Below the pieces are notes generated by a model. It had not been told where the DNA came from. It worked only from the letters and a program-made list of their open reading frames with translations, and did no database searches. This document shows positions 1 to 64,000 of a stretch of DNA of 64,000 nucleotides, in pieces (positions within the stretch are counted from its first letter, which is position 1; the number at the start of each line of letters is the position of its first letter). Position numbers and translations under genes: made by a program. This DNA comes from a virus: the IMG/VR virus record IMGVR_UViG_3300008262_000149, positions 6,309 through 70,308 of that record; one strand, 5' to 3'.

Positions 1-41
1 TTTTAGTTTAAACTTTCCTTCACGCATTACAACATTTGAAC

Positions 42-872
42 TCATGATTTAAGTTGCTCTATAAACAATTTTTCTACTTCCGGAAGATACGATTTTTTGA
101 TGAGATTGATGTATCTCTTCAGTTCGTTTTTTTCTTGCTCATAATCATAAGCACTTACCCTACTCCAAAAAGCATTTTCTGTCGTTGGGATATTAACTTT
201 GAGTGTGTTTATTTCTAATAGACCTTCACCAACAGAAACTTCAAACTCTTCTTCTACGTGCTGGACGATGACAGAATTTCTTGTAGTATCGATAGAAACA
301 ACTGTTGCCCGTGCTTCAGTAGATGACTGAGATATAATATCACCAGCATCAAAAGCAGCGACATTGGCCGATAAGACTAACTCTAAAATTTTATTAGTAC
401 TTACTGTCCAGTCTTCTTTCACTCTTTCATAGCCAGCAATTTGATTGTTAGCACCAAGGCGTGGTTTCCAATATTTTTTGATTGAAGCTTCAAGAGATTC
501 ATAAGTGGCTTCTGTGATTAAGCTTTCGTCTGCAGCCCAATCGTTTCTATAAAATAAAGTTTTTTCTCTAGCTGATGCCAGTGTTCCATACTTTCCAATA
601 ATGTATTTTTCAAAATCGTCTGCGCTCAAATAATAATCATGGTATGGATCTATAACGCTATTTGAAAGATAGATCATCCAGTCATATTGTGATGAGTCGT
701 AGTATGTGTAAGAAAGAAAATCAGGCCGAATCAAATCGTCTTGAATCACATAATCAAAATTTGAATAGATGTCTCTCTTCGCTTCGTCTGTAAAGTCAAC
801 ACGTGCTAAAATGTTTTTAGCAGGAGCACCATTATAATCTACAAGAGGAAATCTCGAAAAATATCTAGACAT
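42..872 (-). CDS. hypothetical virion/baseplate-associated protein
   Basis: 276-aa ORF; its start ATG overlaps the stop of the upstream gp48-like gene (TAATG), suggesting co-translation with the baseplate block; no recognisable motif. Confidence 0.3.
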   Translation of the reverse strand: MSRYFSRFPLVDYNGAPAKNILARVDFTDEAKRDIYSNFDYVIQDDLIRPDFLSYTYYDSSQYDWMIYLSNSVIDPYHDYYLSADDFEKYIIGKYGTLASAREKTLFYRNDWAADESLITEATYESLEASIKKYWKPRLGANNQIAGYERVKEDWTVSTNKILELVLSANVAAFDAGDIISQSSTEARATVVSIDTTRNSVIVQHVEEEFEVSVGEGLLEINTLKVNIPTTENAFWSRVSAYDYEQEKNELKRYINLIKKSYLPEVEKLFIEQLKS

Positions 873-2119
873 TATTGGTTAGCCTTATCTGCTGCTGCGC
901 TGGCTGTGTTTATTAATTTGGTTCCATAATCTACTGCTTCGCTAATTGCACCGGTCAATCCTGGAAACTTTTCACTTGCCGCGCCTTTTAACTCTTCATA
1001 GATTTTGGTTGCTTGGTCATTGCGTTCACCAACTTTTGTTCCATAATCATATGCAGTTTGAATTTCTGTTTCCATAAAGTCAATTGAAATTTGAATAAAC
1101 GTTGGCTGTTTAGTTCCTCTAAAGAATGCTGGCAACCCCTGTGGAGAATAGTTTACAGAAATATTTTGAATCAAGCATGGTTTGAATACAATAAGATCTT
1201 CTCCATTTTTCTTCCATGGATACAATTCAAGATCGACCAGAGGCGGATATTGAAGAGCAGCTGTGCCAAGATTGCTAAAAGCAGGAAGTGAATACTTTTT
1301 CAGTTCATAGATAATTTGCTGAAGTTGTCGACTCTCAAGAGCATTTCTTGGCGAAAATGTCCACTGAAAACTGTGTGTTCTCATTTGAACACCGGAGAAA
1401 ATTGCTTGCAAGTGAGGATTCGGAACTGCTCCGCCAAACTGACCAAGTAGATCTCCGTACTGGCCAGCCATTTGAACACCTTGTGCATACGCCAGCGCAG
1501 CGAGTTGATTCTTAGCTCTGTCTCCTCCACCTTCACCGCCTCTAAAGATATCAGTACCGATGTCAGCCAATCCGCCAGCTAAAACACCAGTCCCCTTTGG
1601 ATCAATATTATTTGCAAACTGTTCTTTTAGTTCTCGAGGAACCGGAAGAATAAAATTCTTAAGCGCTTTACGAACCGCAACGGTTTGTGGACTTGGTCTA
1701 GAGTATTCTGTAAACTTCATAAGCATATAATATTCGCCAACATCTGGCGGAAATTGAAGGAGACCTTCGTTTGCTTGAACTTTACTATTAATCGATCGTT
1801 GCGCATCAACCACAGTTTCAGCACCGCGGTTCAGGATATTATCCACGCAGTCTCTTGAAGAAACTCTATTCTGTTCTGCCGTAGATGTTCCAAAGAATCT
1901 ATCGGCCTGACCAACAGAGAACGCGTCTCCAAATCTTGCAGAAAGCTCGCCGGCGATATTATCAGAAAGACCAACTTTTTTAAGGCCTTTTGCAAATGCA
2001 TCTTCTACAGCATTTTCTAGTTTCTGCTCTACTTTATTCACAACACTATCAACTAGCCGGTTAGCAATACCACCTAGGTCTTTTTTGAAGTTGTTAATAT
2101 TGAGTTTGATAAGGGCCAT
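872..2119 (-). CDS. baseplate tail-tube junction protein, T4 gp48/gp54-like (gp19 tail-tube family)
   Basis: 415 aa; C-terminal part shows a gp19-family-like pattern (HSFQWTFSP...SLPAF...LP); expressed divergently from a TATAAATA late promoter. Confidence 0.4.
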   Translation of the reverse strand: MALIKLNINNFKKDLGGIANRLVDSVVNKVEQKLENAVEDAFAKGLKKVGLSDNIAGELSARFGDAFSVGQADRFFGTSTAEQNRVSSRDCVDNILNRGAETVVDAQRSINSKVQANEGLLQFPPDVGEYYMLMKFTEYSRPSPQTVAVRKALKNFILPVPRELKEQFANNIDPKGTGVLAGGLADIGTDIFRGGEGGGDRAKNQLAALAYAQGVQMAGQYGDLLGQFGGAVPNPHLQAIFSGVQMRTHSFQWTFSPRNALESRQLQQIIYELKKYSLPAFSNLGTAALQYPPLVDLELYPWKKNGEDLIVFKPCLIQNISVNYSPQGLPAFFRGTKQPTFIQISIDFMETEIQTAYDYGTKVGERNDQATKIYEELKGAASEKFPGLTGAISEAVDYGTKLINTASAAADKANQ

Positions 2120-2147
2120 CAGCTTCTCTTTTTAAAAGTTCTCTCTT

Positions 2148-2159
2148 TATTTATAAATA
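2148..2159. promoter_or_regulatory. bidirectional T4-type late promoter (TATTTATAAATA reads TATAAATA on both strands)
   Basis: The palindromic TATTTATAAATA lies between divergent genes 872..2119(-) and 2165..2605(+). The plus-strand TATAAATA ends only 5 nt before the gp4-like ATG. Confidence 0.4.
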
Positions 2160-2164
2160 GAATC

Positions 2165-2605
2165 ATGGCATACAAAGGCTTTTTCAAACCATTGAACCCT
2201 TCAAAGTATAGAGGCGATCCCACGAACATTGTTTACCGTTCGAGATGGGAACTCGTTTACATGTCTCGATTAGATAAAGATCCAAACATAGTCGAATGGG
2301 CAAGTGAGGAACACGTAATTCCTTATCGCTCTCCTATCGACAATCGAATACACAGATACTTTGTCGACTTTTATATTAAAAAGAAAATGCCAAACGGCAA
2401 GACGAAGTGTGCACTGATCGAAATCAAGCCAAAGCATCAGACTGTCCCACCGAAGGTAATAAATAAACCAAACAAGCGTTATATCAACGAAGTGATGACG
2501 TGGGGCGTAAACGAAGCCAAATGGAAAGCAGCCACAGAATTCTGTAAAGACCGTGGCTGGGATTTCGAGATACTAACAGAAGATCATTTAGGGCTGAAAT
2601 TCTAG
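2165..2605 (+). CDS. gp4: head completion protein, T4 gp4-like
   Basis: 146 aa; KYRGDPTNIVYRSRWE...WASEEHVIPYRSPID...KWKAATEFCKDRGW pattern typical of gp4-family head completion proteins in T4-like marine phages. Confidence 0.5.
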   Translation: MAYKGFFKPLNPSKYRGDPTNIVYRSRWELVYMSRLDKDPNIVEWASEEHVIPYRSPIDNRIHRYFVDFYIKKKMPNGKTKCALIEIKPKHQTVPPKVINKPNKRYINEVMTWGVNEAKWKAATEFCKDRGWDFEILTEDHLGLKF

Positions 2606-3204
2606 TGGCAACTATATTTGATACAATCATTACTCAAGGCGTTCGTTCCGGACAGATTCCGGCGCGTACACAGGGAGCACGCGATTGGTTTCGTGAAACG
2701 GCCGGTAAGATGAGAACTGTCAACGAACGTACAATGATGAAGGGCGATCAAAGCCGATTGACAAATCGCCCGATCGTTGGCTCGATGTACATGTTCAATT
2801 ATGATCCAAAGTGGAAAGAGGAACTACCGTACTATGACAGGTTTCCTCTGGTCTTTCCATTTCGTAAAGTTCCTGGTGGATTCTATGGAATCAACCTTCA
2901 CTATCTTCCACCACAGCTCAGAGCAAAGTTAATGGATGCTCTGTATGATTATGCCAACAACACTCGTTATGACGAGTCAACCAAGATCAAATTAAACTAT
3001 CAGCTTCTCACGAGCATTGCAAAGATGCGATTCTTTGCTCCTTGTGTAAAGCACTATCTAGATGAGCATGTACGTTCACGTTTCATGTATGTGTATCCTT
3101 CTGAGTGGGACATTGCTCTCTTCTTACCAACAGAACGTTTTGCCAAGAAGTCAAAGACTCAGGTATGGAACGATTCAAAGAGAATGCTAGGGATTAGAAA
3201 GTAA
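2605..3204 (+). CDS. gp2-like DNA end-protector protein (putative)
   Basis: GTG start overlapping the previous stop (TAGTG); motif FNYDPKWKEELPYYDRFPLVFP...GGFYGINLHYLPP is reminiscent of the T4 gp2 C-terminal region; adjacent to the gp4 homolog as in T4 (genes 2-4). Confidence 0.3.
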   Translation: MATIFDTIITQGVRSGQIPARTQGARDWFRETAGKMRTVNERTMMKGDQSRLTNRPIVGSMYMFNYDPKWKEELPYYDRFPLVFPFRKVPGGFYGINLHYLPPQLRAKLMDALYDYANNTRYDESTKIKLNYQLLTSIAKMRFFAPCVKHYLDEHVRSRFMYVYPSEWDIALFLPTERFAKKSKTQVWNDSKRMLGIRK

Positions 3205-4178
3205 TGTCTGAGGCACCACAGAACGAAGAAACAAAAGCTACAGCCGAGTTTAGAACTGATCCGTTTGTCCTAGAAGACGAGATCCTCGTTACTGGCGGAA
3301 GAAAAAGCTTCAACATCGCCAATTTTAGATCAGAACTGAATAAAAACGAAGTTTTGCCGTCACACAGTTATCTGGTGACATTTGCTCCGTTCAGACTGGG
3401 GTCTGAAGCAAATGCTCCACTATCAGAATTTGTAAGGTATAATTCTAATAAGTTAATTTTCCGTTGTGAATCTGTTATACTTCCGACCATACAAGTTTTA
3501 GAAGAAGAAAACATTAGACGATATGGATATGGCCCAGTAGAAAAAGTTCCGTATGGAATGCAGTTTAACGATTTGACTCTTACTTGGCTAGTCGATAAAA
3601 GATCCGAACTAATTGACTTCTTCCATCAGTGGATGAATACAATTGTATTGTATGAAACTTCCGGAATTAGCAGTTTAAAAAATGTAAGTGATCGCCCAGG
3701 ATTAAACAACTACCTTGGCTATGAAGTAGGATACAAGGACGAATATACTTGTCCTAACGTACGTATTAGAGTTTATGATCGTGAGTTAAATACGGTTACT
3801 GAGTATATTCTTTATGATGTGTTTCCAATGAATATTCAATCTCAAAATTTGGCTTGGACACAAGAAAACGAAGTACAAAAGCTTACTGTGACATTTGCAT
3901 TTACTAATATGACGACACTTACTCCGCGAGCACTAAACGGAAAACTAGAAACAGTCCTTGAAGCACAAGCTGCAGCCGACGCAGCTGCATCAGCTGCAGA
4001 AAAACAAAAGCAAAAGAAAAACAAAAAAGACTATAGTCGCCGTGTTGGATTGAATCCTCAAAATTCTATAGGAGCAACTTCACCAGACGCTATAAACAAC
4101 CGAGCACAAAAATCTACAGGCGCAAGCAATTTAACCGGAACAATAACTACTAAAAATCTTAGTGGAACTGAAATTTAA
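3204..4178 (+). CDS. baseplate tail-tube cap protein, T4 gp54/gp48-like (gp19 family)
   Basis: 324 aa; N-terminal SHSYLVTFAPF...LIFRCESVILPT resembles the gp19/gp54/gp48 tail-tube fold signature; TAATG stop/start coupling. Confidence 0.5.
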   Translation: MSEAPQNEETKATAEFRTDPFVLEDEILVTGGRKSFNIANFRSELNKNEVLPSHSYLVTFAPFRLGSEANAPLSEFVRYNSNKLIFRCESVILPTIQVLEEENIRRYGYGPVEKVPYGMQFNDLTLTWLVDKRSELIDFFHQWMNTIVLYETSGISSLKNVSDRPGLNNYLGYEVGYKDEYTCPNVRIRVYDRELNTVTEYILYDVFPMNIQSQNLAWTQENEVQKLTVTFAFTNMTTLTPRALNGKLETVLEAQAAADAAASAAEKQKQKKNKKDYSRRVGLNPQNSIGATSPDAINNRAQKSTGASNLTGTITTKNLSGTEI

Positions 4179-4197
4179 TTAATGGAGTATTTTTGAA

Positions 4198-4905
4198 ATG
4201 ACTTTGCCAAAAATTGATCAACCTCTTTTTGATGCTGTAATTCCTTCGACTCAGCAAAAAGTTATGTTTAGACCATTCCTAGTAAAGGAAGAGAAAATCT
4301 TGCTGGTTGCTCAGCAGAGTGGAAACGATTCTGAAATTATTAGGGCAATCAAGCAAATTCTTGGAAACTGTATTCAGAGTGAAGTGAATATCGATAATCT
4401 TGCTATCTTTGACTTAGAATATTTGTTCTTAAAGTTGAGATCGCGATCGGTGAATAACATCATCAAGCTATCTTATAAAGATACTGAAGACGAAAAGATT
4501 TATGATTTTGAATTAAATCTGGATGATGTAGAAGTAAGTATGCCAGATCAAGTAAATTCTAAGATTGAAATTAATGATGACGTAGGAATGATGATGCGGT
4601 ACCCTACTGCAGACATCACCGATAAAATGGGCAATATCACAAACGAGGTAGAGCTCATGACCTTCTTCATTGTCAATTGCATCGACGTGATCTACGACGC
4701 GGACAATGTATATCCAGCAACAGATTATTCAGAGAAAGAAATTTCTGAGTTCCTAGATAACTTGGACGTCTCGACGTTTGAAAAGATCAGAAAGTTCTTT
4801 GAAAGCATTCCAAGACTTCATCACACTATCAAGTATAAAAATTCCCTAGGGAATGATAGGGAGATTGAGTTAACAAATCTCAAGGATTTTTTTATGTGGG
4901 GCTGA
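4198..4905 (+). CDS. hypothetical baseplate/tail protein
   Basis: 235 aa; GGAG ribosome-binding site; sits in the coupled tail block. Confidence 0.3.
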   Translation: MTLPKIDQPLFDAVIPSTQQKVMFRPFLVKEEKILLVAQQSGNDSEIIRAIKQILGNCIQSEVNIDNLAIFDLEYLFLKLRSRSVNNIIKLSYKDTEDEKIYDFELNLDDVEVSMPDQVNSKIEINDDVGMMMRYPTADITDKMGNITNEVELMTFFIVNCIDVIYDADNVYPATDYSEKEISEFLDNLDVSTFEKIRKFFESIPRLHHTIKYKNSLGNDREIELTNLKDFFMWG

Positions 4906-5078
4906 GCCATACAAACCTAGCAAGATACTACTCGATGGTATTTTCTCTGGCTCAGCATCATAAATATTCTATTACAGAGATTGAAAATTTGATTCCTTAT
5001 GAAAGAGATCTTTATGTCGATATGCTCATGGAATTTTTAGATAAGCAGAGACAAGAAATAGAGAGTAGAAAGAAGTAA
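4896..5078 (+). CDS. small hypothetical protein in tail block
   Basis: 60 aa; overlaps neighbours at both ends. Confidence 0.25.
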   Translation: MGLSHTNLARYYSMVFSLAQHHKYSITEIENLIPYERDLYVDMLMEFLDKQRQEIESRKK

Positions 5079-6904
5079 TGGCAGGATTATTAGACGCCGT
5101 ACAAGGTGCTCTTACAGGCGGATCTAAAGCAGTAACTGGCCTGGCGTCGGGTGTTTCTGCTATGCTCTCTTCAAAAGATAAGATAAGCCAAGAAAACTCG
5201 AATGTAATTTATGCTAGTTTCGGATTGGCCGGTACCGCCGCCAAACAGCGGGTTTCCGGGTCTGGAACACTACCAGCGGCTCAGGCTAAAAGCACGTACA
5301 AAGCAAAAACGAATGATACTGAAAAGCTTCTGACCGATGTTGTGAAGTATTTAGTATCAATCAACGGTACTCTAAAGAAGCAAATTGACTTTGACAGAAG
5401 AGTATATGAAGAAAATGCTCTTGCTGCCAGAGAAGCAAAAGTTGAACAAAACAGTACGTTCGAAGAACTTGGAAAGCGATACGGTGCAGCAAACGATAAC
5501 CAAAAACCCGGTGGCGGCATCGTAGCCGGTATTCTAAGTGCGCTTGGCAGTCTTGGAAAATTAGGACTAGATGCATTACTCAAGGGGTTGGTCACAGCCT
5601 TTGAAGCGTTTTCTTCAGCCTGGAAATGGCTACGAGGAATTTCTTTCTTAAAGAATATAAAGAGTTTATTAGGACTTGCACGAGCACTTCCGATCGGACC
5701 AATTGCCGCTGCGCTGGCCGCGGCTGGTGCTATTGTGTGGGGTGTTGACAAGTTCATGAAAAATACTGCGATGGAACCGTTGCAGGCAAGAAAAGAATTG
5801 GAACAGATGTATGGCATGAAACCGGTTCTTGATGAATCTGGCAGATGGACTACAGGCTATACTCTTCCCGATGGCAAAACATATAAACCAAACGCGCTTC
5901 CTTCAAAATACCAAGATATTTTAAATGCGTATGGTCCTGGCGATAAAAGAAACGCCGCTGCTGTTGAAGCAACAAAAAGAATACAAGCAGATCCTGGGGC
6001 CTATGAACCATCTAAGATGGCTGAAGAGTTAAAGGGAGGACAACAAGTTGCTGCACCTACTCCATCAGGAACTCAATCAGCCTCTACAGCTGGCCAGTCG
6101 CCATACGATGTCGTATTGGGTTATGGCAAATTTGGAAAACCAGAAGACTACTTCAATGGTAGAAAGCTATCACAACTTACTGTTGCCGAGGCATTATGGT
6201 TCGGAAGAAACGTTTTAATTCCTAATTCTGGAAGTATGAATTCTAGTGCCATGGGCGCTTATCAAATTGTGTCAAAAACACTACAAGGTCTGGTTGATCA
6301 AGGCGTAGTTAAATTAACTGATACTTTTAATGCGGCAACACAAGATAAAGCTGCTAAGGCGATTTATGATCAAGCCAATAAAGCAGGTACTCTAAATAAG
6401 CAATGGGCTTACTATATTCCGTCATATGGAGGTACAGGACAAAGATCCGATCCTCGTTCTTTTGAAGAAGCAAGAATGGATATCCTGAAAAAGGAAGGAA
6501 CTCTTAAAGGAACTAATAGTGTTCCAATGAGTCCAGCTGCTTCATCTGATAGTCCATTACAACAAGCTGCTGATACTGCTGCAGATGCTGCCGATAAAAT
6601 GTTAACAAGCGTCGCCGAGTTTATTGGAACTCTTGGCGGGAAAATCTTAGGCCCAGGGAAAGTAAGAAATCTTACTACAACCGGACCAGATTTTGCAAAA
6701 CTCATTTCTGAAGAGTCTAGTAAAATTCAAAATCAAATTGCGATGGGTGAGAAAAAGACTAACACCGCAGCTGCCAATATACCGCCGGCTGCTCGTGCTT
6801 TAAAGTCTATTTCTCCAAACGGATCTATTTCTGTTGTTGATCCAAACTATCCTGGTACTGGCGGGATTGAAAAATATCTCGGGCACTATAGACTGGCATC
6901 ATAA
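5078..6904 (+). CDS. tail tape-measure / baseplate hub-like protein
   Basis: 608 aa; Gly/Ala-rich with a hydrophobic AAALAAAGAIVWG segment; a central region has a weak lytic-transglycosylase-like SSAMGAYQIV motif; its C-terminal module is duplicated in 7671..8447. Confidence 0.4.
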   Translation: MAGLLDAVQGALTGGSKAVTGLASGVSAMLSSKDKISQENSNVIYASFGLAGTAAKQRVSGSGTLPAAQAKSTYKAKTNDTEKLLTDVVKYLVSINGTLKKQIDFDRRVYEENALAAREAKVEQNSTFEELGKRYGAANDNQKPGGGIVAGILSALGSLGKLGLDALLKGLVTAFEAFSSAWKWLRGISFLKNIKSLLGLARALPIGPIAAALAAAGAIVWGVDKFMKNTAMEPLQARKELEQMYGMKPVLDESGRWTTGYTLPDGKTYKPNALPSKYQDILNAYGPGDKRNAAAVEATKRIQADPGAYEPSKMAEELKGGQQVAAPTPSGTQSASTAGQSPYDVVLGYGKFGKPEDYFNGRKLSQLTVAEALWFGRNVLIPNSGSMNSSAMGAYQIVSKTLQGLVDQGVVKLTDTFNAATQDKAAKAIYDQANKAGTLNKQWAYYIPSYGGTGQRSDPRSFEEARMDILKKEGTLKGTNSVPMSPAASSDSPLQQAADTAADAADKMLTSVAEFIGTLGGKILGPGKVRNLTTTGPDFAKLISEESSKIQNQIAMGEKKTNTAAANIPPAARALKSISPNGSISVVDPNYPGTGGIEKYLGHYRLAS

Positions 6905-7674
6905 TGGCATTAAAGGTTCTTATCACTGCCATCGACACAACCAACACGGCTAAATCTTTTGGCATCGTTGGTTCTGTTTTACTTAATGAAAGTGATATTA
7001 AAAGAGCTGCAAAACCAATTGCAGCCAACGACGATGCAGTTTCTTATCAAAAAACAGAATTAAACTCTAAAAAACTAGTTGCCGTTATAGATCAACTTTC
7101 TATAATGGACAACTTGTTTAAACAAAAGCTAACTAATCAAAAAATTGCATATCAAAATAATAAATTGAATGAGCAAGAAGATAGAATAGAGCGACAAAGC
7201 CGATTAGAAAAACTCAAAGACGCAGAAAAAGTTCACGGCTCAGAAGAAGGCGGACTTGGATTTCTGGCGCTTGCAGGTATTGGTTTGTTGGCATATGATC
7301 CTATTATGAACGCAATTAAAGGTGTTGTAGATTTTACTGTTGAAGCCGGGACGTTCATTTCAGACACTGTAAAAGAGATTACCTCGTTTTTTAATGGTTT
7401 TTTGCCAGACGAACCAGAAGAAGAATCAATAGAAACCACGGCGCTTCCAACAGCATTACCTGCCGGAACTCTCAGAGGTCAAGCGGAAGCCGGTGTTACG
7501 AACCCTCCACCACCTCCACCGGCTCCCGTTGATGCAAAACCGATTCCGCCGCCTGCTAAACCAGCCGGATCGCTGAGAGGCCAAGCTGAAGCGGATGATT
7601 ATGCGGGAAATCAGCACCAAGTGCCCAGTCTGGACAACAGGAATCAGCGGCAAAGTCGCCTTCAAGTAAAGTGA
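6904..7674 (+). CDS. hypothetical tail/baseplate protein with Pro-rich linker and duplicated GxLRGQAEA motif
   Basis: 256 aa; TAATG coupling upstream and GTGA coupling downstream. Confidence 0.35.
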   Translation: MALKVLITAIDTTNTAKSFGIVGSVLLNESDIKRAAKPIAANDDAVSYQKTELNSKKLVAVIDQLSIMDNLFKQKLTNQKIAYQNNKLNEQEDRIERQSRLEKLKDAEKVHGSEEGGLGFLALAGIGLLAYDPIMNAIKGVVDFTVEAGTFISDTVKEITSFFNGFLPDEPEEESIETTALPTALPAGTLRGQAEAGVTNPPPPPPAPVDAKPIPPPAKPAGSLRGQAEADDYAGNQHQVPSLDNRNQRQSRLQVK

Positions 7675-8447
7675 TTAAAGTTAGCCATCCTTCTACTGGA
7701 GAAGGATGGGGTATTGCTGGCGCCAACGATCAAAGAGGGCGTCCTGTAGTATTCACTAAAGAAGGCGCTGAAGCTTTTTATAAGATGATGATAGATTCGA
7801 ATGGCGTGGTAAAGCCGAGCGACGTTACGAGCAGTAAAAGAACGCGTGCGTATCAAGAAGAAATGAAAAAGCAGGGTTATAATCCTGCGACAAGATCACT
7901 TCATTTAAGTGGCCTTGCTATGGACATTCATGGTGAATCAAACGCTTGGATAAAAAAGCACGGTGCTAAGTATGGGTGGGTAGAAAACAAATATAAAGGC
8001 ACTCATGGTGGCCACTTTCAGTTCGGCGGAAAGGGTCTTTCTCCTGAACAAGGAGAAGTTACTGCTAGGCAATCGGTGGCTGAAAGAGTTGTGAATAAAG
8101 GCGGCGAGGTTGTCGATAAAACTCTTACAAACATGGCAGAATTTATTGGTACTATTGGCGGAAAGGTTGTCGGACCTGGGGTTGCTCGCGATCTTACAAC
8201 CGCCGCTCCTGATTTTGCAAAACTCATTTCAAATGAAGCGGCTGTACAAACTGCAGAAATTGCTAAAATAAAAAGCGATGCAAACAAACCTGCACCGCGT
8301 TTGACAGTATCTCCACCGAATATCAGCGCGGCTGGTTCGACTGCTGTACAAAATGCACCTACAATGATTGACAGAAATAGTGTGCAATACTATCTAAGCC
8401 GTTTTGGATATAAAGAAACAAACGCACCAATTAAAGTAGCTAGATAA
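7671..8447 (+). CDS. tail-associated peptidoglycan peptidase (peptidase M15 / VanY-like domain)
   Basis: GTG start; motif SLHLSGLAMDIHGE ... HGGHFQF matches the Zn-binding H-x6-D...H of M15 L-Ala-D-Glu peptidases. The C-terminal AEFIGTIGGKVVGPG...PDFAKLIS module is shared with 5078..6904. Confidence 0.55.
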   Translation: MIKVSHPSTGEGWGIAGANDQRGRPVVFTKEGAEAFYKMMIDSNGVVKPSDVTSSKRTRAYQEEMKKQGYNPATRSLHLSGLAMDIHGESNAWIKKHGAKYGWVENKYKGTHGGHFQFGGKGLSPEQGEVTARQSVAERVVNKGGEVVDKTLTNMAEFIGTIGGKVVGPGVARDLTTAAPDFAKLISNEAAVQTAEIAKIKSDANKPAPRLTVSPPNISAAGSTAVQNAPTMIDRNSVQYYLSRFGYKETNAPIKVAR

Positions 8448-8478
8448 AAAGAAAGGGGACCCGAGAGCCCCCTTTCCC
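8448..8478. terminator. bidirectional intrinsic terminator between convergent genes
   Basis: AAAGGGG-ACCCGAGAG-CCCCCTTT hairpin flanked by an A-run and a T-run. Confidence 0.45.
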
Positions 8479-8483
8479 ACCAA

Positions 8484-9386
8484 TCAATCTTCTTCAGCAA
8501 GCCGCTTGAAGAAAGCTAGATCCTCGTCATCATCATCGACGGCTGCCGAAGCAACTGGAGCAACTGGAGCAGCTGCCGCCTGGAAGGCTGGAGCCGGAGC
8601 CTTGTACTCTTCCTCGTCAAGTTCAACACCACGGACCTTTGCCGGAGCATTTAGGGCCAGAACAGTATTCAGACGTGCCTTGAGTTCATCATACGACTTA
8701 AAGTGCTTTGGATCCACGAGCTCCTGAAGGGAATGCTCCTGTTTCCAAACTGCTTCAAGCTTATCGTCATCATCGAACAGTGGTGCGGGAGAGTCGAATT
8801 CAGACTTATCGTAATTGGGGTAACCCTCAACCTTACGAATCTTAAGCTTGAAGTTTGCACCCGTCCAAAGATCGAAAGGATTTGTTGGCTTCTCGTCCTC
8901 GAACGCAGGGTTCATGAGGTCGTTCAGCTTATCGAAGATCTTCTTGCCATACTTGTACAAGAAAACCTTACCTTCGTTCTCAGGATTTGCAGGGTCCTTG
9001 ACAACATAGATGTTGCTGTAGTAAGCGAGACGACGCTTCTGCTTACGTGCAACTTCCTTGTCGGAGTCAAGTCCTGAATTCCAGAGTGAACTGTTGAGTT
9101 CGCCTACGGGATCGTCCTTACCAAGAGTCGTGAGCGACTTCTCGATGTACCATAGGCCAGTCGGACCCTGAAAACCATGGTCCCAAATCTTGACAAATGG
9201 AAGATCTTCACCTTCAGGTGCGGGGAGAAAGCGAATCACTGCATAGCCGTTGCCTGCCTTATCGGTGGCACACTTCCAGAGCTTGTCGTCTCCGGTACGG
9301 TCGTATGTGGTGTTCTGCTTGGCGAGTTCCTTGGTGAGCTTCTCAAAAGAAGAGGTCGAGGAACGCTTGAGATCAGCAAATGACAT
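8484..9386 (-). CDS. gp32: single-stranded DNA binding protein gp32
   Basis: AGNGYAVIRFLP matches the T4 gp32 core motif AGNGQAVIRFLP; acidic C-terminal tail; AAGGAG ribosome-binding site. Confidence 0.9.
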   Translation of the reverse strand: MSFADLKRSSTSSFEKLTKELAKQNTTYDRTGDDKLWKCATDKAGNGYAVIRFLPAPEGEDLPFVKIWDHGFQGPTGLWYIEKSLTTLGKDDPVGELNSSLWNSGLDSDKEVARKQKRRLAYYSNIYVVKDPANPENEGKVFLYKYGKKIFDKLNDLMNPAFEDEKPTNPFDLWTGANFKLKIRKVEGYPNYDKSEFDSPAPLFDDDDKLEAVWKQEHSLQELVDPKHFKSYDELKARLNTVLALNAPAKVRGVELDEEEYKAPAPAFQAAAAPVAPVASAAVDDDDEDLAFFKRLAEED

Positions 9387-9421
9387 AATAATTCTCCTTG
9401 TATGTCGTTGTGTACGGTGTA

Positions 9422-10303
9422 TTAGTCGTTGTGTTTAATCGAGAGGTACTTTGCTCCACCATCCCAAGGCATGAACGGAATATCAGTATATTCAATTGTA
9501 CTGGATTCCTCGAATTGGGGAACAAATACATCTCGAATGTATTTATCATTATCGATGCCAAAAATTTCGTTGGAATATGCAATAAGCCAGTTCTTTGTTC
9601 CACCGATTTTTGTCATGATTTCATCACGAAGTTCGATTGGCATTTCGGTAAATGACCAAGTACCAATCATAAGATCCGCATCATGCAGATCATTCACATC
9701 AGATGTGTGCACGATGTTGGTATAACCCAACTGATCATGATACCACTTCTGAATTGCACCGACCTCAGGGAAATCGTAGATAATGTACTTACCCTTGAAG
9801 CCGAGCTTGTAGACGATATCAGCCATGTCGCCGATACCACCGCCAAGTTCTACAATCGTATCCAGCTTAGACAGTGATTCCGGATCCCATCCATTAATCA
9901 ATAGATGAGCCAGGTGCTGCACACGATTCATTGTTGTTGTAAAGTCTTCGAACAGGTTATAGATACCACGATCCTGTTCGGTGATTCCGATTTCCGGATC
10001 CTCGAGAGCATAGCGAACCTTGGCATTCTCCTTCCACTGCAGAACTACAGCGAAGTAATCAAGGAACCGTGCTCGAGTCATAAAAGGAACTGACATCACC
10101 GATGCCCAAACCTTGAAGCGTTCCTTCGGAAGCTTTTCAAAGTCCTCGGCAAAGACTTCTCGCATTGTGTTCCAGTAGTTGCCGTCGTTGACCTGCTTTG
10201 CAGACATCATCTTTTCGAATGTTTCACGAGAAGATGCCAGAGGAGCTGGGGCAGTCATTGCCGGATCGGCCGGCTTTGTAGTGTAACGAAAATAATCAGT
10301 CAT
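9422..10303 (-). CDS. class I SAM-dependent methyltransferase (likely small-molecule or sugar O-methyltransferase)
   Basis: Motif I VELGGGIGDMADI; no DPPY/NPPY, so unlikely to be a DNA N6-methyltransferase; start ATG overlaps the gp59 stop (TGATG). Confidence 0.55.
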   Translation of the reverse strand: MTDYFRYTTKPADPAMTAPAPLASSRETFEKMMSAKQVNDGNYWNTMREVFAEDFEKLPKERFKVWASVMSVPFMTRARFLDYFAVVLQWKENAKVRYALEDPEIGITEQDRGIYNLFEDFTTTMNRVQHLAHLLINGWDPESLSKLDTIVELGGGIGDMADIVYKLGFKGKYIIYDFPEVGAIQKWYHDQLGYTNIVHTSDVNDLHDADLMIGTWSFTEMPIELRDEIMTKIGGTKNWLIAYSNEIFGIDNDKYIRDVFVPQFEESSTIEYTDIPFMPWDGGAKYLSIKHND

Positions 10304-10893
10304 CAATCACCCGCAAATTTGTCTTTCAATATCTTGCGACACTTAAACATGTCATAATGAAAGAATGGTTTGTACTTACATAACTTTTTATATATGCTCG
10401 GCCAAAGAATACTATCATCAATCTTCTTATTCCAGTGTCCAAAGAAACCAAGAATATCGTTTAGGATAATAATAGTCTCGATCGAGATCTCTCTACGTAA
10501 GTATTGCTTTAGTAGATATGGATGTTGTCCATTCTTTACAATAACATTATCGTCAAAATTTGTACACAGTTTATTTAAGTCTTGCTCAAAAATATAAGTC
10601 AAAGACTGTTGCCTCTTCAGCCAATCTGCGTATACCTGTTCGGACTTATCATCGAACAGATCGCCGATCCACTTTAGATCACCATCAACAAAGTTGGCAA
10701 CCAGGTACTGCAGTGGATTCTTATGCTTGGAGAGTCTATAGAACTGGTACTTGTCCTTGCGCGTCTCAAAACTCGATGCACTGGCAGTCACCTTACCATT
10801 GTATTTTACGTAGTCATAGTTGTCTGTGGTGAAGTGGCTTTTGACAGCAAGGAAAGTCTTGTAGGACTCAAATGGCGTCATTCTTCGATCCAC
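10303..10893 (-). CDS. gp59: gp59 helicase loader protein
   Basis: N-terminal YKTFLAVKSHFTTDNYDYVKYNGKV matches the T4 gp59 pattern YKLYLMIKQHMNGKYDVIKYN; position next to gene 32 as in T4. Confidence 0.7.
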   Translation of the reverse strand: MDRRMTPFESYKTFLAVKSHFTTDNYDYVKYNGKVTASASSFETRKDKYQFYRLSKHKNPLQYLVANFVDGDLKWIGDLFDDKSEQVYADWLKRQQSLTYIFEQDLNKLCTNFDDNVIVKNGQHPYLLKQYLRREISIETIIILNDILGFFGHWNKKIDDSILWPSIYKKLCKYKPFFHYDMFKCRKILKDKFAGD

Positions 10894-11063
10894 TCATCAT
10901 TTTCATCAGTATAGCCAAACTTTCGAAGAAGCTCAAATCCACCTACATCATCTCCTTCAAGAGTTCTATAGAGTGCGTATGCCAACTGGTCAGTCTGATC
11001 GCCGAGTTTAGAGACAAACTGTAGAGATGTCTCTACCATTCTCATGTATGGATCATCTTTCAT
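10878..11063 (-). CDS. small hypothetical protein (gp33-like position)
   Basis: 61 aa acidic; positional analogy to T4 gene 33 only. Confidence 0.2.
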   Translation of the reverse strand: MKDDPYMRMVETSLQFVSKLGDQTDQLAYALYRTLEGDDVGGFELLRKFGYTDENDEWIEE

Positions 11064-11311
11064 ACTGGCAACCTCGCAGACTTAGGAAGGTAGTTGAGAT
11101 CTTCGGCAGCTGCCTGAATCTTCGAACGGATCTTAATATTATTCTTGATGATAGAAGCAGCTGCTTCGATCTCAATGTTATTCTTTTCACAAAGGTGGAC
11201 GACGGCATCCATATAGTCTAGATTATACTTTGCCACCAATCTTTCAATTTCCCTAATAAACTTATCGTTTGACATAGTCTTTTGCAGAATAACGTCGTCC
11301 ACCATAATCAA
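11060..11311 (-). CDS. DsbA-like dsDNA-binding / late transcription accessory protein (putative)
   Basis: 83 aa; NIKIRSKIQAAAEDLN resembles the T4 DsbA region; positional analogy (59-33-dsbA). Confidence 0.3.
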   Translation of the reverse strand: MIMVDDVILQKTMSNDKFIREIERLVAKYNLDYMDAVVHLCEKNNIEIEAAASIIKNNIKIRSKIQAAAEDLNYLPKSARLPV

Positions 11312-11890
11312 TTATCCTCGATAAAAAATGTGAGCACCAATTTTAGCAGTGCGATCAAAAACTCTACCCCATGACGGACTTACATAGTCGGCATGATAGA
11401 ACTTTGCACCTCTTGTTACGTCTCCGTAATTTCCTAGGTACACATGTTCAGCGATTTCTTTGGCCTTGCGATACGCGGCCCAATCGCCAATTCGCTTTCC
11501 TCCCTCACACTTCCATGAAAACTGGCATACGCCTCTGGCCTTTTGATTAATGACCGCACATGGTGTTTTTGGGAATCGCTTGTCTTTTACGCGGTTCAAC
11601 ACGACGTTGTTCACCGCAATTCTACCTTTATAGGGTTCATGGCCTGCTTCAAAATATGTATTCTCGGCCATGCATTGGATTTGTTGTTTATCGTAAGCAC
11701 TGAGGTAAACAGGCTTCTTTACGATCTTTTCCTTTTCTATTACTTGAACTTCGGGAACCTTAATCACCTTGACCTCTGGTTCTTTCTGAGGAGTTGCAAG
11801 AGCTACACCAGTAACTGCAATAACACCTAGAAAAAAACCTTCGCCCCAACGTAGATAAGGAAAGTCCTTTCTGTTTTCGAATAGTTTCAT
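11312..11890 (-). CDS. SleB-like cell wall hydrolase with N-terminal membrane anchor (candidate endolysin)
   Basis: 192 aa; Hydrolase_2/SleB-like motifs (CMAENTYFEA...AVNNVVLNRV...CQFSWKCEG); hydrophobic N-terminal helix. Confidence 0.65.
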   Translation of the reverse strand: MKLFENRKDFPYLRWGEGFFLGVIAVTGVALATPQKEPEVKVIKVPEVQVIEKEKIVKKPVYLSAYDKQQIQCMAENTYFEAGHEPYKGRIAVNNVVLNRVKDKRFPKTPCAVINQKARGVCQFSWKCEGGKRIGDWAAYRKAKEIAEHVYLGNYGDVTRGAKFYHADYVSPSWGRVFDRTAKIGAHIFYRG

Positions 11891-12104
11891 TGTATCCTCT
11901 AATCTTAAATGATCCTGGCAACCAGAGACTGCTTCGAAGGCATCTCAGCCTAACAGTTTGTCCGTCGCTATGAGAAGATACAAAATGAAATAACGAAGGT
12001 ATCTTCCATCCATTTCCCTCTTACTGGAAATGCAAAATCATTATGGTTTCGTCGGTAGTATCTTAAAGATACTGCTTTCTAGCCCTAAGACTTGAAGCTT
12101 TTGT

Positions 12105-12452
12105 AAGAGTCAATGGAGGTGTCAACCTCCGTCGCGATATAATATTTATACCATTAAGTTGCCGGATTCTGTTTCGAGGCTCCGGCGGGCCCAATGCTAG
12201 CCTCAAGCGGCTAGAGCAAAGGCAACGTCATTATCGTTTGCGTTTACGTTTAGTGGCAACTTTGCCAAGCAATCAGTCTCGAACCGCCTTATTCTGCGTG
12301 CATCGATTCCCAGTAACACCCCCATCAACTACACTGCCCGTAACGTCCGCGGTCTATATCTTGTCAATTCAAGACCACAGTGTAGATGGTGGAGGTGGGG
12401 GGATTCGAACCCCCGTCTACTCCGCTTTTATTGTTGATTGTCAACAACTGAT
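12105..12452 (-). ncRNA. ssrA: circularly permuted (two-piece) tmRNA gene, ssrA
   Basis: Minus strand reads acceptor piece ...GGGGGTTCGAATCCCCC-CACCTCC-A-CCA (T-arm 12414-12398, 3' acceptor strand 12397-12391, discriminator A, encoded CCA 12389-12387). A 63-nt intervening hairpin follows. The coding piece starts GGGGGTG (12323-12317, G3:U70 pair) UUACUGGGAAUCGAUG, similar to the E. coli tmRNA 5' end. Tag frame GCA AAC GAT AAT GAC GTT GCC TTT GCT CTA GCC GCT TGA (12241-12203) encodes ANDNDVAFALAA, with the stop codon in the loop of helix CUAGCC-GCUUGA-GGCUAG. The 3' boundary is approximate. Confidence 0.7.
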
Positions 12453-12458
12453 AATCTA

Positions 12459-12487
12459 TATATACATCAATTTGTTTTTAATGTACA
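12459..12487 (-). promoter_or_regulatory. early promoter (TGTACA-N17-TATATA) upstream of the tmRNA precursor
   Basis: Member of the repeated AACTGTGTACA-N17-TAnnnT family; predicted start about 12450. Confidence 0.45.
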
Positions 12488-12490
12488 CAG

Positions 12491-12928
12491 TTATTTGCAC
12501 CAAGATTGCTTTGCATCACCAAAATATTCACGAGCAAAGCCATTTGCAATCAGTTGAGCACGAAGACTCTTGCCATCAAGCATCATATCGCCAAGAATAC
12601 GGCCGCCATATTTGTCCCAATCGTACACGACATATTGGACTTTCTTTGCCTTTGCTACTAGATCCTTTGTAAAGGCGCTAGCCGCCTGTCCCTTTGCGTC
12701 TTCTGCTGGACATTGGGCACGATGGCCTTTTTCTGGAGTATCCACGCCATAGATGCGAACTGAAATCACAGGCTTAATTGGAGCAGGAACCCATGGCGCT
12801 TCAACCTGCACAGTGTCACCATCAGCAATCTTAATTACCTTGGCGTCATATGTAACACCAACTGGAGTCTTTTGTGCAGTAACTGGAACAGCTAGCGCAA
12901 AAAACGCCAGGGCAATAAACTTCTTCAT
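12491..12928 (-). CDS. secreted thermonuclease (staphylococcal nuclease-like)
   Basis: Signal peptide MKKFIALAFFALAVPVTA; motifs IADGDTVQV and VRIYGVDTPEKG; AAGGA ribosome-binding site before MKKF. Confidence 0.65.
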   Translation of the reverse strand: MKKFIALAFFALAVPVTAQKTPVGVTYDAKVIKIADGDTVQVEAPWVPAPIKPVISVRIYGVDTPEKGHRAQCPAEDAKGQAASAFTKDLVAKAKKVQYVVYDWDKYGGRILGDMMLDGKSLRAQLIANGFAREYFGDAKQSWCK

Positions 12929-12936
12929 GGATATCC

Positions 12937-13263
12937 TTAATTGCAGCGAGTCTGCCAGTAGATATAACGCTCGCCACGATACCATTCAGTTACCTGTTCA
13001 CGAACGCAATAACGGCGATCGTAGCGGTTATCAGGCGGATAGTAGCGATTGTCGTATTCTCGATCATGACGATCTTCAGAAGCAATGGCACCTACAACGA
13101 TTCCACCGATAATTGCTCCACAGAGCCATCCACAACCACCACGGTCTCTACGACGTTCATGCTGACTATAGTCTCTGTCTCTACTGCGATCGCGATGATC
13201 AGCAAGAGCTGGAGTGGTGATTAGCATGCTAGCTACGAGGGCTGATGCAATAAGCTTCTTCAT
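12937..13263 (-). CDS. secreted glycine-zipper protein (17 kDa surface antigen-like), RDR-rich
   Basis: Signal peptide MKKLIASALVASMLITTPALA; motif GGCGWLCGAIIGGIVVGAIA. Confidence 0.4.
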   Translation of the reverse strand: MKKLIASALVASMLITTPALADHRDRSRDRDYSQHERRRDRGGCGWLCGAIIGGIVVGAIASEDRHDREYDNRYYPPDNRYDRRYCVREQVTEWYRGERYIYWQTRCN

Positions 13264-13264
13264 A

Positions 13265-13447
13265 TTAGAACCTTTCATCAATTTCGGCAAACATCACGCG
13301 TTTTCGTGGATCACCTGGCGTGATACACCGGGTGAGTCTAAGAGCTTCATTATAATTCTTCGTATGAAACTTCACCGGAAAGAGAATCTCTTCATCCTCG
13401 GTTTCCAGAAGCATGCCTACGAAGTAAGTACCATTTTCTTCTTGCAT
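13265..13447 (-). CDS. hypothetical protein
   Basis: 60-aa ORF. Confidence 0.25.
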   Translation of the reverse strand: MQEENGTYFVGMLLETEDEEILFPVKFHTKNYNEALRLTRCITPGDPRKRVMFAEIDERF

Positions 13448-13451
13448 GCAA

Positions 13452-13817
13452 TTATTTATTCGCAGTAGATTTTACCTTTACATAACTAATCGTGTCGTAA
13501 CCCTTGTATTCTCCAGCCCATTGACTGCGAGGACGTTCTTTGAAACCAATCTTATCGAAATTATCTTCGAAAAACTTAGCAGCGATCCCACTAAGCTCAT
13601 ATTCGTTTTCAGCCTGTAGCTGAAATGAGTCTGAGCGCCATTCCTTATTAAAGGTGACCTTATAAGTCTTAAGCCTCTTCGCTCTCTTGGCCTCGTTCTT
13701 GATCATCTCCTTGGTACTGCCCTTACGGTTATTCAGGATCTGATTGAACCGATGTTCAGCAACAGATGCAAGAGGTCCCCAGGATTCTGGGGACCGGTTC
13801 TTAATATCAAACAGCAT
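13452..13817 (-). CDS. hypothetical protein
   Basis: GGAG ribosome-binding site; start ATG overlaps the C-terminal codons of the upstream DUF932 gene. Confidence 0.4.
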   Translation of the reverse strand: MLFDIKNRSPESWGPLASVAEHRFNQILNNRKGSTKEMIKNEAKRAKRLKTYKVTFNKEWRSDSFQLQAENEYELSGIAAKFFEDNFDKIGFKERPRSQWAGEYKGYDTISYVKVKSTANK

Positions 13818-14754
13818 CGGCAAACTCCACTGCAGTCTCGAGAGCCTTAGTCTTGAGGTTCTTGTTAGCACCGTACCAAGCCGAGGCAAGACGCGTATCA
13901 GCGCTGCGACCGATCATGTGGTCGGTCATGAAGGTAACGGCGTTGAACGCCTGCCACCAGCTGCCTTCAGCAAACTCAGCGCCGGGCTGCTGATCCATGA
14001 TCTCGAGAGCAATTTCAGCGTTCTTGCTGAGTTCCTTCTTAGAACCAGAAACCGGGAAAATGCGAGTGAAGTAGTCAACAATCGACTCGTCGTTATAACG
14101 CTTTGAACCGAGGTAAGCAGCCATTTCCTTGTACTTGGCAAGCTTTTCCTTGGCAACACCAAGAGTTTCCTTGACCAGCTCAGCATCAAACTCACGACGG
14201 TGGCTGACCTTGACGATCTTGCTCGACTGAGTATTTAGCGACAGAGTCAGAGTGTTGTTGCAAACCACACGGATCGGGGTGAAGCGAACGTCGATCGACC
14301 AGCCATACTTGTGCGGATTCGTGAAGAGGAGGTAGGATTCAACGGTATCACCATTGAACAGCTCGAAGCTTTCCTTGACCTTCGCAAGGGCCCAGACAAG
14401 CTGGCCGTCGCGAAGCGAACCAGCAGTGTGCATTTCCATTTCACCGGCAGCAACGAAGTCGTTGAAGAACTCGAAAGCCTTTTCATTCTGGTTCGGAATC
14501 CAGTCATTCGTGATCACGTCGAGAACCTTATTGTCGACGTCACGAACCAGAGCCGAGCGGCCGATGTCGACCTGCTTACCACCGATTTCGGCAAAGGCAG
14601 GAATCGGAGTGACGGTCCAGTCAAGACCAGCAGCCTTGAGCATCTGATCCGGAGTCACATCGGCCGGAACCTGAGTGCCGAGGCCATGCCACGGGGTTTC
14701 ACCAGCATAAGCCATCGAAGCCTTGCCATCGAGGAATTCAATCATATGTGCCAT
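13807..14754 (-). CDS. DUF932 (phage/plasmid-related TIGR03299-like) protein
   Basis: N-terminus MAHMIEF...MAYAGETPWHGLG is typical of the DUF932 family. Confidence 0.5.
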   Translation of the reverse strand: MAHMIEFLDGKASMAYAGETPWHGLGTQVPADVTPDQMLKAAGLDWTVTPIPAFAEIGGKQVDIGRSALVRDVDNKVLDVITNDWIPNQNEKAFEFFNDFVAAGEMEMHTAGSLRDGQLVWALAKVKESFELFNGDTVESYLLFTNPHKYGWSIDVRFTPIRVVCNNTLTLSLNTQSSKIVKVSHRREFDAELVKETLGVAKEKLAKYKEMAAYLGSKRYNDESIVDYFTRIFPVSGSKKELSKNAEIALEIMDQQPGAEFAEGSWWQAFNAVTFMTDHMIGRSADTRLASAWYGANKNLKTKALETAVEFADAV

Positions 14755-14779
14755 AATATAGTTTCCTTTTCAATTCAGA

Positions 14780-14947
14780 TTACATGGATTCAGCAAGATC
14801 TGCCGCCGAGTAACGACGGTCAAAATCGATTAGCCAGTCGCGTTCAGCAGACGGAGGACCAAAGAGGATCGCACCGGTTTCAGACTGATCGATGTTGTTA
14901 GCAGCCAGCCAGTTGCGATATTCGTTGAGAAGTTCGTTGGTAGTCAT
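14780..14947 (-). CDS. small hypothetical protein
   Basis: MTTNELLNEYRNWLAANNIDQ...; GGAGATTATCATG ribosome-binding site; early promoter upstream. Confidence 0.3.
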   Translation of the reverse strand: MTTNELLNEYRNWLAANNIDQSETGAILFGPPSAERDWLIDFDRRYSAADLAESM

Positions 14948-14971
14948 GATAATCTCCGTTTTGATATTCTC

Positions 14972-15000
14972 AGTATAGTCTATTTTCGAAATAATGTACA
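14972..15000 (-). promoter_or_regulatory. early promoter TGTACA-N17-TATACT
   Basis: repeated promoter family. Confidence 0.45.
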
Positions 15001-15008
15001 CAACTTTT

Positions 15009-15110
15009 TTAAAAAAATTATGCGGGGAGAGTTTGCTGAACTTCCCACATGGTGCAGATGAGGAACACAAAGGCACCGAAAGCGAGCGAGTAAAGAATGT
15101 CAGTCCGAGT
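15009..15110 (-). CDS. small membrane peptide
   Basis: About 33 aa, MTRTDILYSLAFGAFVFLICTMWEVQQTLPA; shares its 31-nt leader (GTGAATAATAACGAATGGAGATGAACATGAC) with the gene at 58399..58698. Confidence 0.3.
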
Positions 15111-15136
15111 CATGTTCATCTCCATTCGTTATTATT

Positions 15137-15165
15137 CACTCTACGATATTTTCGAAATTATGTAC
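15137..15165 (-). promoter_or_regulatory. early promoter TGTACA-N17-TAGAGT
   Basis: repeated promoter family. Confidence 0.45.
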
Positions 15166-15364
15166 ACAGTTATTTTCAAAAAAACGCATTAATATGCATT
15201 TAGGCCATGAGAAAATTCAAAACCGATCTCTTCAAGAGCTTCTGGACTTGCTGTCTCAAAGAACTCTTCAGGATAACCGATGCAGTCCTCGGCTGGTGCA
15301 GCGAATACCCTGTGTCCGATCTGGACAATCACAAGACCGCTAGCAACGCTGTACTCTACGTGGT

Positions 15365-15568
15365 TCATGCCTTCTCCATATATTCAACCATGCGTTCGAT
15401 GATCTTCTCAAAGTCATCATCCGGATGCAATGCATCATCTACACAAATATCATTGTAGAGGTCGGTCATAGTATCACGGATCTCTACGCCATAAGCGCCA
15501 CAGATGGCTTCATAGATATAGGCGTGAGGATCATCCTGAGCAAGGATATATTCATACAACCGAGTCAT
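15365..15568 (-). CDS. hypothetical acidic protein
   Basis: 67 aa. Confidence 0.3.
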   Translation of the reverse strand: MTRLYEYILAQDDPHAYIYEAICGAYGVEIRDTMTDLYNDICVDDALHPDDDFEKIIERMVEYMEKA

Positions 15569-15750
15569 TACACTTCCTCCACAAAACCATGCGCCGCAGC
15601 ATGATATTCCACGAGCTCTCGAGCTTCAGGAACACGAGAAATAATATCCTCCATCATACTCTCGAGGTATCCGAGTTTAAACGCAATATTAGCCGATTCA
15701 GAAGCTCCAAGTTCCTTAGCAATGTGATCGATAAGCTTTGCAATATACAT
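15568..15750 (-). CDS. hypothetical protein
   Basis: 60 aa; ATGA overlap with the downstream gene. Confidence 0.3.
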   Translation of the reverse strand: MYIAKLIDHIAKELGASESANIAFKLGYLESMMEDIISRVPEARELVEYHAAAHGFVEEV

Positions 15751-15780
15751 TCTTACATCTCCATCATAAGTTCATGAGCA

Positions 15781-16044
15781 TCATGCTCGGCAGCAGCATT
15801 GTAGTTGGTGCAGTCGCGGAAGATCACCGGTGATCTTCATCATCTCAAGCGCAGTTTCGGCGAGACGAACAATCGAATGCTTCGTCGGCGACTTTTCGTT
15901 GTAGTACTCGATGTAGATCCAGTCGATCAGGTCACCGGCGGCATTCCAGTCCTTCATGATCTTGACGACCTCACCGCGGATGGTACCAGCGGCCGATTCG
16001 TAGCGGACGCGATCGCCGATGAGGATGGTCTTAGGAGCAGTCAT
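15781..16044 (-). CDS. hypothetical protein
   Basis: Start MTAPKTILIGDRVRYE with AAGGA ribosome-binding site; early promoter upstream. Confidence 0.35.
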   Translation of the reverse strand: MTAPKTILIGDRVRYESAAGTIRGEVVKIMKDWNAAGDLIDWIYIEYYNEKSPTKHSIVRLAETALEMMKITGDLPRLHQLQCCCRA

Positions 16045-16075
16045 GATCAATTCCTTTTTCACTGTTGATATAATC

Positions 16076-16104
16076 ATTCTACAGTATTTTGGATATTATG
16101 TACA
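16076..16104 (-). promoter_or_regulatory. early promoter TGTACA-N17-TAGAAT
   Basis: repeated promoter family. Confidence 0.45.
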
Positions 16105-16120
16105 CAGTTATTTTGAAAAA

Positions 16121-16306
16121 TTAGAGATAATTTTCGGTTTTAAATTGGAGGAGAATTTCGGGAGTGGTGAAAGTGATGGTGATAGTAGGAAGATTGTTGT
16201 TAGGATTGTTGGTATAGTTGATGTTGGTGATGTGGGGATAGTAAGGAGTGAGAGTGGTGAAAATGTTGTGGTTATAGTCGAAATCGAAGGTGATAGTGTT
16301 GGACAT
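16121..16306 (-). CDS. hypothetical protein
   Basis: Strong ribosome-binding site TAAGGAGAAAAAACATG. Confidence 0.4.
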   Translation of the reverse strand: MSNTITFDFDYNHNIFTTLTPYYPHITNINYTNNPNNNLPTITITFTTPEILLQFKTENYL

Positions 16307-16332
16307 GTTTTTTCTCCTTAGCTTACTTTACC

Positions 16333-16361
16333 ACCCTACATAGTTTTCAAAATTTTGTACA
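16333..16361 (-). promoter_or_regulatory. early promoter TGTACA-N17-TAGGGT
   Basis: repeated promoter family. Confidence 0.45.
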
Positions 16362-16362
16362 T

Positions 16363-16398
16363 AAAAAAACGCACTCCAGAAATCCAGAGTGCGTTTTA
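16363..16398. terminator. bidirectional intrinsic terminator
   Basis: AAAAAAACGCACTC-CAGAAATCCA-GAGTGCGTTTT hairpin with flanking A-run and T-run. Confidence 0.5.
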
Positions 16399-16419
16399 GT
16401 TTTCAATGTAAAGAATGAC

Positions 16420-16965
16420 TTAGTATGCTGTGTCGAAAAAGAACGTCTGGAACAATCTACCGTCTTCGAAAGTAGATCCAAAATAATCTACAGATGCGTG
16501 GAACAGATTGCCACGGTAGAGAATGATCCTGTTATAGACGTTGCCAATCCGATCTATCTCTTCCCACTTGGTATAGTCATATGCCTCGTAGTCTGAGTCT
16601 ACCTTTTCTCGGTTTCCTGTGGCCTTGTGACGATATAAGGCTGTACCACCACTTGCTGGTGCATTCGGCGTAAGATAGCATACACCAGCCCATGTATTGA
16701 AGCTATCAGCATGGATCCAGGTTCTATCCTGCGCCGTACACAACTGGAACGCACCGGTGTACCCAGACTCTTCATGCCAATTTGTCACTGGTCCTGCAGC
16801 TGCAACCAAATGACTAATGGCATTTTTGATAGAGTCGTTCAGCATCGGAGCCGTTCTTACACCAGGATAGTTTCCTTTGAAGTTAAAAGGAAGGTTCAAA
16901 GCCATGGCTCGAACGGCATCAGGATCGTCGTAGAAGTTTTCGGCAATGACTAGATTGAGTTTCAT
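16420..16965 (-). CDS. 2OG-Fe(II) oxygenase-like protein
   Basis: HxD (TWIHAD) and distal His (NLFHAS) arrangement. Confidence 0.35.
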   Translation of the reverse strand: MKLNLVIAENFYDDPDAVRAMALNLPFNFKGNYPGVRTAPMLNDSIKNAISHLVAAAGPVTNWHEESGYTGAFQLCTAQDRTWIHADSFNTWAGVCYLTPNAPASGGTALYRHKATGNREKVDSDYEAYDYTKWEEIDRIGNVYNRIILYRGNLFHASVDYFGSTFEDGRLFQTFFFDTAY

Positions 16966-17708
16966 GCATACAACCTATGATACGATTTAACAAGGTCTGC
17001 AGCTTTTTCGATGTAGTTCGATGGCCGCTCGACAAAGACCTGAGCATCTATTTCATCGTCAACACCGATCATGATTACGATATCCTTGGCTGAGATACCA
17101 GTCATTTCCCAGAGCATATATGCGTACAGACTTGCCTGTAGGAAGTATCCTTCAATCCAATCCTTCCTCTTACGCTTGGTTGATGTCTTATAGTCAATAA
17201 TCGAAAGCCGTCCATCGTAGTTAGCAATCAAATCGCATGTACCAGCAATCTTAAGATGATGACTAAAGAGTGTGCATTCAGTAGCACGGATCATATCAAC
17301 CTTTTCGTCAAGGACCATTTTGAGTTGACGAAACATAAACATGTTGTACGGCATAGAGGTATCAACCTCCTCGCCAAGAATGTACTTTTCACACATTGTA
17401 TGGATGTTAGTACCGCGTGAAGCAGCTCGAGCCGAAACTCGAGCTGCTTCTTCCTCCCCAACTCTTTTTTTCCATTCGTTGAGTGCAGTCTTATCAGTCA
17501 TCTTACCAAGTACGGTAGTTACTGATGGATAGCGTTCTCCTGTCGGAGTCTCATAAAGCCGAGTTTCACCATCAATACGATTAAGTTGAGCGAACTCAAT
17601 CAGATCGTGTTGAAAGTCTTTACGGTTGTAGTCCAAGCTTCTGGCGAGCAATGATGTATTCCTTACAATTATCACCATGCCAGCGTTTGAAATTGCTGGC
17701 ATCGACAT
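16962..17708 (-). CDS. PD-(D/E)xK nuclease (Cas4/RecB-like exonuclease fold)
   Basis: ETPTGERYPSVTTVL ... SIIDYKTS motif; exact start uncertain because it overlaps the homing endonuclease gene. Confidence 0.45.
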   Translation of the reverse strand: MSMPAISNAGMVIIVRNTSLLARSLDYNRKDFQHDLIEFAQLNRIDGETRLYETPTGERYPSVTTVLGKMTDKTALNEWKKRVGEEEAARVSARAASRGTNIHTMCEKYILGEEVDTSMPYNMFMFRQLKMVLDEKVDMIRATECTLFSHHLKIAGTCDLIANYDGRLSIIDYKTSTKRKRKDWIEGYFLQASLYAYMLWEMTGISAKDIVIMIGVDDEIDAQVFVERPSNYIEKAADLVKSYHRLYA

Positions 17709-18225
17709 TTTTACCACAGTGAGAACATGTTTTCTTAGTTCTATTTTTAGCACGTTCTCTTATTAATGTCAAGGTAGAATTTTTATGATTTTTACCGTAC
17801 ATAGGATTTTTTTCACCTGACACGTCTGCATGATTTTTTGATATATTAGACTTGTGCTTCTCAGAAAACTTCACACCCTTTTTAGCCATACTGACCTTTG
17901 TTCCTATAATCTTTTTCATTTTATCCTGATTAGGAAGACCAGAAAAAACAAAACCACCTTGGCCGCCTTTGGCTATATTATAGCACAGCGGATCTTTTAG
18001 GGCTTCTGTTGTTAATAGATTTTTTTCTTCAAAAATCATCTGCTCTTTCGTTTCATGAACAGATAATACTTCTTTTTTAAAATTTTCTAATCCGTACTTT
18101 TTAATAGCATTTTTAATTGCTAAACCAGAACCCATGTAGTTATCATTAAGATCTTGTGTTCCATGCATGCCAATATAGTATCTATTGTTAATTAGATTAG
18201 TAATTTTATAAATGATGTAGAACAT
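17620..18225 (-). CDS. GIY-YIG homing endonuclease (Seg-like)
   Basis: FYIIYKITN...YYIGMHG GIY-YIG motif; AGGAGG ribosome-binding site; TATAAATA late promoter 18 nt upstream. Confidence 0.8.
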   Translation of the reverse strand: MFYIIYKITNLINNRYYIGMHGTQDLNDNYMGSGLAIKNAIKKYGLENFKKEVLSVHETKEQMIFEEKNLLTTEALKDPLCYNIAKGGQGGFVFSGLPNQDKMKKIIGTKVSMAKKGVKFSEKHKSNISKNHADVSGEKNPMYGKNHKNSTLTLIRERAKNRTKKTCSHCGKNVDASNFKRWHGDNCKEYIIARQKLGLQP

Positions 18226-18242
18226 TTTTTCCTCCTACATTC

Positions 18243-18250
18243 TATTTATA
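18243..18250 (-). promoter_or_regulatory. T4-type late promoter TATAAATA
   Basis: Plus-strand tatttata, so TATAAATA on the minus strand, upstream of the homing endonuclease gene. Confidence 0.4.
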
Positions 18251-18269
18251 AATTGCATGAACTAGATAC

Positions 18270-19028
18270 TTAGGACATTCCTAATTTATGTCTAGCAACA
18301 ATATATCTTTTAACAATAGAACTTCTTACAATATCTTCTATCTGAAAATCAACAAATTCAAATTCAGGGATGTTTTGCAGAATTTTCATGAAGTTAATAA
18401 GACCAGAATATTCTTTTCTTCTTTCAGAAGAAAGATCGTCTTGCCTAAAATCACCGCAAAAAATAATTCTACAGTTCTTACCAATTCGGGTCATGACGCT
18501 ATGCAATTCTTGATCTGTCATATTTTGACATTCATCGACAATCACATAACAGTTGTTCAATGTAGTACCACGAACAAATGAGGTACTCATAAACTCCACT
18601 GCGTTCTTCTGCTTCAGAATATCGTAGGCATCTCCACGTTCGAACAACTCGTTGCAGATAGCGTAGTAAGGTGCTTCATAGACCTTCATCTTCTCTTTCT
18701 GAGATCCTGGCAGGAATCCCATGTCACGAGTCGGAACAACAGAACGAATCACATAGATCTTTTCTTGATCACTCGTACCAGACATCAAATCATTAATTGC
18801 CAGGTACATAGAAAGAAAAGTCTTGCCGGTACCTGCCATGCCGTGAAGCATCAGATGCTTACCACGTTGAAAGGCTTCGAATGTTTTCTTTTGATTGTCT
18901 GTAAGTGGATGAACTCGTTTCAAATTAAAATTAGGAGAACTAAACGTAGGTTTATTACTCAGTAGTTCGTGTTCTCCGTTTTGTCTTAGAATACGCTTCT
19001 GTCTCTTGGTAAGTCTTGCCTCAGTCAC
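18270..19028 (-). CDS. phoH: PhoH-like ATPase
   Basis: Walker A LHGMAGTGKTFL and PhoH-family architecture; GTG start. Confidence 0.85.
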   Translation of the reverse strand: MTEARLTKRQKRILRQNGEHELLSNKPTFSSPNFNLKRVHPLTDNQKKTFEAFQRGKHLMLHGMAGTGKTFLSMYLAINDLMSGTSDQEKIYVIRSVVPTRDMGFLPGSQKEKMKVYEAPYYAICNELFERGDAYDILKQKNAVEFMSTSFVRGTTLNNCYVIVDECQNMTDQELHSVMTRIGKNCRIIFCGDFRQDDLSSERRKEYSGLINFMKILQNIPEFEFVDFQIEDIVRSSIVKRYIVARHKLGMS

Positions 19029-19037
19029 GAATCATCC

Positions 19038-19337
19038 TTATTTTTTGTTTTTGGCTTTGTTAATGGCTTCGCGGGTTTTAGTAGCTTTGATACCCTTGTC
19101 TCCATACTGTTGACCAAGTGGAGAAGTTGGATTTGCGTTGCCAATCCTATTTAACAGGTCTTTAAATCCACCATCATTCTTGTGGGTGACACCGGCAATA
19201 CCAGAGATAAGAGCTGGAGCGCCGATGACCAATTCGGCATGTGGATTGTTCTTGAGATATTCTTCTCGACCAGACATTGAAAGGAACTCTTCCCAGGTTT
19301 CCCCGGTTTCTTTGTCCCTAAACTCATAGATTGGCAT
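19038..19337 (-). CDS. hypothetical protein with degenerate FmdB-like N-terminus
   Basis: MPIYEFRDKETGETWEEF resembles the FmdB zinc ribbon but lacks the cysteines. Confidence 0.35.
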   Translation of the reverse strand: MPIYEFRDKETGETWEEFLSMSGREEYLKNNPHAELVIGAPALISGIAGVTHKNDGGFKDLLNRIGNANPTSPLGQQYGDKGIKATKTREAINKAKNKK

Positions 19338-19339
19338 TA

Positions 19340-19504
19340 ATAATCTTCTTCGATTAGATCAAAAATTGCGTTTTTATTACGAGAGCGAAGTGCTGAACGA
19401 ATTCGCTTCTCTTTCAGTTTAGAGCCATGATCTTCGTAATGATCTTCGAAGTGATCATCATCATAGCCATAGTACTTGTTATTACGCTTGATTGACTTGC
19501 TCAT
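19340..19504 (-). CDS. small hypothetical protein
   Basis: About 54 aa; coordinates worked out by hand. Confidence 0.2.
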
Positions 19505-19913
19505 TGATTAGCCCTGGAAATGCTAGGTTAACGACTTTGGTGGAAATGGTACGAGGCAGCTTCTTGTCCTTGACTTTAATAAGAAGTTCGGCATCACGCT
19601 TGTCAATGGATTCAAGAAGATTAATAAACAACGTTTCTCGTTTCAGGCGAGTAAGTTCTGGCTTGTTACCAAGAAGATAGATGTAGAGGGTACGAGCTTC
19701 TTGATGAAGACGTCCTTCAACATCAAGGTACTCACATGGCTTGTACGGAGGAGCTCCTTCTGGAATTTCCCATACAACACCGGGTGTAAGTGCCAGTTCA
19801 AGGATATAACGAAGCGTTGTAGAATCGTTGTCGCGAAGATACTGAGCTCGATCCTCCACGCTTTCGATCTTAGATGCTGTGTCGATGATTTGTGCAATTG
19901 TTAGTCTTGGCAT
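19482..19913 (-). CDS. hypothetical protein
   Basis: Start ATG directly follows the rnh stop. Confidence 0.4.
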   Translation of the reverse strand: MPRLTIAQIIDTASKIESVEDRAQYLRDNDSTTLRYILELALTPGVVWEIPEGAPPYKPCEYLDVEGRLHQEARTLYIYLLGNKPELTRLKRETLFINLLESIDKRDAELLIKVKDKKLPRTISTKVVNLAFPGLINEQVNQA

Positions 19914-19914
19914 A

Positions 19915-20766
19915 TTAAAACTCATTAATGCTTTCAAGGAGGTTCTTAAGGCGCTTTTCAATGAAGTAGTTGAAGAGCTTACCGCGTCCCTTGCCAGCCT
20001 GAGCCTCATACTCAGTGACAATTTCTGAACGCAGCTTTTCGGGAATGAAGTTCAAATCAACGAGCTGCTGATTGCGAAGATAACCACGCAGCATGTTCTC
20101 GTCACAGAACTCGCGAGGGTCCATATTAATCCAGCTATCCAGCTTCTTCTGACTGAGTGGCTTCTGCCGACCGCCGATTACAAACGTATTGTCGGCAGAC
20201 AGGAAGTTAGGAATACCGTCACCGGTATCACCGCGCATGATGTGTTCCTTGACGAACCGATCAGGATCGTTAGTGGTGCGCCACTTCTTCTGAACCGGAT
20301 CGTACTGCTTGACATTCATGTACTTCTGCAACTGAACGAAGTCCTTGTCACCAGACATGATTAGGATCTTTTCAGAGGTATTTCCGAATGCATCAACAAG
20401 AGTACCAATGATGTCATCGGCTTCGGCACCATCAACCTGAATCACACGATAGGGGAAGTATTCCTTGAGTTCCTCACGAACCTTGCCCAGAGTGTCAAAG
20501 ATCTGAGCCCAGTTGAGTTCAGACTTCTCGCGGTTCTTACGGCGGTTGGCCTTGTAGTACGGAAAGATTTGCTTGCGCCAGTTATTACCAGCATCACACG
20601 CAATGATCATCTCACCGTATTCATTCTTGAACTTCTGGTTGTACGAACGAATCGAGTTGAGGATCATATGACGAAGAAGATCTTCTTCGAGTTCTGTATT
20701 TGTATGGTTTCCAAGTTGAACCATTAGGTTGGAAATCATCACCTGCGACAAATCAACAATAATCAT
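19915..20766 (-). CDS. rnh: RNase H (5'-3' exonuclease, FEN family)
   Basis: Matches T4 RNase H along its length (LILNSI, GDKDF, NVKQ, C-terminal LESINEF versus T4 LTNSINEF). Confidence 0.85.
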   Translation of the reverse strand: MIIVDLSQVMISNLMVQLGNHTNTELEEDLLRHMILNSIRSYNQKFKNEYGEMIIACDAGNNWRKQIFPYYKANRRKNREKSELNWAQIFDTLGKVREELKEYFPYRVIQVDGAEADDIIGTLVDAFGNTSEKILIMSGDKDFVQLQKYMNVKQYDPVQKKWRTTNDPDRFVKEHIMRGDTGDGIPNFLSADNTFVIGGRQKPLSQKKLDSWINMDPREFCDENMLRGYLRNQQLVDLNFIPEKLRSEIVTEYEAQAGKGRGKLFNYFIEKRLKNLLESINEF

Positions 20767-20772
20767 GATAAA

Positions 20773-21147
20773 TTACTCTTCATCCTTTGGGAATTTATAA
20801 GTGTACGAAACGCTATTGTCTTCATTATAATTAAAATCAAAAATAGTATCAACCATCTCATGGAAAGAATGCGGAAGTTTGTATTGACGACTTACCATGG
20901 ACTTGATTGATTCCATGATCATGGCGACGTCTTTAATGTACTCATCTGAGTTGATGTCAAGACCATAAGAACCGAACAGATGAATGAGATCCGGAATAAG
21001 ATCCATCATCACACCTTCTACGTGTTCTTTTCGGTTCTGAGTGACCTGACCGACGATCTCTTCTAGAGACTGAGGAGGGGAATCTTTTTTGAATCCAGGA
21101 AAAAGAACAACGTTGTCTGTCACTTGACTACCCTTAGCAGAATGCAT
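20773..21147 (-). CDS. hypothetical protein
   Basis: 124 aa. Confidence 0.3.
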   Translation of the reverse strand: MHSAKGSQVTDNVVLFPGFKKDSPPQSLEEIVGQVTQNRKEHVEGVMMDLIPDLIHLFGSYGLDINSDEYIKDVAMIMESIKSMVSRQYKLPHSFHEMVDTIFDFNYNEDNSVSYTYKFPKDEE

Positions 21148-22202
21148 TCTTGGTTGAGTCGGCCATTAGGCTTGCTTTCCGCGGTCTTTATATTTGACAT
21201 AAACGACCTCAGACCAACCTTGCCGGCTGACAAGAGTGCCGTCAGGGATTCTCCGGGCTTTCGTAGAGTCTTCGATGTACTGGATTCTACATCCCATCCA
21301 GTAAGAGTCGTTCCCTTGACTTGAATACCCGCAGGTCCCACTGCTAGGTACTGAGTCAGCTTGCGATACTTGGTGTTGTACACCCATAGCTGTTGACATC
21401 CAATAATTTCGGCCGGATGAACCGACACAATCTTCAGAGAAGGTTCTTCCTTCTGGAACTTCAGGTTCTTCACCAGATCGACGGCCGGCTTGACCTTTTT
21501 CTCTCGTGGCTTACGGACCTTTACCGCCTTCTTGTTATTTATATATCGATCGATCAAAAGTACAAACTCTTCCCAGTACTTTTTGAGGCGAGCACGAGAC
21601 TTCTTCATGGCAGGAGTATCATACTCATCCGGCTCATGATCATTCGCATGTTTCGAGTAGTACTCACGGATTGCGTTTGCTGCCTGAGGTGACACTTCTT
21701 TGGCAACAAGCCAATCATACACATTGAAGTCAGGAACGGTGTCAATGGCTTCTTCGCAGGCAGTAATCAGATTGTGAATCTTAGACTGTACACGATCCTG
21801 GATGCTCACAGCCGGCTTTGGCGATTCGTCTACTTCCTCACGAATCGCCGATGCCAACCGGACCAGCTCCTTGACGCTATTGTCAAAGTAGTCGAGATTC
21901 TTCTGCGGCAGCTCGTTTCCGTTCATGATGATACGAGCAACATTGCCAAGAGTCTTTGAGATCTTGTACTTTGGAAGCCGACGCAGAGCAGACACATCAC
22001 TCTTGGTATACGTCTTCTTGACATACGTGAAGAACCAGTCTCGCGACTGGTCATCATCACTCATATAGTTGTACCAGTTCAGAGCATCACCAAGGTTGGT
22101 TACCTGAATCGGTTCAGGACCGTAAGCCCTTTCATCCAAGGTCTTGATAGCCGACCGAGACATCTGCTTCGGCTTCGGCTTGGTCTTAATCTTGATAGCC
22201 AT
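21120..22202 (-). CDS. hypothetical protein
   Basis: 360 aa, no motif recognised. Confidence 0.4.
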   Translation of the reverse strand: MAIKIKTKPKPKQMSRSAIKTLDERAYGPEPIQVTNLGDALNWYNYMSDDDQSRDWFFTYVKKTYTKSDVSALRRLPKYKISKTLGNVARIIMNGNELPQKNLDYFDNSVKELVRLASAIREEVDESPKPAVSIQDRVQSKIHNLITACEEAIDTVPDFNVYDWLVAKEVSPQAANAIREYYSKHANDHEPDEYDTPAMKKSRARLKKYWEEFVLLIDRYINNKKAVKVRKPREKKVKPAVDLVKNLKFQKEEPSLKIVSVHPAEIIGCQQLWVYNTKYRKLTQYLAVGPAGIQVKGTTLTGWDVESSTSKTLRKPGESLTALLSAGKVGLRSFMSNIKTAESKPNGRLNQECILLRVVK

Positions 22203-22325
22203 CGGTATCCACCTTCTTTACACGACGAAACGATCCCTTGCCTTTCTTGGCAGGGATCGCTTTAGGCTTATTCACCCGGCCGACTGCCCGAGCAATAGGA
22301 TTTCGAGATTTGAGTTTCTGTTTCA
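22202..22325 (-). CDS. small basic hypothetical protein
   Basis: About 41 aa; directly downstream of an early promoter. Confidence 0.2.
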
Positions 22326-22333
22326 TAATATTC

Positions 22334-22362
22334 AGTATATTACGTAACATAAAAAATGTACA
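22334..22362 (-). promoter_or_regulatory. early promoter TGTACA-N17-TATACT
   Basis: repeated promoter family. Confidence 0.45.
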
Positions 22363-22365
22363 CAA

Positions 22366-22950
22366 CTATTTTTGTCTGATGTACTTTGCGATCATGTGCA
22401 TGATTGCCTGATGGACATCTTCAGTGGCCTCATACTCATCGCAATCAACATGAATAGAAATGTCGGCCAGTCGTGCACACCAGTTATCTGGCGACATACC
22501 AGTCAGAGCAATGGTTTTCATTTTCTTTAGCCGTGCCATTTCAATCGCTTTAACAACATTAGGCGAGTTGCCGCTCGACGAGATTGCAACCAACACGTCG
22601 CCTTCCTGGCCAAATGACTCAAGCTGAAATGAATAAACATCGTCATAGGAGATATCATTTGAGATTGCCGTCATGAGAGGGATGTTAGCTGCCAGCGAAA
22701 TGACTCTTGGAACTACACCGCCCTTACGGCAACCCTTGGTATAGTCACATGCCCAGTGTTGTGCAATCGCTGCTGATGCACCGTTACCAATAGTATAGAT
22801 GTTTCTTCTGTGATTTGATAAGCTGGTCAAAAAGAGAAGTTCTGCTGCTCTCTTGAACTGAACAACATCAATACTATCAAAGGCCTTGAGTACTTTTTCT
22901 CTGTGCTCAGTAAGGATATCAGTCGCGGTAAACAACTTTTGCTCCTTCAT
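22366..22950 (-). CDS. SIS-domain sugar-phosphate isomerase (GmhA / sedoheptulose-7-phosphate isomerase-like)
   Basis: IGNGASAAIAQHWACDY plus a distal SIS motif. Confidence 0.7.
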   Translation of the reverse strand: MKEQKLFTATDILTEHREKVLKAFDSIDVVQFKRAAELLFLTSLSNHRRNIYTIGNGASAAIAQHWACDYTKGCRKGGVVPRVISLAANIPLMTAISNDISYDDVYSFQLESFGQEGDVLVAISSSGNSPNVVKAIEMARLKKMKTIALTGMSPDNWCARLADISIHVDCDEYEATEDVHQAIMHMIAKYIRQK

Positions 22951-23869
22951 GTGAAATTCCTATGTCTAGACACGTGCGGTCTGAAAACTCTTTTCGAATT
23001 GCATTCTTTGATTCTGTGAGAGCTAGCATATATCCACCGCCACCAGCTCCGAGTAGTTTGGCACCAAGTGCACCTACGGCTTGACACCGTTCGTACATAC
23101 TATCTATCTCATCATTCGAGATCTCATCAGACATTTGTTTCTTGAGTATCCATGCCGAGTTGAGCAACCGACCATACTCATTTGGATTCACCGGTTGCGT
23201 GGCCTGCATCTCTGCCATATGGGCCAACTCACGAATCACAAAGGTCTTGGCTTCAAAGTTAATCGTATCAAGAATCTTGGCCGCGTGGTGCTCTATGTTC
23301 GTAGGAACCAGAATAAGCCAATTTTCAAGTGCATTCGAATCCAAGCGTTTTACGTCTACACGACCATTGCCAAGTTCATTCGAATAACGAATGTAGTTCA
23401 TGCCACCGAATGCAGAAGCAAACTGATCTTGCATACCGATCTTCCAACCACAGAGGTCAATCTCGATATGACACGCAGTCTTGGCAATACCATATGGATT
23501 CATATACTCATAGCCAAGATATGCACTCAGAGCTTTGACAAGAGCACAAGTAAAGGCAGACGATCCACCAAGACCATTACCGATCGTGGGGATGTCTGCG
23601 AATGATGTGATTTCAATGTTGGACTTGATACCAAAGAACTTCAATGCGTTACGGACGATTTCATTCTGAATTTCGTCTACGTGCTCTACGCACTCTTGCT
23701 TTGAATAGGAGACTTTGATATGATTATGAGGTGTGTGCATGACAGCTACGTAGACATACTTATCGATAGCAGTCGAGATTGTAGCTCCACCCCATTGGGC
23801 GAAGTGGGCGGGGATATCACTACCCCCGCCAAAGAACGAGACTCTAAGCGGCGCTTTTGCCAAGATCAC
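22919..23869 (-). CDS. GHMP-family sugar kinase (HddA-like heptose-7-phosphate kinase)
   Basis: PLRVSFFGGGSD and IPTIGNGLGGSSAFTCALVKA GHMP motifs. Confidence 0.7.
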   Translation of the reverse strand: MILAKAPLRVSFFGGGSDIPAHFAQWGGATISTAIDKYVYVAVMHTPHNHIKVSYSKQECVEHVDEIQNEIVRNALKFFGIKSNIEITSFADIPTIGNGLGGSSAFTCALVKALSAYLGYEYMNPYGIAKTACHIEIDLCGWKIGMQDQFASAFGGMNYIRYSNELGNGRVDVKRLDSNALENWLILVPTNIEHHAAKILDTINFEAKTFVIRELAHMAEMQATQPVNPNEYGRLLNSAWILKKQMSDEISNDEIDSMYERCQAVGALGAKLLGAGGGGYMLALTESKNAIRKEFSDRTCLDIGISHEGAKVVYRD

Positions 23870-24752
23870 GGTGTTGTTCCTTCAATGATGCAATCAGTCC
23901 TTTCCACTTCGGCATGATCGACTCCCAAGAGAATCGAGTATCGGCGTATGCCTTGATGAACGTGAGAAGGTTTGTCAGGTCGCCATCATATTGTACAGTC
24001 AGCCCGGCTGAAGTATCAGTAAGAGCAGAGAAGTTAGGGTGAACAGCCAAACAACCAGCAGACATAGCCTCGATAAGAGATCTGCATGACGTTTCAGGCC
24101 AGATACAAGGGTACGCAAAGATGTGAGCCTTTTGATAGGCGGCACGAACTGTCTCCTGATCCGCCCAACCGTGGTAGTTAATTTGTGGATGGTCTCTCAT
24201 CTTCTGGAAGAGAGGTTCATACTGTGCATCTCGGCCTTCCCAATTCTTACCATAGATACCGAACGAACTAAACACGTCGAGTTCAATATTAGGATACTTT
24301 TCAGCTAGAGCGCAAAATACAGGAACCAGAATCTCCAGTCCACGATGAGGTGTGGACGTATAAATGAGGCGTATTTTGTCCTTTGGCTTTTCAACGAGAG
24401 GAATTGGTTCGACACCTGTTTCAATAACGCACGATTGGTGGCTATATGGAACTCCAAGATAGTCACGATATTGCTGATACTGCCAGTTGCTGCTAAAGAC
24501 CAACTTGTGGAAGCGAGCTCGAGAAGCTGGGTCTTTAAGGTGTTCAGCTTCTGGATCGAGAGCAAGATCATGTAGGTGGTAGATTCTAATTCGCTCAGGA
24601 TCCAACTCGCGGACGCGAGCAGTGATAATTTGGATTCCATCGAGCTCATCACGAGTAAGTCGGTGGAAGAGATTTCGAGTGGTGAGTTCTGTTCCACCGT
24701 TCGACTCCTTGTTGAGCTCATTCAATTCAATTAGGTCTTGATTATTCATCAT
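23844..24752 (-). CDS. glycosyltransferase family 1 (GT4-like)
   Basis: C-terminal ETSCRSLIEAMSAGCLAV motif; start ATGATGAATAA overlaps the HAD gene stop. Confidence 0.6.
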   Translation of the reverse strand: MMNNQDLIELNELNKESNGGTELTTRNLFHRLTRDELDGIQIITARVRELDPERIRIYHLHDLALDPEAEHLKDPASRARFHKLVFSSNWQYQQYRDYLGVPYSHQSCVIETGVEPIPLVEKPKDKIRLIYTSTPHRGLEILVPVFCALAEKYPNIELDVFSSFGIYGKNWEGRDAQYEPLFQKMRDHPQINYHGWADQETVRAAYQKAHIFAYPCIWPETSCRSLIEAMSAGCLAVHPNFSALTDTSAGLTVQYDGDLTNLLTFIKAYADTRFSWESIMPKWKGLIASLKEQHRDLGKSAA

Positions 24753-25089
24753 TGTATCCAGTAAGTTCAAAATCGCGGTCTGCATGGAAAAAGAATTCTC
24801 TGTCATTAAAAGCCTTGTCATCGACCCAAACATCGTATGATGGCTTTCCTAGACGGATTTCGTGGAACTTGCAGCCCCAATCGTTGAGTTGTTTGTGGGT
24901 GAGTTCGGTCCAGTCAATTCCCGATCCTGAACCACGGGCCGTCCAATAAATGATCGTTGCGCCCTGATCGTATAGTTTATTTATATGATCAATGCGATGC
25001 TTCATAGGAACAGACTGATCATAATGATGAACACCATCAATTAATGGAGTGTAACAGATAGTCTGATCAATATCTACTATGAAGATCAT
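24742..25089 (-). CDS. HAD-superfamily phosphatase (GmhB-like)
   Basis: DxD motif IVDIDQTIC at the N-terminus. Confidence 0.5.
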   Translation of the reverse strand: MIFIVDIDQTICYTPLIDGVHHYDQSVPMKHRIDHINKLYDQGATIIYWTARGSGSGIDWTELTHKQLNDWGCKFHEIRLGKPSYDVWVDDKAFNDREFFFHADRDFELTGYNDE

Positions 25090-25367
25090 GCTGTGAATCC
25101 AATAACCGAGTCGTAACGAAACGATCTCCAACCTTCGTTCTCAAGGTCCCACACGGCTTGTACATTTGGATTCGAATGCACTGGCTTCAATGTATCTTCT
25201 TTATGGGGAAGAAGATCTGGCTTGAGTGTGCAGCGCATCTTGCGCTCCGTACCATCCTTCTTTATAAAGAGAACCTCTACTGTTCCGTTATGAAGGGCTT
25301 CCTTTAGGAATTCATTCTGCCAGGAAGTGCTGTTCTGGTCGGTTGTAGTATTCAACGAGTCTGTCAT
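25086..25367 (-). CDS. hypothetical protein
   Basis: Start uncertain. Confidence 0.25.
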   Translation of the reverse strand: MTDSLNTTTDQNSTSWQNEFLKEALHNGTVEVLFIKKDGTERKMRCTLKPDLLPHKEDTLKPVHSNPNVQAVWDLENEGWRSFRYDSVIGFTA

Positions 25368-25563
25368 AACCACCCACTCTTTCTTCATCAATAATAATAA
25401 AAGGAACTGTTTTCACGTCTGGAAAGATGCTAATAAATTCTTCACGAGTTAGATCGACACCGATCTTCATTTCTTCGTAAGTCTGGCCTTTCAAAGAAAA
25501 CAAGTTCTTTGCCTGAACACAATATGGACAATTATCTTTTGTGTAGATAACAACCTTATTCAT
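25312..25563 (-). CDS. glutaredoxin (NrdC-like)
   Basis: CPYC active site in MNKVVIYTKDNCPYCVQAK. Confidence 0.75.
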   Translation of the reverse strand: MNKVVIYTKDNCPYCVQAKNLFSLKGQTYEEMKIGVDLTREEFISIFPDVKTVPFIIIDEERVGGYDRLVEYYNRPEQHFLAE

Positions 25564-25822
25564 CTGAACTCTTTCCTCTGTAAATATTTGCTGTTGAACG
25601 AGGATCGCCATAAACTTCGTTGGCACGCTTCCTCACCCAAGCCATGTTCTTAGCAGGACCAGGAACAGTTACCCAGGGGTTCAGTCCCTTCTTCCAAGCA
25701 GCAAGCTTGTTCACAGCCTTTTGAAGTGGCGTACGATCAGCACGAACTTCCTTTACACCATTTACAATCGAACGGCGCTGACCCCTCGAAGTCAATGTCT
25801 TACGTAATCTCTTTTTACCCAT
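25556..25822 (-). CDS. basic hypothetical protein
   Basis: 88 aa. Confidence 0.3.
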   Translation of the reverse strand: MGKKRLRKTLTSRGQRRSIVNGVKEVRADRTPLQKAVNKLAAWKKGLNPWVTVPGPAKNMAWVRKRANEVYGDPRSTANIYRGKSSDE

Positions 25823-25831
25823 TATATAACC

Positions 25832-25924
25832 TCACTTATTCTTGCGCGCAGCACGTGCTTTACGCTTTGTCGATCCGATTTTACGACGTCCCTTACGAGG
25901 ACGATTCTTTGAAGGATGTGGCAT
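25832..25924 (-). CDS. small highly basic peptide (ribosomal-protein-like composition)
   Basis: About 30 aa, MPHPSKNRPRKGRRKIGSTKRKARAARKNK; GAGGTG ribosome-binding site. Confidence 0.25.
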   Translation of the reverse strand: MPHPSKNRPRKGRRKIGSTKRKARAARKNK

Positions 25925-25931
25925 ATTCACC

Positions 25932-26288
25932 TCAGCTATTTAGTAATGATAAAGCGATAATTATTAGAACGGCCCAACCGAAAAGACCAAGAGATGCATT
26001 CTTGGAATTTCTGCGCCTGGGCATTTTTGCTTTTGGCGGCTTTTTGGTTTTTGTTACCGGATTCAGGAGGGTGGTTTTTCTCCACCCGCCTGCATTTGTA
26101 GTGACATAGTGTTTTGTGCGGCCATTACTGCCGCTACCAAAAGATGTACTGGTTGTAAGTCTTTGAGTCTTAGATCCTGTACTTCTAGAAGAAGTTTGCC
26201 GCGTAGTGCCTTTATTGGTAATGGTTCTAGTGCTTGTGGTTCTAGAACCCTTTCCGGTCGACCGCGTAGTTCTTTTCGTATATCCCAT
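25932..26288 (-). CDS. Ser/Thr/Arg-rich low-complexity protein with C-terminal membrane anchor
   Basis: 118 aa. Confidence 0.35.
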   Translation of the reverse strand: MGYTKRTTRSTGKGSRTTSTRTITNKGTTRQTSSRSTGSKTQRLTTSTSFGSGSNGRTKHYVTTNAGGWRKTTLLNPVTKTKKPPKAKMPRRRNSKNASLGLFGWAVLIIIALSLLNS

Positions 26289-26294
26289 TATATA

Positions 26295-26720
26295 TCACGT
26301 TTTCTGAATTAAAGACAACTCTTTTTCTCTGTCAATATACTTATACTCTACTTTTGTAGGACCCCAGGACTCAATTGCAGCAAACACATCATCAATATTG
26401 AGTGCGCTACAAGTATAGACGTCCAGTTGAGCAAGTGCTGGTTCACACTCATCCCAAACATGAAGAGCAATATGACTGGTTTCAATAATAGTGACTGCGG
26501 TCAAACCGCGGTTGCCAACCATATCTGAATAAACTGAATATGGACCCATGAGGATCTTCATATCAATTGCTTCGACGAGCTTTCGCATCCACACATCAAT
26601 GGCTGTAGTGCATTGCGGAGGATTATCTAATTCTGCTCTTACGATTAAGTGCTTGTGTTCTAGTACCTTACCCACCTCATAAAGTCTCCTGTTCGGGGTT
26701 AAAGAGTAGAGCCTTGACAT
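26295..26720 (-). CDS. speH: S-adenosylmethionine decarboxylase proenzyme (SpeH/SpeD class 1b)
   Basis: GPYSVYSDMVGNRGLTAVTIIETSHIALHVWDE motif. Confidence 0.7.
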   Translation of the reverse strand: MSRLYSLTPNRRLYEVGKVLEHKHLIVRAELDNPPQCTTAIDVWMRKLVEAIDMKILMGPYSVYSDMVGNRGLTAVTIIETSHIALHVWDECEPALAQLDVYTCSALNIDDVFAAIESWGPTKVEYKYIDREKELSLIQKT

Positions 26721-26925
26721 GACTCGCTTGAATCTTACAACTTACCCAGTTATTGTAAAATTTTGGATCTAGTATTGCATCATGATCAAAAATATACTTT
26801 GTTTCAAAGTAATTGCACTCACCACGAGATTTACATAAACGAAGAATAGTTCGTTTGAAGTTCTCTTTGCCAAGCTTTTCTATGTCTGCCTTTAAGGCTA
26901 TTCCATAACAAGCGGAAAGATTTAT

Positions 26926-27063
26926 TTATTCGTCTTCATCTTCATCATCAAGAAGTTCTTCTGGGAGATCCTCACCGCAGTAAGGACAGAAGAGAGGAGA
27001 AAGTGTGCAGTCTGATACTAATTTAAATTCCTCCTCGCAGGAGGGGCAAGTTGTCCAATCCAT
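26926..27063 (-). CDS. small zinc-ribbon protein with acidic tail
   Basis: CPSC...CPYC pairs; AAGGAAAA ribosome-binding site. Confidence 0.35.
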
Positions 27064-27078
27064 TAAATGTGTTTTCCT

Positions 27079-27086
27079 TATAAATA
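27079..27086 (+). promoter_or_regulatory. T4-type late promoter TATAAATA
   Basis: 57 nt upstream of the plus-strand GIY-YIG gene. Confidence 0.4.
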
Positions 27087-27142
27087 AGTGTGGTTCGCGG
27101 TCTCGTACACCCAACCACTCTAATGCCATTGGGAGCACCAGC

Positions 27143-27688
27143 ATGAATATTTACTATATATATGCCTATTTAAGATCTTCAAATAATACTCCCTATTATA
27201 TAGGGAAAGGTAAAGATGATAGAGCTTATGCAAAACATAAAGGCATCTCTACTCCAAAAGATCGTTCTAAAATTGTTATATTAGAATCTAATTTAACTGA
27301 AGTTGGAGCATTTGCTTTAGAGCGCCGTTATATCAAATGGTATGGTCGTAAAGATCTAAAAACAGGAATATTATTAAACAAAACAGATGGTGGAGAAGGA
27401 TCTTCTGGTTTAATTCATTCAAAGGAAACCAAAGCAAAAATATCACAATTAAAAACCGGTTCTAAAACTAAACCCCGCAGTGAAGAATTTAAAAAATTAT
27501 TAAGTGAAAAATATAAAGGCAAACCTCTTTCAGAAGAAACAAGAAGAAAGATGAGCGAAGCCGCTAAGAGACGTAAAACTCAACCAAGATCTGGTTGTAA
27601 ACATTCAGAAGAAACTAAAGCAAAAATAGCTATAGCTAAAATGGGAAATCAATGCGCTAGAAAATATCCTAAAGCTGAAAGCCTTTGA
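27143..27688 (+). CDS. GIY-YIG homing endonuclease with NUMOD3-like repeats
   Basis: IYYIYAY...PYYIGKGK plus repeated [11 protein letters not shown] / SEETKAKIA; GGGAG ribosome-binding site; lone plus-strand gene convergent with nrdB. Confidence 0.8.
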
Positions 27689-28760
27689 AGGTGTTTTCGT
27701 CTACGTCTTTCTTGACTCCGCCAATTACATAACTAGTAATCTCTGTTTCCTGTGGAGCAACCTGAACCTCTGCACCGGAGATCCACTTCTGCGTCCATGG
27801 CAGTGGATTTGCACCCGGCTTACCGCTTAGTCCAATTGCACCCATGCGCTTCGCGGCGATATGATCTACATAGTCACAAAGTAGCTGTTCGTTCAGTCCG
27901 ATCATAGATCCATTCTTAAAAAGATAATGTGCCCACTTCTTTTCTTGTTCGACAACTTTGTAAAACATGTCAATGCACTCATGTTGTGTCTCTTGCCGAA
28001 TTTGTTCAAAGTCCGGATCCTCCTTTGGGAGAATTTTGAGCAGTTGCTGAGTTGAGGCAAGATGAACATTCTCATCCCGTGCAATGAGCTTGATGATTTT
28101 CGCATTGCCCTCCATTTTCTTAACCTCCGCAAAAGCCCAGCTACATGCAAACGAGACATAGAATCTTACCCCTTCAAGAGCATTGACAGCGTTGAGGCAC
28201 ATCCATAGTGCCTTCTTGTGATCATAGTAGTCGAATACGGTCTTGCCAGTGTCAGCTGATACAGGCTTCGTGTTTAGCTTGATAAGGTCATCGTAATACT
28301 TAGAAATGTCCTTAGCGCAGTCTACGATCTCAGGGATCTCCAGCATTTCATCAAAGACTCTGGAAGGATCAGAATAGACGTTACGAATGATATGAGTATA
28401 GGAACGGGAATGAATGGTTTCAAAAAACGTCCAAGTCTGGATCCAGGTTTCCAGCTCAGGAAGCGAACATATAGGTAGAAAAGCTGCAGATGGAGCACGG
28501 CCCTGGACAGAGTCAAGGAGGATCTGGCGTTTGAGATTAGACGTGAATATGTGCTTCTCATGCTCGTTCAATCCTTTGAAGTCCTTGCCGTCTCGCGAAA
28601 GGTCAACCTCTTCCGGTCTCCAGAAGAAACCCAGTTGCTTCTCGGTCAGCTTTTCAAACGTACTGTAGCGTTGCTTATCATAACGAGCAATATTCACCGG
28701 CTTCCCGAAGAAGCAGGTCTGTTCAGTAGCATCAAACTTTTCGTTTGAAAAAACGGTCAT
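27669..28760 (-). CDS. nrdB: ribonucleotide reductase class Ia beta subunit
   Basis: Typical R2 motifs ([13 protein letters not shown], iron-ligand spacing). Confidence 0.9.
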
Positions 28761-29302
28761 TCAACTCTCCAAATACTTGTATTCAGTTTCAGGTCTTTCG
28801 GCCAATCGCCTTCTGTGTATGATTTATCATGGAATCGAAGTTCATTCGTCGGCATGATAGTCAACCTACCATTGTCCAGCTGAATGAACATGAATTCTTT
28901 CGATTGAGATGGGTCTTGAGTGAATCCATCATACATTGGAATCACTGTAAAGAGATAACGGCCAAAGAGGCCGTTGCTTCGAATCTCTGCTCTTTGGCTG
29001 TGCAGATAATTATATATCACGACAGAGAACTGATCGCCGTAACAATCCCAGATCTGTGTGTCGTGAAGTCGCCATTGTTGTTCTGGTACTTGATTGAACG
29101 CAAGTGCATGAGGTGGAACGCCACGATAGACGGCTCCACACTCTAGCATAATATGACATCCCCACGAATGTCCAGCCTTGGCATGAAGAGCAAACCAGAT
29201 GCAGGGCTCGTATGTAAATGGCTTAGCATTCTTACGAATGAAAGACGAATCCACCCAACAGTAGATATGGTGAGGAAGATTTCCCGAGCCGGTGTATAGC
29301 AT
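28757..29302 (-). CDS. hypothetical protein
   Basis: 181 aa between nrdB and nrdA. Confidence 0.4.
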   Translation of the reverse strand: MLYTGSGNLPHHIYCWVDSSFIRKNAKPFTYEPCIWFALHAKAGHSWGCHIMLECGAVYRGVPPHALAFNQVPEQQWRLHDTQIWDCYGDQFSVVIYNYLHSQRAEIRSNGLFGRYLFTVIPMYDGFTQDPSQSKEFMFIQLDNGRLTIMPTNELRFHDKSYTEGDWPKDLKLNTSIWRVE

Positions 29303-29303
29303 C

Positions 29304-29486
29304 CTAGTCCTTTTCTTCTAACCACTCGATTTGGTTTTGTGCAACAGTTCGTGTTTCGATAACACCGGTCTCGGTGTCCTCAATTGTGAGGGTAACGGCA
29401 GTGCTGTTTTCACGTGTTGCATGCTCATGCACGAACCAGGTCTTACCGGAATCTTCCCACTTATCATTATCAATTCGAATGTACAT
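29304..29486 (-). CDS. hypothetical protein
   Basis: 60 aa. Confidence 0.3.
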   Translation of the reverse strand: MYIRIDNDKWEDSGKTWFVHEHATRENSTAVTLTIEDTETGVIETRTVAQNQIEWLEEKD

Positions 29487-29487
29487 A

Positions 29488-29628
29488 ATTATCTACCTTG
29501 TCCACGATATGGTTTAAACGATCTTTTCTTATGCTTATTCATTGTTGAGAACTTTGGTCGTCTTGTATCGATTGATGTACCAGTTACAATTTTAACGTGT
29601 GCTTGCTTTGACGTAACAGACTTTGCCA
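29488..29628 (-). CDS. small basic peptide
   Basis: 46 aa MAKSVTSKQAHVKIV...KKRSFKPYRGQGR; AGGAG ribosome-binding site. Confidence 0.3.
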
Positions 29629-29641
29629 TTGAATACTCCTG

Positions 29642-31915
29642 TTAGATTTTACAAGAGTCACAATCCTCATCATCTAGTTGCCCTTGTGCTAGTGGTTTTG
29701 GTTCTTCAATCTCACCAGCACCGTCAAAGGTGTTGAAATAGTACAGAGTCTTTCCGCCGTACTTATAATGCATAAGAAGGTGTTTGATCATCTCAGACAT
29801 CGGAATCTTCTCGTCCTCATAGTGGCGAGGATTGTAAGAAGTATTGACCGAGATTGCCTGGTCGATGAACTTCTGCAGGACCGCAGTGATCTGCAGGTAA
29901 CCTTCAGGCGACTTTTGATCCCATAGTAGTTCGTATTTATTCTTCAGCTTTCTGAGCTCAGGAACAACCTGCTTCAGAACACCATCCTTCGACTGCTTGA
30001 TCGAGATCAGAGCACGAGGCGGTTCGATACCGTTGGTCGAGTTTGAGATCTGTGCAGAGGTCTCAGCCGGCATCAAAGCCATCAGTGTCGAGTTACGAAT
30101 GCCATGAGTATAAGCTCTGGAAGAGAGCTCATCCCAATTCATCTTGTATACCGGCTTGACCAGCTCATCGACATCCTTCTTGTAGGTATCGATCGGCATC
30201 AATCCGGCATTGTACTTTGTTTCGATGCTCTTCGGACATGCGCCTGCTTCTTCGGCAAGATCTACCGAGGCCTTAATAAGATAATAACTCCATGCTTCAG
30301 CGTACTCATGAACGAGATCCAGATTAGGAGCGGAATAAGTGGAGTCATTACGAGCAAGCCAATAAGCAAAATTGATGATACCAATACCGAGAGGGCGGCG
30401 ATTGTAAGTACCCACTTCAGCGGCTCTAACAGGATAAGACTGATAGTCGAGTAGAGCATCAAGAGCGCGGACTGCCAGAGTGCAAGGTCGCTCGAAATCT
30501 CCTGGCTTTCTAATTTTGCCCCAGTTGATTGCTGCCAGTGTGCAAAGGCTGATTTCACCTTGTTCATCGTGAATATCCTTTAATGGAGTGGTTGGAAGAG
30601 TAATCTCACAACAGAGGTTACTCATCTTGATAGGTGCTGCTGTGACATCAAACGAACCATGATCGTTAGCATGGTCGACGTTCATCAGATAGATTCGTCC
30701 GGTGTCCTTTCGTTCCTGCATGAAGGCTGAGAAGAGATCAATCGCAGGGACGGTCTTTTTTCTGATCTTGGTTGAGCGTTCGTACTTTTCATAGAGTTCT
30801 CTAAACGTGTCAACGCTCGTGTAAAACGCTTCATAGAGATCCGGTACATCACCAGGTGAGAAGAGGGTGATATTACCTCCAGATAGAAGTCTCTCATACA
30901 TTACCTTATTAAACTGGACACCATAGTCCAAATGACGAATACGGTTGTCCTCGGTGCCCTTGTTATTCTTTAGGACAAGAAGATCCTCCACTTCGAGATG
31001 CCAAAGGGGGTAATAGAGTGTCGCTGCTCCACCACGGACACCACCTTGGCTACAAGACTTAACAGCAGATTGAAAATGCTTCCAGAAAGGAATAACGCCA
31101 GTGTGACTAGCATCACCATTGCGTATAGGAGATCCAATAGCCCTAATACGGCCGCCGCCGATACCAATTCCAGCTTTCTGGCTAACGTACTTGACGATCG
31201 CTGAGGATGTTGCATTTATCGAGTCCAGCGAGTCATCTGTTTCGATAAGTACGCAAGAACTGAACTGACGCTGTGGGGTGCGAACGCCTGCCATGATAGG
31301 AGTAGGAAGGCTAATGTCAAAAGTACTAATTGCATCGTACAGGTCCTTTACCCATTTGATTCGATCTTTGGTATAGTTTTGGAAAAGAGTCATGGCAATC
31401 AACATGAATGCCATCTGAGGCGTTTCGTAGATATCTCCCGTAACGCGGTTCTTGACTAGATACTTGCCGCGGAACTGTTCCATAGCAGCATATGTCAGAA
31501 GATTGTCGCGGTCGTGATCGATATAGTTTCCCAGCAACTTCCACTCATCTTGAGAGTACTGCTTACCCAGCGACGCATCATAGTATCCTAGCAGTTTGAT
31601 ACGAATGTAGTGGTTCATCAGATGCGATGGTTCATACTGGCCATACACTTCCTTACGAAGGTTATAGTTGATCAGACGACCGGCAACATACTGATAGTTC
31701 GGTGCTTCTTCTGTAATGAGTTCAGCAGCAGCCTTAATCAGAGTCTCCTGAATGTCAGTCGACTTGATCTTGTCATAGAACTGAATGTGAGTCTTGATTT
31801 CGAGATCAGATACAGAAACGCCGGATAAACCTTCACAGGCATACATTGCAACTTTGTGGAACTTATTAATATCGAGTGGTTCGCGCGTTCCATCACGCTT
31901 CGTTACTGTGATCAT
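29642..31915 (-). CDS. nrdA: ribonucleotide reductase class Ia alpha subunit
   Basis: ATP-cone N-terminus, NLCCEITLPT active site, C-terminal CDSCKI. Confidence 0.92.
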   Translation of the reverse strand: MITVTKRDGTREPLDINKFHKVAMYACEGLSGVSVSDLEIKTHIQFYDKIKSTDIQETLIKAAAELITEEAPNYQYVAGRLINYNLRKEVYGQYEPSHLMNHYIRIKLLGYYDASLGKQYSQDEWKLLGNYIDHDRDNLLTYAAMEQFRGKYLVKNRVTGDIYETPQMAFMLIAMTLFQNYTKDRIKWVKDLYDAISTFDISLPTPIMAGVRTPQRQFSSCVLIETDDSLDSINATSSAIVKYVSQKAGIGIGGGRIRAIGSPIRNGDASHTGVIPFWKHFQSAVKSCSQGGVRGGAATLYYPLWHLEVEDLLVLKNNKGTEDNRIRHLDYGVQFNKVMYERLLSGGNITLFSPGDVPDLYEAFYTSVDTFRELYEKYERSTKIRKKTVPAIDLFSAFMQERKDTGRIYLMNVDHANDHGSFDVTAAPIKMSNLCCEITLPTTPLKDIHDEQGEISLCTLAAINWGKIRKPGDFERPCTLAVRALDALLDYQSYPVRAAEVGTYNRRPLGIGIINFAYWLARNDSTYSAPNLDLVHEYAEAWSYYLIKASVDLAEEAGACPKSIETKYNAGLMPIDTYKKDVDELVKPVYKMNWDELSSRAYTHGIRNSTLMALMPAETSAQISNSTNGIEPPRALISIKQSKDGVLKQVVPELRKLKNKYELLWDQKSPEGYLQITAVLQKFIDQAISVNTSYNPRHYEDEKIPMSEMIKHLLMHYKYGGKTLYYFNTFDGAGEIEEPKPLAQGQLDDEDCDSCKI

Positions 31916-32066
31916 CTGATTTCCCTAGTGCTACGGTTCCGTCATCATAGACACGCCATTCAAGAACGGTGTTCTCGTCCCATCCCATGGCTTCCATCAT
32001 TTCCTGTGGTAAGTCTATATATAACTCGCCATCAGCCGTTTCTTTGACAATTGAACTATAATTCAT
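31893..32066 (-). CDS. AbrB/MazE-like small DNA-binding protein (putative)
   Basis: 57 aa; DGELYIDLPQEMMEAMGWDENTVLEWRV resembles a looped-hinge-helix fold. Confidence 0.3.
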   Translation of the reverse strand: MNYSSIVKETADGELYIDLPQEMMEAMGWDENTVLEWRVYDDGTVALGKSDDHSNEA

Positions 32067-32767
32067 GGAAGTTTCTTTTCGAACACTGCCTGTTCAGCAA
32101 GATCATCAAGTGCCTTCTTTACGTCTGGGAAGTGATGGCAGATGATCTCCCAGCACTGTTCGGCAACGATACGATGTTCCTTCTGAGTAGCCTTGTCCAT
32201 ACGAAGCTGGCAGTAGTGTACCCACGAACGAAGAGAGCCAGACATGATCATGACAGATTCGGTACAACCTTCCGGAAGTACTGCGCGAGCCTGTTCCTTT
32301 GCAATACCACGTTCAGTTGCCCATGCATACGCCATCTTGGCAGCATTGACAACCGACTGCTGCATTACCTGCCATTCCTCGGCCAGTCGGTTTTCGTCGG
32401 GGCCCAGTTCCACCGAGTTCTGCCGGTTCTTAGCATCTTGAAGTCTTGCTTCTCGTCTAACAAAGCCAAGATCCTTCGTTGGGTCGGCGTAACGTTGAGA
32501 GTATTCTTGGAATGCGAAAGAACGATGTCTAAGAATTTGACGAGCGATATCTCGGGTTGTTTTGATTTCCATTGAGACATGGACCATCTCCAAAGGTGAC
32601 CAATGCTGGTTCTTGATGAGATACTGCACTAGTTTCGGTGCAGTCTTGGTGTTATTCTGGTTCGAGGGATTTGATACTCTAGCTGCCCAAGCAACGAGTT
32701 CGTTAGCAGTTGCGCAATCGGTATATGCGGATGGCTTTGTGATGCCAATTAGATTCACTTCACTCAT
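32063..32767 (-). CDS. thyX: FAD-dependent thymidylate synthase ThyX
   Basis: RHRSFAFQEYSQRY ThyX signature. Confidence 0.85.
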   Translation of the reverse strand: MSEVNLIGITKPSAYTDCATANELVAWAARVSNPSNQNNTKTAPKLVQYLIKNQHWSPLEMVHVSMEIKTTRDIARQILRHRSFAFQEYSQRYADPTKDLGFVRREARLQDAKNRQNSVELGPDENRLAEEWQVMQQSVVNAAKMAYAWATERGIAKEQARAVLPEGCTESVMIMSGSLRSWVHYCQLRMDKATQKEHRIVAEQCWEIICHHFPDVKKALDDLAEQAVFEKKLP

Positions 32768-32943
32768 TGTTCGAACAATGCCTTCATTTTAACGCGTGTG
32801 GCTTGTGTAGCCTTCAACAAGATCGCTGCGTCATATACCTTATCGATATCTCTGTCAGCTACACCCTGGATGATATCTTGCCAGTAAATCCCAGCAACGG
32901 CATCTACAGCTTCATCTACTGTTATGTCTAAATCATCACTCAT
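32764..32943 (-). CDS. hypothetical protein
   Basis: 59 aa. Confidence 0.25.
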   Translation of the reverse strand: MSDDLDITVDEAVDAVAGIYWQDIIQGVADRDIDKVYDAAILLKATQATRVKMKALFEQ

Positions 32944-33128
32944 GAGATCCAGTACTCCTTGCCCATGCCCATCAATTCACGATGCTTGATCAACTCTCTC
33001 ATGATTTCATCATAACTGTATGACATTGTCACGGACGTCCAAACGCTATCGTTGTTAACGTCTTTATAGAATCTCAGTTCAAACTGACCGTAGTAGTTCA
33101 CTACGATTGCATATCCGCGCGAATCCAT
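32940..33128 (-). CDS. hypothetical protein
   Basis: 62 aa. Confidence 0.3.
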   Translation of the reverse strand: MDSRGYAIVVNYYGQFELRFYKDVNNDSVWTSVTMSYSYDEIMRELIKHRELMGMGKEYWIS

Positions 33129-33322
33129 TAGATGTGCTCCAGTGCTTCTAGTTTATCCTTGTACTCGGCGATACGGCCGAGCTCGAGTTCAATTGCGCCC
33201 ATAAAGTCGGTATGTTCGTGAATAGCTATAGGGTTATTCATCATGACACGAATGTTCATTGCATGCATCTCAATACCAGCTTGTAACTTCTTGCGAAGGG
33301 CAATTTTAATATCATCTTTCAT
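33128..33322 (-). CDS. hypothetical protein
   Basis: 64 aa. Confidence 0.3.
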   Translation of the reverse strand: MKDDIKIALRKKLQAGIEMHAMNIRVMMNNPIAIHEHTDFMGAIELELGRIAEYKDKLEALEHI

Positions 33323-33466
33323 TATTTGAATCCTTATTACAAATTTCGTCGCTTACTGTTGTCTTAAATATATTCGGAATCAACCCGTGTATTAATAGTA
33401 TAACGCCCCATCTCCACGACCTAAAGAGATGTTGAAAGTAACCGATGTTGTTATCTTTCAGATGAG

Positions 33467-33613
33467 ACATTAACTGTTACTCATGTCTTCATATCGCCAA
33501 AGCATTTCTTGGATATATTCAATCTCTGCATCATAATTGTCATATGTCCAATCAGGCAGTTTCTCTTTTAACATCTCAAGAAACTTCATAGCATCTTCAT
33601 ATGTTGTGGTCAT
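33467..33613 (-). CDS. small hypothetical protein
   Basis: 48 aa; start overlaps the upstream stop (ATGA). Confidence 0.2.
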
Positions 33614-33747
33614 GAGCGCTTCTTTCTACTGGTGCGAGCCTTGGACAAAATACGAGCAAGACTCGCTTCTCGACGATCAAGTTCTTCCTGCTGACGATCA
33701 GCAAGAGCATTGCGTGCAGCAATCTCCATGTTCTCTGGCAAGCGCAT
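33610..33747 (-). CDS. small hypothetical protein
   Basis: 45 aa; AGGAG ribosome-binding site. Confidence 0.25.
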   Translation of the reverse strand: MRLPENMEIAARNALADRQQEELDRREASLARILSKARTSRKKRS

Positions 33748-33788
33748 CACTCTGCTCCTACGGTAGCTAGGGTCATTAGATTGTCCTT

Positions 33789-33884
33789 TCAGTCACGATC
33801 CAAGAGCCAGCGCTCAAGGTCGGCATCGTCGATGTCGTCGAGTTCATCCCGCGCGCGGTCTTCGAGCCAGTCGTCTTCATCCAT
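33789..33884 (-). CDS. small acidic peptide in GC-rich island
   Basis: 31 aa MDEDDWLEDRARDELDDIDDADLERWLLDRD; AAGGA ribosome-binding site. Confidence 0.25.
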   Translation of the reverse strand: MDEDDWLEDRARDELDDIDDADLERWLLDRD

Positions 33885-33959
33885 CACTCTGTCCTTTCTG
33901 CGCAAGGATCGCAGCCGCCGCAGCAGCGGCACCGCGCGCGGCGGATGATGTTAACCACA

Positions 33960-34268
33960 TCACTTCGCCTCCAGTGCTGCGAGGGCTTGAAGGCATTCGT
34001 TCGATAAGTTGTTTGCGGTTTCCCAATGTCGCGACGGTAACAGGCCCATCTCAACCACGTTCTCCCAGGCCTGCTGCGATCTACGCAAAGCCTCCTTCGC
34101 CGTCCTGATGCTTTCGACACTGGGCCGGGTGTTCCATACGGCGATTGCTTCGGCTTCGGTGTCCGCGCTTGGCCAAGAGCATTGGCTGCAAGATACCCGC
34201 CAGCCAGTAGGAACGCGGTGAGCAATTCCTCCCCCATTACAAAACGGACACGGCTTCAATTCAGTCAT
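33960..34268 (-). CDS. Lar-family restriction alleviation protein (zinc ribbon)
   Basis: MTELKPCPFCNGGG...VSCSQC matches the N-terminus of Lar_restr_allev proteins; local GC content is much higher than the surroundings. Confidence 0.55.
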   Translation of the reverse strand: MTELKPCPFCNGGGIAHRVPTGWRVSCSQCSWPSADTEAEAIAVWNTRPSVESIRTAKEALRRSQQAWENVVEMGLLPSRHWETANNLSNECLQALAALEAK

Positions 34269-34297
34269 GGCGCTTCAGTTTCCTTCATCATATATTC

Positions 34298-34326
34298 TTT
34301 ATATCAAAAAGAGGAAAAAATGTACA
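34298..34326 (-). promoter_or_regulatory. early promoter TGTACA-N17-TATAAA
   Basis: repeated promoter family; drives the Lar-like gene. Confidence 0.45.
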
Positions 34327-34330
34327 TACA

Positions 34331-34696
34331 TTAAACGAAATCCTCTAAAGTAGCAGAGGTCATGCCAATATGGTAAGGCTTCTTTCTACGAACCATGTTC
34401 TCGATCATATTACGTGTACCGCGAGACTCGCCGTCCCAAATAATAATAGCAGCGTCGGCATACTCTGCCATGGCCCGATTTCGCTGCGGACCGGCTGAGT
34501 TTCCGTGGCGCATCCAGTCGGCCGGCATTTCCTTAACAGGAACATCATTTGCCCGGGCCCACTGTTCACCAAGACGATCTACTCCGATTGCTGTACCACT
34601 TACAACCTCTGTGATATCGTAACCAGAGCTTTTAATAGTTCTTACAACGAGAGCGTAGTCGTCGATAGTACGTGAACCTGCAATGATAACCTTCAC
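34331..34696 (-). CDS. DUF2493 (YspA-type SLOG family) protein
   Basis: MKVIIAGSR...EVVSGTAIGVDRLGEQWARANDVPVKEMPADW...AGPQRNRAM matches the DUF2493 consensus. Confidence 0.55.
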   Translation of the reverse strand: MKVIIAGSRTIDDYALVVRTIKSSGYDITEVVSGTAIGVDRLGEQWARANDVPVKEMPADWMRHGNSAGPQRNRAMAEYADAAIIIWDGESRGTRNMIENMVRRKKPYHIGMTSATLEDFV

Positions 34697-34962
34697 TGTT
34701 CTACCTCAAAAGTCTTTACCTTCTGGAAACGTGCAATCTTTACATAACCATCAGCCTTAATATCGTTTACTCGCGCAAGGGCATCGTAATACTCAACATA
34801 CTGACCGTCATTATACCACCAGAAGTGATCCCAGAATGCCCATGGTCGCGGAACCCGTTGATATTCAACAAGCCACTGATTATTCACACGGAAAATTCGA
34901 AGCTTTCGAATAGCAATAAATTCGTATTCAACACCGTATTCGTTATCTACTAACTCAGTCAT
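34693..34962 (-). CDS. hypothetical protein
   Basis: 89 aa. Confidence 0.3.
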   Translation of the reverse strand: MTELVDNEYGVEYEFIAIRKLRIFRVNNQWLVEYQRVPRPWAFWDHFWWYNDGQYVEYYDALARVNDIKADGYVKIARFQKVKTFEVEQ

Positions 34963-35242
34963 ATCCGTTTCCTAAATAGTCAAACATTTTTGGATCATAA
35001 TACAGCTTTGCCGTGCCGCAGGATTCGATGTCATCGATATCGCGTGATGCCACTCTTACGTATTTCGAAAAGTAATCAATGCCACGAAGCTCGATAATAA
35101 GAGTCGTGGCAGCTGCCACCATGTTAGCGTTGTATACCACCCAGGTCACATCTTCTTCTGGCAGCCGCAAGATCGCATCAACGGTCTTTCCGCCATAATG
35201 CGAAATGTAGCTTTGCAGTTGGTCCTGTGTAAGTGCATTCAT
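34955..35242 (-). CDS. hypothetical protein
   Basis: 95 aa. Confidence 0.3.
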   Translation of the reverse strand: MNALTQDQLQSYISHYGGKTVDAILRLPEEDVTWVVYNANMVAAATTLIIELRGIDYFSKYVRVASRDIDDIESCGTAKLYYDPKMFDYLGNGYD

Positions 35243-36203
35243 CGATAATTTCCTTCACCTGTTCCTGTGTATATCCAGCAAGGACCATATCATTGATGTC
35301 CTTCTGTTCAATGGATGTTGGCCAGATACACACACGATATCCAGCATCAATAGCCTTTTCGATTCGTTTGACTATGTCTTTATTTCTGGGTTCGTTATCG
35401 TATACTACAATAAATCGCTCTTTTTGTACATCTAAAAATTGTAGTGGTGTGATAAGATCACCACCTGCCGATGCAATCCCATTTGGCAAAAAGAGTGAGT
35501 CAATCGGCCCTTCCACCACATATATATCATGGGACGGATCCATTGTATCGAGGCCAAAGATCTTCGGCTTCTCATCATCAAGAATGATAGTGATGTACCT
35601 GACCCCTGTTTTCTTGAACGAACGGCCTTGAAACCCAAAGAGCTTCTTGTTCTCATCAAGAAACGGAATGATCAACCGCGGTTCGTCATTCTTCAGAGAT
35701 TCCTCATCAAACTTATCAGGAAGCATGGTGTTCACCCACTCCTTAAAGTTTCTTACAAGAAATAGTTTGTGATGTGCCTCTGAAGGAATTAACCGGCGAG
35801 ATACGTATTGTTTGACTGGATGATCAGGTTTGAGTTGAGAGACCTTCTTCAAATCCTTCAGGCCGGTTGTCTTCACAAAGACCGGCGGCTTCATCTTCTC
35901 GACGAACTCTTGCGTCTCGTTCCTATGACCCTGCTCGAGCATCCGTTCCTTGAGATACTCAATATACAGAGTCGGGTCAAGAGTCTTAATGAACCATGGA
36001 AGACCCATTGATGCACTACAGTTATGACAAAAGAACTTTAACGCCCCTTTGCGCATATAGATATAACCACGAGTTTTACGAGGATCTTTTTGTGAGTCAC
36101 CACAAATTGGGCAACGGAACTTATAAGTGTTTGCGTTAACTCTTGCGAATCTCTCGAGTCTGGATGAAAGAAGATTAACGTATTTGTGTTCTAACCAAAG
36201 CAT
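35178..36203 (-). CDS. gp61: DNA primase gp61
   Basis: Zinc ribbon CPICGDSQKD...CHNC and TOPRIM YVVEGPIDSLFL. Confidence 0.85.
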   Translation of the reverse strand: MLWLEHKYVNLLSSRLERFARVNANTYKFRCPICGDSQKDPRKTRGYIYMRKGALKFFCHNCSASMGLPWFIKTLDPTLYIEYLKERMLEQGHRNETQEFVEKMKPPVFVKTTGLKDLKKVSQLKPDHPVKQYVSRRLIPSEAHHKLFLVRNFKEWVNTMLPDKFDEESLKNDEPRLIIPFLDENKKLFGFQGRSFKKTGVRYITIILDDEKPKIFGLDTMDPSHDIYVVEGPIDSLFLPNGIASAGGDLITPLQFLDVQKERFIVVYDNEPRNKDIVKRIEKAIDAGYRVCIWPTSIEQKDINDMVLAGYTQEQVKEIIDECTYTGPTAKLHFALWRKDR

Positions 36204-36232
36204 TAGTATACCTACTGTCGACTGATAGTATC

Positions 36233-36261
36233 ATTATACACAGTCTACGAAATAAGTACAC
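36233..36261 (-). promoter_or_regulatory. promoter with perfect -10 TATAAT upstream of gene 61
   Basis: GTGTAC-N17-TATAAT. Confidence 0.45.
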
Positions 36262-36276
36262 AAAAAAATGTAGTAA

Positions 36277-36750
36277 TTAGAAGAATTTATCCCACGGGAT
36301 AATTGCAAGAATACTACCAACGACAGCGGATCCGCCGATCACAATCCATTGCCACTTTTCCATTGTAGTGATTCTTTCGCTTAGAACCGTGTGTTGCTGT
36401 TGTTGATCGGCTCTCATAGCTTTAATTTCTAGCATGAGTTCATCATATTGATCATCAATTTTTTCTTTAATTTCGCGCTCGCCATCAAGAATTCTTTCAT
36501 AGATGCCTTCGATTTTTTCATCTGATTCCACTCTTCGCGCTTCCACTAAATCTGAGAGTTGTTTACTAACAGCTTCCTGAGAAGACAGTTTAGCCTCGTG
36601 TACAACCAGTAAATTAGACACATTGCTTGAAATATCTGTAAGCTTATCAATAGTTTTATCCAAACGGTCGACAAGCGCGCCGACGACGGCCATATTTTTT
36701 TGAAGATATGACACGTCGTCGGATAATTTTTCAATACGCGGAGTATCCAT
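36277..36750 (-). CDS. coiled-coil protein with C-terminal transmembrane anchor (lysis-associated?)
   Basis: 157 aa. Confidence 0.35.
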   Translation of the reverse strand: MDTPRIEKLSDDVSYLQKNMAVVGALVDRLDKTIDKLTDISSNVSNLLVVHEAKLSSQEAVSKQLSDLVEARRVESDEKIEGIYERILDGEREIKEKIDDQYDELMLEIKAMRADQQQQHTVLSERITTMEKWQWIVIGGSAVVGSILAIIPWDKFF

Positions 36751-37181
36751 CAGAAAGGACCGTAATCTTCGTCTGATTTGCGATACTTATCAACAGCTGC
36801 CATCATTTTGATTTCATTATCAGTGTTGATAGTATTGGCTTCTGCAATTTCTTTGTAGTTGGTTTTACCCATCTCTTGCACTTTAATATTTGGGTTGAAT
36901 TCAGATACCTTCATACCCATCATAGTAGCAAAAGCACCGACAAAAGCGCCGACAATCATTGAGAAAGCAGGACCGATGATCTTGAAGATTTCATTATTAT
37001 CAACCTGGCTATTATCGAAAAATAGTCCGGCTACCATTGCAATAGCGACAGTAAACATAATGAAAGAAAGAGTAACAGCTGCCATTTTCATGACCATAAG
37101 CTGTGTACGGCCCTTCTCAATCTCTAGTTCACCAAGTGTGTCAATCTCTTTTGCAACAGAGAAGAATTTAAATAAACTCAT
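36750..37181 (-). CDS. two-transmembrane membrane protein (holin candidate)
   Basis: 143 aa with two hydrophobic helices; neighbours the spanins. Confidence 0.3.
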   Translation of the reverse strand: MSLFKFFSVAKEIDTLGELEIEKGRTQLMVMKMAAVTLSFIMFTVAIAMVAGLFFDNSQVDNNEIFKIIGPAFSMIVGAFVGAFATMMGMKVSEFNPNIKVQEMGKTNYKEIAEANTINTDNEIKMMAAVDKYRKSDEDYGPF

Positions 37182-37465
37182 GATTTCTTTTTCCTGCCTG
37201 CTCTTGATTTACCCTTAGCAGCATCAACAACATCGCCAGCCTGATTGATCACTTCTTTTACTGCTTCATTTACGTCGACTAATTCTTCTTTAACTCTCTT
37301 CACACGTTTTTTTGCTTTATTGATTACTTCATTCGCTTCTTTAATATTCTTTTCAGCAATCTCTTTTGCAACACGCAAATCTTCTGCTGTAACTTTATTA
37401 TCTTTATTTATATCAAAAATACTGAACCACTTTTTAATTTTTCCCCACATGTTTATCTCCATCAC
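37178..37465 (-). CDS. EF-hand-like small protein
   Basis: DINKDNKVTAEDL fits a 12-residue Ca-binding loop. Confidence 0.35.
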   Translation of the reverse strand: MMEINMWGKIKKWFSIFDINKDNKVTAEDLRVAKEIAEKNIKEANEVINKAKKRVKRVKEELVDVNEAVKEVINQAGDVVDAAKGKSRAGRKKKS

Positions 37466-37683
37466 TTTTTAAGAGTTGTGGCCAGTCTTCTGGCTACAGA
37501 TAGTGGAAGTCCATCTTTTCCAGTGTTCAATAGACCTAGTGCAGCAATGAGTGCTAGCATCGTTTTAGAATCATCTTTTCCGCTAACACGATTCAAAGAA
37601 TTGGCAATGACGTTCGCAAGATTCTCTCTTGACGGTGCGTCATCTGTTTCTTCTGGCTTGTCAAAGTCTTTGAACTTCTTCAT
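37462..37683 (-). CDS. hypothetical protein
   Basis: 73 aa. Confidence 0.3.
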   Translation of the reverse strand: MKKFKDFDKPEETDDAPSRENLANVIANSLNRVSGKDDSKTMLALIAALGLLNTGKDGLPLSVARRLATTLKK

Positions 37684-38189
37684 TTCTTTTTCTTTGCTTC
37701 TTCTTCAATTGCAGCCTTGTTGTCAATTATCCATTGTTGGAGCTGTCTGAGCTGCTCTGCGTTGGCTTGACAGTTGGCGTAGTTTGAGATGATGGTGAGG
37801 AGGGCCGTATTGTCTTTAATTCCTGAGGAGGTCGCATCAGAAGCTCTGGCGGGGTCGGCATCACTGGCACTGGCACTAACGTCGTGCGTGTACACCCAAC
37901 CGTTAGACAGATTGTACTGGCCAGGAACGTTGTTTTTACCAAGGTCGCGATAGACATATTCTTTTTCCCTAATTACTTCAACTCGATCAATATACTCAGT
38001 TACTACGTTGTTTGAAATCTCAGCATTCTTCTTTTCTAGTGCTGCAATCTTTGCATTTGCTTTTGCCGAGAATCTAGCCAACTCTGCCTCAGCATGGGCG
38101 GATCCTTTCATGTATCCATAAAAGAAAACTCCGGCAATGAGTGCTAATCCTGCTAGCAACTTATATGGAAAAGGAATCATACTCAACAT
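37680..38189 (-). CDS. i-spanin (Rz-like type II inner membrane protein with periplasmic coiled coil)
   Basis: N-terminal transmembrane helix MLSMIPFPYKLLAGLALIAGVFFYGY followed by a coiled-coil region. Confidence 0.5.
   Translation of the reverse strand: MLSMIPFPYKLLAGLALIAGVFFYGYMKGSAHAEAELARFSAKANAKIAALEKKNAEISNNVVTEYIDRVEVIREKEYVYRDLGKNNVPGQYNLSNGWVYTHDVSASASDADPARASDATSSGIKDNTALLTIISNYANCQANAEQLRQLQQWIIDNKAAIEEEAKKKK
37727..37957 (-). CDS. o-spanin (Rz1-like lipoprotein) embedded in the +1 frame of the i-spanin gene
   Basis: Signal sequence ending LTVGC (relaxed lipobox) followed by a Pro-rich mature part VPVPVMPTPPELLMRPP; fully nested in a different frame. Confidence 0.45.
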   Translation of the reverse strand: MSIATLVKTTFLASTICLTVGCTRTTLVPVPVMPTPPELLMRPPQELKTIRPSSPSSQTTPTVKPTQSSSDSSNNG

Positions 38190-38190
38190 A

Positions 38191-38694
38191 TTATTTTCTC
38201 ATAAACCTACTGAAAGTCATGATGTTCTTTTTCTTTTTCTTTACACCCGGTTCACCCTGTGGACCGACACCAAGACCAGCAACATTACCAGCACCGGCAG
38301 CATTCACTGCAACTTCTTCACGCTGCATGATACGATCTATTGCGTTAAGTCTACCTTGTTTACGATTCTTAGCCTTATGACTTGGAATCTTATTTACAAC
38401 AAAACCGCCTTTCCAGTGATAATTAGACTTGGCAACATCGTCTGTTTTTTTCAAATAAGATTTTAGAGTATCAGTAGAGAGTTCATCAAGTTGTGCCTCT
38501 TCACGAACAGACTTGTATAGATGTGAATCTTTGTATTCTCTAGTCACGATGTTCTTTGGTGCTTTATAAGTTCCACCTGCAGAGGAAATGTGCACATGAC
38601 TATCAGTCACCTTCACAACCTTTCCTGTGTGCGGAGTATTGTTAAACTTTTTTGTCTTTAAATAGACTGTTTCACCTTTTTTGAAATCTGACAT
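38191..38694 (-). CDS. hypothetical protein
   Basis: 167 aa. Confidence 0.35.
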   Translation of the reverse strand: MSDFKKGETVYLKTKKFNNTPHTGKVVKVTDSHVHISSAGGTYKAPKNIVTREYKDSHLYKSVREEAQLDELSTDTLKSYLKKTDDVAKSNYHWKGGFVVNKIPSHKAKNRKQGRLNAIDRIMQREEVAVNAAGAGNVAGLGVGPQGEPGVKKKKKNIMTFSRFMRK

Positions 38695-39083
38695 TAGATC
38701 TTCCTTAGAATCTGTACTATATTCTGATCCATGTGAACATCAGAACTGATTATAGTTTTATTCTGAACACCAATGCCATGAATAATCTCTGGCATCTGGC
38801 CTAATAAAACAATGAACGGCTTCAACATGTGATGATAGCCGTCCAACTTAAAAAAAAGCATTCGAGTTGCTGCAGAACCAAAGACATTGTAAAGAATAAT
38901 CAAATGATTCAGCACCAGTCTTTCTTTCAGTTCACCGGCTTCTTCATATCGATTAAACAATCTTTTGATATACTTGAATCGAGCTAGATCCTCATAGAAC
39001 TCAAGTGTATCAAAACATTGCGGATTATCATAATGTTTCGCTGCATATAACAAAAAGTTTGTTTCATCAAGTTTATCAATCAT
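38694..39083 (-). CDS. hypothetical protein
   Basis: 129 aa. Confidence 0.35.
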   Translation of the reverse strand: MIDKLDETNFLLYAAKHYDNPQCFDTLEFYEDLARFKYIKRLFNRYEEAGELKERLVLNHLIILYNVFGSAATRMLFFKLDGYHHMLKPFIVLLGQMPEIIHGIGVQNKTIISSDVHMDQNIVQILRKI

Positions 39084-39334
39084 TATGCAATTCTTACTTT
39101 AACGTCCCCTGCAGCAGTGTAGTATAATTGTCCAAGCGCGACACCGCCGGTATTAGCAGCGGTGTCGTCAGCATAAGGACCTTGTACAATAGCTTTGCGT
39201 AATGTTGATAATGTAGTATGTTTTGTCGTGTTAGCGGAGACGTCCTCGACAATGAAGAGATCTCCGCTAGCAATCGACGTATTAGCCGTGCCAATTGGAT
39301 CTAATTCTGGAATCTTTTTAGCACGATCAGTCAT
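39083..39334 (-). CDS. hypothetical protein (structural-like composition)
   Basis: 83 aa. Confidence 0.3.
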   Translation of the reverse strand: MTDRAKKIPELDPIGTANTSIASGDLFIVEDVSANTTKHTTLSTLRKAIVQGPYADDTAANTGGVALGQLYYTAAGDVKVRIA

Positions 39335-39343
39335 ATGTTATCC

Positions 39344-39898
39344 TTAAACAATCGAACCCATAGCAACCAGTGTTTCATAAGAAACACGACCAACTCTACC
39401 ACCGACTGTTGCGGCAACATTAGCAGTTGAACCGCCTGTTGCACCACCAGTTGAGTTCGCAAAGGTGCCATACACAGTGGCATTAGTAAAACCTTTGCCG
39501 GTGTTGGTAATTGTAAGAGATGTAATACCGCCGGTTGTGTTTGTTGCAACGGTTGCAGTAGCATTTACAGTGTTTGTACCAGCAGCAGTAAATGTAAGAA
39601 TATCACCGTTTGCATAACCAGTACCACCAGCATTAATAGTTACTGCAGTAACTGGTCCTGTGCCAGTAGTTTTTAAGTTCCAACCGGCGTGTGCTACCTT
39701 TTTAAAATCCGAAGACGTATTAGCAGCTTCAACTACATCAACACCAAACTGCCCGGTAATTTCATTTGTTGCAAATGCACCGACAGTTGTATTACCATAT
39801 AGGTTTGTTTGGTTTGTAGTATTCGCAGTCTTATTTAGCTGAGAAACAGCCCATAGGACTGAATTTGCAGCGTCATCTGTATTGCCCCATTGAGCCAT
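39344..39898 (-). CDS. Thr/Asn/Gly-rich beta-rich protein (possible virion fibre/decoration protein)
   Basis: Composition only. Confidence 0.3.
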   Translation of the reverse strand: MAQWGNTDDAANSVLWAVSQLNKTANTTNQTNLYGNTTVGAFATNEITGQFGVDVVEAANTSSDFKKVAHAGWNLKTTGTGPVTAVTINAGGTGYANGDILTFTAAGTNTVNATATVATNTTGGITSLTITNTGKGFTNATVYGTFANSTGGATGGSTANVAATVGGRVGRVSYETLVAMGSIV

Positions 39899-40046
39899 TG
39901 TAGTTCCTCCTGAAAAACTTTAATTTATTTATTCTTCTTCTGTTGTTAGCAAATCGTCAAGGTATCTAGATTGCTTTTGATGAAAGAGATCCATATATCT
40001 TCTGTTTCTCTTTTCATCATAGGTTTCTTCTTGTTCTTCTTCCATC

Positions 40047-41498
40047 TCAATGCCTATATTTTACGATCTCACCGGTGTCCTTCGCAGCCTTAGGAACCGG
40101 AGCAGATACAGCCTTGACAAAGTCTGCGTGTGACTTATGAGCCTGCTTTTGGAAAGCAGCCTTATCTAGCGAGGTCTTACGAGCAGCCATGTGATCTTCG
40201 AAGCGGCTGATGTGGTTCGGATGGATGTCATGTTCCTTGCCGTCCATGAAACGAACCTTCTTGTTGATCGACTTGGCTTTACGAAGTTGCATGCCGAGAG
40301 CTACCATATCCTCGTCGGCTTTACCCTGACGTGCTTTCCATGCAGCCGAACCTTCCTTTGGTGGACGGCCACGACCTTCTTCAAGTTCTACTTCTTCGTG
40401 CATGTGTTCTTTGTTCTTGTGTCTATAAGCACGTACTGCATCATCGGCACCGCGTTCTGATGCTTTACCAGGACCTGATGTATAGCCCTTATGATAGGCT
40501 GCGGCTTCACCAGCAGCATGCTCAGGAGTTTTATAAGCAACACTGGCTAGATAAGACGTCTTGCCTTGTGGGTTTTTTAGGTGAGGACGATAGCCCTTGT
40601 CATGAAACTTAGACTTTTCAGAGGTTGCCATATAATCGCCAACCTTTAAATTGGCTTCAGCAATATCAATCTCTTCAAACATGTCATTGTTCAGAGAGTC
40701 GATGAACTCTTGTTCTTCCTTGGTCAGCTTATTTGCAGCTATTTCAATGCCCTTTTGGCGGCGGAGAGTTTTATTTAGATTCTTAGTTGGGTTCTCGCCC
40801 GTCTTGATCTTTAAACCAGCAGTAATGGCTTCTTGACCAACACTACCAGCGGCCTTCTTGATATAGCTTCCCAGTGTTGACTTCGAAAGTTCGTCGATCT
40901 GCTCTGCTTCTTCCTTGGCAACCACTTTGTTCAGTGGGTGCTTCATGGCTTTAACATCAGCTTTATCTTTTGAGCTATATGTGCCGACTATTTTACCAGC
41001 ACGCTCAACTCTCCACTTTTTACCAGATTCGCCTTGGCGTTGTGACATTAGCTCATCTTCAAGACCTGGATCAACTGCTTCAGAAGCCGCTTTAAAATCA
41101 GCGTCGGTAGGTGCACCCTTTGATCCAGGCTTGCGCATGCGCTCGCCAGATCCTGCCTTGATGCGCTTACGCTTGGCATGGATATTATCCCACAGTCCAC
41201 GCTTTTCTTCCTTCACTTCTTTCTTAGCTGGCTTCTTTTCTTTAGCCATCATATCACGAATTTTTTGAGCTGTCTTCTTATTAGCTTCAGTTGGCTCATC
41301 AGCAGTAGGCATATAGCCTTCTTTCTTTGTGCCATCTTCGTCTTCATCATCTTCTTCTTCTTTTTCACACTTTTCGCATTCACATTCTTTGTCGTGTTTT
41401 GCCTCGTCTAGAATACCACGAACGGTATTCAGAAGGTCGGCAGAAAACTGATCTTCGAGTTTCTTTGTAAACATTATGGGGTATCCTTTAGTCTGCAT
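40047..41498 (-). CDS. highly charged Lys/Glu/His-rich protein of unknown function
   Basis: 483 aa; CECEKCEK motif. Confidence 0.4.
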   Translation of the reverse strand: MQTKGYPIMFTKKLEDQFSADLLNTVRGILDEAKHDKECECEKCEKEEEDDEDEDGTKKEGYMPTADEPTEANKKTAQKIRDMMAKEKKPAKKEVKEEKRGLWDNIHAKRKRIKAGSGERMRKPGSKGAPTDADFKAASEAVDPGLEDELMSQRQGESGKKWRVERAGKIVGTYSSKDKADVKAMKHPLNKVVAKEEAEQIDELSKSTLGSYIKKAAGSVGQEAITAGLKIKTGENPTKNLNKTLRRQKGIEIAANKLTKEEQEFIDSLNNDMFEEIDIAEANLKVGDYMATSEKSKFHDKGYRPHLKNPQGKTSYLASVAYKTPEHAAGEAAAYHKGYTSGPGKASERGADDAVRAYRHKNKEHMHEEVELEEGRGRPPKEGSAAWKARQGKADEDMVALGMQLRKAKSINKKVRFMDGKEHDIHPNHISRFEDHMAARKTSLDKAAFQKQAHKSHADFVKAVSAPVPKAAKDTGEIVKYRH

Positions 41499-42078
41499 CT
41501 ATGATTTTAATTTTGCGTTCTGCCGCACGAGACCTTTTAATAAGGTATCTTTTCAAGTTATCTATATCTTTATCACCCTGAGGACCAGGAATAGGATCTG
41601 GTGTGTATCCCTTTGGTGGATTATGAAATCTTTTGTCATCAGCCGGATGGTAATCATGATCCGGATTAAGTTCTTTTTCATGCTCGCCTGACGCAGCATG
41701 TAATGCATTCATAGCAGCTTTTACAATAGCTTCGTGTTCTTTCTCAAGCTTCATTCCAGCAGCATGTCTCATTACGATCTCGCCGTGCATGGTAGCACGG
41801 GCAATATGAGCCGCTGTGGCTTTGCCGGTGTGGTGCACATCCTTGACAATATCAAATAGTTTGTCTAGATTCTCAGCTGCGGTTTGAGCATCAGAAGCAT
41901 TTGTATCCTTTGGAAGATCAGCATAAAGCTTTTGAGCTTCTGGAGATACTTCAAACGCTTTTGTAGTATAAGACCCGACAGCGATCTGATCGTTCTGATC
42001 AGACTCGATAGCACCCATAGCAATATGCTTTGATTCAAAGATATCGCGAATCTTAGACTCTAATGATCTATATTTCAT
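41488..42078 (-). CDS. hypothetical His-rich protein
   Basis: 196 aa. Confidence 0.35.
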   Translation of the reverse strand: MKYRSLESKIRDIFESKHIAMGAIESDQNDQIAVGSYTTKAFEVSPEAQKLYADLPKDTNASDAQTAAENLDKLFDIVKDVHHTGKATAAHIARATMHGEIVMRHAAGMKLEKEHEAIVKAAMNALHAASGEHEKELNPDHDYHPADDKRFHNPPKGYTPDPIPGPQGDKDIDNLKRYLIKRSRAAERKIKIIDAD

Positions 42079-42386
42079 CTACATCTCCATCTACGTAGAG
42101 ACATTGCTTTCCGCGTAGGACGTCCCTTTTCATCCTTCATTGGTCCTGGCATACCGCTCATACGAGCACAGAAAGACTTGCGTCTCTTGGCATCCTTTGA
42201 ACCAGGTTTTACTTTACCTGTCACAGCGGTTTGCAACTTTGAACCAGGATTCTTTGCACGGAAGGCCTTGACGCCCTTCTCAGTCATTCCAGCACCCTTT
42301 TCGGTTGCAATGAAATGCCCCTTAGAATCTTCACCTCGAGCTTCTGAAACAAATTGCTTAAAGCGTATCATCTGGCTTCCCATCAT
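42075..42386 (-). CDS. basic hypothetical protein
   Basis: 103 aa. Confidence 0.3.
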   Translation of the reverse strand: MMGSQMIRFKQFVSEARGEDSKGHFIATEKGAGMTEKGVKAFRAKNPGSKLQTAVTGKVKPGSKDAKRRKSFCARMSGMPGPMKDEKGRPTRKAMSLRRWRCR

Positions 42387-43875
42387 TTACATTTCCGGAT
42401 CCGATGATCTTTTTGTTTCTTTTTTGCTTGCGCACAACGGTCTTACCATCGGCGGTACGAACGATTACACCTTTAACGTCAGCAGTGCGAACTTCTTCCA
42501 TTGCATCAACAACATCTGGATGAAGTTCGAAAGCAGGCTTCATCTTGATTCCGCATGCTTCGGCCGAGAGAGTCACGCCGATACCAGCAGTCCAAGCCAT
42601 GTTGAATGTTTCATTGAGATCGGCTTTCTCTTGGCCAGGTGTTTCTTTCTTGTACTTCTTGACAAGAGAATCAGTTCCAATCTCTCTTTCAGATGGAGAG
42701 TCTTCGTTTATCTTAGCATGCTTCTCAGCAGACTTTTTGAAGTCCATTCCAAAATACTTCTTCTTGCCCCACTTATTCGAAGCAACCCATGCCGTCTGCT
42801 TCTTTGGATCACTTGATCCATAGTGCGGCTTTACATATGGCTTCATCTCGCCTTCATCAATAATTTTCTTTTGAAGTTCTTGATGGCGCTTTTTTACATT
42901 CGATTCCGCAGGTTTACGATCTACAATCTCTTTGCTTTTAGTTTGTTCAAGAAGTTGCTTGAACGCGTTGTCAAGTTCTTCGTTGACAATTCTCTCTTCA
43001 CGAAGATCTGCATCAAGAGTCCATGCTCTACCTTTAGCGATATAGCTATTGACTCGATTGAATGCAAACTGATCTCGTGTTTGACGTGCGTCTTCTTGAT
43101 ACAACGAAGCGCCGCGCTCGTACACCTCCTTGAGAGTCGAGAACGGGATGCCAGTTTTTTCAGCTTTTTTGATAAGTGTTTCTGTGATCTGATCGGTGCC
43201 AATTGTGGCATTCAGCATTCTACGTAGAGTGATACCTAGCGGATTACTTTCTTTTTCAAATCGAGTAATCGCATTTTCAATGATATCGACAAGCTCGAGT
43301 GTTGACTTGTCATTTAGATCAGAGAACAGACCAGAAAATTCTTCAGCAGCAATCGTGGTATGGAGGCTCTTCATTGGCTCTCCACTGTGATAAGACTTGA
43401 GTCTTTCGAACTCTGCTTTTCTTAGTTTTGGTAGAAGTCTTGCTGCGAGTCTCTTGATGAGTTTGGTCTTTTTGGCAACAGCAGTGTCTACCTGAATCTT
43501 TTCAGATGTTGTCAGTTCGGCGTAAGGAACATCCTTGCGGGCCGAGAATCTAGATTTCAAGAGTGCACGTGCCTTGGCTTCTGCACGTCTTTGTAGCTTC
43601 TGAGGACCGGCAAGACGAGCTTGCGAGATCTCTTTTGCTCTCTGAATCTTTGGTTGAATGCGCTTCAGCTGGCGACCTCTTTGCTGACGCTGTGCAAGCG
43701 TCAAGGCTTTACGCTCCTGAAGGGATGCGGCTAGGACGGCAAAGTCCTCGTTTGTACGGCGCTTGTCGTCTAGCTGAGGATTAACGTCGACGCCATCTAG
43801 TGGTTTACCAGTTGCAGACTTGCCCGTAGGCTTCTTAGTATTCTTTTCTGGTACCGGTTTCTTCTTATCTTCCAT
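42358..43875 (-). CDS. large basic Lys/Arg-rich protein (internal-protein-like composition)
   Basis: AAGGGA ribosome-binding site before MEDKKKP. Confidence 0.4.
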   Translation of the reverse strand: MEDKKKPVPEKNTKKPTGKSATGKPLDGVDVNPQLDDKRRTNEDFAVLAASLQERKALTLAQRQQRGRQLKRIQPKIQRAKEISQARLAGPQKLQRRAEAKARALLKSRFSARKDVPYAELTTSEKIQVDTAVAKKTKLIKRLAARLLPKLRKAEFERLKSYHSGEPMKSLHTTIAAEEFSGLFSDLNDKSTLELVDIIENAITRFEKESNPLGITLRRMLNATIGTDQITETLIKKAEKTGIPFSTLKEVYERGASLYQEDARQTRDQFAFNRVNSYIAKGRAWTLDADLREERIVNEELDNAFKQLLEQTKSKEIVDRKPAESNVKKRHQELQKKIIDEGEMKPYVKPHYGSSDPKKQTAWVASNKWGKKKYFGMDFKKSAEKHAKINEDSPSEREIGTDSLVKKYKKETPGQEKADLNETFNMAWTAGIGVTLSAEACGIKMKPAFELHPDVVDAMEEVRTADVKGVIVRTADGKTVVRKQKRNKKIIGSGNVNDGKPDDTL

Positions 43876-43945
43876 CAGAGTTTCCCTTGGGCTTATCTGT
43901 AAACAAACGGGATTGCCGTAGCCTAACCGCATTGTTATTTATGCG

Positions 43946-45265
43946 TTATGTGATTTCTTGGAAAGTAATAGCACCAAGAGCATCATCACCGTTCGCTGCA
44001 CCAGTTGCAACAAGAGAAAATACAACACCTTTATTATTAGCAGCAAAAGAGTTGCGCTCTAGCTGATATTGGAATAAAGAAGAGCCTGCAAGATTAATTG
44101 CAGTACCGCCGGCCCCAGCAGAAATATTAATATAACCAACCTGTGCATCTCTACCGCCGGTAATGGCAGTGGCTGTGATATCATACTCAACTGATGATTC
44201 GGCGGTATTTACATCAACCCAACTGGCCCCGGTAAGTGTACCGCCAACAACAAGTTTGTATCGATAGCGTGTATTGTTTGAAACACCAAAGAATTCAATG
44301 TCTGTTGGAATTACGATAGCATCTGAATACGCGTCTTTTAATCGAATTGAGATGATTGGAACAAATGTACCTGCTGTTGGTATATCTTTTGGTGTTGTGA
44401 TAGGAATACCAATTGATCGCGATCTACCCTTTATTTCATATCCGCCTTCTGAGATCACAGTAGCACAAACAATCTTGAGTGTTGAACTGCTTGCTGTAGT
44501 ACCAAGATTTTCAATCTCAGCACGGACTGGCAAACATGCTGTTGCCATATATGTCGAATCAATAATATTGGCGTGATGGAATGAATGACAGTGAACAAAC
44601 TTGCCATTAATAACGAAACCGCAGCGAACCGTACCAAGTCCTAACCATTCAATATCGATAAACTGAATTTGAGCTTTTGTTAGATCCAGAGTAAGTTTTG
44701 ACGGACCATTACCATCTAGTTTATCGTATAACCAATTTTGTTGATATACACGGGTTTCAGATACACCGGTACCAGGCGATGTAGATCTTTCTACCCAACA
44801 AATACCAGCATCAGTTTGTTCTAAAAAGATTCCGTTGGTAGTGCTGAAATAACCATATCTCTGACGCAGGTTTGTTTTGTGCGGAGACATTACATATGTT
44901 TGGAGAATCTGCAGAGATTTGCCTGGCTGATATGCAAACACACGGGCTGATTCTCTATAAAGGAATGAACCAGATGCCGTGTCAAGTGTGCATTCAATCA
45001 ATCCGGCGTTTGCATTGTGTGTTGATACGGCCCCGGTTGCAGAGTTTGATTGATTGATTCTACCATTATCTCTGTACCTGTGCGATGAATCAAACAAAGT
45101 CAGTGGTTGTGCTGATCTGGCTCTACCGAAAGCATCGACTGCCATGCCAGTCGGATTCGATCCGTCAATAGGATTACCATAGATATCAGCAGTCATATTC
45201 AGTTCATAGAGATGAACGTTATGAGGCTGTTTAAATTCGTAGCTGTCAGTGCGCCATTGTGCCAT
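43946..45265 (-). CDS. hypothetical 439-aa protein
   Basis: No similarity to gp23 recognised. Confidence 0.4.
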   Translation of the reverse strand: MAQWRTDSYEFKQPHNVHLYELNMTADIYGNPIDGSNPTGMAVDAFGRARSAQPLTLFDSSHRYRDNGRINQSNSATGAVSTHNANAGLIECTLDTASGSFLYRESARVFAYQPGKSLQILQTYVMSPHKTNLRQRYGYFSTTNGIFLEQTDAGICWVERSTSPGTGVSETRVYQQNWLYDKLDGNGPSKLTLDLTKAQIQFIDIEWLGLGTVRCGFVINGKFVHCHSFHHANIIDSTYMATACLPVRAEIENLGTTASSSTLKIVCATVISEGGYEIKGRSRSIGIPITTPKDIPTAGTFVPIISIRLKDAYSDAIVIPTDIEFFGVSNNTRYRYKLVVGGTLTGASWVDVNTAESSVEYDITATAITGGRDAQVGYINISAGAGGTAINLAGSSLFQYQLERNSFAANNKGVVFSLVATGAANGDDALGAITFQEIT

Positions 45266-45268
45266 TAG

Positions 45269-45880
45269 TTAATCCAGTTCTTGAATCTCGCAATAAAGGA
45301 CTCGTAAGGGCATGGGCATGCCCTTACGAACGTCATGATAGAGTTCATCCTTGTGCGCTTTACTCATCCCGGCCGGAGCCATCTTATGAAACGACTCCTT
45401 GTCTCCGGCTGAAGCGTGCTTGCGCATTGCCGTACCAGAAGCAGCAGCAATTCCTTCACCTGTGTCTGAACGCTCGCCGCCGACAGACTTGACCTTGATG
45501 CTCTTGAAGTTATAGTGTCCATGCCTCCCTTCAGTTCCATTATACTTGTGGAGCAAGTTATGAAACTCATGGACACGATCTGAGCCGACATGCATAGTTA
45601 CGTGTGTGTAACCAGCCTTATGCAGCTTAGACATCTGATGAAGCAACGTAGGATGATCTTTACCCATAGCCTCTACCTTCGCGCCCTTCACGGCACGAGA
45701 CAGATGCTTGACCTTCTGTTCTGGAGTCAGAGGATTCTTCTTGGCATCATGAGAACCGGTTGTCAAGATCTTATGATCTGCACCTTCCTTCTTAGCGGCA
45801 TCCATCACATGCTTTACGACCATTTCGTGGCCAGCATGCACAGGATTGAATCTTCCTTGAGTGATATGGATTGCCTTCAC
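45269..45880 (-). CDS. cytidylyltransferase-family nucleotidyltransferase (HxGH motif)
   Basis: GRFNPVHAGH fits the GxFxxxHxGH motif of NMNAT / heptose-1-P adenylyltransferase / CoaD; His-rich. Confidence 0.5.
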   Translation of the reverse strand: MKAIHITQGRFNPVHAGHEMVVKHVMDAAKKEGADHKILTTGSHDAKKNPLTPEQKVKHLSRAVKGAKVEAMGKDHPTLLHQMSKLHKAGYTHVTMHVGSDRVHEFHNLLHKYNGTEGRHGHYNFKSIKVKSVGGERSDTGEGIAAASGTAMRKHASAGDKESFHKMAPAGMSKAHKDELYHDVRKGMPMPLRVLYCEIQELD

Positions 45881-47046
45881 AGCGATTTGTCCTTGTTGAA
45901 GTTAGCAGCCGAGAACTCAGCACGATCAACAATCTTAGTAGGACGATTATGTCTTACCACCACAAATCCTTCAGGCTTAGATTTCTTTCCACTGATACTA
46001 TGATCAAACTCAGCACGACTCGAGAGTGTATTAGATAACACATCCTTTGCCTTCTGAAGATGGTTGTGCATCTGCAAAATGCGTTCGAAGTGACCACGAT
46101 TGCGTTGGACATGAGCAATATCTTGCTCCATTGCCGCAGTCTTTGATGCCTTCGAGGCAGCAGTCTTTACAGAGTCGATCTTCTTCTGATGCGACTTAGC
46201 AAGATGCGCCATAAACTCATTTACATTCGGCTTAGTACCGGTACGAACCGTATGGTTGATATATGTCTTGAGAGGAATACGGTGGCTCTCGATGGCCGCA
46301 TGAGTTTCAGGACCGGTCTTTGCATGCAACTTAGCAGCAGCTGCCATGTGCTTGACAAACTTAGCCTGGTGTTGTGGCTTATAATCAATGCCAGACATGT
46401 CATGTTCTGTAGAGATAAGATGCACATCCTTGTGCAGTCCAAACTCATCAAGGTTTGGTGCATACTCGGCCTTCATGTCTTCGAGGTTCTTACCGTTATA
46501 CTTGGTATGAACAGCAACACCGATCTTTGAACGAAGTGCTGCTTTGCCATGATGCGAGTTCTTATCAGCAGAGTACGTAATGGTATTTGGTGTAAAGTGA
46601 ATCTTATTGCCCGATTCGTGCACATCATTTTGTGTGTGCATGATATCACCTTGGAACACACCCTTACGGGGAGTTACCTTCGGCAGATGATCCAAGGCAG
46701 CTTTCAGTTTCTCTACAAGACCAGGAGCATGACCATGATTGCGTTCAATGTCCTCATGCGTGTAGTTGATCTTTGGATTCTTGTTGAACGCAGACTTGGA
46801 TGCAACAAAGAACTTACCAGTTTCAGGATGACGACCAAACACAACAGAAGGCGAACCGTCATACTTCATGGTTACCTTCGTGGCATTCTCTTTACCAGTT
46901 AGTTTATCATGCACATCCTTGAGATTATGATAAGCGTGTGAGAACCCTTCGGCGCCAGCATTAATCACATGATCTTCTGCATGCTCAAGATGCTTGAGCT
47001 TTTCTTCACTTACTTCTTCGGTCAAGAAATTTTTAAATGCTGTCAT
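45877..47046 (-). CDS. ATP-dependent ligase-like nucleotidyltransferase (KxDG)
   Basis: Motif I TMKYDGSPSVVFG, motif IV/V PEGFVVVRHNRPTKIV; unusually long (about 300 aa) His-rich spacing between the motifs. Confidence 0.45.
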   Translation of the reverse strand: MTAFKNFLTEEVSEEKLKHLEHAEDHVINAGAEGFSHAYHNLKDVHDKLTGKENATKVTMKYDGSPSVVFGRHPETGKFFVASKSAFNKNPKINYTHEDIERNHGHAPGLVEKLKAALDHLPKVTPRKGVFQGDIMHTQNDVHESGNKIHFTPNTITYSADKNSHHGKAALRSKIGVAVHTKYNGKNLEDMKAEYAPNLDEFGLHKDVHLISTEHDMSGIDYKPQHQAKFVKHMAAAAKLHAKTGPETHAAIESHRIPLKTYINHTVRTGTKPNVNEFMAHLAKSHQKKIDSVKTAASKASKTAAMEQDIAHVQRNRGHFERILQMHNHLQKAKDVLSNTLSSRAEFDHSISGKKSKPEGFVVVRHNRPTKIVDRAEFSAANFNKDKSL

Positions 47047-47648
47047 TTTACCGTCTTTATCGATCCATCAGGGTTTACAAAATATGCTTCAAACTTAATG
47101 TTTGGATATTCTTTTTGCAGCGAAAGAAATGCATGAAGATTGCTAGGAGCATCATCAAACAATCTCAGCTTAACGTAGTTCTTTGTATTTATATACTTGC
47201 GGAAGATGATCTTCTTAGCTTCTGCCGAAGAGTCGATCTTCAAGTTACCAGCGCGCTCAACGTGAATCTGATCAATCGGAAGACCATGATCACGAAACGT
47301 CTGAAGGAAGAGATCCTTGTTATCAAAGTCAGCCCGTGCAGTGCAGATGATTACCCGGCTGTGAGGATTCTTCTTCGAGTTGGCAAAGATCGCTTTCGCC
47401 TTTGCAACCATACGAGAGATTGGAGTCGAGGTCTTGCGAAATACCTCTGCGCTCGCAAACTCTCCGAAGTCGTAGGTCTCGCCTTCCTTACGCTTGTAGG
47501 TGTTAAACTCCTGGTTATCCAACATTCGAACAACCTTGCCATCCTTTACGACAGCAACCTTTGCCTTCGTATGGAAGAGTGTCTCATCGATATCGAATAT
47601 CGTGAGCGTACCAGAACCAACAAACTCTCTAAACCTTTTCTTGATCAT
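47043..47648 (-). CDS. HAD-family phosphatase (polynucleotide 3'-phosphatase-like)
   Basis: DxDxT motif IFDIDETLFH; likely leaderless mRNA from the adjacent promoter. Confidence 0.55.
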   Translation of the reverse strand: MIKKRFREFVGSGTLTIFDIDETLFHTKAKVAVVKDGKVVRMLDNQEFNTYKRKEGETYDFGEFASAEVFRKTSTPISRMVAKAKAIFANSKKNPHSRVIICTARADFDNKDLFLQTFRDHGLPIDQIHVERAGNLKIDSSAEAKKIIFRKYINTKNYVKLRLFDDAPSNLHAFLSLQKEYPNIKFEAYFVNPDGSIKTVK

Positions 47649-47653
47649 GGTTT

Positions 47654-47682
47654 ACCCTACAACGTTTTTGAAAAAATGTACA
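47654..47682 (-). promoter_or_regulatory. early promoter TGTACA-N17-TAGGGT, 5 nt before the ATG (leaderless mRNA predicted)
   Basis: repeated promoter family. Confidence 0.45.
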
Positions 47683-48432
47683 CTATAAAAAACATGCCAG
47701 GTTCAATTTTTTTTCGATAATATTGACTGTTTTCCCATCAACCGGAGCGATATTAAATGGAGATTTAGAATTTGTTGGAATACTAAACTGCATCTCAAAA
47801 GTGAATTGATAATTGCCACCACCTTTATATTGGACGCGCGCTCTGTATGTAGCATTTGCAGCGGTTCCAAACCGTGGAATGCCTTTTAACTTTAAGGGGT
47901 TCTTAGATCCCATTAAATAGAACCCGTGGGTTCCAACATTTACATAATATGTTTTTTTCTTTATATAATACTCTTCAATTTTTGATGCTGGAATAGAGCC
48001 TTTAATATCTTTAAAGAGAACTTTATCACGCTCATACATTTCTCTATTTGACATATTACCAAAAAAAGCTTTCCATTCATCATCTTTGTCGCGTTTTGCC
48101 GGTTTGTCTTTCCAGTTTTCTTTAATAATATCAAATATGCCGACTTCTTCTGCTAATTCTTTAATAAAGAGTTTTTCATCTTCAGTAGATTTGATGTCTC
48201 CAAATTTCCACGGATTAATTTTATCTTTTGAATCGTATTTAATTACTAGAGACCCAGCAGAAGCTGCAGATATCTTAAGTTCACAACCAGCTTTTTGATT
48301 GCCTTTCATAATCATCAAATCTGGTTGGTCATGACCTGCTCCAGCAGGCCTAAAGTCTTTAGGAACAATCCCATATTTTTTTAATAAATTTGATGCATTG
48401 ATTTCGTATTGAAATCCTTGTTGGGCTGCCAT
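47683..48432 (-). CDS. PD-(D/E)xK-like nuclease (putative)
   Basis: DQPDLMIMKGNQKAGCELK fits a PD...ExK pattern. Confidence 0.35.
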   Translation of the reverse strand: MAAQQGFQYEINASNLLKKYGIVPKDFRPAGAGHDQPDLMIMKGNQKAGCELKISAASAGSLVIKYDSKDKINPWKFGDIKSTEDEKLFIKELAEEVGIFDIIKENWKDKPAKRDKDDEWKAFFGNMSNREMYERDKVLFKDIKGSIPASKIEEYYIKKKTYYVNVGTHGFYLMGSKNPLKLKGIPRFGTAANATYRARVQYKGGGNYQFTFEMQFSIPTNSKSPFNIAPVDGKTVNIIEKKLNLACFL

Positions 48433-48517
48433 AAAAAACTCCTTTGGTCTATTTATGAGACAAAAGAAAACCGGCCCGAGTATTGCTACTGGGCCGGCCG
48501 TGTTATTCTTATTTATA

Positions 48518-49072
48518 CTAAGCAGCTATAAACCACTCTGGAATCGGACGTTTTGTCCAGACCATCCTGAAGCGATCTTGCTTGGTCCGATAAAACTTGC
48601 GGTATGAACCTACGATGTCACGATAGTCCATACACTCTGGGTTCGACTTCATAGCCAGCGGTTGTGGAGTCTTGTAACCGATCGGGATGTTTAGCGGAGG
48701 ACTCTTGAGAACCTCACGAAGCAACTTATCGGTTCCATGGACCTTGCCATAACGGTACGTATACTCGTCACACAGAGCTACAAAGTGGACATAGTGCCAG
48801 TTGTAGTTGTTGTTGCTCTCAGCGGTCCAGACCGTGCAAGGATGATGCATGTGCACAGCGCGGTACAAAACATCCTCACGGCTATCTGGCAGGGTCCATG
48901 CCTTGGACATGGTCTTGCCAGACTTTGATGGCACACGAGTTTCTACGCCGTCAAGCATACGATGAACCGTCGAGAGCATCTGAGCCGACTCGACGATCAT
49001 CTTCACCACATGCTTATCACACTGCAGCTGAGCAGCTTTGATTGGACATGTATCGAGAATAAACAGATTCAT
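48518..49072 (-). CDS. hypothetical protein
   Basis: 184 aa; AAGGTG ribosome-binding site. Confidence 0.4.
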   Translation of the reverse strand: MNLFILDTCPIKAAQLQCDKHVVKMIVESAQMLSTVHRMLDGVETRVPSKSGKTMSKAWTLPDSREDVLYRAVHMHHPCTVWTAESNNNYNWHYVHFVALCDEYTYRYGKVHGTDKLLREVLKSPPLNIPIGYKTPQPLAMKSNPECMDYRDIVGSYRKFYRTKQDRFRMVWTKRPIPEWFIAA

Positions 49073-49328
49073 TATTCACCTTGTGTACAAATTTAAATTT
49101 CTGCTCGTCGTTCCATCCCTGAAGATATTCATTATCCTCATCGAAGAGTCGAAGATACTCTGCGTCATCGATCTCGCGAGTAGAAGTAATCATCTCATCG
49201 ATATGCAACTGAGAAAACTCGCCGGCTTCGTTCATCGATACGGTATCTTTAGCATGCTCTGGGCTATCGCACTCGACTACGTAGCGCATACGAAACATGC
49301 TGATAGCTTCAACAAGATACTTAGCCAT
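49017..49328 (-). CDS. hypothetical acidic protein
   Basis: AGGAAATTACAAATG ribosome-binding site. Confidence 0.3.
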   Translation of the reverse strand: MAKYLVEAISMFRMRYVVECDSPEHAKDTVSMNEAGEFSQLHIDEMITSTREIDDAEYLRLFDEDNEYLQGWNDEQKFKFVHKVNNESVYSRYMSNQSCSAAV

Positions 49329-49542
49329 TTGTAATTTCCTGAAACTCGGTTTCACCGAGACACGTGGCATAATTCCACTGTCTGTCACAAACATGGCACG
49401 ATACCATTCCAGAAGTTACATTCCGATCCGGATTGAGATTGACACCGTGTTTGTCGTAGACAGGAGGATAGTATGTACACGTAGTCATACCTATGCCGAC
49501 ATTAAACCGGCATTCACCTTCACACCTAGGATCAGGGTTCAA
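49321..49542 (-). CDS. Cys-rich small protein
   Basis: 73 aa. Confidence 0.3.
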   Translation of the reverse strand: MNPDPRCEGECRFNVGIGMTTCTYYPPVYDKHGVNLNPDRNVTSGMVSCHVCDRQWNYATCLGETEFQEITNG

Positions 49543-49771
49543 GGCCCATATCCTCCAGTTGATCTGGGGTTGCGTACCACTTCAGAATGAGCTCAAGAGC
49601 ATCAATATGCTTCTGAATGAGTTCATCGTCTTGCTCAGGATCACCCCATGCAAAGACATTATTGCCAGCACCGAGATCGTCCTTCAGGTTTTCCCATGTT
49701 TCGCGAAGTTGACCAACAACAATGTTATCAACGGTTTCCCAGTTTAGTTCTACAGTAATTTTTCTAGACAT
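49532..49771 (-). CDS. hypothetical acidic protein
   Basis: 79 aa. Confidence 0.3.
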   Translation of the reverse strand: MSRKITVELNWETVDNIVVGQLRETWENLKDDLGAGNNVFAWGDPEQDDELIQKHIDALELILKWYATPDQLEDMGLEP

Positions 49772-49859
49772 ATCAAATATCCTTCAAACGATTCTTAGCT
49801 TCTTCCAACTGCTTTTCGAGATCACTGATAACAGACTTCAGATCATCCTTCTCTTTGTT

Positions 49860-50405
49860 TTAAAAGGGTGTAAACTTCTTAATTAGATTGCGAACGACAA
49901 CATCAAAACCGTCTTTGAGGTCTTCAATTGCAATATCTTTACCATCAACATTCAGCTCGTAACCGGCTTCATTACGACTACGGTATCCAGTGAGAGTGTT
50001 ACCATTATAGATGAAAGAAAACCAATCATCATTCGATTGAATGTCAGCGTTACCAGAGACCCAAGCGTTACCAGAGACCCAAGCGTTACCAGAGACCCAA
50101 GCGTTACCAGAGACCAAAGCGTCACCAGAGACCTCAGCGTCACCATAGACCCAAGCGTTACCAGAGACCCTAGCGTTACCAGAGACCAAAGCGTCACCAT
50201 AGACCCAAGCGTTACCAGAGACCCTAGCGTTACCAGAGACCAAAGCGTCACCAGAGACCCAAGCGTTACCAGAGACCCTAGCGTTACCAGAGACCAAAGC
50301 GTCACCAGAGACCCTAGCGTTACCAGAGACCAAAGCGTTACCAGAGACCTCAGCGTTACCAGAGACCTCAGCGTTATCCAAAATATTTTTCATATCAAAC
50401 TCCAT
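49860..50405 (-). CDS. hexapeptide-repeat (left-handed beta-helix-like) protein with C-terminal globular domain
   Basis: About 20 tandem copies of the 6-residue unit xVSGNA. Confidence 0.55.
   Translation of the reverse strand: MEFDMKNILDNAEVSGNAEVSGNALVSGNARVSGDALVSGNARVSGNAWVSGDALVSGNARVSGNAWVYGDALVSGNARVSGNAWVYGDAEVSGDALVSGNAWVSGNAWVSGNAWVSGNADIQSNDDWFSFIYNGNTLTGYRSRNEAGYELNVDGKDIAIEDLKDGFDVVVRNLIKKFTPF
50037..50390. repeat. in-frame tandem DNA repeat (18-nt unit gcgttaccagagacccaa and variants)
   Basis: Directly visible in the sequence. Confidence 0.8.
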
Positions 50406-50455
50406 TCGTTATATTTTCAATATAACTCATTTTCACAATAAAGTAAACAGAAAAA

Positions 50456-50755
50456 TCACCACTCCGGCCCAAAAGTTTTATCAGTGCGTTCGTAAACTTG
50501 AAACCAATCACATCCATATGCTGGACAGATATGGATTCTCTCAGGAAGGTTATTCTTATCCTTCTCTCCACCTTCACCACAGATGAAGTAGATCTCACCG
50601 AGCTTTTCAGCCATTACCTCGTGCTTGAGGATAACACTTAGCTTGCGTAGGTTCTTCAATTCGCCTTCGAAGGCTTCTACCTCAAGATTCATCGGCGGTA
50701 TCCTCTGGTTTTCCATAGTGAAAGCCCCTTTCATCTTGATAACCTTCTGGCGCAA
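50456..50755 (-). CDS. hypothetical protein
   Basis: 99 aa. Confidence 0.3.
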   Translation of the reverse strand: MRQKVIKMKGAFTMENQRIPPMNLEVEAFEGELKNLRKLSVILKHEVMAEKLGEIYFICGEGGEKDKNNLPERIHICPAYGCDWFQVYERTDKTFGPEW

Positions 50756-50824
50756 AGAATGCCAATAAACTCAGTACTACGAATGAAAGAGCACTGGCTA
50801 GTAGCCATATAGCAATCCACGACA

Positions 50825-51226
50825 TCACACCACCTTTTTATAACGATTGACAGTGCCGTCAGGTTCAACTACCATGACCTCATCTAGATCTTTGTTGTAG
50901 GCCATAATTCGTTGTTCTCCTTCAGCAATTACACGATCCCTCATGCGAAGGGCACGAAGCACAGCATTGGCAATACCAAACTTATTACGATTGGTTTCAA
51001 TAGCATGCTCTACAGCATCAGCACATTCCTGATAGACAACATCGGGAATGTCCCAACTCACATCAATATATGACTTATCAGTAATACCACGACCTACTCT
51101 GCGTAGATAATCCTGGCCTCCATCAACAGCAATGTTTCCACACTTGCACTCTACATAGCTATGACGATGCGCTGAAAAAATAAAGTCGTCACACTTGTTG
51201 CAAATCACAGCATTCTGTACAATCAT
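50825..51226 (-). CDS. zinc-ribbon protein
   Basis: CNKC...CKC pairs. Confidence 0.35.
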   Translation of the reverse strand: MIVQNAVICNKCDDFIFSAHRHSYVECKCGNIAVDGGQDYLRRVGRGITDKSYIDVSWDIPDVVYQECADAVEHAIETNRNKFGIANAVLRALRMRDRVIAEGEQRIMAYNKDLDEVMVVEPDGTVNRYKKVV

Positions 51227-51465
51227 GCCACTAACCTTTCATGAACCATTCGAATATGCTTGCACTTGCCATGGAAGTTGAAGCCGGTGCAATTGCAGAC
51301 CCATCCACGGTCAGTCATGGTAGTGTGGTAGGTCTTGCCTTGAGAATTTGTGTACGGCCACGAAAAGCCGACAAGATGATGATCCTCGCTGAAGTTGATA
51401 CCATCAAGCTTCAGAGGAGTCTTGAACGGATTGACGCCATAGGTCTCCATCAGACGAACACCCAT
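51223..51465 (-). CDS. SWIM zinc-finger protein
   Basis: CNCTGFNFHGKCKH. Confidence 0.4.
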   Translation of the reverse strand: MGVRLMETYGVNPFKTPLKLDGINFSEDHHLVGFSWPYTNSQGKTYHTTMTDRGWVCNCTGFNFHGKCKHIRMVHERLVA

Positions 51466-51617
51466 CCGCCAATTGGACTGTATGTCATAACGGTTTCATC
51501 AAACTCGTTATAGACAGTCGATTCGAAACCAGCCTTCTCGGCAGCTTCCATTGCGTCATAAAGACTCGGGCCTTCATAGACCGAGTAGCCGAAGTTGTTG
51601 AGATATGTCTTAACCAT
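51450..51617 (-). CDS. small hypothetical protein (leaderless mRNA predicted)
   Basis: 55 aa; TAGGGT -10 element 5 nt before the ATG. Confidence 0.3.
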   Translation of the reverse strand: MVKTYLNNFGYSVYEGPSLYDAMEAAEKAGFESTVYNEFDETVMTYSPIGGWVFV

Positions 51618-51622
51618 GATTC

Positions 51623-51651
51623 ACCCTACTATCATTTCGAATTAATGTACA
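51623..51651 (-). promoter_or_regulatory. early promoter TGTACA-N17-TAGGGT
   Basis: repeated promoter family. Confidence 0.45.
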
Positions 51652-51793
51652 CTGAAAAGTAGCGCGATCACGCATAAAAATATGAATCCAATCATAGCAA
51701 ACCGGAAAATATACTTGGCGGACTTGAACCCGATCCAAAGAAAGAGGCCCAAGACCGCCAAGAGCGGCACTGATAAAAGAAGGAGAAGAAGAG

Positions 51794-52213
51794 TTAACAC
51801 CGCCTCTTACCAGTTGCCGGGTCGGCAGCATCAGACTTGGAAAGGACAACAAGTCCGCCCTTGTTATAGGCTTGGCCGACAATATAATTGCTACTCACCT
51901 CGAGCTTTGCACGCTCGTAGGCAAGATCCTTTGTGAAGTGCGGGCCAATCTCATTCTGAGACTGATACTTCTGGCGATGATCTGAGACCTTATAGTCTGG
52001 CATCTGAGTACCACGAAGCTTGGGCTTGTAGTTACCCTTGCGATACTGAATATACTCATCAAAGGTCTTGGCCTTGATACCAAGTCGCTTGCACTGTCGC
52101 TTATGGTCAAGCCAGTCCATAGCCATCTTGGTATGCGCTGCAGTCGTAACCTTTTTGCCACGCTTGCCAGTACGAGTAGTAGTGTAAGCAGGACCTAAAA
52201 GATGCATTGTCAT
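51794..52213 (-). CDS. hypothetical basic protein
   Basis: 139 aa. Confidence 0.35.
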   Translation of the reverse strand: MTMHLLGPAYTTTRTGKRGKKVTTAAHTKMAMDWLDHKRQCKRLGIKAKTFDEYIQYRKGNYKPKLRGTQMPDYKVSDHRQKYQSQNEIGPHFTKDLAYERAKLEVSSNYIVGQAYNKGGLVVLSKSDAADPATGKRRC

Positions 52214-52232
52214 AATGTAACCTCCAGATCCT

Positions 52233-52261
52233 GCTATACACCGTCATTCAATTAATGTACA
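52233..52261 (-). promoter_or_regulatory. early promoter TGTACA-N17-TATAGC
   Basis: repeated promoter family. Confidence 0.35.
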
Positions 52262-52268
52262 TCGCTAA

Positions 52269-53087
52269 TTACTTACCGACGTTCACGATACCCTTGAAGT
52301 CATAAGGAACAACAACGGTCTGAACCTTGCCGGCCTTCACGCCTTCGGCGATATCCTGCAGGGCCATAGCAGCCATGTACTCGGTAGCACCGCGGTTAGC
52401 ATTCAGAGCAGCAATACGCTGTGCTTCCAGCTTAGCAGTCTGGACTTCAACTTCCTTACGCTTCTGTTCGTTCTGAGCCTGAACCAGCGCATTAGCCGAT
52501 GCTACGATGTTACCAGCCGGTTTGATCTGACGGACAAGAACCTGCGACAGCGTAATGGATCCATCAAGCTTTTCAGCAGCCAGCTGGCTAACGATTTCCT
52601 GACGGATCAGCTGTTCCATCTCTGCACGATTGTCAGCCATCTTCAGCGACTCGTACTTACGAGCAACCTTATAAGCAGCATTACGACCAAGCTGACGAAT
52701 GTAGTTGTACATCAGCAGAGTGTCGCCTTCCTCGGTGTCAGCGTGGAAGCCACGGTTCTTCTCGATGAAGAGCTCGGCAACCGAGGTTGGATTGATCGAG
52801 TAGATCACAGCCATGTCGAAGTCGGCAACGGTCGAGTTATCCGAAGCCAGAGGAGTCAAATCAGTAATATCAACCTGAACATCCTTGGTTGGGAAAGTCA
52901 TAACATCACCGAAGATCGTCTGGTTCACAGAACCAGGCATCAGTTCCGTGGTTTCGATGGTCTTGTCGAATGCACGACGAACACCGACCTCACCGGTCTC
53001 AACTCGAGTACAAGCAGCAGTCGTAGCCAGCAGACCAGCGAGCACAGCAACCTTAGCATAACGATTCATTATATTCATTCCTTTCAA
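52269..53087 (-). CDS. SPFH/band-7 (stomatin/prohibitin-like) lipoprotein
   Basis: Signal peptide with LLATTAAC, then a band-7 domain and a coiled-coil. Confidence 0.5.
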   Translation of the reverse strand: MKGMNIMNRYAKVAVLAGLLATTAACTRVETGEVGVRRAFDKTIETTELMPGSVNQTIFGDVMTFPTKDVQVDITDLTPLASDNSTVADFDMAVIYSINPTSVAELFIEKNRGFHADTEEGDTLLMYNYIRQLGRNAAYKVARKYESLKMADNRAEMEQLIRQEIVSQLAAEKLDGSITLSQVLVRQIKPAGNIVASANALVQAQNEQKRKEVEVQTAKLEAQRIAALNANRGATEYMAAMALQDIAEGVKAGKVQTVVVPYDFKGIVNVGK

Positions 53088-53263
53088 TTAAAGTAAGATA
53101 ACAATAGATGCAACAATCAAGATTGCCAAGGTGGCACAAGCTAAACTATACCCCAGCACCTTGGCAAGCTGGAGCTTTTCTCGACCACTTGCAGCAATGA
53201 ATCCCTGGATACCCAGAAACACCATTGCAAAGATGGCCAGAAATGCAATAATCATTTTACTCA

Positions 53264-53890
53264 TTAGTTAGGTCCACTTCCATTTCCCCAGGCATCAACT
53301 GGACCTTCATATCCAGTCTCTGCCCAACGCTTAGCAATACGAGCATCTACTTCTTCAAACGACAGAGGTTCGTAGTTGGTATGCTCGACCGAGACACACA
53401 GGTAACGAGGATCAGGCATCTCTGTATCCTCGGCATATCCATGCTTCCACCAGCCCATCACCTCGTTCGCATGCAGGTGACCATGAACGTTCACCTTGAA
53501 ACGATGTGTGATACAATCTGGGTGCAGAGGAATATGACTCAGGATGAACTGGTCGGTGAACACACGAACACCATACAGCGATTCGAAACCAACCTCGTAG
53601 TAGTCCTTATCACGAAAGATATCGTGGTTGCCACGAACCAGACGCTTCTTGCCGTTCAGTCGCTTCACCAGATGAAGGTACTTACGGTTGATAACAACAT
53701 CACCTAGGTGGTAAACAACATCGTTCGGCTTGACCTTCGCGTTCCAGCGCTCGATCATAGTCTCATCCATCTCTTCGTTAGAGGTGAATGGACGCAGAGG
53801 ACTACCATCTGGCAGCTTGAACTTTTCCCACGAATTGGTATGTCCGAAGTGTGTATCGGAGATAACAAAACGATTCACAGAATTAGTCAT
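53264..53890 (-). CDS. calcineurin-like metallophosphoesterase
   Basis: ISDTHFGH, GDVV, GNHD motifs. Confidence 0.6.
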   Translation of the reverse strand: MTNSVNRFVISDTHFGHTNSWEKFKLPDGSPLRPFTSNEEMDETMIERWNAKVKPNDVVYHLGDVVINRKYLHLVKRLNGKKRLVRGNHDIFRDKDYYEVGFESLYGVRVFTDQFILSHIPLHPDCITHRFKVNVHGHLHANEVMGWWKHGYAEDTEMPDPRYLCVSVEHTNYEPLSFEEVDARIAKRWAETGYEGPVDAWGNGSGPN

Positions 53891-54119
53891 CGTAACATTC
53901 TTCCAGTTTATCATTTGCAAACATAACCAGCACATGCGCCAGATCCAGCGCCTGCTCCTTGGTCAGCTGGGTATACCAGTAGCCAAAGTCGTAGCGATCT
54001 TTTTCGGATTCTGGTCTTGGAAAGGTGAGTTGGACGCAGCGGCCGTCGGGCCCGCCGAAGAAGCCGACCATCGACATCTTGCCAGTGCGGCATTGAACAG
54101 ATTTAAATTGAGTGCTCAT
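53883..54119 (-). CDS. hypothetical protein
   Basis: 78 aa. Confidence 0.3.
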   Translation of the reverse strand: MSTQFKSVQCRTGKMSMVGFFGGPDGRCVQLTFPRPESEKDRYDFGYWYTQLTKEQALDLAHVLVMFANDKLEECYDD

Positions 54120-54145
54120 ATGTTTTTCCCATTCCGTATAATCTA

Positions 54146-54174
54146 TATCTACACCGGAATGGGAAAAATGTACA
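54146..54174 (-). promoter_or_regulatory. early promoter TGTACA-N17-TAGATA
   Basis: repeated promoter family; flanked by a direct repeat GGAATGGGAAAAA. Confidence 0.35.
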
Positions 54175-54407
54175 CAAAAAAATTACTGTTGAAGCAACAT
54201 TTCGATCAATGGCTTCAGTTCATCAGCGTATTGTTGGCCAACGCTTGTGCTCAGGATTAGAACAGCAGCGCCGATTAGAGCAACCTTGATTGCTATAGAC
54301 TTGTATTTTGACATTTCTTCTTACCTGCCTTGGATTTGGGTTTACAAACGTCAGGGTGAAACATAGTGTCTCTCAGGTGTAATATTTATAAAACCATAAA
54401 TAGGAGC

Positions 54408-55439
54408 ATGACGACATGCATACTTATTCCTGCCCACAACGAGGAAGTTGTGTTGCAGAGCACGCTCAATTCTCTCTATGAAGTGGGATTCGATCCCACC
54501 ATTATTTATTGTGTCGACGACTTCTCTACAGACAAAACCTACGATATTTGTATTGAAAATAAAATAAATGTCTGTAGGACTCCAACCGGACTAGGAAAGG
54601 CCGGCGCACAGCAGTACGCCATTCAGCATTTCGAGCTGTGTGATAAATACAAATATGTAATCATGATAGATGCTGACACAAAAATAGATCAAAACTTTAA
54701 AGATGTTTTAACGTTGAATCTGCTACACTACAATGACGTAGATCTTTTTATTGGACAGGTTACGAGTTCTAAAGCAAATCATATCTACTCTGCGTATCGA
54801 ACTGTAGAATACACGTTCTCGCACGAGGTGGTTAAAAAGGGACAGGCAGCTTTCGGAGTTGTTTATGTTGCGCCTGGGTGCGTTTCAATATATTCAACCG
54901 ACATATTAAGACATTTGGAATTTGATTCTTCGGTGCTTACAGAAGATATGGATCTCACGTTACAGGTTCATAAGTTAGGCGGAAAGATCAAATACCTACA
55001 TGATGTGAAGGTGATTACGCAGGATCCGAGTACGTTCAAAGACTACCATAAACAGATGATGAGATGGTACGGTGGATTCTGGCAGGTCATTATGAAATAC
55101 GCCAACAGAAATAACAGGTTTAAGGGCGTTGATTTTTATCTGCTTTATTTGATATTAGATTCTTTGGTACTGAATAGACTCATCATGCTTTCTGCGAGCT
55201 TCATAGTACTTGGTCTAAAATCTATCTTATTGGTCTTGTTTATTGATATGTGCATATTTGCTCTCGCTGCAGTATATGCTTCATACAAAAATGATCGCAA
55301 TGATTTAATATATAAAGTTCCAGTTCTATATCTTTTGTCGTTTTTTAATACGTATGCTTACATAAAAAGTTTCTTTGACGTTATAGTGCTTCGAAAGAAA
55401 AAGAATAACTGGAACAAAGTTAAAAGATACGGAGAATGA
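54408..55439 (+). CDS. processive family-2 glycosyltransferase (PgaC/NodC/HAS-like) with C-terminal transmembrane helices
   Basis: CILIPAHNEE, DAD (IMIDADT) and Q-x-x-RW (KQMMRW) motifs; hydrophobic C-terminus. Confidence 0.6.
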   Translation: MTTCILIPAHNEEVVLQSTLNSLYEVGFDPTIIYCVDDFSTDKTYDICIENKINVCRTPTGLGKAGAQQYAIQHFELCDKYKYVIMIDADTKIDQNFKDVLTLNLLHYNDVDLFIGQVTSSKANHIYSAYRTVEYTFSHEVVKKGQAAFGVVYVAPGCVSIYSTDILRHLEFDSSVLTEDMDLTLQVHKLGGKIKYLHDVKVITQDPSTFKDYHKQMMRWYGGFWQVIMKYANRNNRFKGVDFYLLYLILDSLVLNRLIMLSASFIVLGLKSILLVLFIDMCIFALAAVYASYKNDRNDLIYKVPVLYLLSFFNTYAYIKSFFDVIVLRKKKNNWNKVKRYGE

Positions 55440-55440
55440 A

Positions 55441-55869
55441 ATGAAAAAGTATATACTGGGAAGCTTACTTGCTCTCGTCGTTCCTGCCACTGCACATGCT
55501 GAAGACAAAAACTTTCCAGGAAGCGCATGGGTAAACGTAACAGGTCCACATGTTTCTGGAGAAGAAAAAGGAAACTGGGTTCTATCCGGAAGAATAGAAC
55601 AAGACGCCGTTCTTACCGAGGTTGCAGACTGGAAACTCGCCGCAACAACCGGTATTGGATTTAGCACCGATACAAAAGGTTTTGAATGGAACAACAAAAT
55701 CGTTCCATCGGTAGGAGTGAAAGCAACTCGAGAAGCTTTTGGCGGTGTGATGAACGTGACCGTTCAGTATGCCTACGAGAGACGCTTTGGCAAACTATAC
55801 AAAACCGACGATCGCTCAGATGGCGGCGTGCAGGTTGTGGTTAACTACTGGACAGGTTGGGGAAGATGA
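55441..55869 (+). CDS. secreted beta-rich protein (signal peptide)
   Basis: Signal peptide MKKYILGSLLALVVPATAHA. Confidence 0.4.
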   Translation: MKKYILGSLLALVVPATAHAEDKNFPGSAWVNVTGPHVSGEEKGNWVLSGRIEQDAVLTEVADWKLAATTGIGFSTDTKGFEWNNKIVPSVGVKATREAFGGVMNVTVQYAYERRFGKLYKTDDRSDGGVQVVVNYWTGWGR

Positions 55870-56270
55870 TTTACAATCCATCAAATGGAGTTATTGCATT
55901 CATCATGAGATGGCCCATACTCGGCGGTTTGATCGCCGGAATCGGAGCTATCAATACAGAAGGATGGCTAGCAGCCGTGCTTGCCTTTGTGGCAGGAAGC
56001 GTCGCCGGTGCCTTCGGTCTCAGCAAACTTTTCAAAGATCAAATATGTGATTGCGAAAAGGATGGTTATTTTAAGCCTGAAGGTTCTAAGCTAGAATGGA
56101 TCGTTGAATACAATCCAGAGTCAGGTGCAGAAAGACCGTGGGACGTATATACGATGTTTGCAGGTATTGAAGCTACAAAGCAACACTATGCGTCGTATGC
56201 TACAGAAGAGAATGCTCTCAAGAAGATCGAGGTTCTAAAGGAAATGGCTTCCAAGGTTACAAAAAAGTAA
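55857..56270 (+). CDS. membrane protein
   Basis: Two hydrophobic segments. Confidence 0.35.
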   Translation: MGKMIYNPSNGVIAFIMRWPILGGLIAGIGAINTEGWLAAVLAFVAGSVAGAFGLSKLFKDQICDCEKDGYFKPEGSKLEWIVEYNPESGAERPWDVYTMFAGIEATKQHYASYATEENALKKIEVLKEMASKVTKK

Positions 56271-56742
56271 CCTTGGAAAACCCTTCAGTTTCAGTTGGTT
56301 CTTCGTAAGAAGCAATCATACGGTCAATGGCATCCTGTGGAATAGTTTTACCCAAACGTTCTGAGCGTTCAGACAGTCGCCGTTCTAATTCCTCAGGTTC
56401 AGGTGTAGGGAACACTACACACTCAAACTCGTAACCATACTTCTTGAGCTTATCAATGAACTGCTTGCGCGACTTTGCCGACATATTAGTACGATCAACA
56501 TAAAGATCATATCCGTTCTGAGCTGCAATCAGCATACGAGCTACCATAGCCATGTCTGCAAAGCGGATCGTCTCCTTAAAGATCTGATCATAGGTAAAGC
56601 CGTAGTCATCGGCCAAACCATTGATGATGTTATCAGTAGAGACGATCCATGCACCCTTAGGCCGGTTTTCGATAAGCCACGTGGACTTACCTGAACCAGG
56701 AACACCAACGAGAATTGTACACTTAGGCATATTATACTCCAA
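56257..56742 (-). CDS. pnk: polynucleotide 5'-kinase (Pnk kinase domain only)
   Basis: P-loop ILVGVPGSGKSTW and layout like the T4 PseT N-terminal domain; no phosphatase domain. Confidence 0.6.
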   Translation of the reverse strand: MEYNMPKCTILVGVPGSGKSTWLIENRPKGAWIVSTDNIINGLADDYGFTYDQIFKETIRFADMAMVARMLIAAQNGYDLYVDRTNMSAKSRKQFIDKLKKYGYEFECVVFPTPEPEELERRLSERSERLGKTIPQDAIDRMIASYEEPTETEGFSKVTFL

Positions 56743-56882
56743 GAGACGACTTATTGTGCCATTGCTTCATGAAAGCACGATATTTTGTCATGTTTGGTTT
56801 TTGACTACGATTCCCACAAATCCATCTCCAACCAAACAAAGCGGTTTGTACACAAACATAATAGTAATGCCTGCGGAACCAT

Positions 56883-58097
56883 TTAGTCATTGTAAGTTAC
56901 TCCAGGAAACCAAGCATCACGAATCGCTTCGTACTTTACAGTCTTGGTCAAGTTGTTACGAATAACATTCTTAACTGCTTCGACAATCTTGTGATCGTCA
57001 GTCTCATCCCAGCACTTAAAAATCGTAGCACGAGTGTACTGATTGAACGCAGGTGCGATTTCGAGAGCAAAGGTCTTACGATCAACATTCTCTTCACGGA
57101 TATGCTCGAGCATATTGCTAATCAGTTGAGCCTGACCATACACTTCGATATTGAACAAGTGCTCAAAACGACCAAGCTCAAAACGATCCTCAGCAGGTAG
57201 ATGAGCCTTAATGTCATCCAGTGCTTCATCCAGAATCAGTTCGACAATGTTGCGATCCTGTAGGATAGCTTCCTTCGCCCTGTGAATCTGCAGGTACCAA
57301 TGGCACTTCAGCTTAAGCATGTGCCCATCATAAAAACGAACTACGAAACCTTCGAGGTCTTCCAGATCACGAACGTACTCGACGAAAGCCTTCATATCAG
57401 TCTGTGGTTCGAAGGTACGAACAACTGGAATACCCGCAAGTTCAGCAAATGAAGAAATATAGAAATAATCCATATATTCACCAGTCTTCATGTTTCGCAT
57501 TGCAGTCAAGATAAGAGTATCTTCCTTGTAATCCAAAACAATGCGCTGCTTGCGTGAACACCATTCAAAGATCGGAGTAAGACCTAACAAGATAGCATTG
57601 TTCGCCAATGCTTCGTATTGGGGATTGTTCTTAACGAACTTTTCAACAGGCTTTGCCACATCAGTAGCGCCCATCTTCGTACCCCAGATCATCTGATCGA
57701 TCACAACGAATGGCGCAATCATCGAGCCATCGAGCTTTTCGAGGATAGCATGTGGACGCGACAGATCAACAACATGGTCCTGAGTCTCTTCACGCTCATT
57801 CACGTTGAAGAACTTGTGGAAAGGACGACGAAGGATCTCACCAGTCTCAGTGTCGAAGATGATACCGCGGCACTCACGACGAAGGCGAGCGTGAAGGTTT
57901 TCTACTTCATAATGGTCGTGGTTTGCACGTAGATCATCAGACGCAAGCACATCAGGAAACGTATCAGCCATCATCACGTTGTAGTTGATGACGGTGTAGC
58001 CTTCCTTCTCGGCAACCACGAACTCGTCGCGGCCTTCGATAGCAGGCAGCACATCAGAGATGTTGGTGATATATGGAAATTCGTAGTTCATAATCAA
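56883..58097 (-). CDS. rnlA: RNA ligase 1 (RnlA-like)
   Basis: Motif I EKLDGSM (T4 KEDGSL), FEW, EGFVV. Confidence 0.7.
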   Translation of the reverse strand: MIMNYEFPYITNISDVLPAIEGRDEFVVAEKEGYTVINYNVMMADTFPDVLASDDLRANHDHYEVENLHARLRRECRGIIFDTETGEILRRPFHKFFNVNEREETQDHVVDLSRPHAILEKLDGSMIAPFVVIDQMIWGTKMGATDVAKPVEKFVKNNPQYEALANNAILLGLTPIFEWCSRKQRIVLDYKEDTLILTAMRNMKTGEYMDYFYISSFAELAGIPVVRTFEPQTDMKAFVEYVRDLEDLEGFVVRFYDGHMLKLKCHWYLQIHRAKEAILQDRNIVELILDEALDDIKAHLPAEDRFELGRFEHLFNIEVYGQAQLISNMLEHIREENVDRKTFALEIAPAFNQYTRATIFKCWDETDDHKIVEAVKNVIRNNLTKTVKYEAIRDAWFPGVTYND

Positions 58098-58099
58098 GT

Positions 58100-58186
58100 C
58101 CTAAAAAAGTCAGATGGCGAGGATCGATCCACACTGCAGTCACTAGCAATTTACGAAAGATCACTCGTGATCCACACCATCTGATA
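58100..58186 (-). promoter_or_regulatory. long hairpin plus U-tract immediately upstream of the rnlA start (possible attenuator/terminator)
   Basis: Inverted repeat CAGATGG...CCATCTG followed by TTTTTT on the minus strand, 8 nt before the ATG. Confidence 0.3.
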
Positions 58187-58191
58187 GTTTA

Positions 58192-58220
58192 GTTTTATAC
58201 TATATTCGATAATATGTACA
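58192..58220 (-). promoter_or_regulatory. early-promoter-like element TGTACA-N17-TAAAAC (weak -10)
   Basis: repeated promoter family. Confidence 0.3.
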
Positions 58221-58227
58221 CAGTTAT

Positions 58228-58401
58228 TTTAGTAGAAGTAAAACTCTCTGAGTTCGTCTGTCATTTCGACATAGACAGGAATCGTTCGGTATCCACGATT
58301 TTCCCAGTAATCAGTATTGCCTTCAGTCTCAAAGGTCTCACCAAAAAACTTGAACCCGAACTTACCGTCGCCAACGACAGCGTATGCAATCTGCTGCATT
58401 A
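58228..58401 (-). CDS. small hypothetical protein
   Basis: About 57 aa; coordinates worked out by hand. Confidence 0.25.
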
Positions 58402-58698
58402 CAAAACCTTTCCATCCAGAGTGAAGTATCCGCGACCGAGCTCGTCCTTTTCGAACACCAAAATTCCGTCGTTCTTCAGGATCTGAAGAGGAGCTTCACC
58501 GTGAGGGTTGTAGGCTCCACCAAGGCGGCTAAAATACTCTTCAACCGAGTAGTGCTTGATCAGGGTCTTAAGGAACTTAGCCTTGGTAACAGGACCGCGG
58601 TGCTTGAACCGAGCAACGAACTTACGTTCACCGGCTTCGGTGTTATAGTGAAGGTAGCCACCGTGGTATTCGAAGTTGGTCTTAGTAAAAGCGGTCAT
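58399..58698 (-). CDS. hypothetical protein
   Basis: Start MTAFTKT with GGAG-N6-ATG; shares its leader with 15009..15110. Confidence 0.4.
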   Translation of the reverse strand: MTAFTKTNFEYHGGYLHYNTEAGERKFVARFKHRGPVTKAKFLKTLIKHYSVEEYFSRLGGAYNPHGEAPLQILKNDGILVFEKDELGRGYFTLDGKVL

Positions 58699-58722
58699 GT
58701 TCATCTCCATTCGTTATTATTC

Positions 58723-58751
58723 ACCCTACATCACTTTTCAAAATATGTACA
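58723..58751 (-). promoter_or_regulatory. early promoter TGTACA-N17-TAGGGT
   Basis: repeated promoter family. Confidence 0.45.
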
Positions 58752-58779
58752 CAGTTATTTTTTAAAAAGATGAAAAAAA

Positions 58780-59007
58780 TTAGAGTTTGGAGAGATATCG
58801 AGACATCCAGTTAGTGAAGGAGCGGCGGATTTTTCCGTTGCGGATGACATCGTCGATTCCGTAGCCGACGATATGGTTGTTGTAGAAGATAGGACCGTGG
58901 TTACGAGTAGGGGTTTGGAGAATGTAATCGGCCATGGTTTGGATATCGGGGAATTCGGGCGAGTGGTTGTTTTGGCCGAGGTTATCGAAATATTGGATGG
59001 TGTACAT
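58780..59007 (-). CDS. hypothetical protein
   Basis: GAGGAGAAAACACATG ribosome-binding site. Confidence 0.4.
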   Translation of the reverse strand: MYTIQYFDNLGQNNHSPEFPDIQTMADYILQTPTRNHGPIFYNNHIVGYGIDDVIRNGKIRRSFTNWMSRYLSKL

Positions 59008-59031
59008 GTGTTTTCTCCTCAATAGAAAACC

Positions 59032-59060
59032 AACCTACACCTTTTTCGAAATAATGTACA
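59032..59060 (-). promoter_or_regulatory. early promoter TGTACA-N17-TAGGTT
   Basis: repeated promoter family. Confidence 0.4.
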
Positions 59061-59061
59061 T

Positions 59062-59090
59062 AAAAAAAGGGACGGCCCGAAAGCCGCCCC
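59062..59090 (-). terminator. intrinsic terminator (GC hairpin plus U7)
   Basis: GGGGCGGCTTTCGGGCCGTCCC followed by TTTTTTT on the minus strand. Confidence 0.6.
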
Positions 59091-59230
59091 AAATGCGTGT
59101 AGCAGGAGGAACCCCACCTGTAATCCTGCTTATTCCAGTCGTCAATTAAGACACTTGCCTCTTTCACGGATGAAACCGCAAATCCACGCACCACATAGTG
59201 TACTAGTATTTATACAAGTTCGTCTGCTTC

Positions 59231-59479
59231 TTAGTAACTTTTTTCACATTTTTGTAGAAAAAATGAAGGAGTCCATCCATCAAAGCCACCACCAAAATTC
59301 AAGTGGCGGCAAAGAGTCTTTGCTTCTTCTTTAGTCATATCACTCTTCATAATCTGGCGTGTTCCAGTTTCTACAACTTCATAAGTCATATGTACATATC
59401 CAGACACTGTTCCAGGGTTAGTAACAGAGGGAGTGGGTGCCCAATCACCAGTCATTTGTACTTTATAGTTTACCATCAT
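59231..59479 (-). CDS. hypothetical protein
   Basis: 82 aa. Confidence 0.35.
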   Translation of the reverse strand: MMVNYKVQMTGDWAPTPSVTNPGTVSGYVHMTYEVVETGTRQIMKSDMTKEEAKTLCRHLNFGGGFDGWTPSFFLQKCEKSY

Positions 59480-59572
59480 TTTTTCCTATTCTTTACATCG
59501 AGAAAAAGTTGAAAGACTATCATAGAAAGTATACCAAGCCCAATAGCTAATAATGTTCGTATGATATCAATC
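59474..59572 (-). CDS. small membrane peptide
   Basis: About 32 aa, hydrophobic. Confidence 0.2.
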
Positions 59573-59593
59573 ATTTAATTTTTACCTTTAACT

Positions 59594-59944
59594 TTAACTG
59601 TAATGAACAAATGTCATCAGCTTCCATTTGTGATCCATATAATGACCAAACGACGGGAAGTAGTTCATGAACTGCTCCACACACTTATCTTTATATTCGC
59701 CGAGCATGGTTAAATCAATGTCTGAGTGAGTATCTTCATAATCGCCCCAGCGAAGGTCTCCTGAGTCAAAAAGGATCTTACCAAAGATCATATAAGAACC
59801 AGACATGCCATCTAGGATGAGAGCCATATCCTTGTTGTCCTTTGTCTCATCATAAACCTCATCCCAAGCTTCTGAGAACTCTTCTGAGAACTCATCGATC
59901 TTTACACCATACACAGTGTAGTAGTGTGTGTTAATTCCCATCAC
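59594..59944 (-). CDS. hypothetical acidic protein
   Basis: ATGA coupling with the gp41 stop. Confidence 0.35.
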   Translation of the reverse strand: MMGINTHYYTVYGVKIDEFSEEFSEAWDEVYDETKDNKDMALILDGMSGSYMIFGKILFDSGDLRWGDYEDTHSDIDLTMLGEYKDKCVEQFMNYFPSFGHYMDHKWKLMTFVHYS

Positions 59945-61353
59945 TTGAATCCTTGAAATTTATTACGATTGAACTTGTTTACCGGCTTAGACTCTTCATT
60001 CATTCTACTACCAGAACTTGACGTATCAAAGACTGGCGTATCATCAACAATATCATCCTGTGCAGACTCCTCTGTGTTGTACAACTTCATCTTCGAGTAG
60101 TCAACACCGATGACGAACCGTTTATGATGAGCAGGATCTCCATAACGATTCTTCAACTGCTTGACCATAATCTGACCGAGTTGCTGTAGTTCCTCGCTCG
60201 AGATCAAGGCAAACATAAAGTCGGCTGTGGCCGGTAGACCAAACGACTCAGAGGTATCCTCAAGGCCAACGTCAGATGACGAATAACCGGTACGAGTTGT
60301 CTGAGTAGCCGATACGATCGGAACGTTGCACTCGACTGCCAGCCCACGAAGTTCTTCGGCAATCGCCTTAATCATCGTATAGGAGTTGACATTCGACCCG
60401 GCACGAATACGACTGGACATACAGATGTTCAGGTAGTCGATATAGATGATGTCAGGTACAAAGTTCTTTTTGATCTTAAGTTCGTTGATCAGGTGGCGGA
60501 AGTTAGCCGAACCAGCACACGCGGTCGGGTATTCCTTTACAATCAACTTGCCCTTAGCGCGCTTCTTCACACGGGCCATGAGAGTATCATAGGTTGTCTT
60601 TGGAAGCTCACGAAGATCAGCAGTCGACATACCAAGCAAGTTAGTATCGATACGCTCTGCAATCTTCTCCTCAGACATTTCCATAGTGATGTATAGGACG
60701 TTGAAGCCAGACATGAGATTCTGTGCAGCACAATGACACATGAACAGAGACTTACCCACACCAGTGCCGGCAAGCGCAATGTTCAGGGTCTTGCGTGGCA
60801 AACCGCCATTCGTAATCTTGTTGAAGAAATCCAGGTCAAACGGAATCTTCACCTCGGTACGATGATAGAACTCATAACGAGCATCCGAGTCGTCAAGGAA
60901 GTCGTGGCCGATGCTCGAGTCGAACGAGACAGCCAACGCGTCAGACAGAAGCTGAGGGATGGCACCAACCGAGATGCCATCCTTCCTCTTGTTATCATCA
61001 ACAAGCCTGATCGACTCCATGAGGGCATTGTAAAGAGCTTTGTCCTTACAAAACTTCTCGGTGGTATCGATCAACCAATCGATCTCACGATCTTCGCTCT
61101 TGGTCAGACCACTGATAGTAGCCTCGGCGGCCTTAAACTCTTCGTCCTTGAGCCCACTCTTGTTATTGAGATCAATAGTAAGAGCCTCCTTCGTAGGAAA
61201 CTTACTATATTTGCCAACGTACTCTTCAATCAGTTCATAAACAGTACGATCAACATTATCAGTGAAATACTCAGACTTGAGAAACGGAATTACCTTACGT
61301 GCATACTCTTCATTATGAATCAGATTTCCAAAGATAATGTTCTCAATTTTCAT
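59941..61353 (-). CDS. gp41: replicative DNA helicase gp41 (DnaB-like)
   Basis: Walker A LAGTGVGKS, DnaB-family motifs. Confidence 0.9.
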   Translation of the reverse strand: MKIENIIFGNLIHNEEYARKVIPFLKSEYFTDNVDRTVYELIEEYVGKYSKFPTKEALTIDLNNKSGLKDEEFKAAEATISGLTKSEDREIDWLIDTTEKFCKDKALYNALMESIRLVDDNKRKDGISVGAIPQLLSDALAVSFDSSIGHDFLDDSDARYEFYHRTEVKIPFDLDFFNKITNGGLPRKTLNIALAGTGVGKSLFMCHCAAQNLMSGFNVLYITMEMSEEKIAERIDTNLLGMSTADLRELPKTTYDTLMARVKKRAKGKLIVKEYPTACAGSANFRHLINELKIKKNFVPDIIYIDYLNICMSSRIRAGSNVNSYTMIKAIAEELRGLAVECNVPIVSATQTTRTGYSSSDVGLEDTSESFGLPATADFMFALISSEELQQLGQIMVKQLKNRYGDPAHHKRFVIGVDYSKMKLYNTEESAQDDIVDDTPVFDTSSSGSRMNEESKPVNKFNRNKFQGFK

Positions 61354-62420
61354 TCATCTTCCTCGAGTTCTAGATCTTCAATAGTGTCTTCACTCTGCAT
61401 GATAGAACCAGCAGCAACCGCGTACTTCTTCTCAATAAATTCATTGAACTTTGGGCAAGTAAGGATCGGATGCCAGAAGTTGAAGTCATAGGTATCAGCC
61501 ATGCGGTAGTTCTTGTCAAGGATCTCACCAGTCGACATATCAACCTTCTGGAACCAACCAGCCTTTGGCTTGATCACGTGACCAGACTCAAGAGCCATGT
61601 CCATCAGACCCGACCACTTGCTGATGCCCTTGTCCCACGATACTTCGATAGGGATCTTGCTCTTCTCCTTGACGAACCGGCTCTTCTCAACGTTGATGAT
61701 GAAGTTATAACCAGTCACATCCTTGCCGTCCTTCTCCTGCTGACGGCCGATGATGAAGATGTTATCAGCAGAGTAGTAGATGCCAGTACCACCAGACACA
61801 ACGGCCTTCGAGTACATTTCCTGAGTCTGATAAGTGTGGTTGACTACGACCAGAGGAATGTCCTTCAGATTCAGGTGAGGCGTAACCATACGGAACAGAG
61901 ACTTGAGTTGCTTCGCACGAGTCATGTCCGCTGCCGAGTTCTGCTTGAGAGCATCCTCGACTTCCTTCTTCGAGGCAAGGTTACCAACTGAGTCGATTAC
62001 GATGATGACATGATCACCGCGCTTGATCTCTTCAAGCTGCTGCATGATATCAAACTTCAACTGTTCTACATCAGTGATGGGCGTGTGCAGAACACGTGAC
62101 GTGTCGATACCGAACGAGTTAAAGTATGCCTGAGGAGTACCAAACTCCGAGTCATAGAAGAGCATGACAGCATCTGCATACTTGTCCATGTATGCCTTTG
62201 CCATCAGTAGACTAAACGAAGTCTTAAAGTGCTTCGATGGGCCGGCCCAGATCGTAAGACCCGGAACAAATCCACCATTAATCTTGCCGCTCAGAGCAAT
62301 ATTGATTGCCGGAACAGTAGTAGCCACCATATCCTTGGCGTTAAAGAACTTGGAATCGGCTAGAATATCCGAGTCCTTGATTGTAGTATTTTTACGAAGT
62401 TTATTCAGCAGATCCGACAT
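61350..62420 (-). CDS. uvsX: UvsX recombinase (RecA-like)
   Basis: Near-collinear match to T4 UvsX (MSDLL..., GPSKHFKT, VVNHTYQTQEMYSK, SGLMDMALE). Confidence 0.92.
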   Translation of the reverse strand: MSDLLNKLRKNTTIKDSDILADSKFFNAKDMVATTVPAINIALSGKINGGFVPGLTIWAGPSKHFKTSFSLLMAKAYMDKYADAVMLFYDSEFGTPQAYFNSFGIDTSRVLHTPITDVEQLKFDIMQQLEEIKRGDHVIIVIDSVGNLASKKEVEDALKQNSAADMTRAKQLKSLFRMVTPHLNLKDIPLVVVNHTYQTQEMYSKAVVSGGTGIYYSADNIFIIGRQQEKDGKDVTGYNFIINVEKSRFVKEKSKIPIEVSWDKGISKWSGLMDMALESGHVIKPKAGWFQKVDMSTGEILDKNYRMADTYDFNFWHPILTCPKFNEFIEKKYAVAAGSIMQSEDTIEDLELEEDE

Positions 62421-62468
62421 ATGTCCTCCTTGTATTCTCAGTATAGCACGTAATAATAATATTGTACA

Positions 62469-62717
62469 TCAAGAATTTAGAACACCGAGCAACTTTTTCT
62501 TGAATGCTTCAATCTTTTCTGCTCTGTTTGGCCAATGGATATATGCATTCTGGTCTGCATCTTTTACCAGGTTATTTAAAAGCGGAAGTACCATTTTATA
62601 GATCGTCTCAGCCTTTTGTTGACCTTCTTGTGTGGCTGCTTCTGCCTGTACAAATACGTCCTCGCTGACAGTCGTAAAGCCGAAGTCGAAGTCGTCGTCA
62701 AAATCTGTAATACTCAT
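62469..62717 (-). CDS. hypothetical acidic protein
   Basis: ATGA overlap with the DNA polymerase stop. Confidence 0.35.
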   Translation of the reverse strand: MSITDFDDDFDFGFTTVSEDVFVQAEAATQEGQQKAETIYKMVLPLLNNLVKDADQNAYIHWPNRAEKIEAFKKKLLGVLNS

Positions 62718-64000
62718 ACAAAGAAATCCTCCAATGTTGCACGCTTCTCTACGTGCCAACCGATAGTGTTGATGATAGATTCGATAGGTTTGATGTATGC
62801 CTTGTCAAACTGAATCTCACGGTCGATGAACGCACCGAGGCCGAACTCCTTTGGAAGAGTTGACGGACAAGAGATGACATGCTCCTTGGTCGGGTTCGGC
62901 TTCTTGAGATAAGCGAACTTGATCTTTTCACCGGATCCGATGCTCTCATATTTATTCTGGAGCTTGAGATCTTTGATGATTTTGTTGTAGACCACAGCAC
63001 CACGAACATGGATTGGGCAACCAGACTGGAACTGACCAGCGATGTAATACTTTTCCATGTCCTTGACAGACGAGGTGAAAGCAATCTCCTCGAACGGCAG
63101 CGTATTGAATCGTGCACGGAAGTCTGCAACATAACGATGGAGCGATGCTTCATCCTCGTTCATGATGATCTCGAGAGACCTCTTAATACCATCACGACAC
63201 GACGGAGGAGTCGAAGAACGAACTGCTTCGATGCCCATCATCTTGAGCTTTGGCTTATCATACTGAACACCCTCTGAGTTCCAGACATTAAGGATATACA
63301 TCTTCTTTGCCTTCCAGATGCCCTTGTTTGCGATATTCTCTCGCTTCATCTGCATCTTCTGAGCATAGGCGTTCATATAGTCGGCTAGCTCTTGATAAGC
63401 ACGATCGATAAACGGCTCGATCTTTTTCTTGCATGCATCATCAAGGAACTTCACGATCGTCAGATCATCAGCACCATTTGGATACATCATGTGTACCAGA
63501 TAGTCAAGCGTGATGTAGATCGAGTCGGTGTCAGATGCAATCACGTAGTCCATGTTCTCGGTCTTAAAGAGACGGTTGAGATACTCGTTCATCTTCTTCT
63601 CAATCCAACGGATCGAGAGCTGGCCAGACATCGTGATAGCCTCGGCGTGGTTAATGTCAAACCAACGGAAGTACTGATTGCCGAGAGCACCATAAGCCGA
63701 GTTGAGCTGGATCTTCTTGGCCATCTGCATGTTATCAAGGCGTGCAATCTCCTTGAGGAGTTTCTTATCCTTGGTCTTCTCATATTCCTTCTTTGCCTCG
63801 ATCATCTGCTTCTTGTACATCGTACGATCGTTGTACATACGATCCATCAGGCTCGGGAGGAATCCTCGTTTCTCCTTCGAATACATACAAAGGTTGGCGG
63901 CGAGAGCGCAGTTCGTCTTACGAAGATATTCACTGAACTTCTCTGCACCGCCAACAAGTAGGTCGTCGATCGTCACCTTATCATTCAAGCGAGTCACAAA
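62714..64000 (-). CDS. gp43: DNA polymerase gp43 (family B), C-terminal portion; gene continues beyond the window end
   Basis: Motif KIQLNSAYGALG and motif C VIASDTDSIY. Confidence 0.9.
   Translation of the reverse strand, partial: FVTRLNDKVTIDDLLVGGAEKFSEYLRKTNCALAANLCMYSKEKRGFLPSLMDRMYNDRTMYKKQMIEAKKEYEKTKDKKLLKEIARLDNMQMAKKIQLNSAYGALGNQYFRWFDINHAEAITMSGQLSIRWIEKKMNEYLNRLFKTENMDYVIASDTDSIYITLDYLVHMMYPNGADDLTIVKFLDDACKKKIEPFIDRAYQELADYMNAYAQKMQMKRENIANKGIWKAKKMYILNVWNSEGVQYDKPKLKMMGIEAVRSSTPPSCRDGIKRSLEIIMNEDEASLHRYVADFRARFNTLPFEEIAFTSSVKDMEKYYIAGQFQSGCPIHVRGAVVYNKIIKDLKLQNKYESIGSGEKIKFAYLKKPNPTKEHVISCPSTLPKEFGLGAFIDREIQFDKAYIKPIESIINTIGWHVEKRATLEDFFV

Follow-up and report, generated by a model that had tools for sequence, protein, structure and literature searches.

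The prototype of the bacterial two-piece tmRNA is that of Caulobacter crescentus, from the work of Keiler, Shapiro and Williams in 2000. In phages, two-piece tmRNAs are known from Melnitz and from the pelagimyophages HTVC008M and Mosig, and permuted tmRNAs have been listed for the T4-like cyanophages S-CAM1, S-CAM3, S-SSM7, S-CRM01 and S-CBWM1 (Buchholz et al. 2022, PMC9004378). Two-piece calls made up 53 of the 133 unique phage tmRNAs in that study, which reported the Melnitz ssrA gene downstream of an early-type promoter and described a glutamine (glnA) riboswitch 3′ of ssrA in both Melnitz and Mosig, a feature that is common but not defining (PMC9004378). Both the kind of gene and its genomic position have, then, already been described for marine T4-like phages. 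An earlier note on the DNA studied here had implied that a permuted tmRNA was new to T4-like phages; this was mistaken, as two-piece tmRNAs are published (PMC9004378) and Mosig carries its SsrA at the syntenic position.

The 64,000-nt stretch of DNA analysed here (the window) comes from an uncultivated T4-like phage which, judged from the sequence, carries an intact, circularly permuted two-piece tmRNA, i.e., a ribosome-rescue RNA. The element (Table 1) is very probably the functional ssrA gene of this myovirus. It is identified as a tmRNA because it matches covariance models, covaries across its homologues and has T4-type neighbours (gp59, gp33, gp41), all of which agree with the earlier claim of a phage-encoded permuted two-piece tmRNA with an intact tag in a T4-like genome. 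What is new is that it belongs to a sublineage without a relative among deposited phages, that three relatives carry HNH-like genes within the intervening segment, and that tRNA-like and tag modules have been shuffled between phages.

Anatomy of the permuted tmRNA gene

The element scores above threshold with two Rfam covariance models, far above chance level. The match to RF04321 (tmRNA_permuted) reaches 95.2 bits against a gathering threshold of 47 (E = 3.4e-17, or about 3e-17) and spans model positions 1-213 of 213. RF01849 (alpha_tmRNA) is matched at full length with 60.2 bits against a threshold of 50 (E = 4e-14), a marginal pass, and in this alignment the alpha-specific outer P2 segment is deleted from the window gene. 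The threshold of the betaproteobacterial subtype, RF01850, is not reached (55.7 bits vs 84).

All parts of the tmRNA described in the earlier note were found on the minus strand, base for base. The encoded CCA (12389-12387) comes first, followed by G1 of the coding piece (12323) and then the tag (12241-12203), which is the permuted order. The likeness of this order to that of alphaproteobacteria holds, but the arrangement is not limited to them, being found also in one betaproteobacterial lineage and in cyanobacteria (PMC11915505). As previously noted, the sequence upstream of the T-arm offers no complementary 5′ acceptor strand, and no tRNA is called by ARAGORN. GGGGGUG follows after exactly the 63 nt expected (12386-12324) and forms the 7-bp stem with G3:U70. 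The resume codon GCA at 12241 is 82 nt past G1, close to the 80 nt first estimated, and the frame (GCA AAC GAT AAT GAC GTT GCC TTT GCT CTA GCC GCT TGA, 12241-12203) is intact to its stop codon. The onset of conservation and the position of the promoter suggest where the acceptor piece begins; in the coding piece, conservation among relatives ends just past PK2, of which the loop GAAACAGAA is conserved and recurs in the tmRNA of phage Mosig.

Table 1. Features of the tmRNA locus and its neighbours (window positions)
Feature	Position	Strand	Details and evidence
SNase-type nuclease gene, upstream neighbour	12491..12985	-	Pfam PF00565, E = 5e-13
Sigma-70-like promoter (putative)	12459..12487	-	-35 TGTACA 12487-12482; 17-nt spacer; -10 TATATA 12464-12459
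Acceptor piece, 66 nt	12387..12452	-	sequence, Rfam alignments, T-arm and P2a covariation
P2b 5′ strand	12452-12446	-	AUCAGUU
Hairpin of acceptor piece	12445-12433	-	
P2a 5′ strand	12425-12418	-	
T-arm	12414-12398	-	T-stem GGGGG 12414-12410; T-loop UUCGAAU 12409-12403; T-stem CCCCC 12402-12398
Acceptor 3′ strand	12397-12391	-	CACCUCC
Discriminator and encoded CCA	12390; 12389-12387	-	A, then CCA
Intervening segment, 63 nt	12324..12386	-	
Closing helix of intervening segment	12385-12377 with 12337-12329	-	CUACACUG / CAGUGUAG
Conserved leader directly 5′ of G1	12327-12324	-	UGAU
Coding piece, ~168 nt	12156..12323	-	Rfam, alignments, covariation; 3′ end approximate
Acceptor 5′ strand	12323-12317	-	GGGGGUG; 7-bp acceptor stem with G3:U70
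P2a 3′ strand	12302-12296	-	
P2b 3′ strand	12278-12272	-	GACUGAU
PK1-region hairpin	12267-12254	-	conserved; 98.5% of cells paired; candidate single stem of PK1
Tag reading frame	12203..12241	-	peptide ANDNDVAFALAA; resume codon GCA 12241; stop UGA 12205-12203
Helix P5, 6 bp	12197..12214	-	CUAGCC 12214-12209 / GGCUAG 12202-12197; loop holds UGA stop
H-type pseudoknot PK2	12161..12192	-	both stems covary
PK2 stem 1	12192-12189 with 12180-12177	-	GGGC with GCCU
PK2 stem 2	12186-12181 with 12166-12161	-	GCCGGA with UCCGGC
T4-type late-promoter consensus, directly after tmRNA	12143..12150	-	TATAAATA
Structured 5′ leader RNA of cell-wall hydrolase gene, separate from tmRNA	11891..12136	-	
Hydrolase_2 gene, downstream	11890-11312	-	Pfam PF07486
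gp33 late-transcription coactivator gene, downstream	11311-11060	-	Pfam PF16805
gp59 helicase loader gene, downstream	10893-10303	-	Pfam PF08993 and PF08994

The canonical T-arm, the 7-bp acceptor stem and the encoded CCA would also fit an intron-containing or permuted tRNA gene, or to a tRNA fragment beside an unrelated small ORF, and a sensitive blastn search of the tmRNA against deposited phages matched only this T-arm/acceptor core, annotated there as tRNA or tmRNA. Neither an anticodon nor a D arm is present, however, and neither ARAGORN nor Rfam calls a tRNA. The 5′ acceptor strand comes only after the CCA and runs into a conserved tag frame and pseudoknot, and this half and the tRNA-like one covary as a unit. 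The tRNA reading, to which we give practically no credence, is refuted by the covariance models and by covariation; the models match, the P2 pairing covaries, and no intron-containing tRNA is found, so that none of the outcomes named in the earlier note as refuting the tmRNA was seen.

ARAGORN at default settings finds no gene in the window, and a local run, default or with -ps, likewise gave nothing. At the lowered threshold of -ps80 it reports the same resume site and tag as were read from the sequence, but within a wrong, one-piece model that takes a hairpin at 12130-12115 as the 3′ domain. This model was rejected, as the genuine half with the CCA end is located upstream and shows covariation with the 5′ strand. 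The program, which had been suggested as a check, does not call the gene in its proper form; it misses this sublineage, which means that surveys of phage tmRNAs undercount, and annotation pipelines should add RF04321. Cofolding of the two pieces, another proposed check, was ambiguous: P1 and the T-arm were recovered while P2a was not, and the gain in dimerisation energy did not exceed that obtained with the acceptor piece shuffled. Covariation was therefore relied on for P2.

Conservation and covariation among relatives

Homologues sharing a 19-mer of the coding piece occur in at least 94 viral contigs. The contigs that share a 25-mer of the acceptor piece all score as permuted tmRNAs (9/9), and the RF01849 scores of relatives lie between 56 and 88 bits. 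An unguided RNAalifold run recovered P1, the T-arm, P2a, P2b, the PK1 hairpin and stem 2 of PK2. When pairs were counted, 94.2% of cells were paired, compared with 35-50% when partners were slid; 16 pairs show double changes, and the observed score was reached by none of 500 shuffles.

The G3:U70 pair is invariant in all 33 homologues (33/33). Double-compensatory cells number 14-19 in the T-stem, and covariation is seen in one acceptor pair; in two relatives (L032 and L074) acceptor-stem positions 4 and 5 are changed on both strands, with G3:U70 kept. Double changes are found in six of the seven P2a pairs, in all five pairs of PK2 stem 2 (5/5) and in two of the four of stem 1. P2b (AUCAGUU / GACUGAU) is 100% paired over its 7 bp and invariant, which places it, together with extra long-range pairs, beyond the reach of covariation. 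The earlier note had compared P5, with the stop codon in its loop, to tmRNA helix 5. This 6-bp helix is present in the window, but as a family-wide helix it was rejected, with 67% of cells paired; its conservation, which includes a compensatory change from C:G to U:A, is restricted to the ANDNDV(A/T)FALAA subclade.

In-frame tags are intact in 95 of 95 family loci. Every tag opens with an alanine resume codon and an ANDN motif and closes with an LAA-type end followed by a stop codon; the 13 variants differ in length by multiples of three. This bears on the proposal that the RNA is a decoy or inhibitor, which would bind host SmpB, AlaRS or stalled ribosomes and block or divert host trans-translation without productive tagging, for instance to overcome an anti-phage response that depends on tmRNA. 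There is a precedent in mycobacteriophage DS6A, the tmRNA of which is reduced to the tRNA-like domain, and expression of a molecule similar to it in E. coli inhibits tmRNA (PMC4131195, PMC11915505). The proposal would also suit the result for smpB, which was not found in the window by tblastn with an E. coli SmpB query (a weak test, returning noise only), as well as the lack of the subfamily's coding-piece 19-mer in any bacterial tmRNA gene. A pure decoy, however, needs neither a tag with indels in multiples of three nor a conserved and covarying PK2 and resume-codon context, making this explanation highly unlikely.

The 19-mer was searched against one genome per species from 185,579 species of bacteria and archaea. 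No bacterial tmRNA was found, and the sole match proved to be a chance one in GC-rich coding DNA. This result also speaks against the view that the gene came from a host ssrA by recombination and persists as a passenger or in decay, without a phage function of its own. The authors of the Melnitz study do raise gene exchange with a temperate phage or imprecise prophage excision as a possible origin of phage ssrA (PMC9004378), and the alpha-subtype score, just above threshold and with a deleted P2 segment, might be read as decay. Across dozens of diverged phages, the gene nevertheless stays at one syntenic position and retains a conserved promoter of its own, every testable helix is maintained by compensatory changes, and no frameshifted or truncated tags were seen. 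Its mature regions are nearly invariant among relatives, whereas the spacer varies freely. We consider a relic extremely unlikely and retain the reading as a functional ssrA gene.

The intervening segment is hypervariable in the relatives, with lengths of 5-157 nt, or of 471-505 nt where a gene is inserted. Among distinct segments of 28 nt or more, each of the 46 keeps a closing helix of 8-12 bp, in 38 different sequences, while mismatched partners average 5.6 bp. Conservation extends to the UGAU leader, with U at -1 in 43 of 46, and to the U that follows CCA. These features suggest that the segment is excised during maturation. With at least 94 loci, at least 13 tags, nine T-arm variants and 38 versions of the spacer helix, the family amounts to a natural experiment, the variation of which shows the processing needs of a two-piece precursor and the freedom of the tag to change.

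Putative promoter, predicted maturation and downstream leader RNA

The sigma-70-like sequence upstream of the acceptor piece is a candidate promoter for the tmRNA, with a transcription start predicted at about 12454-12452, at the first base of that piece. It occupies a fixed position in 41 distinct upstream regions of relatives, where the end of the -10 hexamer lies 6 nt ahead of ATCAG; a 17-nt spacer is present in 34 of the 41, and the mean -35 score is 4.63 vs 2.46 at shifted positions. The motif occurs twice in the window compared with 0.06 times expected. The window's copy is weak (8/12 matches overall, 4/6 per hexamer) and was not picked up by a generic promoter scan of the window. Its temporal class is not fixed, since in 22 of the 41 relatives the consensus of T4 late promoters, TATAAATA, can be read in the -10 region as well. 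The earlier description of the gene as driven by an early promoter is borne out as regards a conserved sigma-70-type arrangement, but assignment to the early class is an inference.

A pathway of expression can be proposed from these features. Host RNA polymerase would start at the sigma-70-like promoter (~12454-12452), so that the primary transcript would begin with the acceptor piece. In the folded precursor, the acceptor 3′ strand (12397-12391) would pair with GGGGGUG (12323-12317), and the 63-nt intervening stem-loop would stack on the acceptor stem. RNase P may then cut 5′ of G 12323, past the conserved UGAU leader, and the 3′ side would be cut and trimmed to the encoded CCA (12387). The products would be an acceptor RNA of 66 nt and a coding RNA of ~168 nt, joined by the helices P1 (7 bp), P2a (3+3 bp) and P2b (7 bp). 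The G3:U70 pair would allow charging by the host alanyl-tRNA synthetase, and host SmpB and EF-Tu would bring the charged RNA to ribosomes stalled on broken mRNAs. Translation would resume at GCA 12241 and add ANDNDVAFALAA, a tag expected to mark the truncated protein for host proteases while the ribosome is freed. Since no smpB was found in the window, function would depend on the fit with the host's SmpB. The most likely benefit to the phage is that its pool of ribosomes would be kept while host DNA and mRNA are degraded and host tmRNA declines.

The gene order in the window is SNase, tmRNA, Hydrolase_2, gp33 and gp59, and the wider context is T4-like, with gp41 also present. The upstream nuclease gene is syntenic in many relatives, and its C-terminus (...GDAKQSWC*) precedes the tmRNA in many loci. 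The late-promoter motif TATAAATA occurs 12 times in the window, compared with 2.0 expected, and the copy directly after the tmRNA probably drives the downstream leader and hydrolase gene. [TG]ATAAATA precedes the leader in 100 of 107 loci. Within the leader, UCUU (12108-12105) pairs with the Shine-Dalgarno sequence AGGA (11898-11895). The leader core is present in 114 viral contigs and the leader has no Rfam match at E up to 10, nor was a glnA riboswitch or Downstream-peptide match found in 11800-12600 (E up to 1) or 11870-12160 (E up to 10). A small ORF in the leader was considered and rejected, as a 1-nt core indel would shift its frame in most loci. Lying before a lysis-type hydrolase gene, the leader is a candidate new cis-regulatory RNA.

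The tmRNA and the ~245-nt leader occur together in 91 of 97 loci. A wider reading, speculative and on the unlikely side, would join them into one module tying ribosome rescue and translation status to the timing of lysis. The tmRNA would represent a virus-only lineage in which tRNA-like, tag and pseudoknot blocks evolve as interchangeable modules, with the excised intervening segment serving as a landing pad for homing-endonuclease genes that drive exchange. The leader might hide the ribosome-binding site of the late cell-wall hydrolase gene, taking the place held by the glutamine riboswitch in Melnitz and Mosig.

Comparison with other phage and bacterial tmRNAs

A megablast search with 2 kb around the gene found no match among deposited phages, and the tag strings were matched neither in the literature searched nor in the supplementary files of the paper on the tmRNA database. 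Syntenic loci were located via gp59; tblastn with gp33 gave no match, the protein probably being too short or filtered. At the syntenic site, Caulobacter phage Cr30 has tRNAs and no tmRNA.

The closest described systems are Mosig (MT647606), HTVC008M and the Methylophilales phage Melnitz (MZ577097; an OM43 phage), which are T4-like myoviruses that likewise carry alpha-type permuted tmRNAs. The Mosig locus reads PD-(D/E)XK nuclease, hypothetical protein, SsrA, gp33, thyX and gp59, and is syntenic with the window. Both RNAs share a design with UUGUUGACAAU in the acceptor piece, a helix of ~10 bp closing the intervening segment and a 3′ pseudoknot with the GAAACAGAA loop, and their scores with the two Rfam models are similar (Mosig 93.6 and 67.6 bits, window 95.2 and 60.2 bits). 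The tag is GEDNFALAA in Mosig and ANDNDVAFALAA in the window. Unlike Melnitz and Mosig, the window has no glutamine riboswitch after the tmRNA, and a different leader and a hydrolase gene precede gp33. ARAGORN was the detector in the Melnitz survey (PMC9004378), whereas the window subclade escapes it.

Permuted ssrA genes also occur in phiCbK-like Caulobacter phages and in the T4-like cyanophages S-CAM1, S-CAM3, S-SSM7 and S-CRM01, mostly aquatic phages (PMC9004378, Table S1); by their description these represent other phage families or host-matched subtypes, and BLAST similarity to the window gene is confined to the T-arm. The Bxz1-cluster mycobacteriophages encode one-piece tmRNAs of the standard, non-permuted gene form (PMC4131195), and the mini-tmRNA of DS6A consists of a tRNA-like domain with no tag (PMC4131195), whereas the window gene keeps its tag.

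The bacterial two-piece tmRNA has the same order as the window gene, i.e., acceptor piece, intervening segment and coding piece, and the two also share the encoded CCA, G3:U70, P2 formed between the RNAs and an ANDN...LAA tag. The window gene differs from the bacterial form in being virus-encoded, with no smpB nearby, in its shorter acceptor piece and in the deletion of part of the alpha-model P2; its T-loop is the canonical UUCGAAU, compared with GGCGGUACC in the alpha consensus. The tmRNA described here confirms the published picture, in which T4-like phages infecting aquatic bacteria commonly carry a two-piece tmRNA of their own, at a fixed locus beside late-transcription genes.

The two-piece tmRNA gene and its family

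Sequence reading located on the minus strand every element of the permuted tmRNA with an intact tag that the earlier note had claimed (see table). GGGGGUG and CACCUCC form a 7 bp acceptor stem with a G3:U70 pair, and the tag frame starts 82 nt past G1, the first base of the coding piece. Two Rfam covariance models gave full-length matches over threshold, RF04321 tmRNA_permuted (95.2 bits vs a threshold of 47, E = 3e-17) and RF01849 alpha_tmRNA (60.2 bits vs 50), and the beta-type tmRNA model scored 55.7 bits, under its threshold of 84.

Features of the tmRNA region and associated sites (window positions, except for the ORF of L035)
Feature	Position	Strand	Remark
-35 hexamer TGTACA, 17 nt before the -10	12487-12482	minus	window promoter
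-10 hexamer TATATA	12464-12459	minus	window promoter
T-arm GGGGG-UUCGAAU-CCCCC	12414-12398	minus	sequence reading
Acceptor 3′ strand CACCUCC	12397-12391	minus	sequence reading
Discriminator A	12390	minus	sequence reading
Encoded CCA	12389-12387	minus	sequence reading
Intervening segment (spacer), 63 nt	12386-12324	minus	sequence reading
GGGGGUG, coding-piece 5′ strand	12323-12317	minus	sequence reading
Tag frame GCA AAC GAT AAT GAC GTT GCC TTT GCT CTA GCC GCT TGA	12241-12203	minus	
Helix CUAGCC / GGCUAG	12214-12197	minus	stop codon in loop
TATAAATA	12150-12143	minus	directly after tmRNA
Non-coding leader, about 245 nt	12136-11891	minus	ends at Shine-Dalgarno and ATG of Hydrolase_2 gene
TATAAATA, further examples	2148-2155, 18243-18250, 48510-48517		
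HNH-like ORF in relative L035	2247-2672	minus	H-N-H motif clear by eye

An acceptor 25-mer was found in nine IMG/VR contigs, 9/9 of which score as permuted tmRNAs, and a coding-piece 19-mer in 94 viral contigs. The tag is kept in frame in 95/95 loci (window included), in 13 variants that all begin ANDN (or AANDN) and finish (A/R)LAA. The mature segments are nearly invariant and the intervening segment is hypervariable.

From an alignment of 33 distinct mature-piece sequences, unguided RNAalifold recovered the acceptor stem P1, the T-arm, both helices joining the two pieces (P2a and P2b), a hairpin in the region of pseudoknot PK1 and one 3′ pseudoknot stem; the formal pair count also took in the second pseudoknot stem and the stop-codon helix P5. 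Cells were paired in 94.2% of cases, vs 35–50% with partners slid by 1–3 columns, both sides had changed in 16 pairs, and 0/500 shuffles reached the observed covariation score. Double changes affect 6/7 pairs of P2a and 5/5 pairs of 3′ pseudoknot stem 2. P2b (AUCAGUU, 12452-12446, with GACUGAU, 12278-12272) is paired in all sequences without variation, so that covariation cannot test it, and the stop-codon helix of the window is confined to its own tag subclade. G3:U70 is present in 33/33 sequences, and is retained in two relatives with acceptor-stem positions 4 and 5 altered on both strands. Because of this covariation and the compensatory acceptor-stem changes, together with the model matches, the outcomes that the earlier note had named as contrary to its reading (no covariance-model hit, no P2 pairing, an intron-containing tRNA) all fail; ARAGORN and Rfam detected no tRNA genes across the whole 64 kb window (1-64000), and a tRNA reading is excluded. 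The gene most likely encodes a working tmRNA; that it acts purely as a decoy is unlikely, since every locus has kept both the tag frame and the mRNA-like structures.

ARAGORN at default settings (two runs, one local) did not report the window tmRNA. At -ps80 it recovered the same resume site and tag; the one-piece tmRNA model built in that run was rejected as mis-built, a hairpin further downstream (12130-12115) having been taken as the 3′ domain. Most family members are called as permuted tmRNAs by ARAGORN, and the window's subclade (nine loci, L001-L009) is missed at default settings. This silence is a blind spot of the detector and no evidence against the gene, and phage tmRNA surveys relying on ARAGORN will undercount.

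Promoter, intervening segment and module shuffling

A generic promoter scan upstream of the tmRNA found none. Comparison of 41 distinct upstream regions, with spacers unrelated in sequence, showed a -10 hexamer (TATAAA in 22, TATATA in 14) ending exactly 6 nt ahead of ATCAGUUG, and a -35 hexamer (TGTACA in 16, TTGACT in 11, TTGACA in 9) lying 17 nt further upstream in 34/41; the mean -35 score was 4.63 vs 2.46 at shifted positions. The window's own arrangement of -35, 17 nt and -10 occurs there twice, vs 0.06 expected, and the canonical TTGACW-N16-18-TATAWW has no site in the window. The second site, TGTACA-N17-TATAAA, is at 34298-34326 (minus strand). Of the early promoter claimed previously, a sigma-70-type promoter is well supported by the 41 regions, while its early timing is presumed. 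The -10 region reads also as TATAAATA in 22/41 loci. This sequence is the T4 late-promoter consensus, and it occurs 12 times in the window (2.0 expected), 10/12 on the minus strand. Judged by the promoter position, transcripts should begin directly with the acceptor piece, at its first base, and no 5′ processing would be needed at that end.

That the gene is a relic is unlikely, because its helices covary, its synteny is fixed, it has its own promoter and it has no bacterial twin: the conserved 19-mer gave no tmRNA match against one genome per species (185,579 species). The single 19-mer match in that scan lay in coding DNA and was due to chance.

The spacer is 5–157 nt long across loci, and 471–505 nt in three loci holding a gene. 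An uninterrupted closing helix of 8–12 bp, beginning 0–2 nt past CCA, is found in 46/46 distinct segments with 28 nt or more, in 38 helix sequences; paired ends of unrelated segments gave a mean of 5.6 bp. The base after CCA is U in 46/47, and UGAU lies directly 5′ of G1 (-4 U and -3 G in 46/46, -1 U in 43/46). For a working tmRNA, the precursor would be made by host RNA polymerase, the spacer would be excised by RNase P and 3′ trimming, and P1, P2a and P2b would keep the two RNAs paired; host AlaRS, SmpB and EF-Tu would employ this RNA, with stalled ribosomes rescued and ANDNDVAFALAA added.

In the spacers of L001, L013 and L015, T-arm-like hairpins (e.g., GAGGUUCGAAUCCUC) lie directly 5′ of the closing-helix 3′ strand, and the excised spacer would therefore resemble an acceptor-plus-T minihelix. 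Closing helices are mostly 10–12 bp, about as long as the stacked acceptor and T-stems of a tRNA. Given these two features, RNase P might make a second cut where the spacer begins on its 5′ side, adjoining the CCA.

Three loci (L032, L035 and L074) carry in the spacer, on the tmRNA strand, an ORF of 141–162 aa with an H-N-H motif (Pfam HNH match at E = 1e-3, just under threshold), the stop codon of which falls 13–24 nt past G1. This suggests that the excised spacer is a safe insertion site used by a putative homing endonuclease. The 133 nt spacer of L014 (an identical segment occurs in five loci) contains a small Cys-rich predicted ORF (MVICSCRDIRDSQYTNLEDLRARIIEDDFCCGTCLDEFLVDGG...) that continues into the beginning of the coding piece and had no match in a Pfam search.

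Among the family loci (L001-L094), nine T-arm variants are combined with 13 tags in 23 different ways, the tag ANDNNAYEGLALAA being found with four different T-arms, and pseudoknot variants are likewise reassorted. This points to recombination within the tmRNA gene, and a plausible cause would be co-conversion of the adjoining tRNA-like block, driven by homing endonucleases.

A structured leader before the hydrolase gene

The leader is nearly invariant across loci with differing tmRNA modules, has a folding z of -3.9, and gave no match in an Rfam search at E up to 10. Its consensus structure from a 30-sequence alignment has 51 pairs, including several covarying hairpins and a 10 bp long-range helix; with the structure derived from that same alignment, 99.7% of cells are paired (45–57% when slid) and 10 pairs show double changes. 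In the predicted structure, the Shine-Dalgarno AGGA (11898-11895) is paired with a UCUU (12108-12105) that is invariant. The leader core was found in 114 viral contigs but in none of the deposited phages, with a tmRNA-type tag frame upstream in 91/97 loci and a late-promoter motif upstream in 100/107. The leader is a candidate for a new cis-regulatory RNA of a lysis-type (cell-wall hydrolase) gene, and represents the most interesting lead from the tmRNA region.

Genome context and known phage tmRNAs

By its gene content, the genome is that of a T4-like myovirus. It encodes a gp59 helicase loader and a gp33 late-transcription coactivator (Pfam), and its gp41-type helicase shares about 60% identity with the enzymes of T4-like cyanophages and of Stenotrophomonas phage DLP_6. 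Further genes are those for a class I ribonucleotide reductase, a DNA polymerase and a gp48-like baseplate protein, as well as for a virion protein with 47% identity to proteins of cyanomyophages. No close relative at the DNA level was found among deposited phages, in which similarity to the window tmRNA is limited to the T-arm. The genes around the tmRNA run in the order SNase, tmRNA, hydrolase, gp33, gp59. Upstream of the nuclease, a 117-aa ORF (12937-13290, minus strand) resembles a signal sequence at its N-terminus, is rich in Arg and Asp in its middle part and ends in a conserved C-terminus (...VREQVTEWYRGERYIYWQT.CN), with a homologue in the same place in L032 and no match in a Pfam search. 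In the relative L033, 11 tRNA genes lie no more than 6 kb from the tmRNA, vs none in the window.

The earlier note had supposed such genes to be undescribed in T4-like phages, a novelty that is not upheld. For the OM43 phage Melnitz, which is T4-like, Buchholz et al. 2022 (PMC9004378) reported a two-piece ssrA, along with 53 two-piece tmRNAs among 18,146 phage genomes; those listed include pelagimyophages HTVC008M and Mosig, T4-like cyanophages S-CAM1, S-CAM3, S-SSM7, S-CRM01 and S-CBWM1, and phiCbK-like phages. Melnitz and Mosig carry a glutamine riboswitch in the place where the window has its unmatched structured leader, whereas Rfam found none after the window tmRNA. The Mosig tmRNA (93.6 and 67.6 bits by Rfam) shares the RNA design of the window, with an UUGUUGACAAU element, a 10 bp closing helix and an GAAACAGAA pseudoknot loop. 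In the Mosig GenBank record, SsrA is annotated after a nuclease gene and before gp33, and gp59 comes later; locus and gene order are alike, and the window gene is therefore a new member of a kind already described, at a locus that is known as well.

Follow-up and report, generated by a model that had tools for sequence, protein, structure and literature searches.

T4 early promoters combine an UP element, a -35 hexamer, a TGn motif and a -10 hexamer with extra conserved positions (PMC2988021). In the same phage the middle promoter of uvsX, PuvsX, depends on MotA, and the MotA box is centered at -30 (PMC2988021). T4-like phages also carry PeSL elements, composed of a stem-loop, an AT-rich region, sigma70-like -35 and -10 sequences, a Shine-Dalgarno (SD) sequence and a start codon, in which the -35 consensus is lineage-specific (PMC4122927). 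The 64-kb stretch of viral DNA analyzed here (the window) comes from a novel, uncultured T4-superfamily myovirus and contains a recurrent motif, TGTACA-N17-TAnnnT; we consider it quite likely that these sites are pre-late ('early'-type) promoters read by host sigma70, a subset of them leaderless.

The pattern occurs 12 times in the window, 12/12 on the minus strand, compared with 0.43 +/- 0.67 matches expected by shuffling; a weak match at 35430 (8.7 bits), within the primase gene, is probably due to chance. A position weight matrix (PWM) built from 16 sites and applied with a cut-off of 8 bits found 18 matches on the minus strand and one marginal match on the plus strand, as against 0-1 on mononucleotide-shuffled sequence. 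With variants included, the family comprises 18 sites (Table 1), all oriented as the genes are. In a crude gene map that leaves 10.7% of the window non-coding, 17 of the 18 cores lie entirely outside genes (binomial p about 5e-16); the sole strong site within a coding region, 10566, falls in a gp59-like helicase-loader gene, about 230 nt ahead of the next gene (9422-10303, the gp32 position). In a set of 80 related IMG/VR loci, the uvsX strand, which carries most genes there, holds 80 occurrences of the pattern, and the opposite strand holds three.

A first-pass annotation had already proposed a family of minus-strand promoters here, and both its existence and its orientation hold, although 'near-identical' was too strong a description, as the full AAAATAACTGTGTACA...cassette is common to only about six sites. 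Thirteen of its 15 coordinates are exact; 15165 becomes 15166, and '36261' becomes 36260-36233, which reads TGTACT-N16-TATAAT and so departs from the exact TGTACA and N17 assigned to it. Its -10 at 58220 is poor, and the sites at 10566, 62468 and 50447 were missing from its list. T at -7 is absent at five sites, among them 52261, 54174, 12487 and 34326; the -10 of 58220 is degenerate, and sites orthologous to it have a TAnnnT -10. Flanking the TGTACA box, a G at -36, the spacer tttTaTc.aAa and a G at -13 are conserved. The spacer conservation is not explained by sigma contacts.

Table 1. Promoter sites and associated features in the window; promoters are named in the text by the higher coordinate of their core.
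Feature	Coordinates	Strand	Remarks
Core TGTACA-N17-TATTGT, upstream box AAATAAACTG	10538..10566	-	pattern + PWM
Permuted (two-piece) tmRNA gene, tag ANDNDVAFALAA	12203..12449	-	RF04321 95.2 bits, RF01849 60.2 bits
Core TGTACA-N17-TATATA	12459..12487	-	permuted tmRNA; core begins 4 nt past upstream stop codon
Core TGTACA-N17-TATACT	14972..15000	-	pattern + PWM; 24-nt leader with GGAG SD, ATG at 14947 (55-aa ORFan)
31-nt leader, copy 1	15109..15139	-	-10 end, GAATAATAAC, GGAG SD, ATGAC; precedes hydrophobic peptide, ~32-35 aa (15018-15125)
Core AAAATAACTG-TGTACA-N17-TAGAGT	15138..15166	-	pattern + PWM; weak hairpin + T7 run upstream
Core AAAATAACTG-TGTACA-N17-TAGAAT	16076..16104	-	ATG at 16044, 87-aa ORFan
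Core TGTACA-N17-TAGGGT	16333..16361	-	ATG at 16306, 61-aa ORFan
Intrinsic-terminator hairpin (14 bp) + T7 run	16366..16397	-	dG -19.5
Core TGTACA-N17-TATACT	22334..22362	-	ATG at 22326, 46-aa basic peptide; core begins 4 nt past upstream stop codon
Core TGTACA-N17-TATAAA	34298..34326	-	ATG at 34268, Lar-like restriction-alleviation gene
Variant TGTACT-N16-TATAAT	36233..36260	-	ATG at 36203, DNA primase gene
Core TGTACA-N17-TAGGGT	47654..47682	-	ATG at 47648, 201-aa HAD/PNK-like protein; fills the entire 34-nt gap from upstream stop (47683) to ATG
T4-type variant GTTTACT-N17-TATATT	50419..50447	-	PWM 20.9 bits; 177-aa beta-solenoid protein next
Core TGTACA-N17-TAGGGT, then gaatc	51623..51651	-	ATG at 51617, 55-aa protein
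Core TGTACA-N17-TATAGC	52233..52261	-	SD leader, ATG at 52213, 139-aa protein
Core TGTACA-N17-TAGATA	54146..54174	-	78-aa ORF next; hairpin + T7 run upstream
Conserved structured RNA	58089..58196	-	between 58220 promoter and rnlA
Core AAAATAACTG-TGTACA, -10 TAAAAC (N17) or TATAAA (N15)	58192..58220	-	structured RNA leader, then rnlA
31-nt leader, copy 2	58694..58724	-	identical to copy 1
Core AAAATAACTG-TGTACA-N17-TAGGGT	58723..58751	-	103-aa protein next
Core TGTACA-N17-TAGGTT	59032..59060	-	ATG at 59007, MYTIQYF... gene
Terminator hairpin GGGGCGGCTTTCGGGCCGTCCC + T7 run	59062..59090	-	dG -21.8
Core TGTACA-N17-TATACT	62440..62468	-	SD leader, then uvsX (ATG at 62420); core adjoins upstream stop codon

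Downstream of these sites lie small ORFans, uvsX, the primase gene, rnlA and the gp32-position gene, as well as two RNA genes, for a structured RNA and for the permuted tmRNA. The match to the Rfam tmRNA_permuted model begins at 12449, which is 10 nt past the -10 end of the 12487 promoter. The permuted tmRNA would be a non-coding product of this promoter. The structured RNA preceding rnlA has a 13-bp outer helix and an invariant core, with 95.8% of cells paired and double changes in 13/20 pairs, and has no match in Rfam. The spacing between -10 and start codon falls into two classes, about 24 nt with an SD and 5-7 nt without one. Co-orientation, intergenic placement, the tmRNA start and these bimodal distances together support a promoter function for the predicted sites.

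The short distance class contains the two genes at which leaderless transcripts had been predicted. As described in the first-pass annotation, the -10 elements ending at 47654 and 51623 are followed by 5 nt and then an ATG, at 47648 and 51617, respectively, and both ATGs are the first start codons of their ORFs. A third site, 22362, reads TATACT-gaatatt-ATG, placing the ATG at 22326, 7 nt past the -10, and is probably a further leaderless candidate. With only 5-7 nt separating -10 and ATG, a transcript would start at or beside the AUG. Among dereplicated TGTACW promoters, a count that takes in orthologous and hence non-independent sites, 19/90 have an ORF-opening ATG 5-7 nt past the -10, 13 of them at 6 nt, compared with a background of 3.4% (p about 2e-10); with SD-bearing false cases removed, the class spans at least nine gene families.

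The same arrangement recurs in relatives. Orthologs of the 47648 gene keep the geometry (TAGAGT-aaact-ATG in L003, TATAAT-aacaat-ATG in L041), and the 51617 product begins MV[KR]TYL from residue 1 in seven orthologs, six of which have the promoter and a 5-6-nt gap. This 55-aa gene is preceded by TGTACA-N17-TAGGGT-gaatc-ATG in this phage and L085, and by TTGACA-N17-TAGACT-[ag]aatc-ATG in L084/L088-90. The 52261 ortholog in L016 also appears leaderless (TAGGTT-cttatt-ATG). No SD sequence is present in the orthologs. The predicted leaderless geometry is therefore conserved and survives the -35 swap, and from these alignments we infer leaderless translation at 47648 and 51617.

The two genes might instead lie on longer read-through transcripts, the apparent -10 (AGGGTG, AGGGTA) acting as a weak SD, or be translated by re-initiation once the upstream gene has been read, which we regard as possible but unlikely. 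By our own pairing estimate AGGGUG, which lies 4 nt ahead of the AUG, can form about five base pairs with the anti-SD, so that TAGGGT in the window could serve as a weak SD on such transcripts; no terminator lies upstream of 47682 or 51651, an SD is used by 71/109 genes of the crude map, and in L087, which has the seventh of the orthologs, the 55-aa gene directly follows another gene with no promoter at its start. Against this, the 5-6-nt gap and the N-terminus from residue 1 are kept where the -10 cannot pair with the anti-SD, as in L041, L084 (TAGACT-aaatc-ATG) and L024 (TATAAT-atacct-ATG), and the distances peak sharply at 6 nt, so that the first base of the ATG falls on the promoter's canonical +1 rather than at an SD optimum. 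The read-through and leaderless readings are not mutually exclusive.

Comparison of orthologous promoters also bears on the nature of the TGTACA box, which had been called a TTGACA-like -35. At the uvsX promoter the hexamer is TGTACA in the lineage of this phage, TTGACA in L011-L014, TTTACA in L015/L016 and TGTACT in L017, with N17 and TATACT/TATAAT kept in all lineages compared. In more distant relatives (group B), the hexamers 17 nt 5' of TATAAT, counted on the gene strand only, are TTGACA (43), TTGACT (23), TGTACA (19) and TGTACT (15). The TGTACA and TTGACA types are nearly exclusive per lineage, and cassettes of sister lineages carry TTGACA with the architecture otherwise kept. Because TTGACA and TTTACA replace TGTACA at orthologous promoters with equal spacing, the comparison supports the view that TGTACA plays the part of a sigma70-type -35 hexamer. 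TGTACA is one step from the TTTACW of T4 and two from TTGACA. Judged by the E. coli consensus, which may not be the host's, the promoters are poor: the -35 matches at 4/6 positions, lacking T-34 and G-33, and TAGGGT at 3/6. The TG lies at -14/-13 here, as opposed to -15/-14 in an extended -10.

These departures leave some room for activator-dependent, middle-type promoters, at which a phage-encoded or injected factor, rather than sigma region 4, would recognize TGTACA by a sigma-appropriation-like mechanism, making the sites delayed-early or middle instead of immediate-early. The two best-conserved positions of TTGACA are altered in the box, the -10 hexamers are weak, the flank conservation exceeds what sigma70 needs, box type changes between lineages in a concerted way, and no separate canonical sigma70 class is evident at 10-23 kb (33 hits versus 25.3 +/- 4.7 shuffled). 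Among the targets, moreover, are uvsX and the gene that follows gp59; in T4, gene 32 has a MotA-dependent middle promoter, as uvsX does. We nevertheless judge this reading improbable. The box stands exactly 17 bp from the -10, as a -35 does and a box centered at -30 does not, and its exchange for TTGACA/TTTACA with the rest unchanged is most simply explained by the same sigma contact. Family scans of selected proteins from part of the window revealed no transcription factor, and the gene of an activator would require a different promoter, because no pre-late class other than TGTACA was seen. A separate, true immediate-early promoter class or a phage activator may lie in the genome beyond the 64-kb window.

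On the favored, sigma70-type reading, the promoters would most likely be read by the host primary-sigma (sigma70-family) RNA polymerase, with TGTACA as the -35 hexamer at a fixed 17-bp spacing, an UP-element-like, A/T-rich block (AAAATAA, about -46 to -40) that often follows a T-run, and a TAnnnT -10 that would tolerate a G-rich middle (TAGGGT, TAGAGT). At 47648, 51617 and probably 22326, transcripts would begin at or beside the AUG and be translated without an SD leader. We infer the polymerase and sigma, the early timing and the exact start sites from sequence; timing is assigned from the parallel with T4 and from the contrast to TATAAATA late-type promoters, a separate class that precedes other genes, including a baseplate gene. 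Genes downstream of the TGTACA sites are of T4 prereplicative types (uvsX, primase, rnlA, the gene after gp59, Lar-like).

Promoter, leader, SD and start codon make up a repeated cassette. The leader GTGAATAATAACGAATGGAGATGAACATGAC is duplicated verbatim over 31 nt (15139-15109 and 58724-58694), less than the 15105-15140 and 58690-58725 first reported; identity ends after codon 2, and the downstream proteins are, as claimed, unrelated. In the interval from the helicase gene to rnlA, the differences among seven genomes are whole modules, each cassette-bounded. The indels of gene modules that distinguish relatives in these comparisons are bordered by the cassettes, as with PeSL elements of T4-like phages, and it is at these cassettes that related phages have gained, lost or exchanged modules. 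PeSL-type stem-loops adjoin the 16361 and 59060 promoters. Strong upstream stem-loops are found at only 2/18 sites, and mean upstream folding energy equals the control; the stem-loop half of the PeSL is therefore mostly absent in this phage. That the sites are mainly intergenic cassettes that are mobile or serve recombination, or operators bound by a dimeric protein, with an incidental promoter look, is suggested by the perfect TGTACA palindrome, the cassette-bounded indels and the identical leader of unrelated genes, yet is hardly credible: the flanks are strongly asymmetric and every copy runs along transcription, the -10 retains TA...T with N17 invariant and matches TATAAT perfectly in distant lineages, non-palindromic TTGACA can stand in for the box, 24 of the 41 TGTACA in the window lie off promoter sites, near the composition estimate of ~19, and a recombination role fits promoter function too and belongs to the PeSL model.

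The promoter cassette, with its unusual upstream box (TGTACA for TTGACA), is a known kind of phage element, but in this phage several genes open at the predicted transcript start, without a ribosome-binding leader.

The family of TGTACA promoters proposed in the first-pass annotation is real. Twelve copies of TGTACA-N17-TAnnnT occur in the window, all on the minus strand, as opposed to 0.43 +/- 0.67 in shuffled sequences. Reading every TGTACA in context and combining this with a PWM scan of the window yields 18 sites (named here by the upstream end of the -35 box), and no comparable site was found by the scan on the plus strand. Thirteen of the 15 coordinates first proposed for the family are exact; 15165 moves to 15166, and the copy placed at 36261 is a variant, TGTACT-N16-TATAAT, at 36260-36233. 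Sites 10566, 50447 (GTTTACT-N17-TATATT) and 62468, which precedes uvsX, are additions. The cores of 17 of the 18 sites lie wholly within the 10.7% of the window that a crude gene map leaves non-coding (p ~5e-16), the exception being 10566, which falls inside the gp59-like gene, with the next gene starting some 230 nt further on. The motif is therefore not equally frequent in coding regions or in both orientations, and the family survives by virtue of its strand bias and its non-coding placement; chance occurrence in AT-rich sequence is ruled out by the shuffles together with the strand and intergenic statistics. A scan of IMG/VR for TGTACA-N17-TAGGGTGAA gave a single match in each of 14 contigs, roughly the chance level by our estimate, and none of these contigs carried both matching window sites.

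Inspection of the individual elements reveals a composite architecture in which an AT-rich block, the -35 and -10 hexamers and a leader or start codon recur as a cassette. The 17-nt spacer is present at 16 of the 18 sites, with 36260 having N16 and 58220 offering either N17 to a poor TAAAAC or N15 to TATAAA. The -10 hexamer reads TAnnnT at 13 sites, retaining T-12, A-11 and T-7, and T-7 is missing from the other five (TATATA, TATAAA, TATAGC, TAGATA and TAAAAC). TGTACA itself agrees with TTGACA at four of six positions. In 49 cassettes of the close clade, positions of about -46 to -40 are occupied by a conserved UP-like block, AAAATAA, and the consensus of these copies is aaaaTaa..gTGTACAtttTaTc.aAa.t.t.gTA...TGaa; a run of at least five T residues accompanies 10 of the 18 window sites, as against 3.3% of control positions. 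Around the position of a TGn element, the window has a conserved G-13 and TG at -14/-13, close relatives have TGG at -15 to -13 and distant ones TGnTATAAT. Conservation within the spacer goes beyond known sigma contacts. Judged against the E. coli consensus, the promoters would be weak.

Matches to PHROG and Pfam families in the window comprise UvsX, a gp41-type DnaB helicase, RnlA, NrdA, a gp59 helicase loader, a gp61-type primase and a gp48-type baseplate protein. Pieces of the window (8 kb and 1.8 kb) found no nucleotide match in 50,697 deposited phage records, and UvsX has its best protein relative in Stenotrophomonas phage DLP6, at 65%. On the basis of these comparisons, we assign the window to an uncultured member of the T4 superfamily. 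Its GC content is ~44%, and the minus strand carries nearly all genes from 8.5 kb onward. A search for the host with the back-translated tmRNA tag ANDNDVAFALAA gave no match in 185,579 genomes, and Pfam found no transcription-related family among the proteins encoded at ~40-54 kb of the window.

The genes downstream of the promoters are small ORFans, uvsX, the primase gene, rnlA, a Lar-like gene and the gene following gp59, types that in T4 belong to the prereplicative class (PMC2988021). The T4-type late promoter TATAAATA occurs at 12 sites elsewhere in the window, including both sides of the divergent 2152/2155 junction that adjoins the baseplate gene, and at none of the 18 promoter sites; sequence and spacing rule out a late-promoter identity. 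By analogy with T4, and by contrast with the late class, we infer that the family is early. T4 early promoters are composed of UP, -35, TGn and -10 elements (PMC2988021), with the consensus TTTACW-N17-TAYWAT, from whose -35 TGTACA departs by one substitution (PMC4122927). The window promoters resemble them in their A/T-rich upstream block, their 17-bp spacing, a -35 one substitution away from TTTACA (with GTTTACT at 50447), additional conserved positions beyond the hexamers and a location before prereplicative genes and ORFans; they differ in -10 hexamers that match TATAAT poorly (TAGGGT, TAGAGT), in the TG at -14/-13 and in serving a phage whose host is not E. coli. Middle promoters dependent on MotA and AsiA also join a sigma70 -10 to a non-canonical upstream box and serve uvsX-type genes. 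The MotA box stands 11-13 bp from the -10. It has the sequence TGCTTtA (quoted in PMC9004378) and is centred at -30 (PMC2988021), whereas the window hexamer is TGTACA, lies at -35 across a 17-bp spacer and is interchangeable with TTGACA; a MotA-box identity is thus ruled out.

Evidence for how TGTACA is read comes from 80 IMG/VR loci fetched around relatives of uvsX (68-96% identity), in which 80 matches to the pattern fall on the uvsX strand, which carries most of the genes, and three on the opposite strand. Close relatives carry the same cassette, and distant relatives have TGTACA-N17 followed by a perfect TATAAT. Among the more distant relatives, the most frequent hexamers 17 nt 5' of a gene-strand TATAAT are TTGACA (43), TTGACT (23), TGTACA (19) and TGTACT (15), with each lineage using essentially one type. 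At the orthologous uvsX promoter, TGTACA in the window lineage is replaced by TTGACA in four related loci (L011-L014), by TTTACA in two (L015 and L016) and by TGTACT in another (L017), with the spacing and the TATACT/TATAAT -10 unchanged; sister-lineage cassettes similarly retain the T-run, spacer, G-13 and leader, but have TTGACA as their -35. The original description of TGTACA as a TTGACA-like -35 is borne out by this exchange at the same place in orthologous promoters. In this exchange at constant spacing, TGTACA behaves like a -35 element that a sigma70-family holoenzyme reads. Three E. coli prophage promoters in a genomic-SELEX paper have TGTACA as their predicted -35, a hint that sigma70 tolerates it.

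The distribution of the hexamer follows lineage. The TGTACA class is absent from the first 50 kb of HTVC008M, where the few pattern matches fall on both strands and several lie inside annotated genes, and from ~41 kb around uvsX in DLP6 and Phage C48C1, the latter using TTGACW in this region. In a neighbour-joining tree of UvsX, the lineages with TGTACW are scattered in at least five patches among those with TTGACW, a pattern that is only indicative because the tree represents a single gene. Whole promoter families differ by lineage even among relatives with 85-90% identical proteins. These observations suggest that the -35 hexamer has evolved in concert, through either host adaptation or gene conversion among cassettes.

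A second property concerns the start codons. The distance from the -10 to the first ORF-opening ATG is bimodal, at ~24 nt with an intervening GGAG or at 5-7 nt. As had been proposed for a leaderless pair, the -10 elements ending at 47654 and 51623 are each followed, after 5 nt, by the first possible start codon of an ORF (ATG 47648 and ATG 51617, respectively); at site 22362, the gap to ATG 22326 is 7 nt. When the window and its relatives are taken together, an ORF-opening ATG stands 5-7 nt past the -10 at 19 of 90 dereplicated TGTACW promoters, and in 13 of the 19 the gap is exactly 6 nt, placing the A at the canonical +1. By comparison, such an ATG follows 3.4% of random positions and 3.0% of TAnnnT hexamers lacking a -35 (p ~2e-10). 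After removal of cases with a later ATG behind a Shine-Dalgarno sequence (SD), at least nine gene families remain by our own count; the start codon is always AUG, and there is no SD.

Conservation in orthologs places the start of both leaderless candidates at these codons, protein conservation and the pattern of synonymous changes beginning at codon 1. For the 201-aa HAD/PNK-like gene that opens at 47648, one relative (L003) has TAGAGT-aaact-ATG and differs nearly always synonymously over the first 14 codons, a second (L041) retains the geometry as TATAAT-aacaat-ATG, and a third (L053) has a short SD leader in its place. In seven orthologs, the product of the 55-aa gene at 51617 starts with MV[KR]TYL at residue 1, and six of these orthologs keep the promoter and a 5-6-nt gap, without an SD, across the change from TGTACA to TTGACA (TAGACT-aaatc-ATG). 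That the -10 is really an SD is ruled out as a general explanation, since orthologs with TATAAT or TAGACT retain the geometry. On read-through RNA, the window TAGGGT could nonetheless act as a weak SD, and leaderless and read-through routes may therefore coexist.

Leaderless mRNAs are known from lambda cI, transcribed from PRM, and are abundant in Caulobacter, Mycobacterium and Deinococcus; the window cases share with such mRNAs a -10 ending 5-7 nt before AUG and the lack of an SD, and differ in being predicted from geometry and conservation. No leaderless phage transcripts were found in a dRNA-seq study of phiKZ. In C48C1, the annotated DNA polymerase gene begins 7 nt past a perfect TTGACA-N17-TATAAT, and a methyltransferase gene has its ATG 6 nt past another such promoter; literature searches on this phage found nothing relevant. 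With these two genes, leaderless geometry may reach more widely through this phage group. It may extend to a late promoter as well: TATAAATA at 2152, as at L003:2053 in a relative, is followed by gaatc and then an ATG whose A falls at the +1 expected from T4 late-promoter numbering.

Two small ORFs lie next to, or reach into, promoters. At 34326, an ATGATG 6 nt from the -10 opens a mini-ORF of eight codons whose TGA shares bases with the start codon of the Lar-like gene (ATGA); this may be an upstream ORF, leaderless and coupled to that gene, or simply part of an SD context (AAGGAA). A small hydrophobic ORF terminates inside promoter 51651, its stop being the TAA just after TGTACA in the window and a TGA within TTGACA in sister lineages (L084). 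Because the stop codon shifts with the hexamer, the C-terminal coding sequence and the -35 overlap and co-vary.

The cassettes also mark the joints between gene modules. From the helicase gene to rnlA, the window and six related loci (L001, L002, L003, L005, L008 and L016) differ by whole modules, with a cassette at every module boundary among these seven genomes. The duplicated leader described in the first-pass annotation is indeed present as verbatim copies before two unrelated genes, with its extent corrected to 31 nt; identity stops after the second codon of the two unrelated proteins, and relatives share a leader of the form gaataataa..ggagat..ATG. As published, PeSLs combine AT-rich sequence with a sigma70-like promoter, an SD and a start codon, and are tied to indels in hyperplastic regions (PMC4122927). 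This description fits the window, because its module boundaries carry cassettes and the 31-nt leader is shared. Like PeSLs (Arbiol et al. 2010, PMC2839356; Comeau et al. 2014, PMC4122927), the window cassettes are repeated intergenic units joining AT-rich sequence, a sigma70-like -35-N17--10, an SD and a start codon; they have a lineage-specific -35 consensus, are concentrated between small ORFans, and delimit indels or replacements between related genomes. They depart from PeSLs in a -35 outside the published consensi (TTGACA, TTTACW, TTGYVH), in a -10 that is often G-rich, in some copies that have no SD or leader, and in the stem-loop, which is not generally present: a strong terminator lies directly upstream at only two of the 18 sites (16361 and 59060), weak hairpins occur at about three (15166, 54174 and 36260), and the mean folding energy upstream of the promoters equals that of controls. 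A stem-loop upstream of every promoter is ruled out by these counts.

Two of the promoters are followed by structured RNAs. A permuted tmRNA lies behind 12487, with the Rfam model starting at 12449, 10 nt past the -10; ARAGORN missed it. This position speaks for promoter function, as do the bimodal distances to the start codon and the types of gene downstream. In Melnitz and pelagimyophages, which are aquatic T4-like phages, a two-piece tmRNA likewise follows an early promoter (PMC9004378), and the window shares the position of the tmRNA immediately 3' of a predicted early promoter, differing in that Rfam reports no glutamine riboswitch here. In the second RNA, of ~100 nt, the outer helix spans 13 bp and the core, CGAGTGrTCTTTCGTAwATTG, is invariant. 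Comparison with its homologues shows 95.8% of cells paired (34-50% in slid controls) and compensatory double changes in 13 of 20 pairs, and Rfam assigns the leader RNA of 58220 to no family. Because the genes that follow differ among phages (rnlA, an MTMHLLGP gene or a 72-aa ORF), this RNA behaves as an independent module, either an sRNA or a cis-regulatory leader.

Coordinates of promoters, leaders, RNAs and small ORFs in the window and related loci
Feature	Sequence	Coordinates	Strand	Remarks
Late-type sites TATAAATA	window	2152	+	example
Late-type sites TATAAATA	window	2155, 12150, 18250, 54390, 59214	-	examples
Late promoter with adjacent gene	window	2152-2167; gene 2165-2605	+
tmRNA, two-piece (permuted)	window	12157-12485	-	RF04321, 95.2 bits; RF01849, 60.2 bits; tag ANDNDVAFALAA
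31-nt leader	window	15139-15109; 58724-58694
Strong terminators	window	16366-16397; 59062-59090		at sites 16361 and 59060
Very basic peptide, 46 aa	window	22186-22326	-	MKQKLKSRNPIARAVGRVNKPKAIPAKKGKGSFRRVKKVDTDGYQD; encoded 7 nt past -10 of 22362
Mini-ORF	window	34268-34298	-	at promoter 34326
Small hydrophobic ORF	window	51642-51800	-	ends in promoter 51651
Conserved structured RNA, ~100 nt	window	58089-58196	-	just downstream of promoter 58220
Structured RNA homologue	L001	4470-4592		comparative
Structured RNA homologue	L003	14394-14512		comparative
Structured RNA homologue	L004	10460-10578		comparative
Structured RNA homologue	L005	8738-8843		comparative
Structured RNA homologue	L008	3564-3665		comparative
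Structured RNA homologue	L014	4340-4446		comparative
Promoters with leaderless geometry	C48C1 (L083, OQ984149.1)	13753-13791; 16260-16297

Taken as a whole, the element is a version of known T4-type early promoters and PeSL cassettes, and the interpretation first offered for it is supported as far as sequence comparison permits. What is more interesting about it is that the leaderless arrangement is conserved and that the -35 switches in concert. A family-wide change of -35 among close lineages may reflect a host sigma with another region-4 preference, or a phage factor. We consider it a speculative and rather unlikely generalization that a large uncultured aquatic T4-like clade has flipped its -35 concertedly between TTGACW and TGTACW while routinely making leaderless early mRNAs; under such a scheme, the flips would follow from hosts whose primary sigma reads TGTACA, or from an injected or early phage factor that retunes sigma region 4, and leaderless genes would provide a deliberate route to immediate translation, independent of SD recognition.

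The cassette supplies a ready promoter model (UP-like block, TGTACA, N17, TAnnnT) for a large group of uncultured T4-like phages, one without a DNA match in the 50,697 deposited records, and it extends to a new clade the PeSL idea of a regulatory cassette as a recombination joint. Leaderless early genes of T4-like phages are unreported in the literature searched, and here the geometry is conserved at several such genes. The family-wide switch between TTGACW and TGTACW in sister lineages constitutes a natural experiment in promoter-sigma co-evolution or host switching.

Follow-up and report, generated by a model that had tools for sequence, protein, structure and literature searches.

Four overlapping genes in a 64-kb stretch of DNA from a freshwater T4-like phage (the window, meaning the whole stretch that was analysed) and a fifth gene outside it probably form a phage route from host sedoheptulose 7-phosphate to a nucleotide-activated heptose, with a dedicated glycosyltransferase (GT). 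Every substrate, anomer and nucleotide given below, as well as the use of this heptose by the GT, is what we infer from the gene content, the family relationships, the active-site motifs, the gene order and overlaps, and a phosphatase-nucleotidyltransferase fusion observed in other viruses. The original prediction had placed four overlapping minus-strand genes at 22366-25089; the open reading frames are present there and the junctions were read directly. The features are:

22366-22950, minus strand: GmhA-like SIS isomerase, 194 aa (open reading frame list and domain match)
22919-23869, minus strand: GHMP-family heptokinase homologue, 316 aa, GTG start (domain matches)
23844-24752, minus strand: GT4-type GT-B glycosyltransferase, 302 aa in the window copy, ATG ATG start (Pfam and fold)
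24742-25089, minus strand: AfhF-type minimal HAD phosphatase, 115 aa (PDB match and HAD motifs)
24978-24985, minus strand: TATAAATA, the T4 late-promoter consensus, within the HAD gene and 226 nt upstream of the GT start
25086-25391, minus strand: WYL_2 (DUF2693) small protein (Pfam WYL_2, E 5.4e-15)

The stop of the kinase gene and the start of the SIS gene overlap by 32 nt, the GT stop and the GTG start of the kinase by 26 nt, and ATGATGAATAA is common to the HAD stop and the GT start. Immediately upstream, an ATGA overlap couples the WYL_2 gene to the HAD gene. The position of the WYL_2 gene upstream of the GT is conserved, being the same in phage phiM12 and in L084, and it is uncertain whether its protein is part of the gene unit. 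The cluster is surrounded by replication and nucleotide genes, which include nrdAB, glutaredoxin, RNase H and primase. None of the four window proteins has a membrane segment and the chemistry is therefore expected to be cytoplasmic.

Looking for the cluster in related phages had been proposed as a check on the linkage of its genes, and they do stay together. Among 80 related IMG/VR loci, the order HAD-GT-GHMP-SIS is kept in all 63 that have the four genes, the 32-nt overlap in 57 of 57 and the 26-nt overlap in 41 of the 42 that could be evaluated. In every four-gene locus of the clade, heptose genes lie on both sides of the GT with overlapping stops and starts, and the GT also adjoins heptose genes in phage Cr30, L083 and L084. 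No other gene of the neighbourhood is as well conserved as the kinase (median identity 86% over the 80 viral loci, versus 79% for RNase H), and the constraint on it exceeds that on a core replication gene. In relatives, the cluster also contains SDR epimerases or dehydratases and Methyltransf_24 methyltransferases, tailoring enzymes of types whose usual substrates are NDP-sugars. The cluster is not new as an annotation, having already been annotated in Cr30 and in cyanophages. It is abundant, with 3,410 related metagenome proteins retrieved in the GT search.

The predicted route starts with sedoheptulose 7-phosphate, an intermediate of the host pentose-phosphate pathway, which the SIS enzyme would convert to D-glycero-D-manno-heptose 7-phosphate. 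This protein was proposed to be GmhA-like and the searches agree: it matches Pfam SIS_2 (E 7.7e-20), its top NCBIfam model is gmhA (TIGR00441, E 1.3e-32; 113 bits, which is under the curated equivalog cut-off of 209.45 bits), and 15 of its 16 PDB sequence matches are GmhA or the paralogue DiaA, the best being 1X94 (E 3.9e-24). The metal and catalytic positions of E. coli GmhA, which we take to be H61, E65, Q172 and H180, are occupied by H, D, E and H, and these conservative changes are invariant in 104 viral homologues.

The GHMP kinase is predicted to phosphorylate C1, which would convert heptose 7-phosphate to heptose 1,7-bisphosphate. Both Pfam halves are recognised (GHMP_kinases_N, E 2.7e-12; GHMP_kinases_C, E 3e-8). 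As had been anticipated, the best NCBIfam model is HddA (NF049969, E 2.7e-33), at a score of 115.8 bits that is under the 600-bit curated equivalog cut-off. The best PDB matches are the heptokinases 3K85, WcbL (4USK/4USM) and 4N3O, with E values of 2e-28 to 3e-25. A generic galactokinase or mevalonate kinase was rejected on this comparison, as the best mevalonate kinase match reached only E 6e-11.

The HAD protein would then take off the 7-phosphate to give heptose 1-phosphate. It has no match in Pfam; it is recognised by phrog_1238 (E 6.5e-27) and TIGR01689 (E 0.004), and its four HAD motifs (D6xD8xT10, T50, K82 and D90-D91) are invariant or nearly so in 38 homologues. Its top match in both sequence and fold is AfhF of phage HY126 (PDB 9IQW; phmmer E 1.4e-7; Foldseek E 3e-6, 32% identity), the D-arabinose 1,5-diphosphate phosphatase of phage DNA arabinosylation, and it is 38% identical to RB69 gp51. 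It had been called GmhB-like. However, no GmhB model in NCBIfam or Pfam matches it, and the GmhB structures 4PNH and 2GMW rank only 18 and 27, with E values of 0.2-0.34. Thus, of the original domain assignments, the fold and family of all four genes stand and the GmhB label of the phosphatase falls. A mislabelling was also seen elsewhere, in that AfhF-type phosphatases in PHROG 1238 and RB69-like genomes carry the name "phosphoheptose isomerase".

In 63 of 64 other viral cassettes, the HAD homologue is encoded in one open reading frame with an HldC/TagD-like nucleotidyltransferase. This fusion, and the likely cognate nucleotidyltransferase encoded in this genome, fit an AfhF/TIGR01689-type phosphatase that works with a sugar-1-phosphate nucleotidyltransferase. 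The candidate partner is an HldC/TagD-like enzyme of 135 aa, encoded after the DNA polymerase gene approximately 3.2 kb beyond the window end and approximately 42 kb from the four-gene cluster. It was reached through contigs L163 and L164, which are 100.000% identical to the window over 51.4-64.0 kb and carry it as a CTP_transf_like gene. The protein is 46% identical to Cr30 gp178 (E 2e-47) and scores 62-65 bits with both the rfaE_dom_II and TagD models, the 62 bits for rfaE_dom_II being under the curated cut-off of 181 bits. As the likely cognate nucleotidyltransferase of the heptose cluster, it would convert heptose 1-phosphate to an NDP-heptose, in which the nucleotide is most likely ADP, with CDP as the alternative.

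In the original prediction, the cluster was read as three of the four enzymes of the GDP-heptose pathway, with an HxGH gene at 45269 as a possible source of the missing step. In favour of this, HddA is the best kinase model and 45269 is the sole HxGH nucleotidyltransferase inside the window. Against it, HddC belongs to the NTP_transferase family and is not an HxGH enzyme, and no HddC-type guanylyltransferase was found when nearly all of the larger ORFs in the window were scanned against Pfam, NCBIfam and PHROG, or among the precomputed annotations for genes in the approximately 18-kb flanks. The 45269 protein itself (top score NMNAT-like, weak) belongs to a different, "cytidylyltransferase" family that occurs in 556 phage records, mostly cyanophages, versus 12 for the kinase. 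Its gene adjoins DUF6267 and has this and a PNK-like protein as partners, and BLAST detected no homologue in Cr30, which has the cluster. With a better candidate in the same genome, one fused elsewhere to the phosphatase, and with that phosphatase being AfhF-type and not GmhB, the GDP-heptose reading is very improbable.

Instead, since the phosphatase is AfhF-type and the nucleotidyltransferase HldC/TagD-like, the proposed pathway is a hybrid. It has a GmhA-type isomerase, shares the HddA-type kinase with the bacterial GDP route and the HldC-type nucleotidyltransferase with the bacterial ADP route, so that one element of each is mixed, and an AfhF-type phosphatase takes the place of GmhB. Compared with the ADP-heptose pathway, the kinase is GHMP and not PfkB, and the HldC-like nucleotidyltransferase that is present scores equally as TagD-like. 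No epimerase was found in the accessible part of this genome, and the epimerases of relatives score higher as GalE than as HldD. To our knowledge, no characterised pathway combines a GHMP kinase, an AfhF-type phosphatase and an HldC-type transferase. The alpha anomer is the product of characterised GHMP heptokinases and the beta anomer the substrate of HldC, and because of this the anomer or the nucleotide assigned here may be wrong. Such a pathway could yield a nucleotide sugar that bacteria are not known to make, such as ADP- or CDP-alpha-heptose.

The last enzyme, predicted to move the activated heptose onto an acceptor, would be the soluble GT4 enzyme. That it is a family-1 glycosyltransferase, as proposed, is clear from a Pfam Glycos_transf_1 match above the gathering score (PF00534, E 9.8e-8; 32.2 versus 26.4 bits) and a Glyco_trans_1_4 match, from the GT-B fold of an AF2 model of the full-length homologue P0002 (pLDDT 94.7), and from the E-x7-E motif, the glutamates of which (E219 and E227) are invariant in 72 homologues. 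Foldseek with the model returned generic GT4 matches. The window copy itself has a 78-nt in-frame deletion (junction 23982/23981), and the 26 residues lost take out helix 261-281 of the 328/329-aa form. The deletion was seen in this one contig only, being absent from L001, which is otherwise 99.8-100% identical, and from every other relative. As one helix is deleted, the GT of this contig may be inactive.

The GT family is almost phage-only and occupies a fixed slot in the replication module, syntenic in phages of Sinorhizobium, Caulobacter and Stenotrophomonas, and there is evidence that it is a phage backbone gene and not a recent host acquisition. Orthologues with 40-49% identity hold the same slot without nearby heptose genes in phiM12-type phages, DLP6 and metagenomic contigs L165-L167, for which reason the GT may not be heptose-specific. 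In addition, TATAAATA inside the HAD gene might serve as an internal promoter for the GT, kinase and isomerase. The window has 12 copies of the motif versus 1.96 expected. Across 41 distinct HAD gene sequences its ATAAAT is kept in 40, the codon for Ile36 is always ATA, and ATA is never used at the other conserved Ile codons.

As for the acceptor, our guess is an envelope glycan or lipid first, then phage DNA, then virion protein. An acceptor in the envelope of the infected cell, glycan or lipid, leads only tentatively; it is hinted at by a membrane GT2 locus of this phage, which shows that other envelope-type sugar genes are present, and the phage restriction and synteny of the GT across three host genera fit such an acceptor poorly. 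The same two properties would suit a phage-intrinsic acceptor. One such acceptor is a base of the phage DNA, heptosylated as a counterpart of the arabinosyl-5-hydroxycytosine of RB69 and HY126 or the glucosyl-hmC of T4. The phosphatase family is the one used in DNA arabinosylation, and the logic of isomerase, anomeric kinase, phosphatase, nucleotidyltransferase and GT-B is the same; the replication and nucleotide gene surroundings and the possible late promoter before the GT are also in keeping, and heptosyl-5hmC has been published from a metavirome cluster in E. coli (bioRxiv 10.1101/2023.12.21.572611). However, no enzyme that would provide a hydroxylated pyrimidine was found in the window, the flank annotations or the complete Cr30 genome. 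The window has ThyX and no ThyA homologue by tblastn; scanning nearly all of its larger ORFs against Pfam, NCBIfam and PHROG gave no C5-methyltransferase or TET/JBP enzyme, and neither these nor ThyA appear in the precomputed annotations of the approximately 18-kb flanks. The single ThyA of Cr30 is canonical (L143/D169/N177), unlike RB69 gp48 in the same alignment (D169N/N177D). Moreover, Cr30 and phiM12 are generalized transducing phages, and the GT resembles the known DNA glycosyltransferases no more closely than it does dozens of other GT4 enzymes. A DNA acceptor is considered unlikely.

Heptosylation of a phage protein, either of the virion or another structural component, is considered quite unlikely. 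Virion glycosylation is known in mycobacteriophages and chloroviruses, the protein O-glycosyltransferases SdgB and GtfA are among the top structural neighbours of the GT, and the late-promoter-like motif would suit a structural target. Yet these structural matches are generic (13-16% identity), the cluster is placed in the block for replication and nucleotide metabolism, away from the structural genes, and we know of no glycosylated T4-like virion protein. That the phage-only GT4 enzyme glycosylates either DNA or a virion protein with the heptose nucleotide of the hybrid pathway is likewise quite doubtful. Another reading considered was that the heptose genes lie beside the GT but have no product in common with it: they would boost or redirect the heptose supply of the host (to feed LPS core synthesis, for instance, or to drain sedoheptulose 7-phosphate), and the GT would use a host sugar nucleotide. 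Consistent with this are the orthologues without heptose genes in phiM12, DLP6 and L165-L167, and the cyanophage-type cassettes (genes 203-207 of Synechococcus phage SynMITS9220M01 and 67 IMG/VR loci), where the window GT family is found in 0 of 68 and a SynMITS9220M01-type GT lies beside the kinase in only 5 of 54. The overlapping heptose genes flanking the GT throughout the clade, and its adjacency to them in Cr30, L083 and L084, argue against it and make it improbable.

The purpose of heptose genes in aquatic T4-like phages has been a question since the first cyanophage genomes, and the usual answer, LPS, has annotation as its sole basis. The present analysis contributes a full scheme of five enzymes, an evolutionary connection of the heptose phosphatase with that of DNA arabinosylation, and evidence that the transferase belongs to the phage backbone. 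If the target were DNA, abundant freshwater T4-like phages would have a naturally heptosylated genome, the acceptor base of which would come from a yet-unrecognised enzyme.

Several known systems resemble the proposed route. The metavirome "contig 53" cluster (HAD::kinase, cytidylyltransferase and GT-B) yields mono- and di-heptosyl-5hmC in E. coli (bioRxiv 10.1101/2023.12.21.572611) and, compared by description, shares the HAD phosphatase, a sugar kinase, a cytidylyltransferase-family enzyme, a GT-B enzyme and heptose. In contrast, its defining feature is the C5-methyltransferase and TET-like dioxygenase encoded beside it, its kinase is APH-type and fused to the HAD, and its transferase is T4 beta-GT-like. 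The Afh pathway of phages RB69, HY126 and DLP3, which leads to arabinosyl-5-hydroxycytosine DNA as outlined in PMC13326640 (citing He et al. and Mahler et al.), follows the same logic from a ketose phosphate of the pentose-phosphate pathway, with a homologous phosphatase (AfhF 9IQW, RB69 gp51) and GT-B transferases of generic GT4-like folds. It differs in its sugar, the five-carbon arabinose, in its KdsD-type isomerase, APH-type kinase and NTP_transferase-type pyrophosphorylase, and in a ThyA homologue with D169N that makes the acceptor base; none was found here.

The cyanophage-type cassettes are independent viral loci with the order GHMP-SIS-HAD::NT-epimerase, where NT is the nucleotidyltransferase. 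The 68 loci, found via that gene, include a HAD in 65, a GHMP kinase in 54, a SIS in 41 and an SDR epimerase in 67. The kinase (approximately 28-30% identity), SIS and HAD (approximately 45%) are homologous to those of the window and the nucleotidyltransferase is of the same family; the HAD and nucleotidyltransferase, however, are joined in a single protein, after which comes an SDR epimerase, and the GTs are of other families. The SynMITS9220M01 cassette was published as "heptose-related LPS synthesis", from annotation alone (PMC7378029).

The closest system is that of Cr30 (NC_025422), in which gp006-gp010 and gp178 include an orthologous SIS (49% identity), kinase (36%), GT (42-46%) and nucleotidyltransferase (46%). 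These are annotated as phosphoheptose isomerase, D,D-heptose 7-phosphate kinase, glycosyltransferase, nucleotide-sugar epimerase and "heptose 1-phosphate adenyltransferase". The difference is an SDR epimerase where the window has the HAD phosphatase, and the Cr30 genome as a whole yielded no AfhF-type HAD. The cluster, SIS-kinase-GT-epimerase in Cr30, lies at the same place in both genomes, between glutaredoxin and a 360-aa protein/RNase H, with gp178 nearby across the Cr30 genome ends. As Cr30 is cultivable and carries this orthologous set, the question of the acceptor is directly testable there.

The gene content of the window is that of a T4-like phage: gp32, the gp59 loader, RNase H, UvsX, a gp41-type helicase and a family B polymerase are encoded, as are a primase, an RNA ligase, PhoH, NrdAB and baseplate genes. 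Neither near nor distant DNA searches of the INPHARED phage collection returned a DNA-level relative, and a tRNA scan found no tRNA genes. Within the window, four overlapping minus-strand ORFs lie head to tail at 22366-25089, and reading the junctions bore out this arrangement, which the original prediction had proposed. A fifth gene, WYL_2, continues the series.

Features of the cluster and its surroundings
17620-18225: SegE-like ORF
21120-22202, minus strand: very basic 360-aa protein (phrog_11903; pI 9.6, net charge +19)
22366-22950, minus strand: SIS isomerase
22919-23869, minus strand: GHMP kinase
23844-24752, minus strand: glycosyltransferase (GT)
24742-25089, minus strand: HAD phosphatase
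25086-25391, minus strand: WYL_2 gene, with an ATGA overlap at the HAD end of the cluster
26295-26720, minus strand: AdoMet_dc homologue (S-adenosylmethionine decarboxylase; E 5.7e-13), 70-100% conserved in relatives
27005-27688, plus strand: GIY-YIG-type ORF on the opposite strand, adjoining the AdoMet_dc gene and abutting the end of nrdB

None of the four cluster proteins contains a transmembrane segment, and a scan for sigma-70 promoters and terminators gave nothing distinctive within the cluster. The T4 late-promoter consensus, TATAAATA, is present at 24978-24985 (minus strand), inside the HAD gene and 226 nt upstream of the GT start; late motifs of this type number 12 in the window versus 1.96 expected. 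Across 41 distinct HAD gene sequences, the codon for Ile36 is always ATA and that for Asn37 is AAT in 40, yielding ATAAAT, and the other conserved Ile codons of the gene are never ATA. The gene for the 360-aa protein, with those for an acidic 124-aa protein and RNase H after it, accompanies the GT/heptose block throughout: in this clade, in the Caulobacter phage Cr30 (NC_025422) and in phiM12. In DLP6, it sits elsewhere in the genome, apart from the GT.

Profile searches upheld the SIS, GHMP kinase and Glycos_transf_1 assignments. For the SIS protein, GmhA is the best match, with a score under the curated cut-off. At the four metal/catalytic positions that are H, E, Q and H in E. coli GmhA, the window protein has H, D, E and H, a set present in all 104 viral homologues collected, which looks like a clade signature rather than decay. 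By sequence, the kinase clearly belongs with the heptokinases within the GHMP family. Here, the heptokinases of Bacteroides (3K85), Burkholderia (WcbL) and Campylobacter (4N3O) match with E values of 2e-28 to 3e-25, far ahead of the best mevalonate kinase (6e-11), so that the proposed heptokinase is not a generic galactokinase or mevalonate kinase homologue.

The phosphatase requires a correction. The fourth protein has no Pfam match; its four HAD motifs are invariant or nearly so across 38 homologues. It had been described as GmhB-like, but the GmhB structures among its matches rank no higher than 18th and 27th. Its best solved relative, whether judged from sequence or from the predicted fold (model pLDDT 90.7), is 9IQW, the D-arabinose 1,5-diphosphate phosphatase AfhF of phage HY126, and the second best is 1XPJ. 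It is also 38% identical to RB69 gp51 and was the sole match in a comparison with the window in which ThyA, RB69 gp48, the RB69 isomerase and the RB69 kinase gave no homologue. RB69 gp51 is labelled "phosphoheptose isomerase" in GenBank and in PHROG 1238, and this label is wrong. The same name is attached widely to AfhF-type HAD phosphatases (RB69p051 in NC_004928, PHROG 1238 and many Tevenvirinae records), and this misannotation has propagated through phage genomes and PHROGs. Literature searches for EcbF/BcbF returned unrelated acronyms only.

The cluster is retained in related phages. A scan of IMG/VR with the window kinase gave 80 loci at 79-100% identity, and the order HAD-GT-GHMP-SIS holds in all 63 loci that have the four genes, which confirms the linkage on which the original prediction depended. 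The overlaps are conserved too: that of 26 nt between GT and kinase in 41 of the 42 loci that could be evaluated, and that of 32 nt between kinase and isomerase in 57 of 57. No gene of the neighbourhood is better conserved than the kinase, at a median identity of 86%; RNase H reaches 79% and the small flanking genes 59-62%. Identity of the SIS protein to that of the window is bimodal, at about 76% or about 57%. In most relatives, a 251-aa Methyltransf_24 methyltransferase lies between the isomerase and the 360-aa protein (most of the contigs L002-L080; for example, L006:7519-8274), suggesting an O-methylated sugar in those phages. The window lacks this gene and has a 59-aa ORF at 22186-22365 in its place. 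In two more distant T4-like metagenomic contigs (L083 and L084; 204 kb and 155 kb), GT, kinase and isomerase occupy the same place, accompanied by SDR epimerases/dehydratases, methyltransferases and a GT2.

The step that the cluster itself does not supply is nucleotidyl transfer, for which an HxGH gene in the window had been noted. Two candidate genes were considered.

Candidate nucleotidyltransferase genes
45269-45880, minus strand: HxGH "cytidylyltransferase", a real ORF and the sole HxGH ORF in the window (regex scan)
~67,161-67,568 in window terms (outside the window; contig L164:4853-5260), minus strand: 135-aa HldC/TagD-like nucleotidyltransferase, between a 75-aa ORF and the HSP20 gene

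The gene at 45269 was rejected on four grounds: its family occurs in 556 phage records, mostly of cyanophages, versus 12 for the kinase; its partners are DUF6267 and a PNK-like protein; its best profile score is NMNAT-like and weak; and BLAST detects no homologue in Cr30. It forms part of a minus-strand trio at 45269-47648, comprising DUF6267 (389 aa), the HxGH protein (203 aa) and a PNK-like HAD (201 aa). The trio is widespread in cyanophages, and its first two members are fused in PHROG 455.

The second candidate emerged from Cr30, where gp178, a 133-aa HldC-like protein, is encoded a few genes past RNase H. In the Synechococcus phage SynMITS9220M01, a "hypothetical protein" beside the isomerase is a HAD/nucleotidyltransferase fusion, with an N-terminal half 45% identical to the window HAD and a C-terminal half 42% identical to gp178. 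Searching IMG/VR with gp178 and this fusion gave 68 loci, in 65 of which the HAD immediately precedes the transferase; 54 have the GHMP kinase, 41 have SIS and 67 have an SDR epimerase. HAD and transferase share one ORF in 63 of 64 cases. A lookup of contigs encoding the window's own UvsX returned three, all extending past the window end, and two of these (L163 and L164) are 100.000% identical to the window across 11.7-12.4 kb. All three carry, beyond DNA polymerase, endolysin and HSP20, a gene for a 135-aa CTP_transf_like protein that is 46% identical to gp178 (E 2e-47). This protein is likely the fifth pathway enzyme. Its profile scores for HldE domain II (62 bits) and TagD (65 bits) are alike and both under cut-off; the nucleotide used is likely ADP. 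With this transferase in the same genome, the phage would supply all four predicted steps to a nucleotide heptose.

For the GT, a full-length homologue is modelled as GT-B (pLDDT 94.7), and the glutamates of its E-x7-E motif, E219 and E227, are invariant in 72 homologues. Its sequence has no match in the PDB, and its structural neighbours are generic GT4 enzymes at 13-16% identity; fold searches of the PDB and of viral models yielded neighbours of this kind only, which give no clue to the acceptor. Net charge and pI do not discriminate either: the GT is acidic, yet so is the RB69 DNA arabinosyltransferase. Orthologues at 40-49% identity are found in Cr30, Stenotrophomonas DLP6, the Sinorhizobium phiM12 group, a Rhizobium phage and an Ochrobactrum phage. 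The order in phiM12, glutaredoxin - WYL_2 - GT - 360-aa protein - 124-aa protein - RNase H, is the window backbone without the heptose genes. When a set of 185,579 genomes, one per bacterial or archaeal species, was scanned, only 8 loci with relatives of the GT came up. At least 3 of them are phage-like contigs that had been assigned to MAG bins; these have glutaredoxin directly upstream of the GT, and 2 also have RNase H downstream. Together, the phiM12 synteny and the few cellular relatives argue for the GT as an ancient backbone gene in this branch, confined almost entirely to phages, and the heptose genes would be an accessory module settled on either side of it.

The copy of the GT in the window is incomplete. 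Relative to L001, a contig otherwise 99.8-100% identical to the window, and to every other relative, 78 nt (26 codons) are missing in frame at 23981/23982, removing residues that form helix 261-281 of the model. The junction shows only 2-3 nt of microhomology (GA), and the exact 302-aa GT occurs in one contig only, a JGI contig of 70,308 bp that is evidently the source of the window. Another 112 nt are missing at 7602/7603, which divides a 551-aa gene adjoining baseplate and tail genes into ORFs 6904-7674 and 7671-8447; the gene is intact in three other contigs (L159-L161). The two deletions either mark this genome as a damaged variant or stem from assembly errors.

Sugar-related genes also occur elsewhere in the window. 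The region 54366-56270 (plus strand) encodes, in this order, a family 2 glycosyltransferase that has two membrane segments at its C-terminus, a 142-aa protein whose N-terminus resembles a signal peptide and a 137-aa protein that spans the membrane twice by prediction; it represents a second sugar locus of the phage, of envelope type. Between gp32 and the gp59 loader (9422-10306, minus strand), a 294-aa protein weakly resembles NanM-type sugar O-methyltransferases (E 9e-8) and also Methyltransf_2, and this neighbourhood is an odd site for a sugar-modifying enzyme.

LPS varies greatly among the hosts of these phages and the GT is an almost phage-only backbone gene, which argues for a phage-intrinsic acceptor over host LPS. 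DNA is a serious candidate in view of two published systems: the Afh pathway (PMC13326640), which has its phosphatase family in common with the cluster HAD, and a metavirome cluster producing heptosyl-5hmC (bioRxiv 10.1101/2023.12.21.572611). Both depend on an enzyme making a hydroxylated pyrimidine, and none was found in the scope searched: tblastn detected no ThyA homologue in the window, which has ThyX; family scans of nearly all larger window ORFs gave no C5-methyltransferase or TET; and the precomputed gene annotations of the ~18 kb flanks contain none of the three. The sole ThyA of Cr30 keeps the canonical residues L143, D169 and N177, versus D169N/N177D for RB69 gp48 in the same alignment. 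In a 65-kb part of the DLP6 genome, tblastn found no ThyA or ThyX homologue, a result that does not inform this question. A glycan product is favoured by the tailoring enzymes of relatives (epimerases, Methyltransf_24), by the membrane-bound GT2 locus and by how such genes have traditionally been interpreted (PMC7378029, PMC7029224). On these grounds, the host envelope is ranked first, as a tentative choice with less than an even chance of being correct; phage DNA follows as an unlikely acceptor, and virion protein comes last, as a rather improbable one.

Records of Cr30 and of cyanophages already name these genes and therefore the cluster as such is not new; literature searches on their function in these phages found annotation-level statements only. 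The analysis contributes a corrected family for the phosphatase, evidence from fused genes, a location for the likely fifth enzyme, the predicted hybrid make-up of the pathway and the backbone status of the GT, and Cr30, which can be grown on Caulobacter crescentus, provides a clear experimental route to function. Taken as a whole, the comparisons indicate a real, conserved phage sugar module with predicted functions. The proposal that it holds three of the four GDP-heptose enzymes gives way to a predicted hybrid, in which an HddA-type kinase is combined with an AfhF-type phosphatase and an HldC-type transferase, and which agrees with neither of the bacterial heptose pathways.
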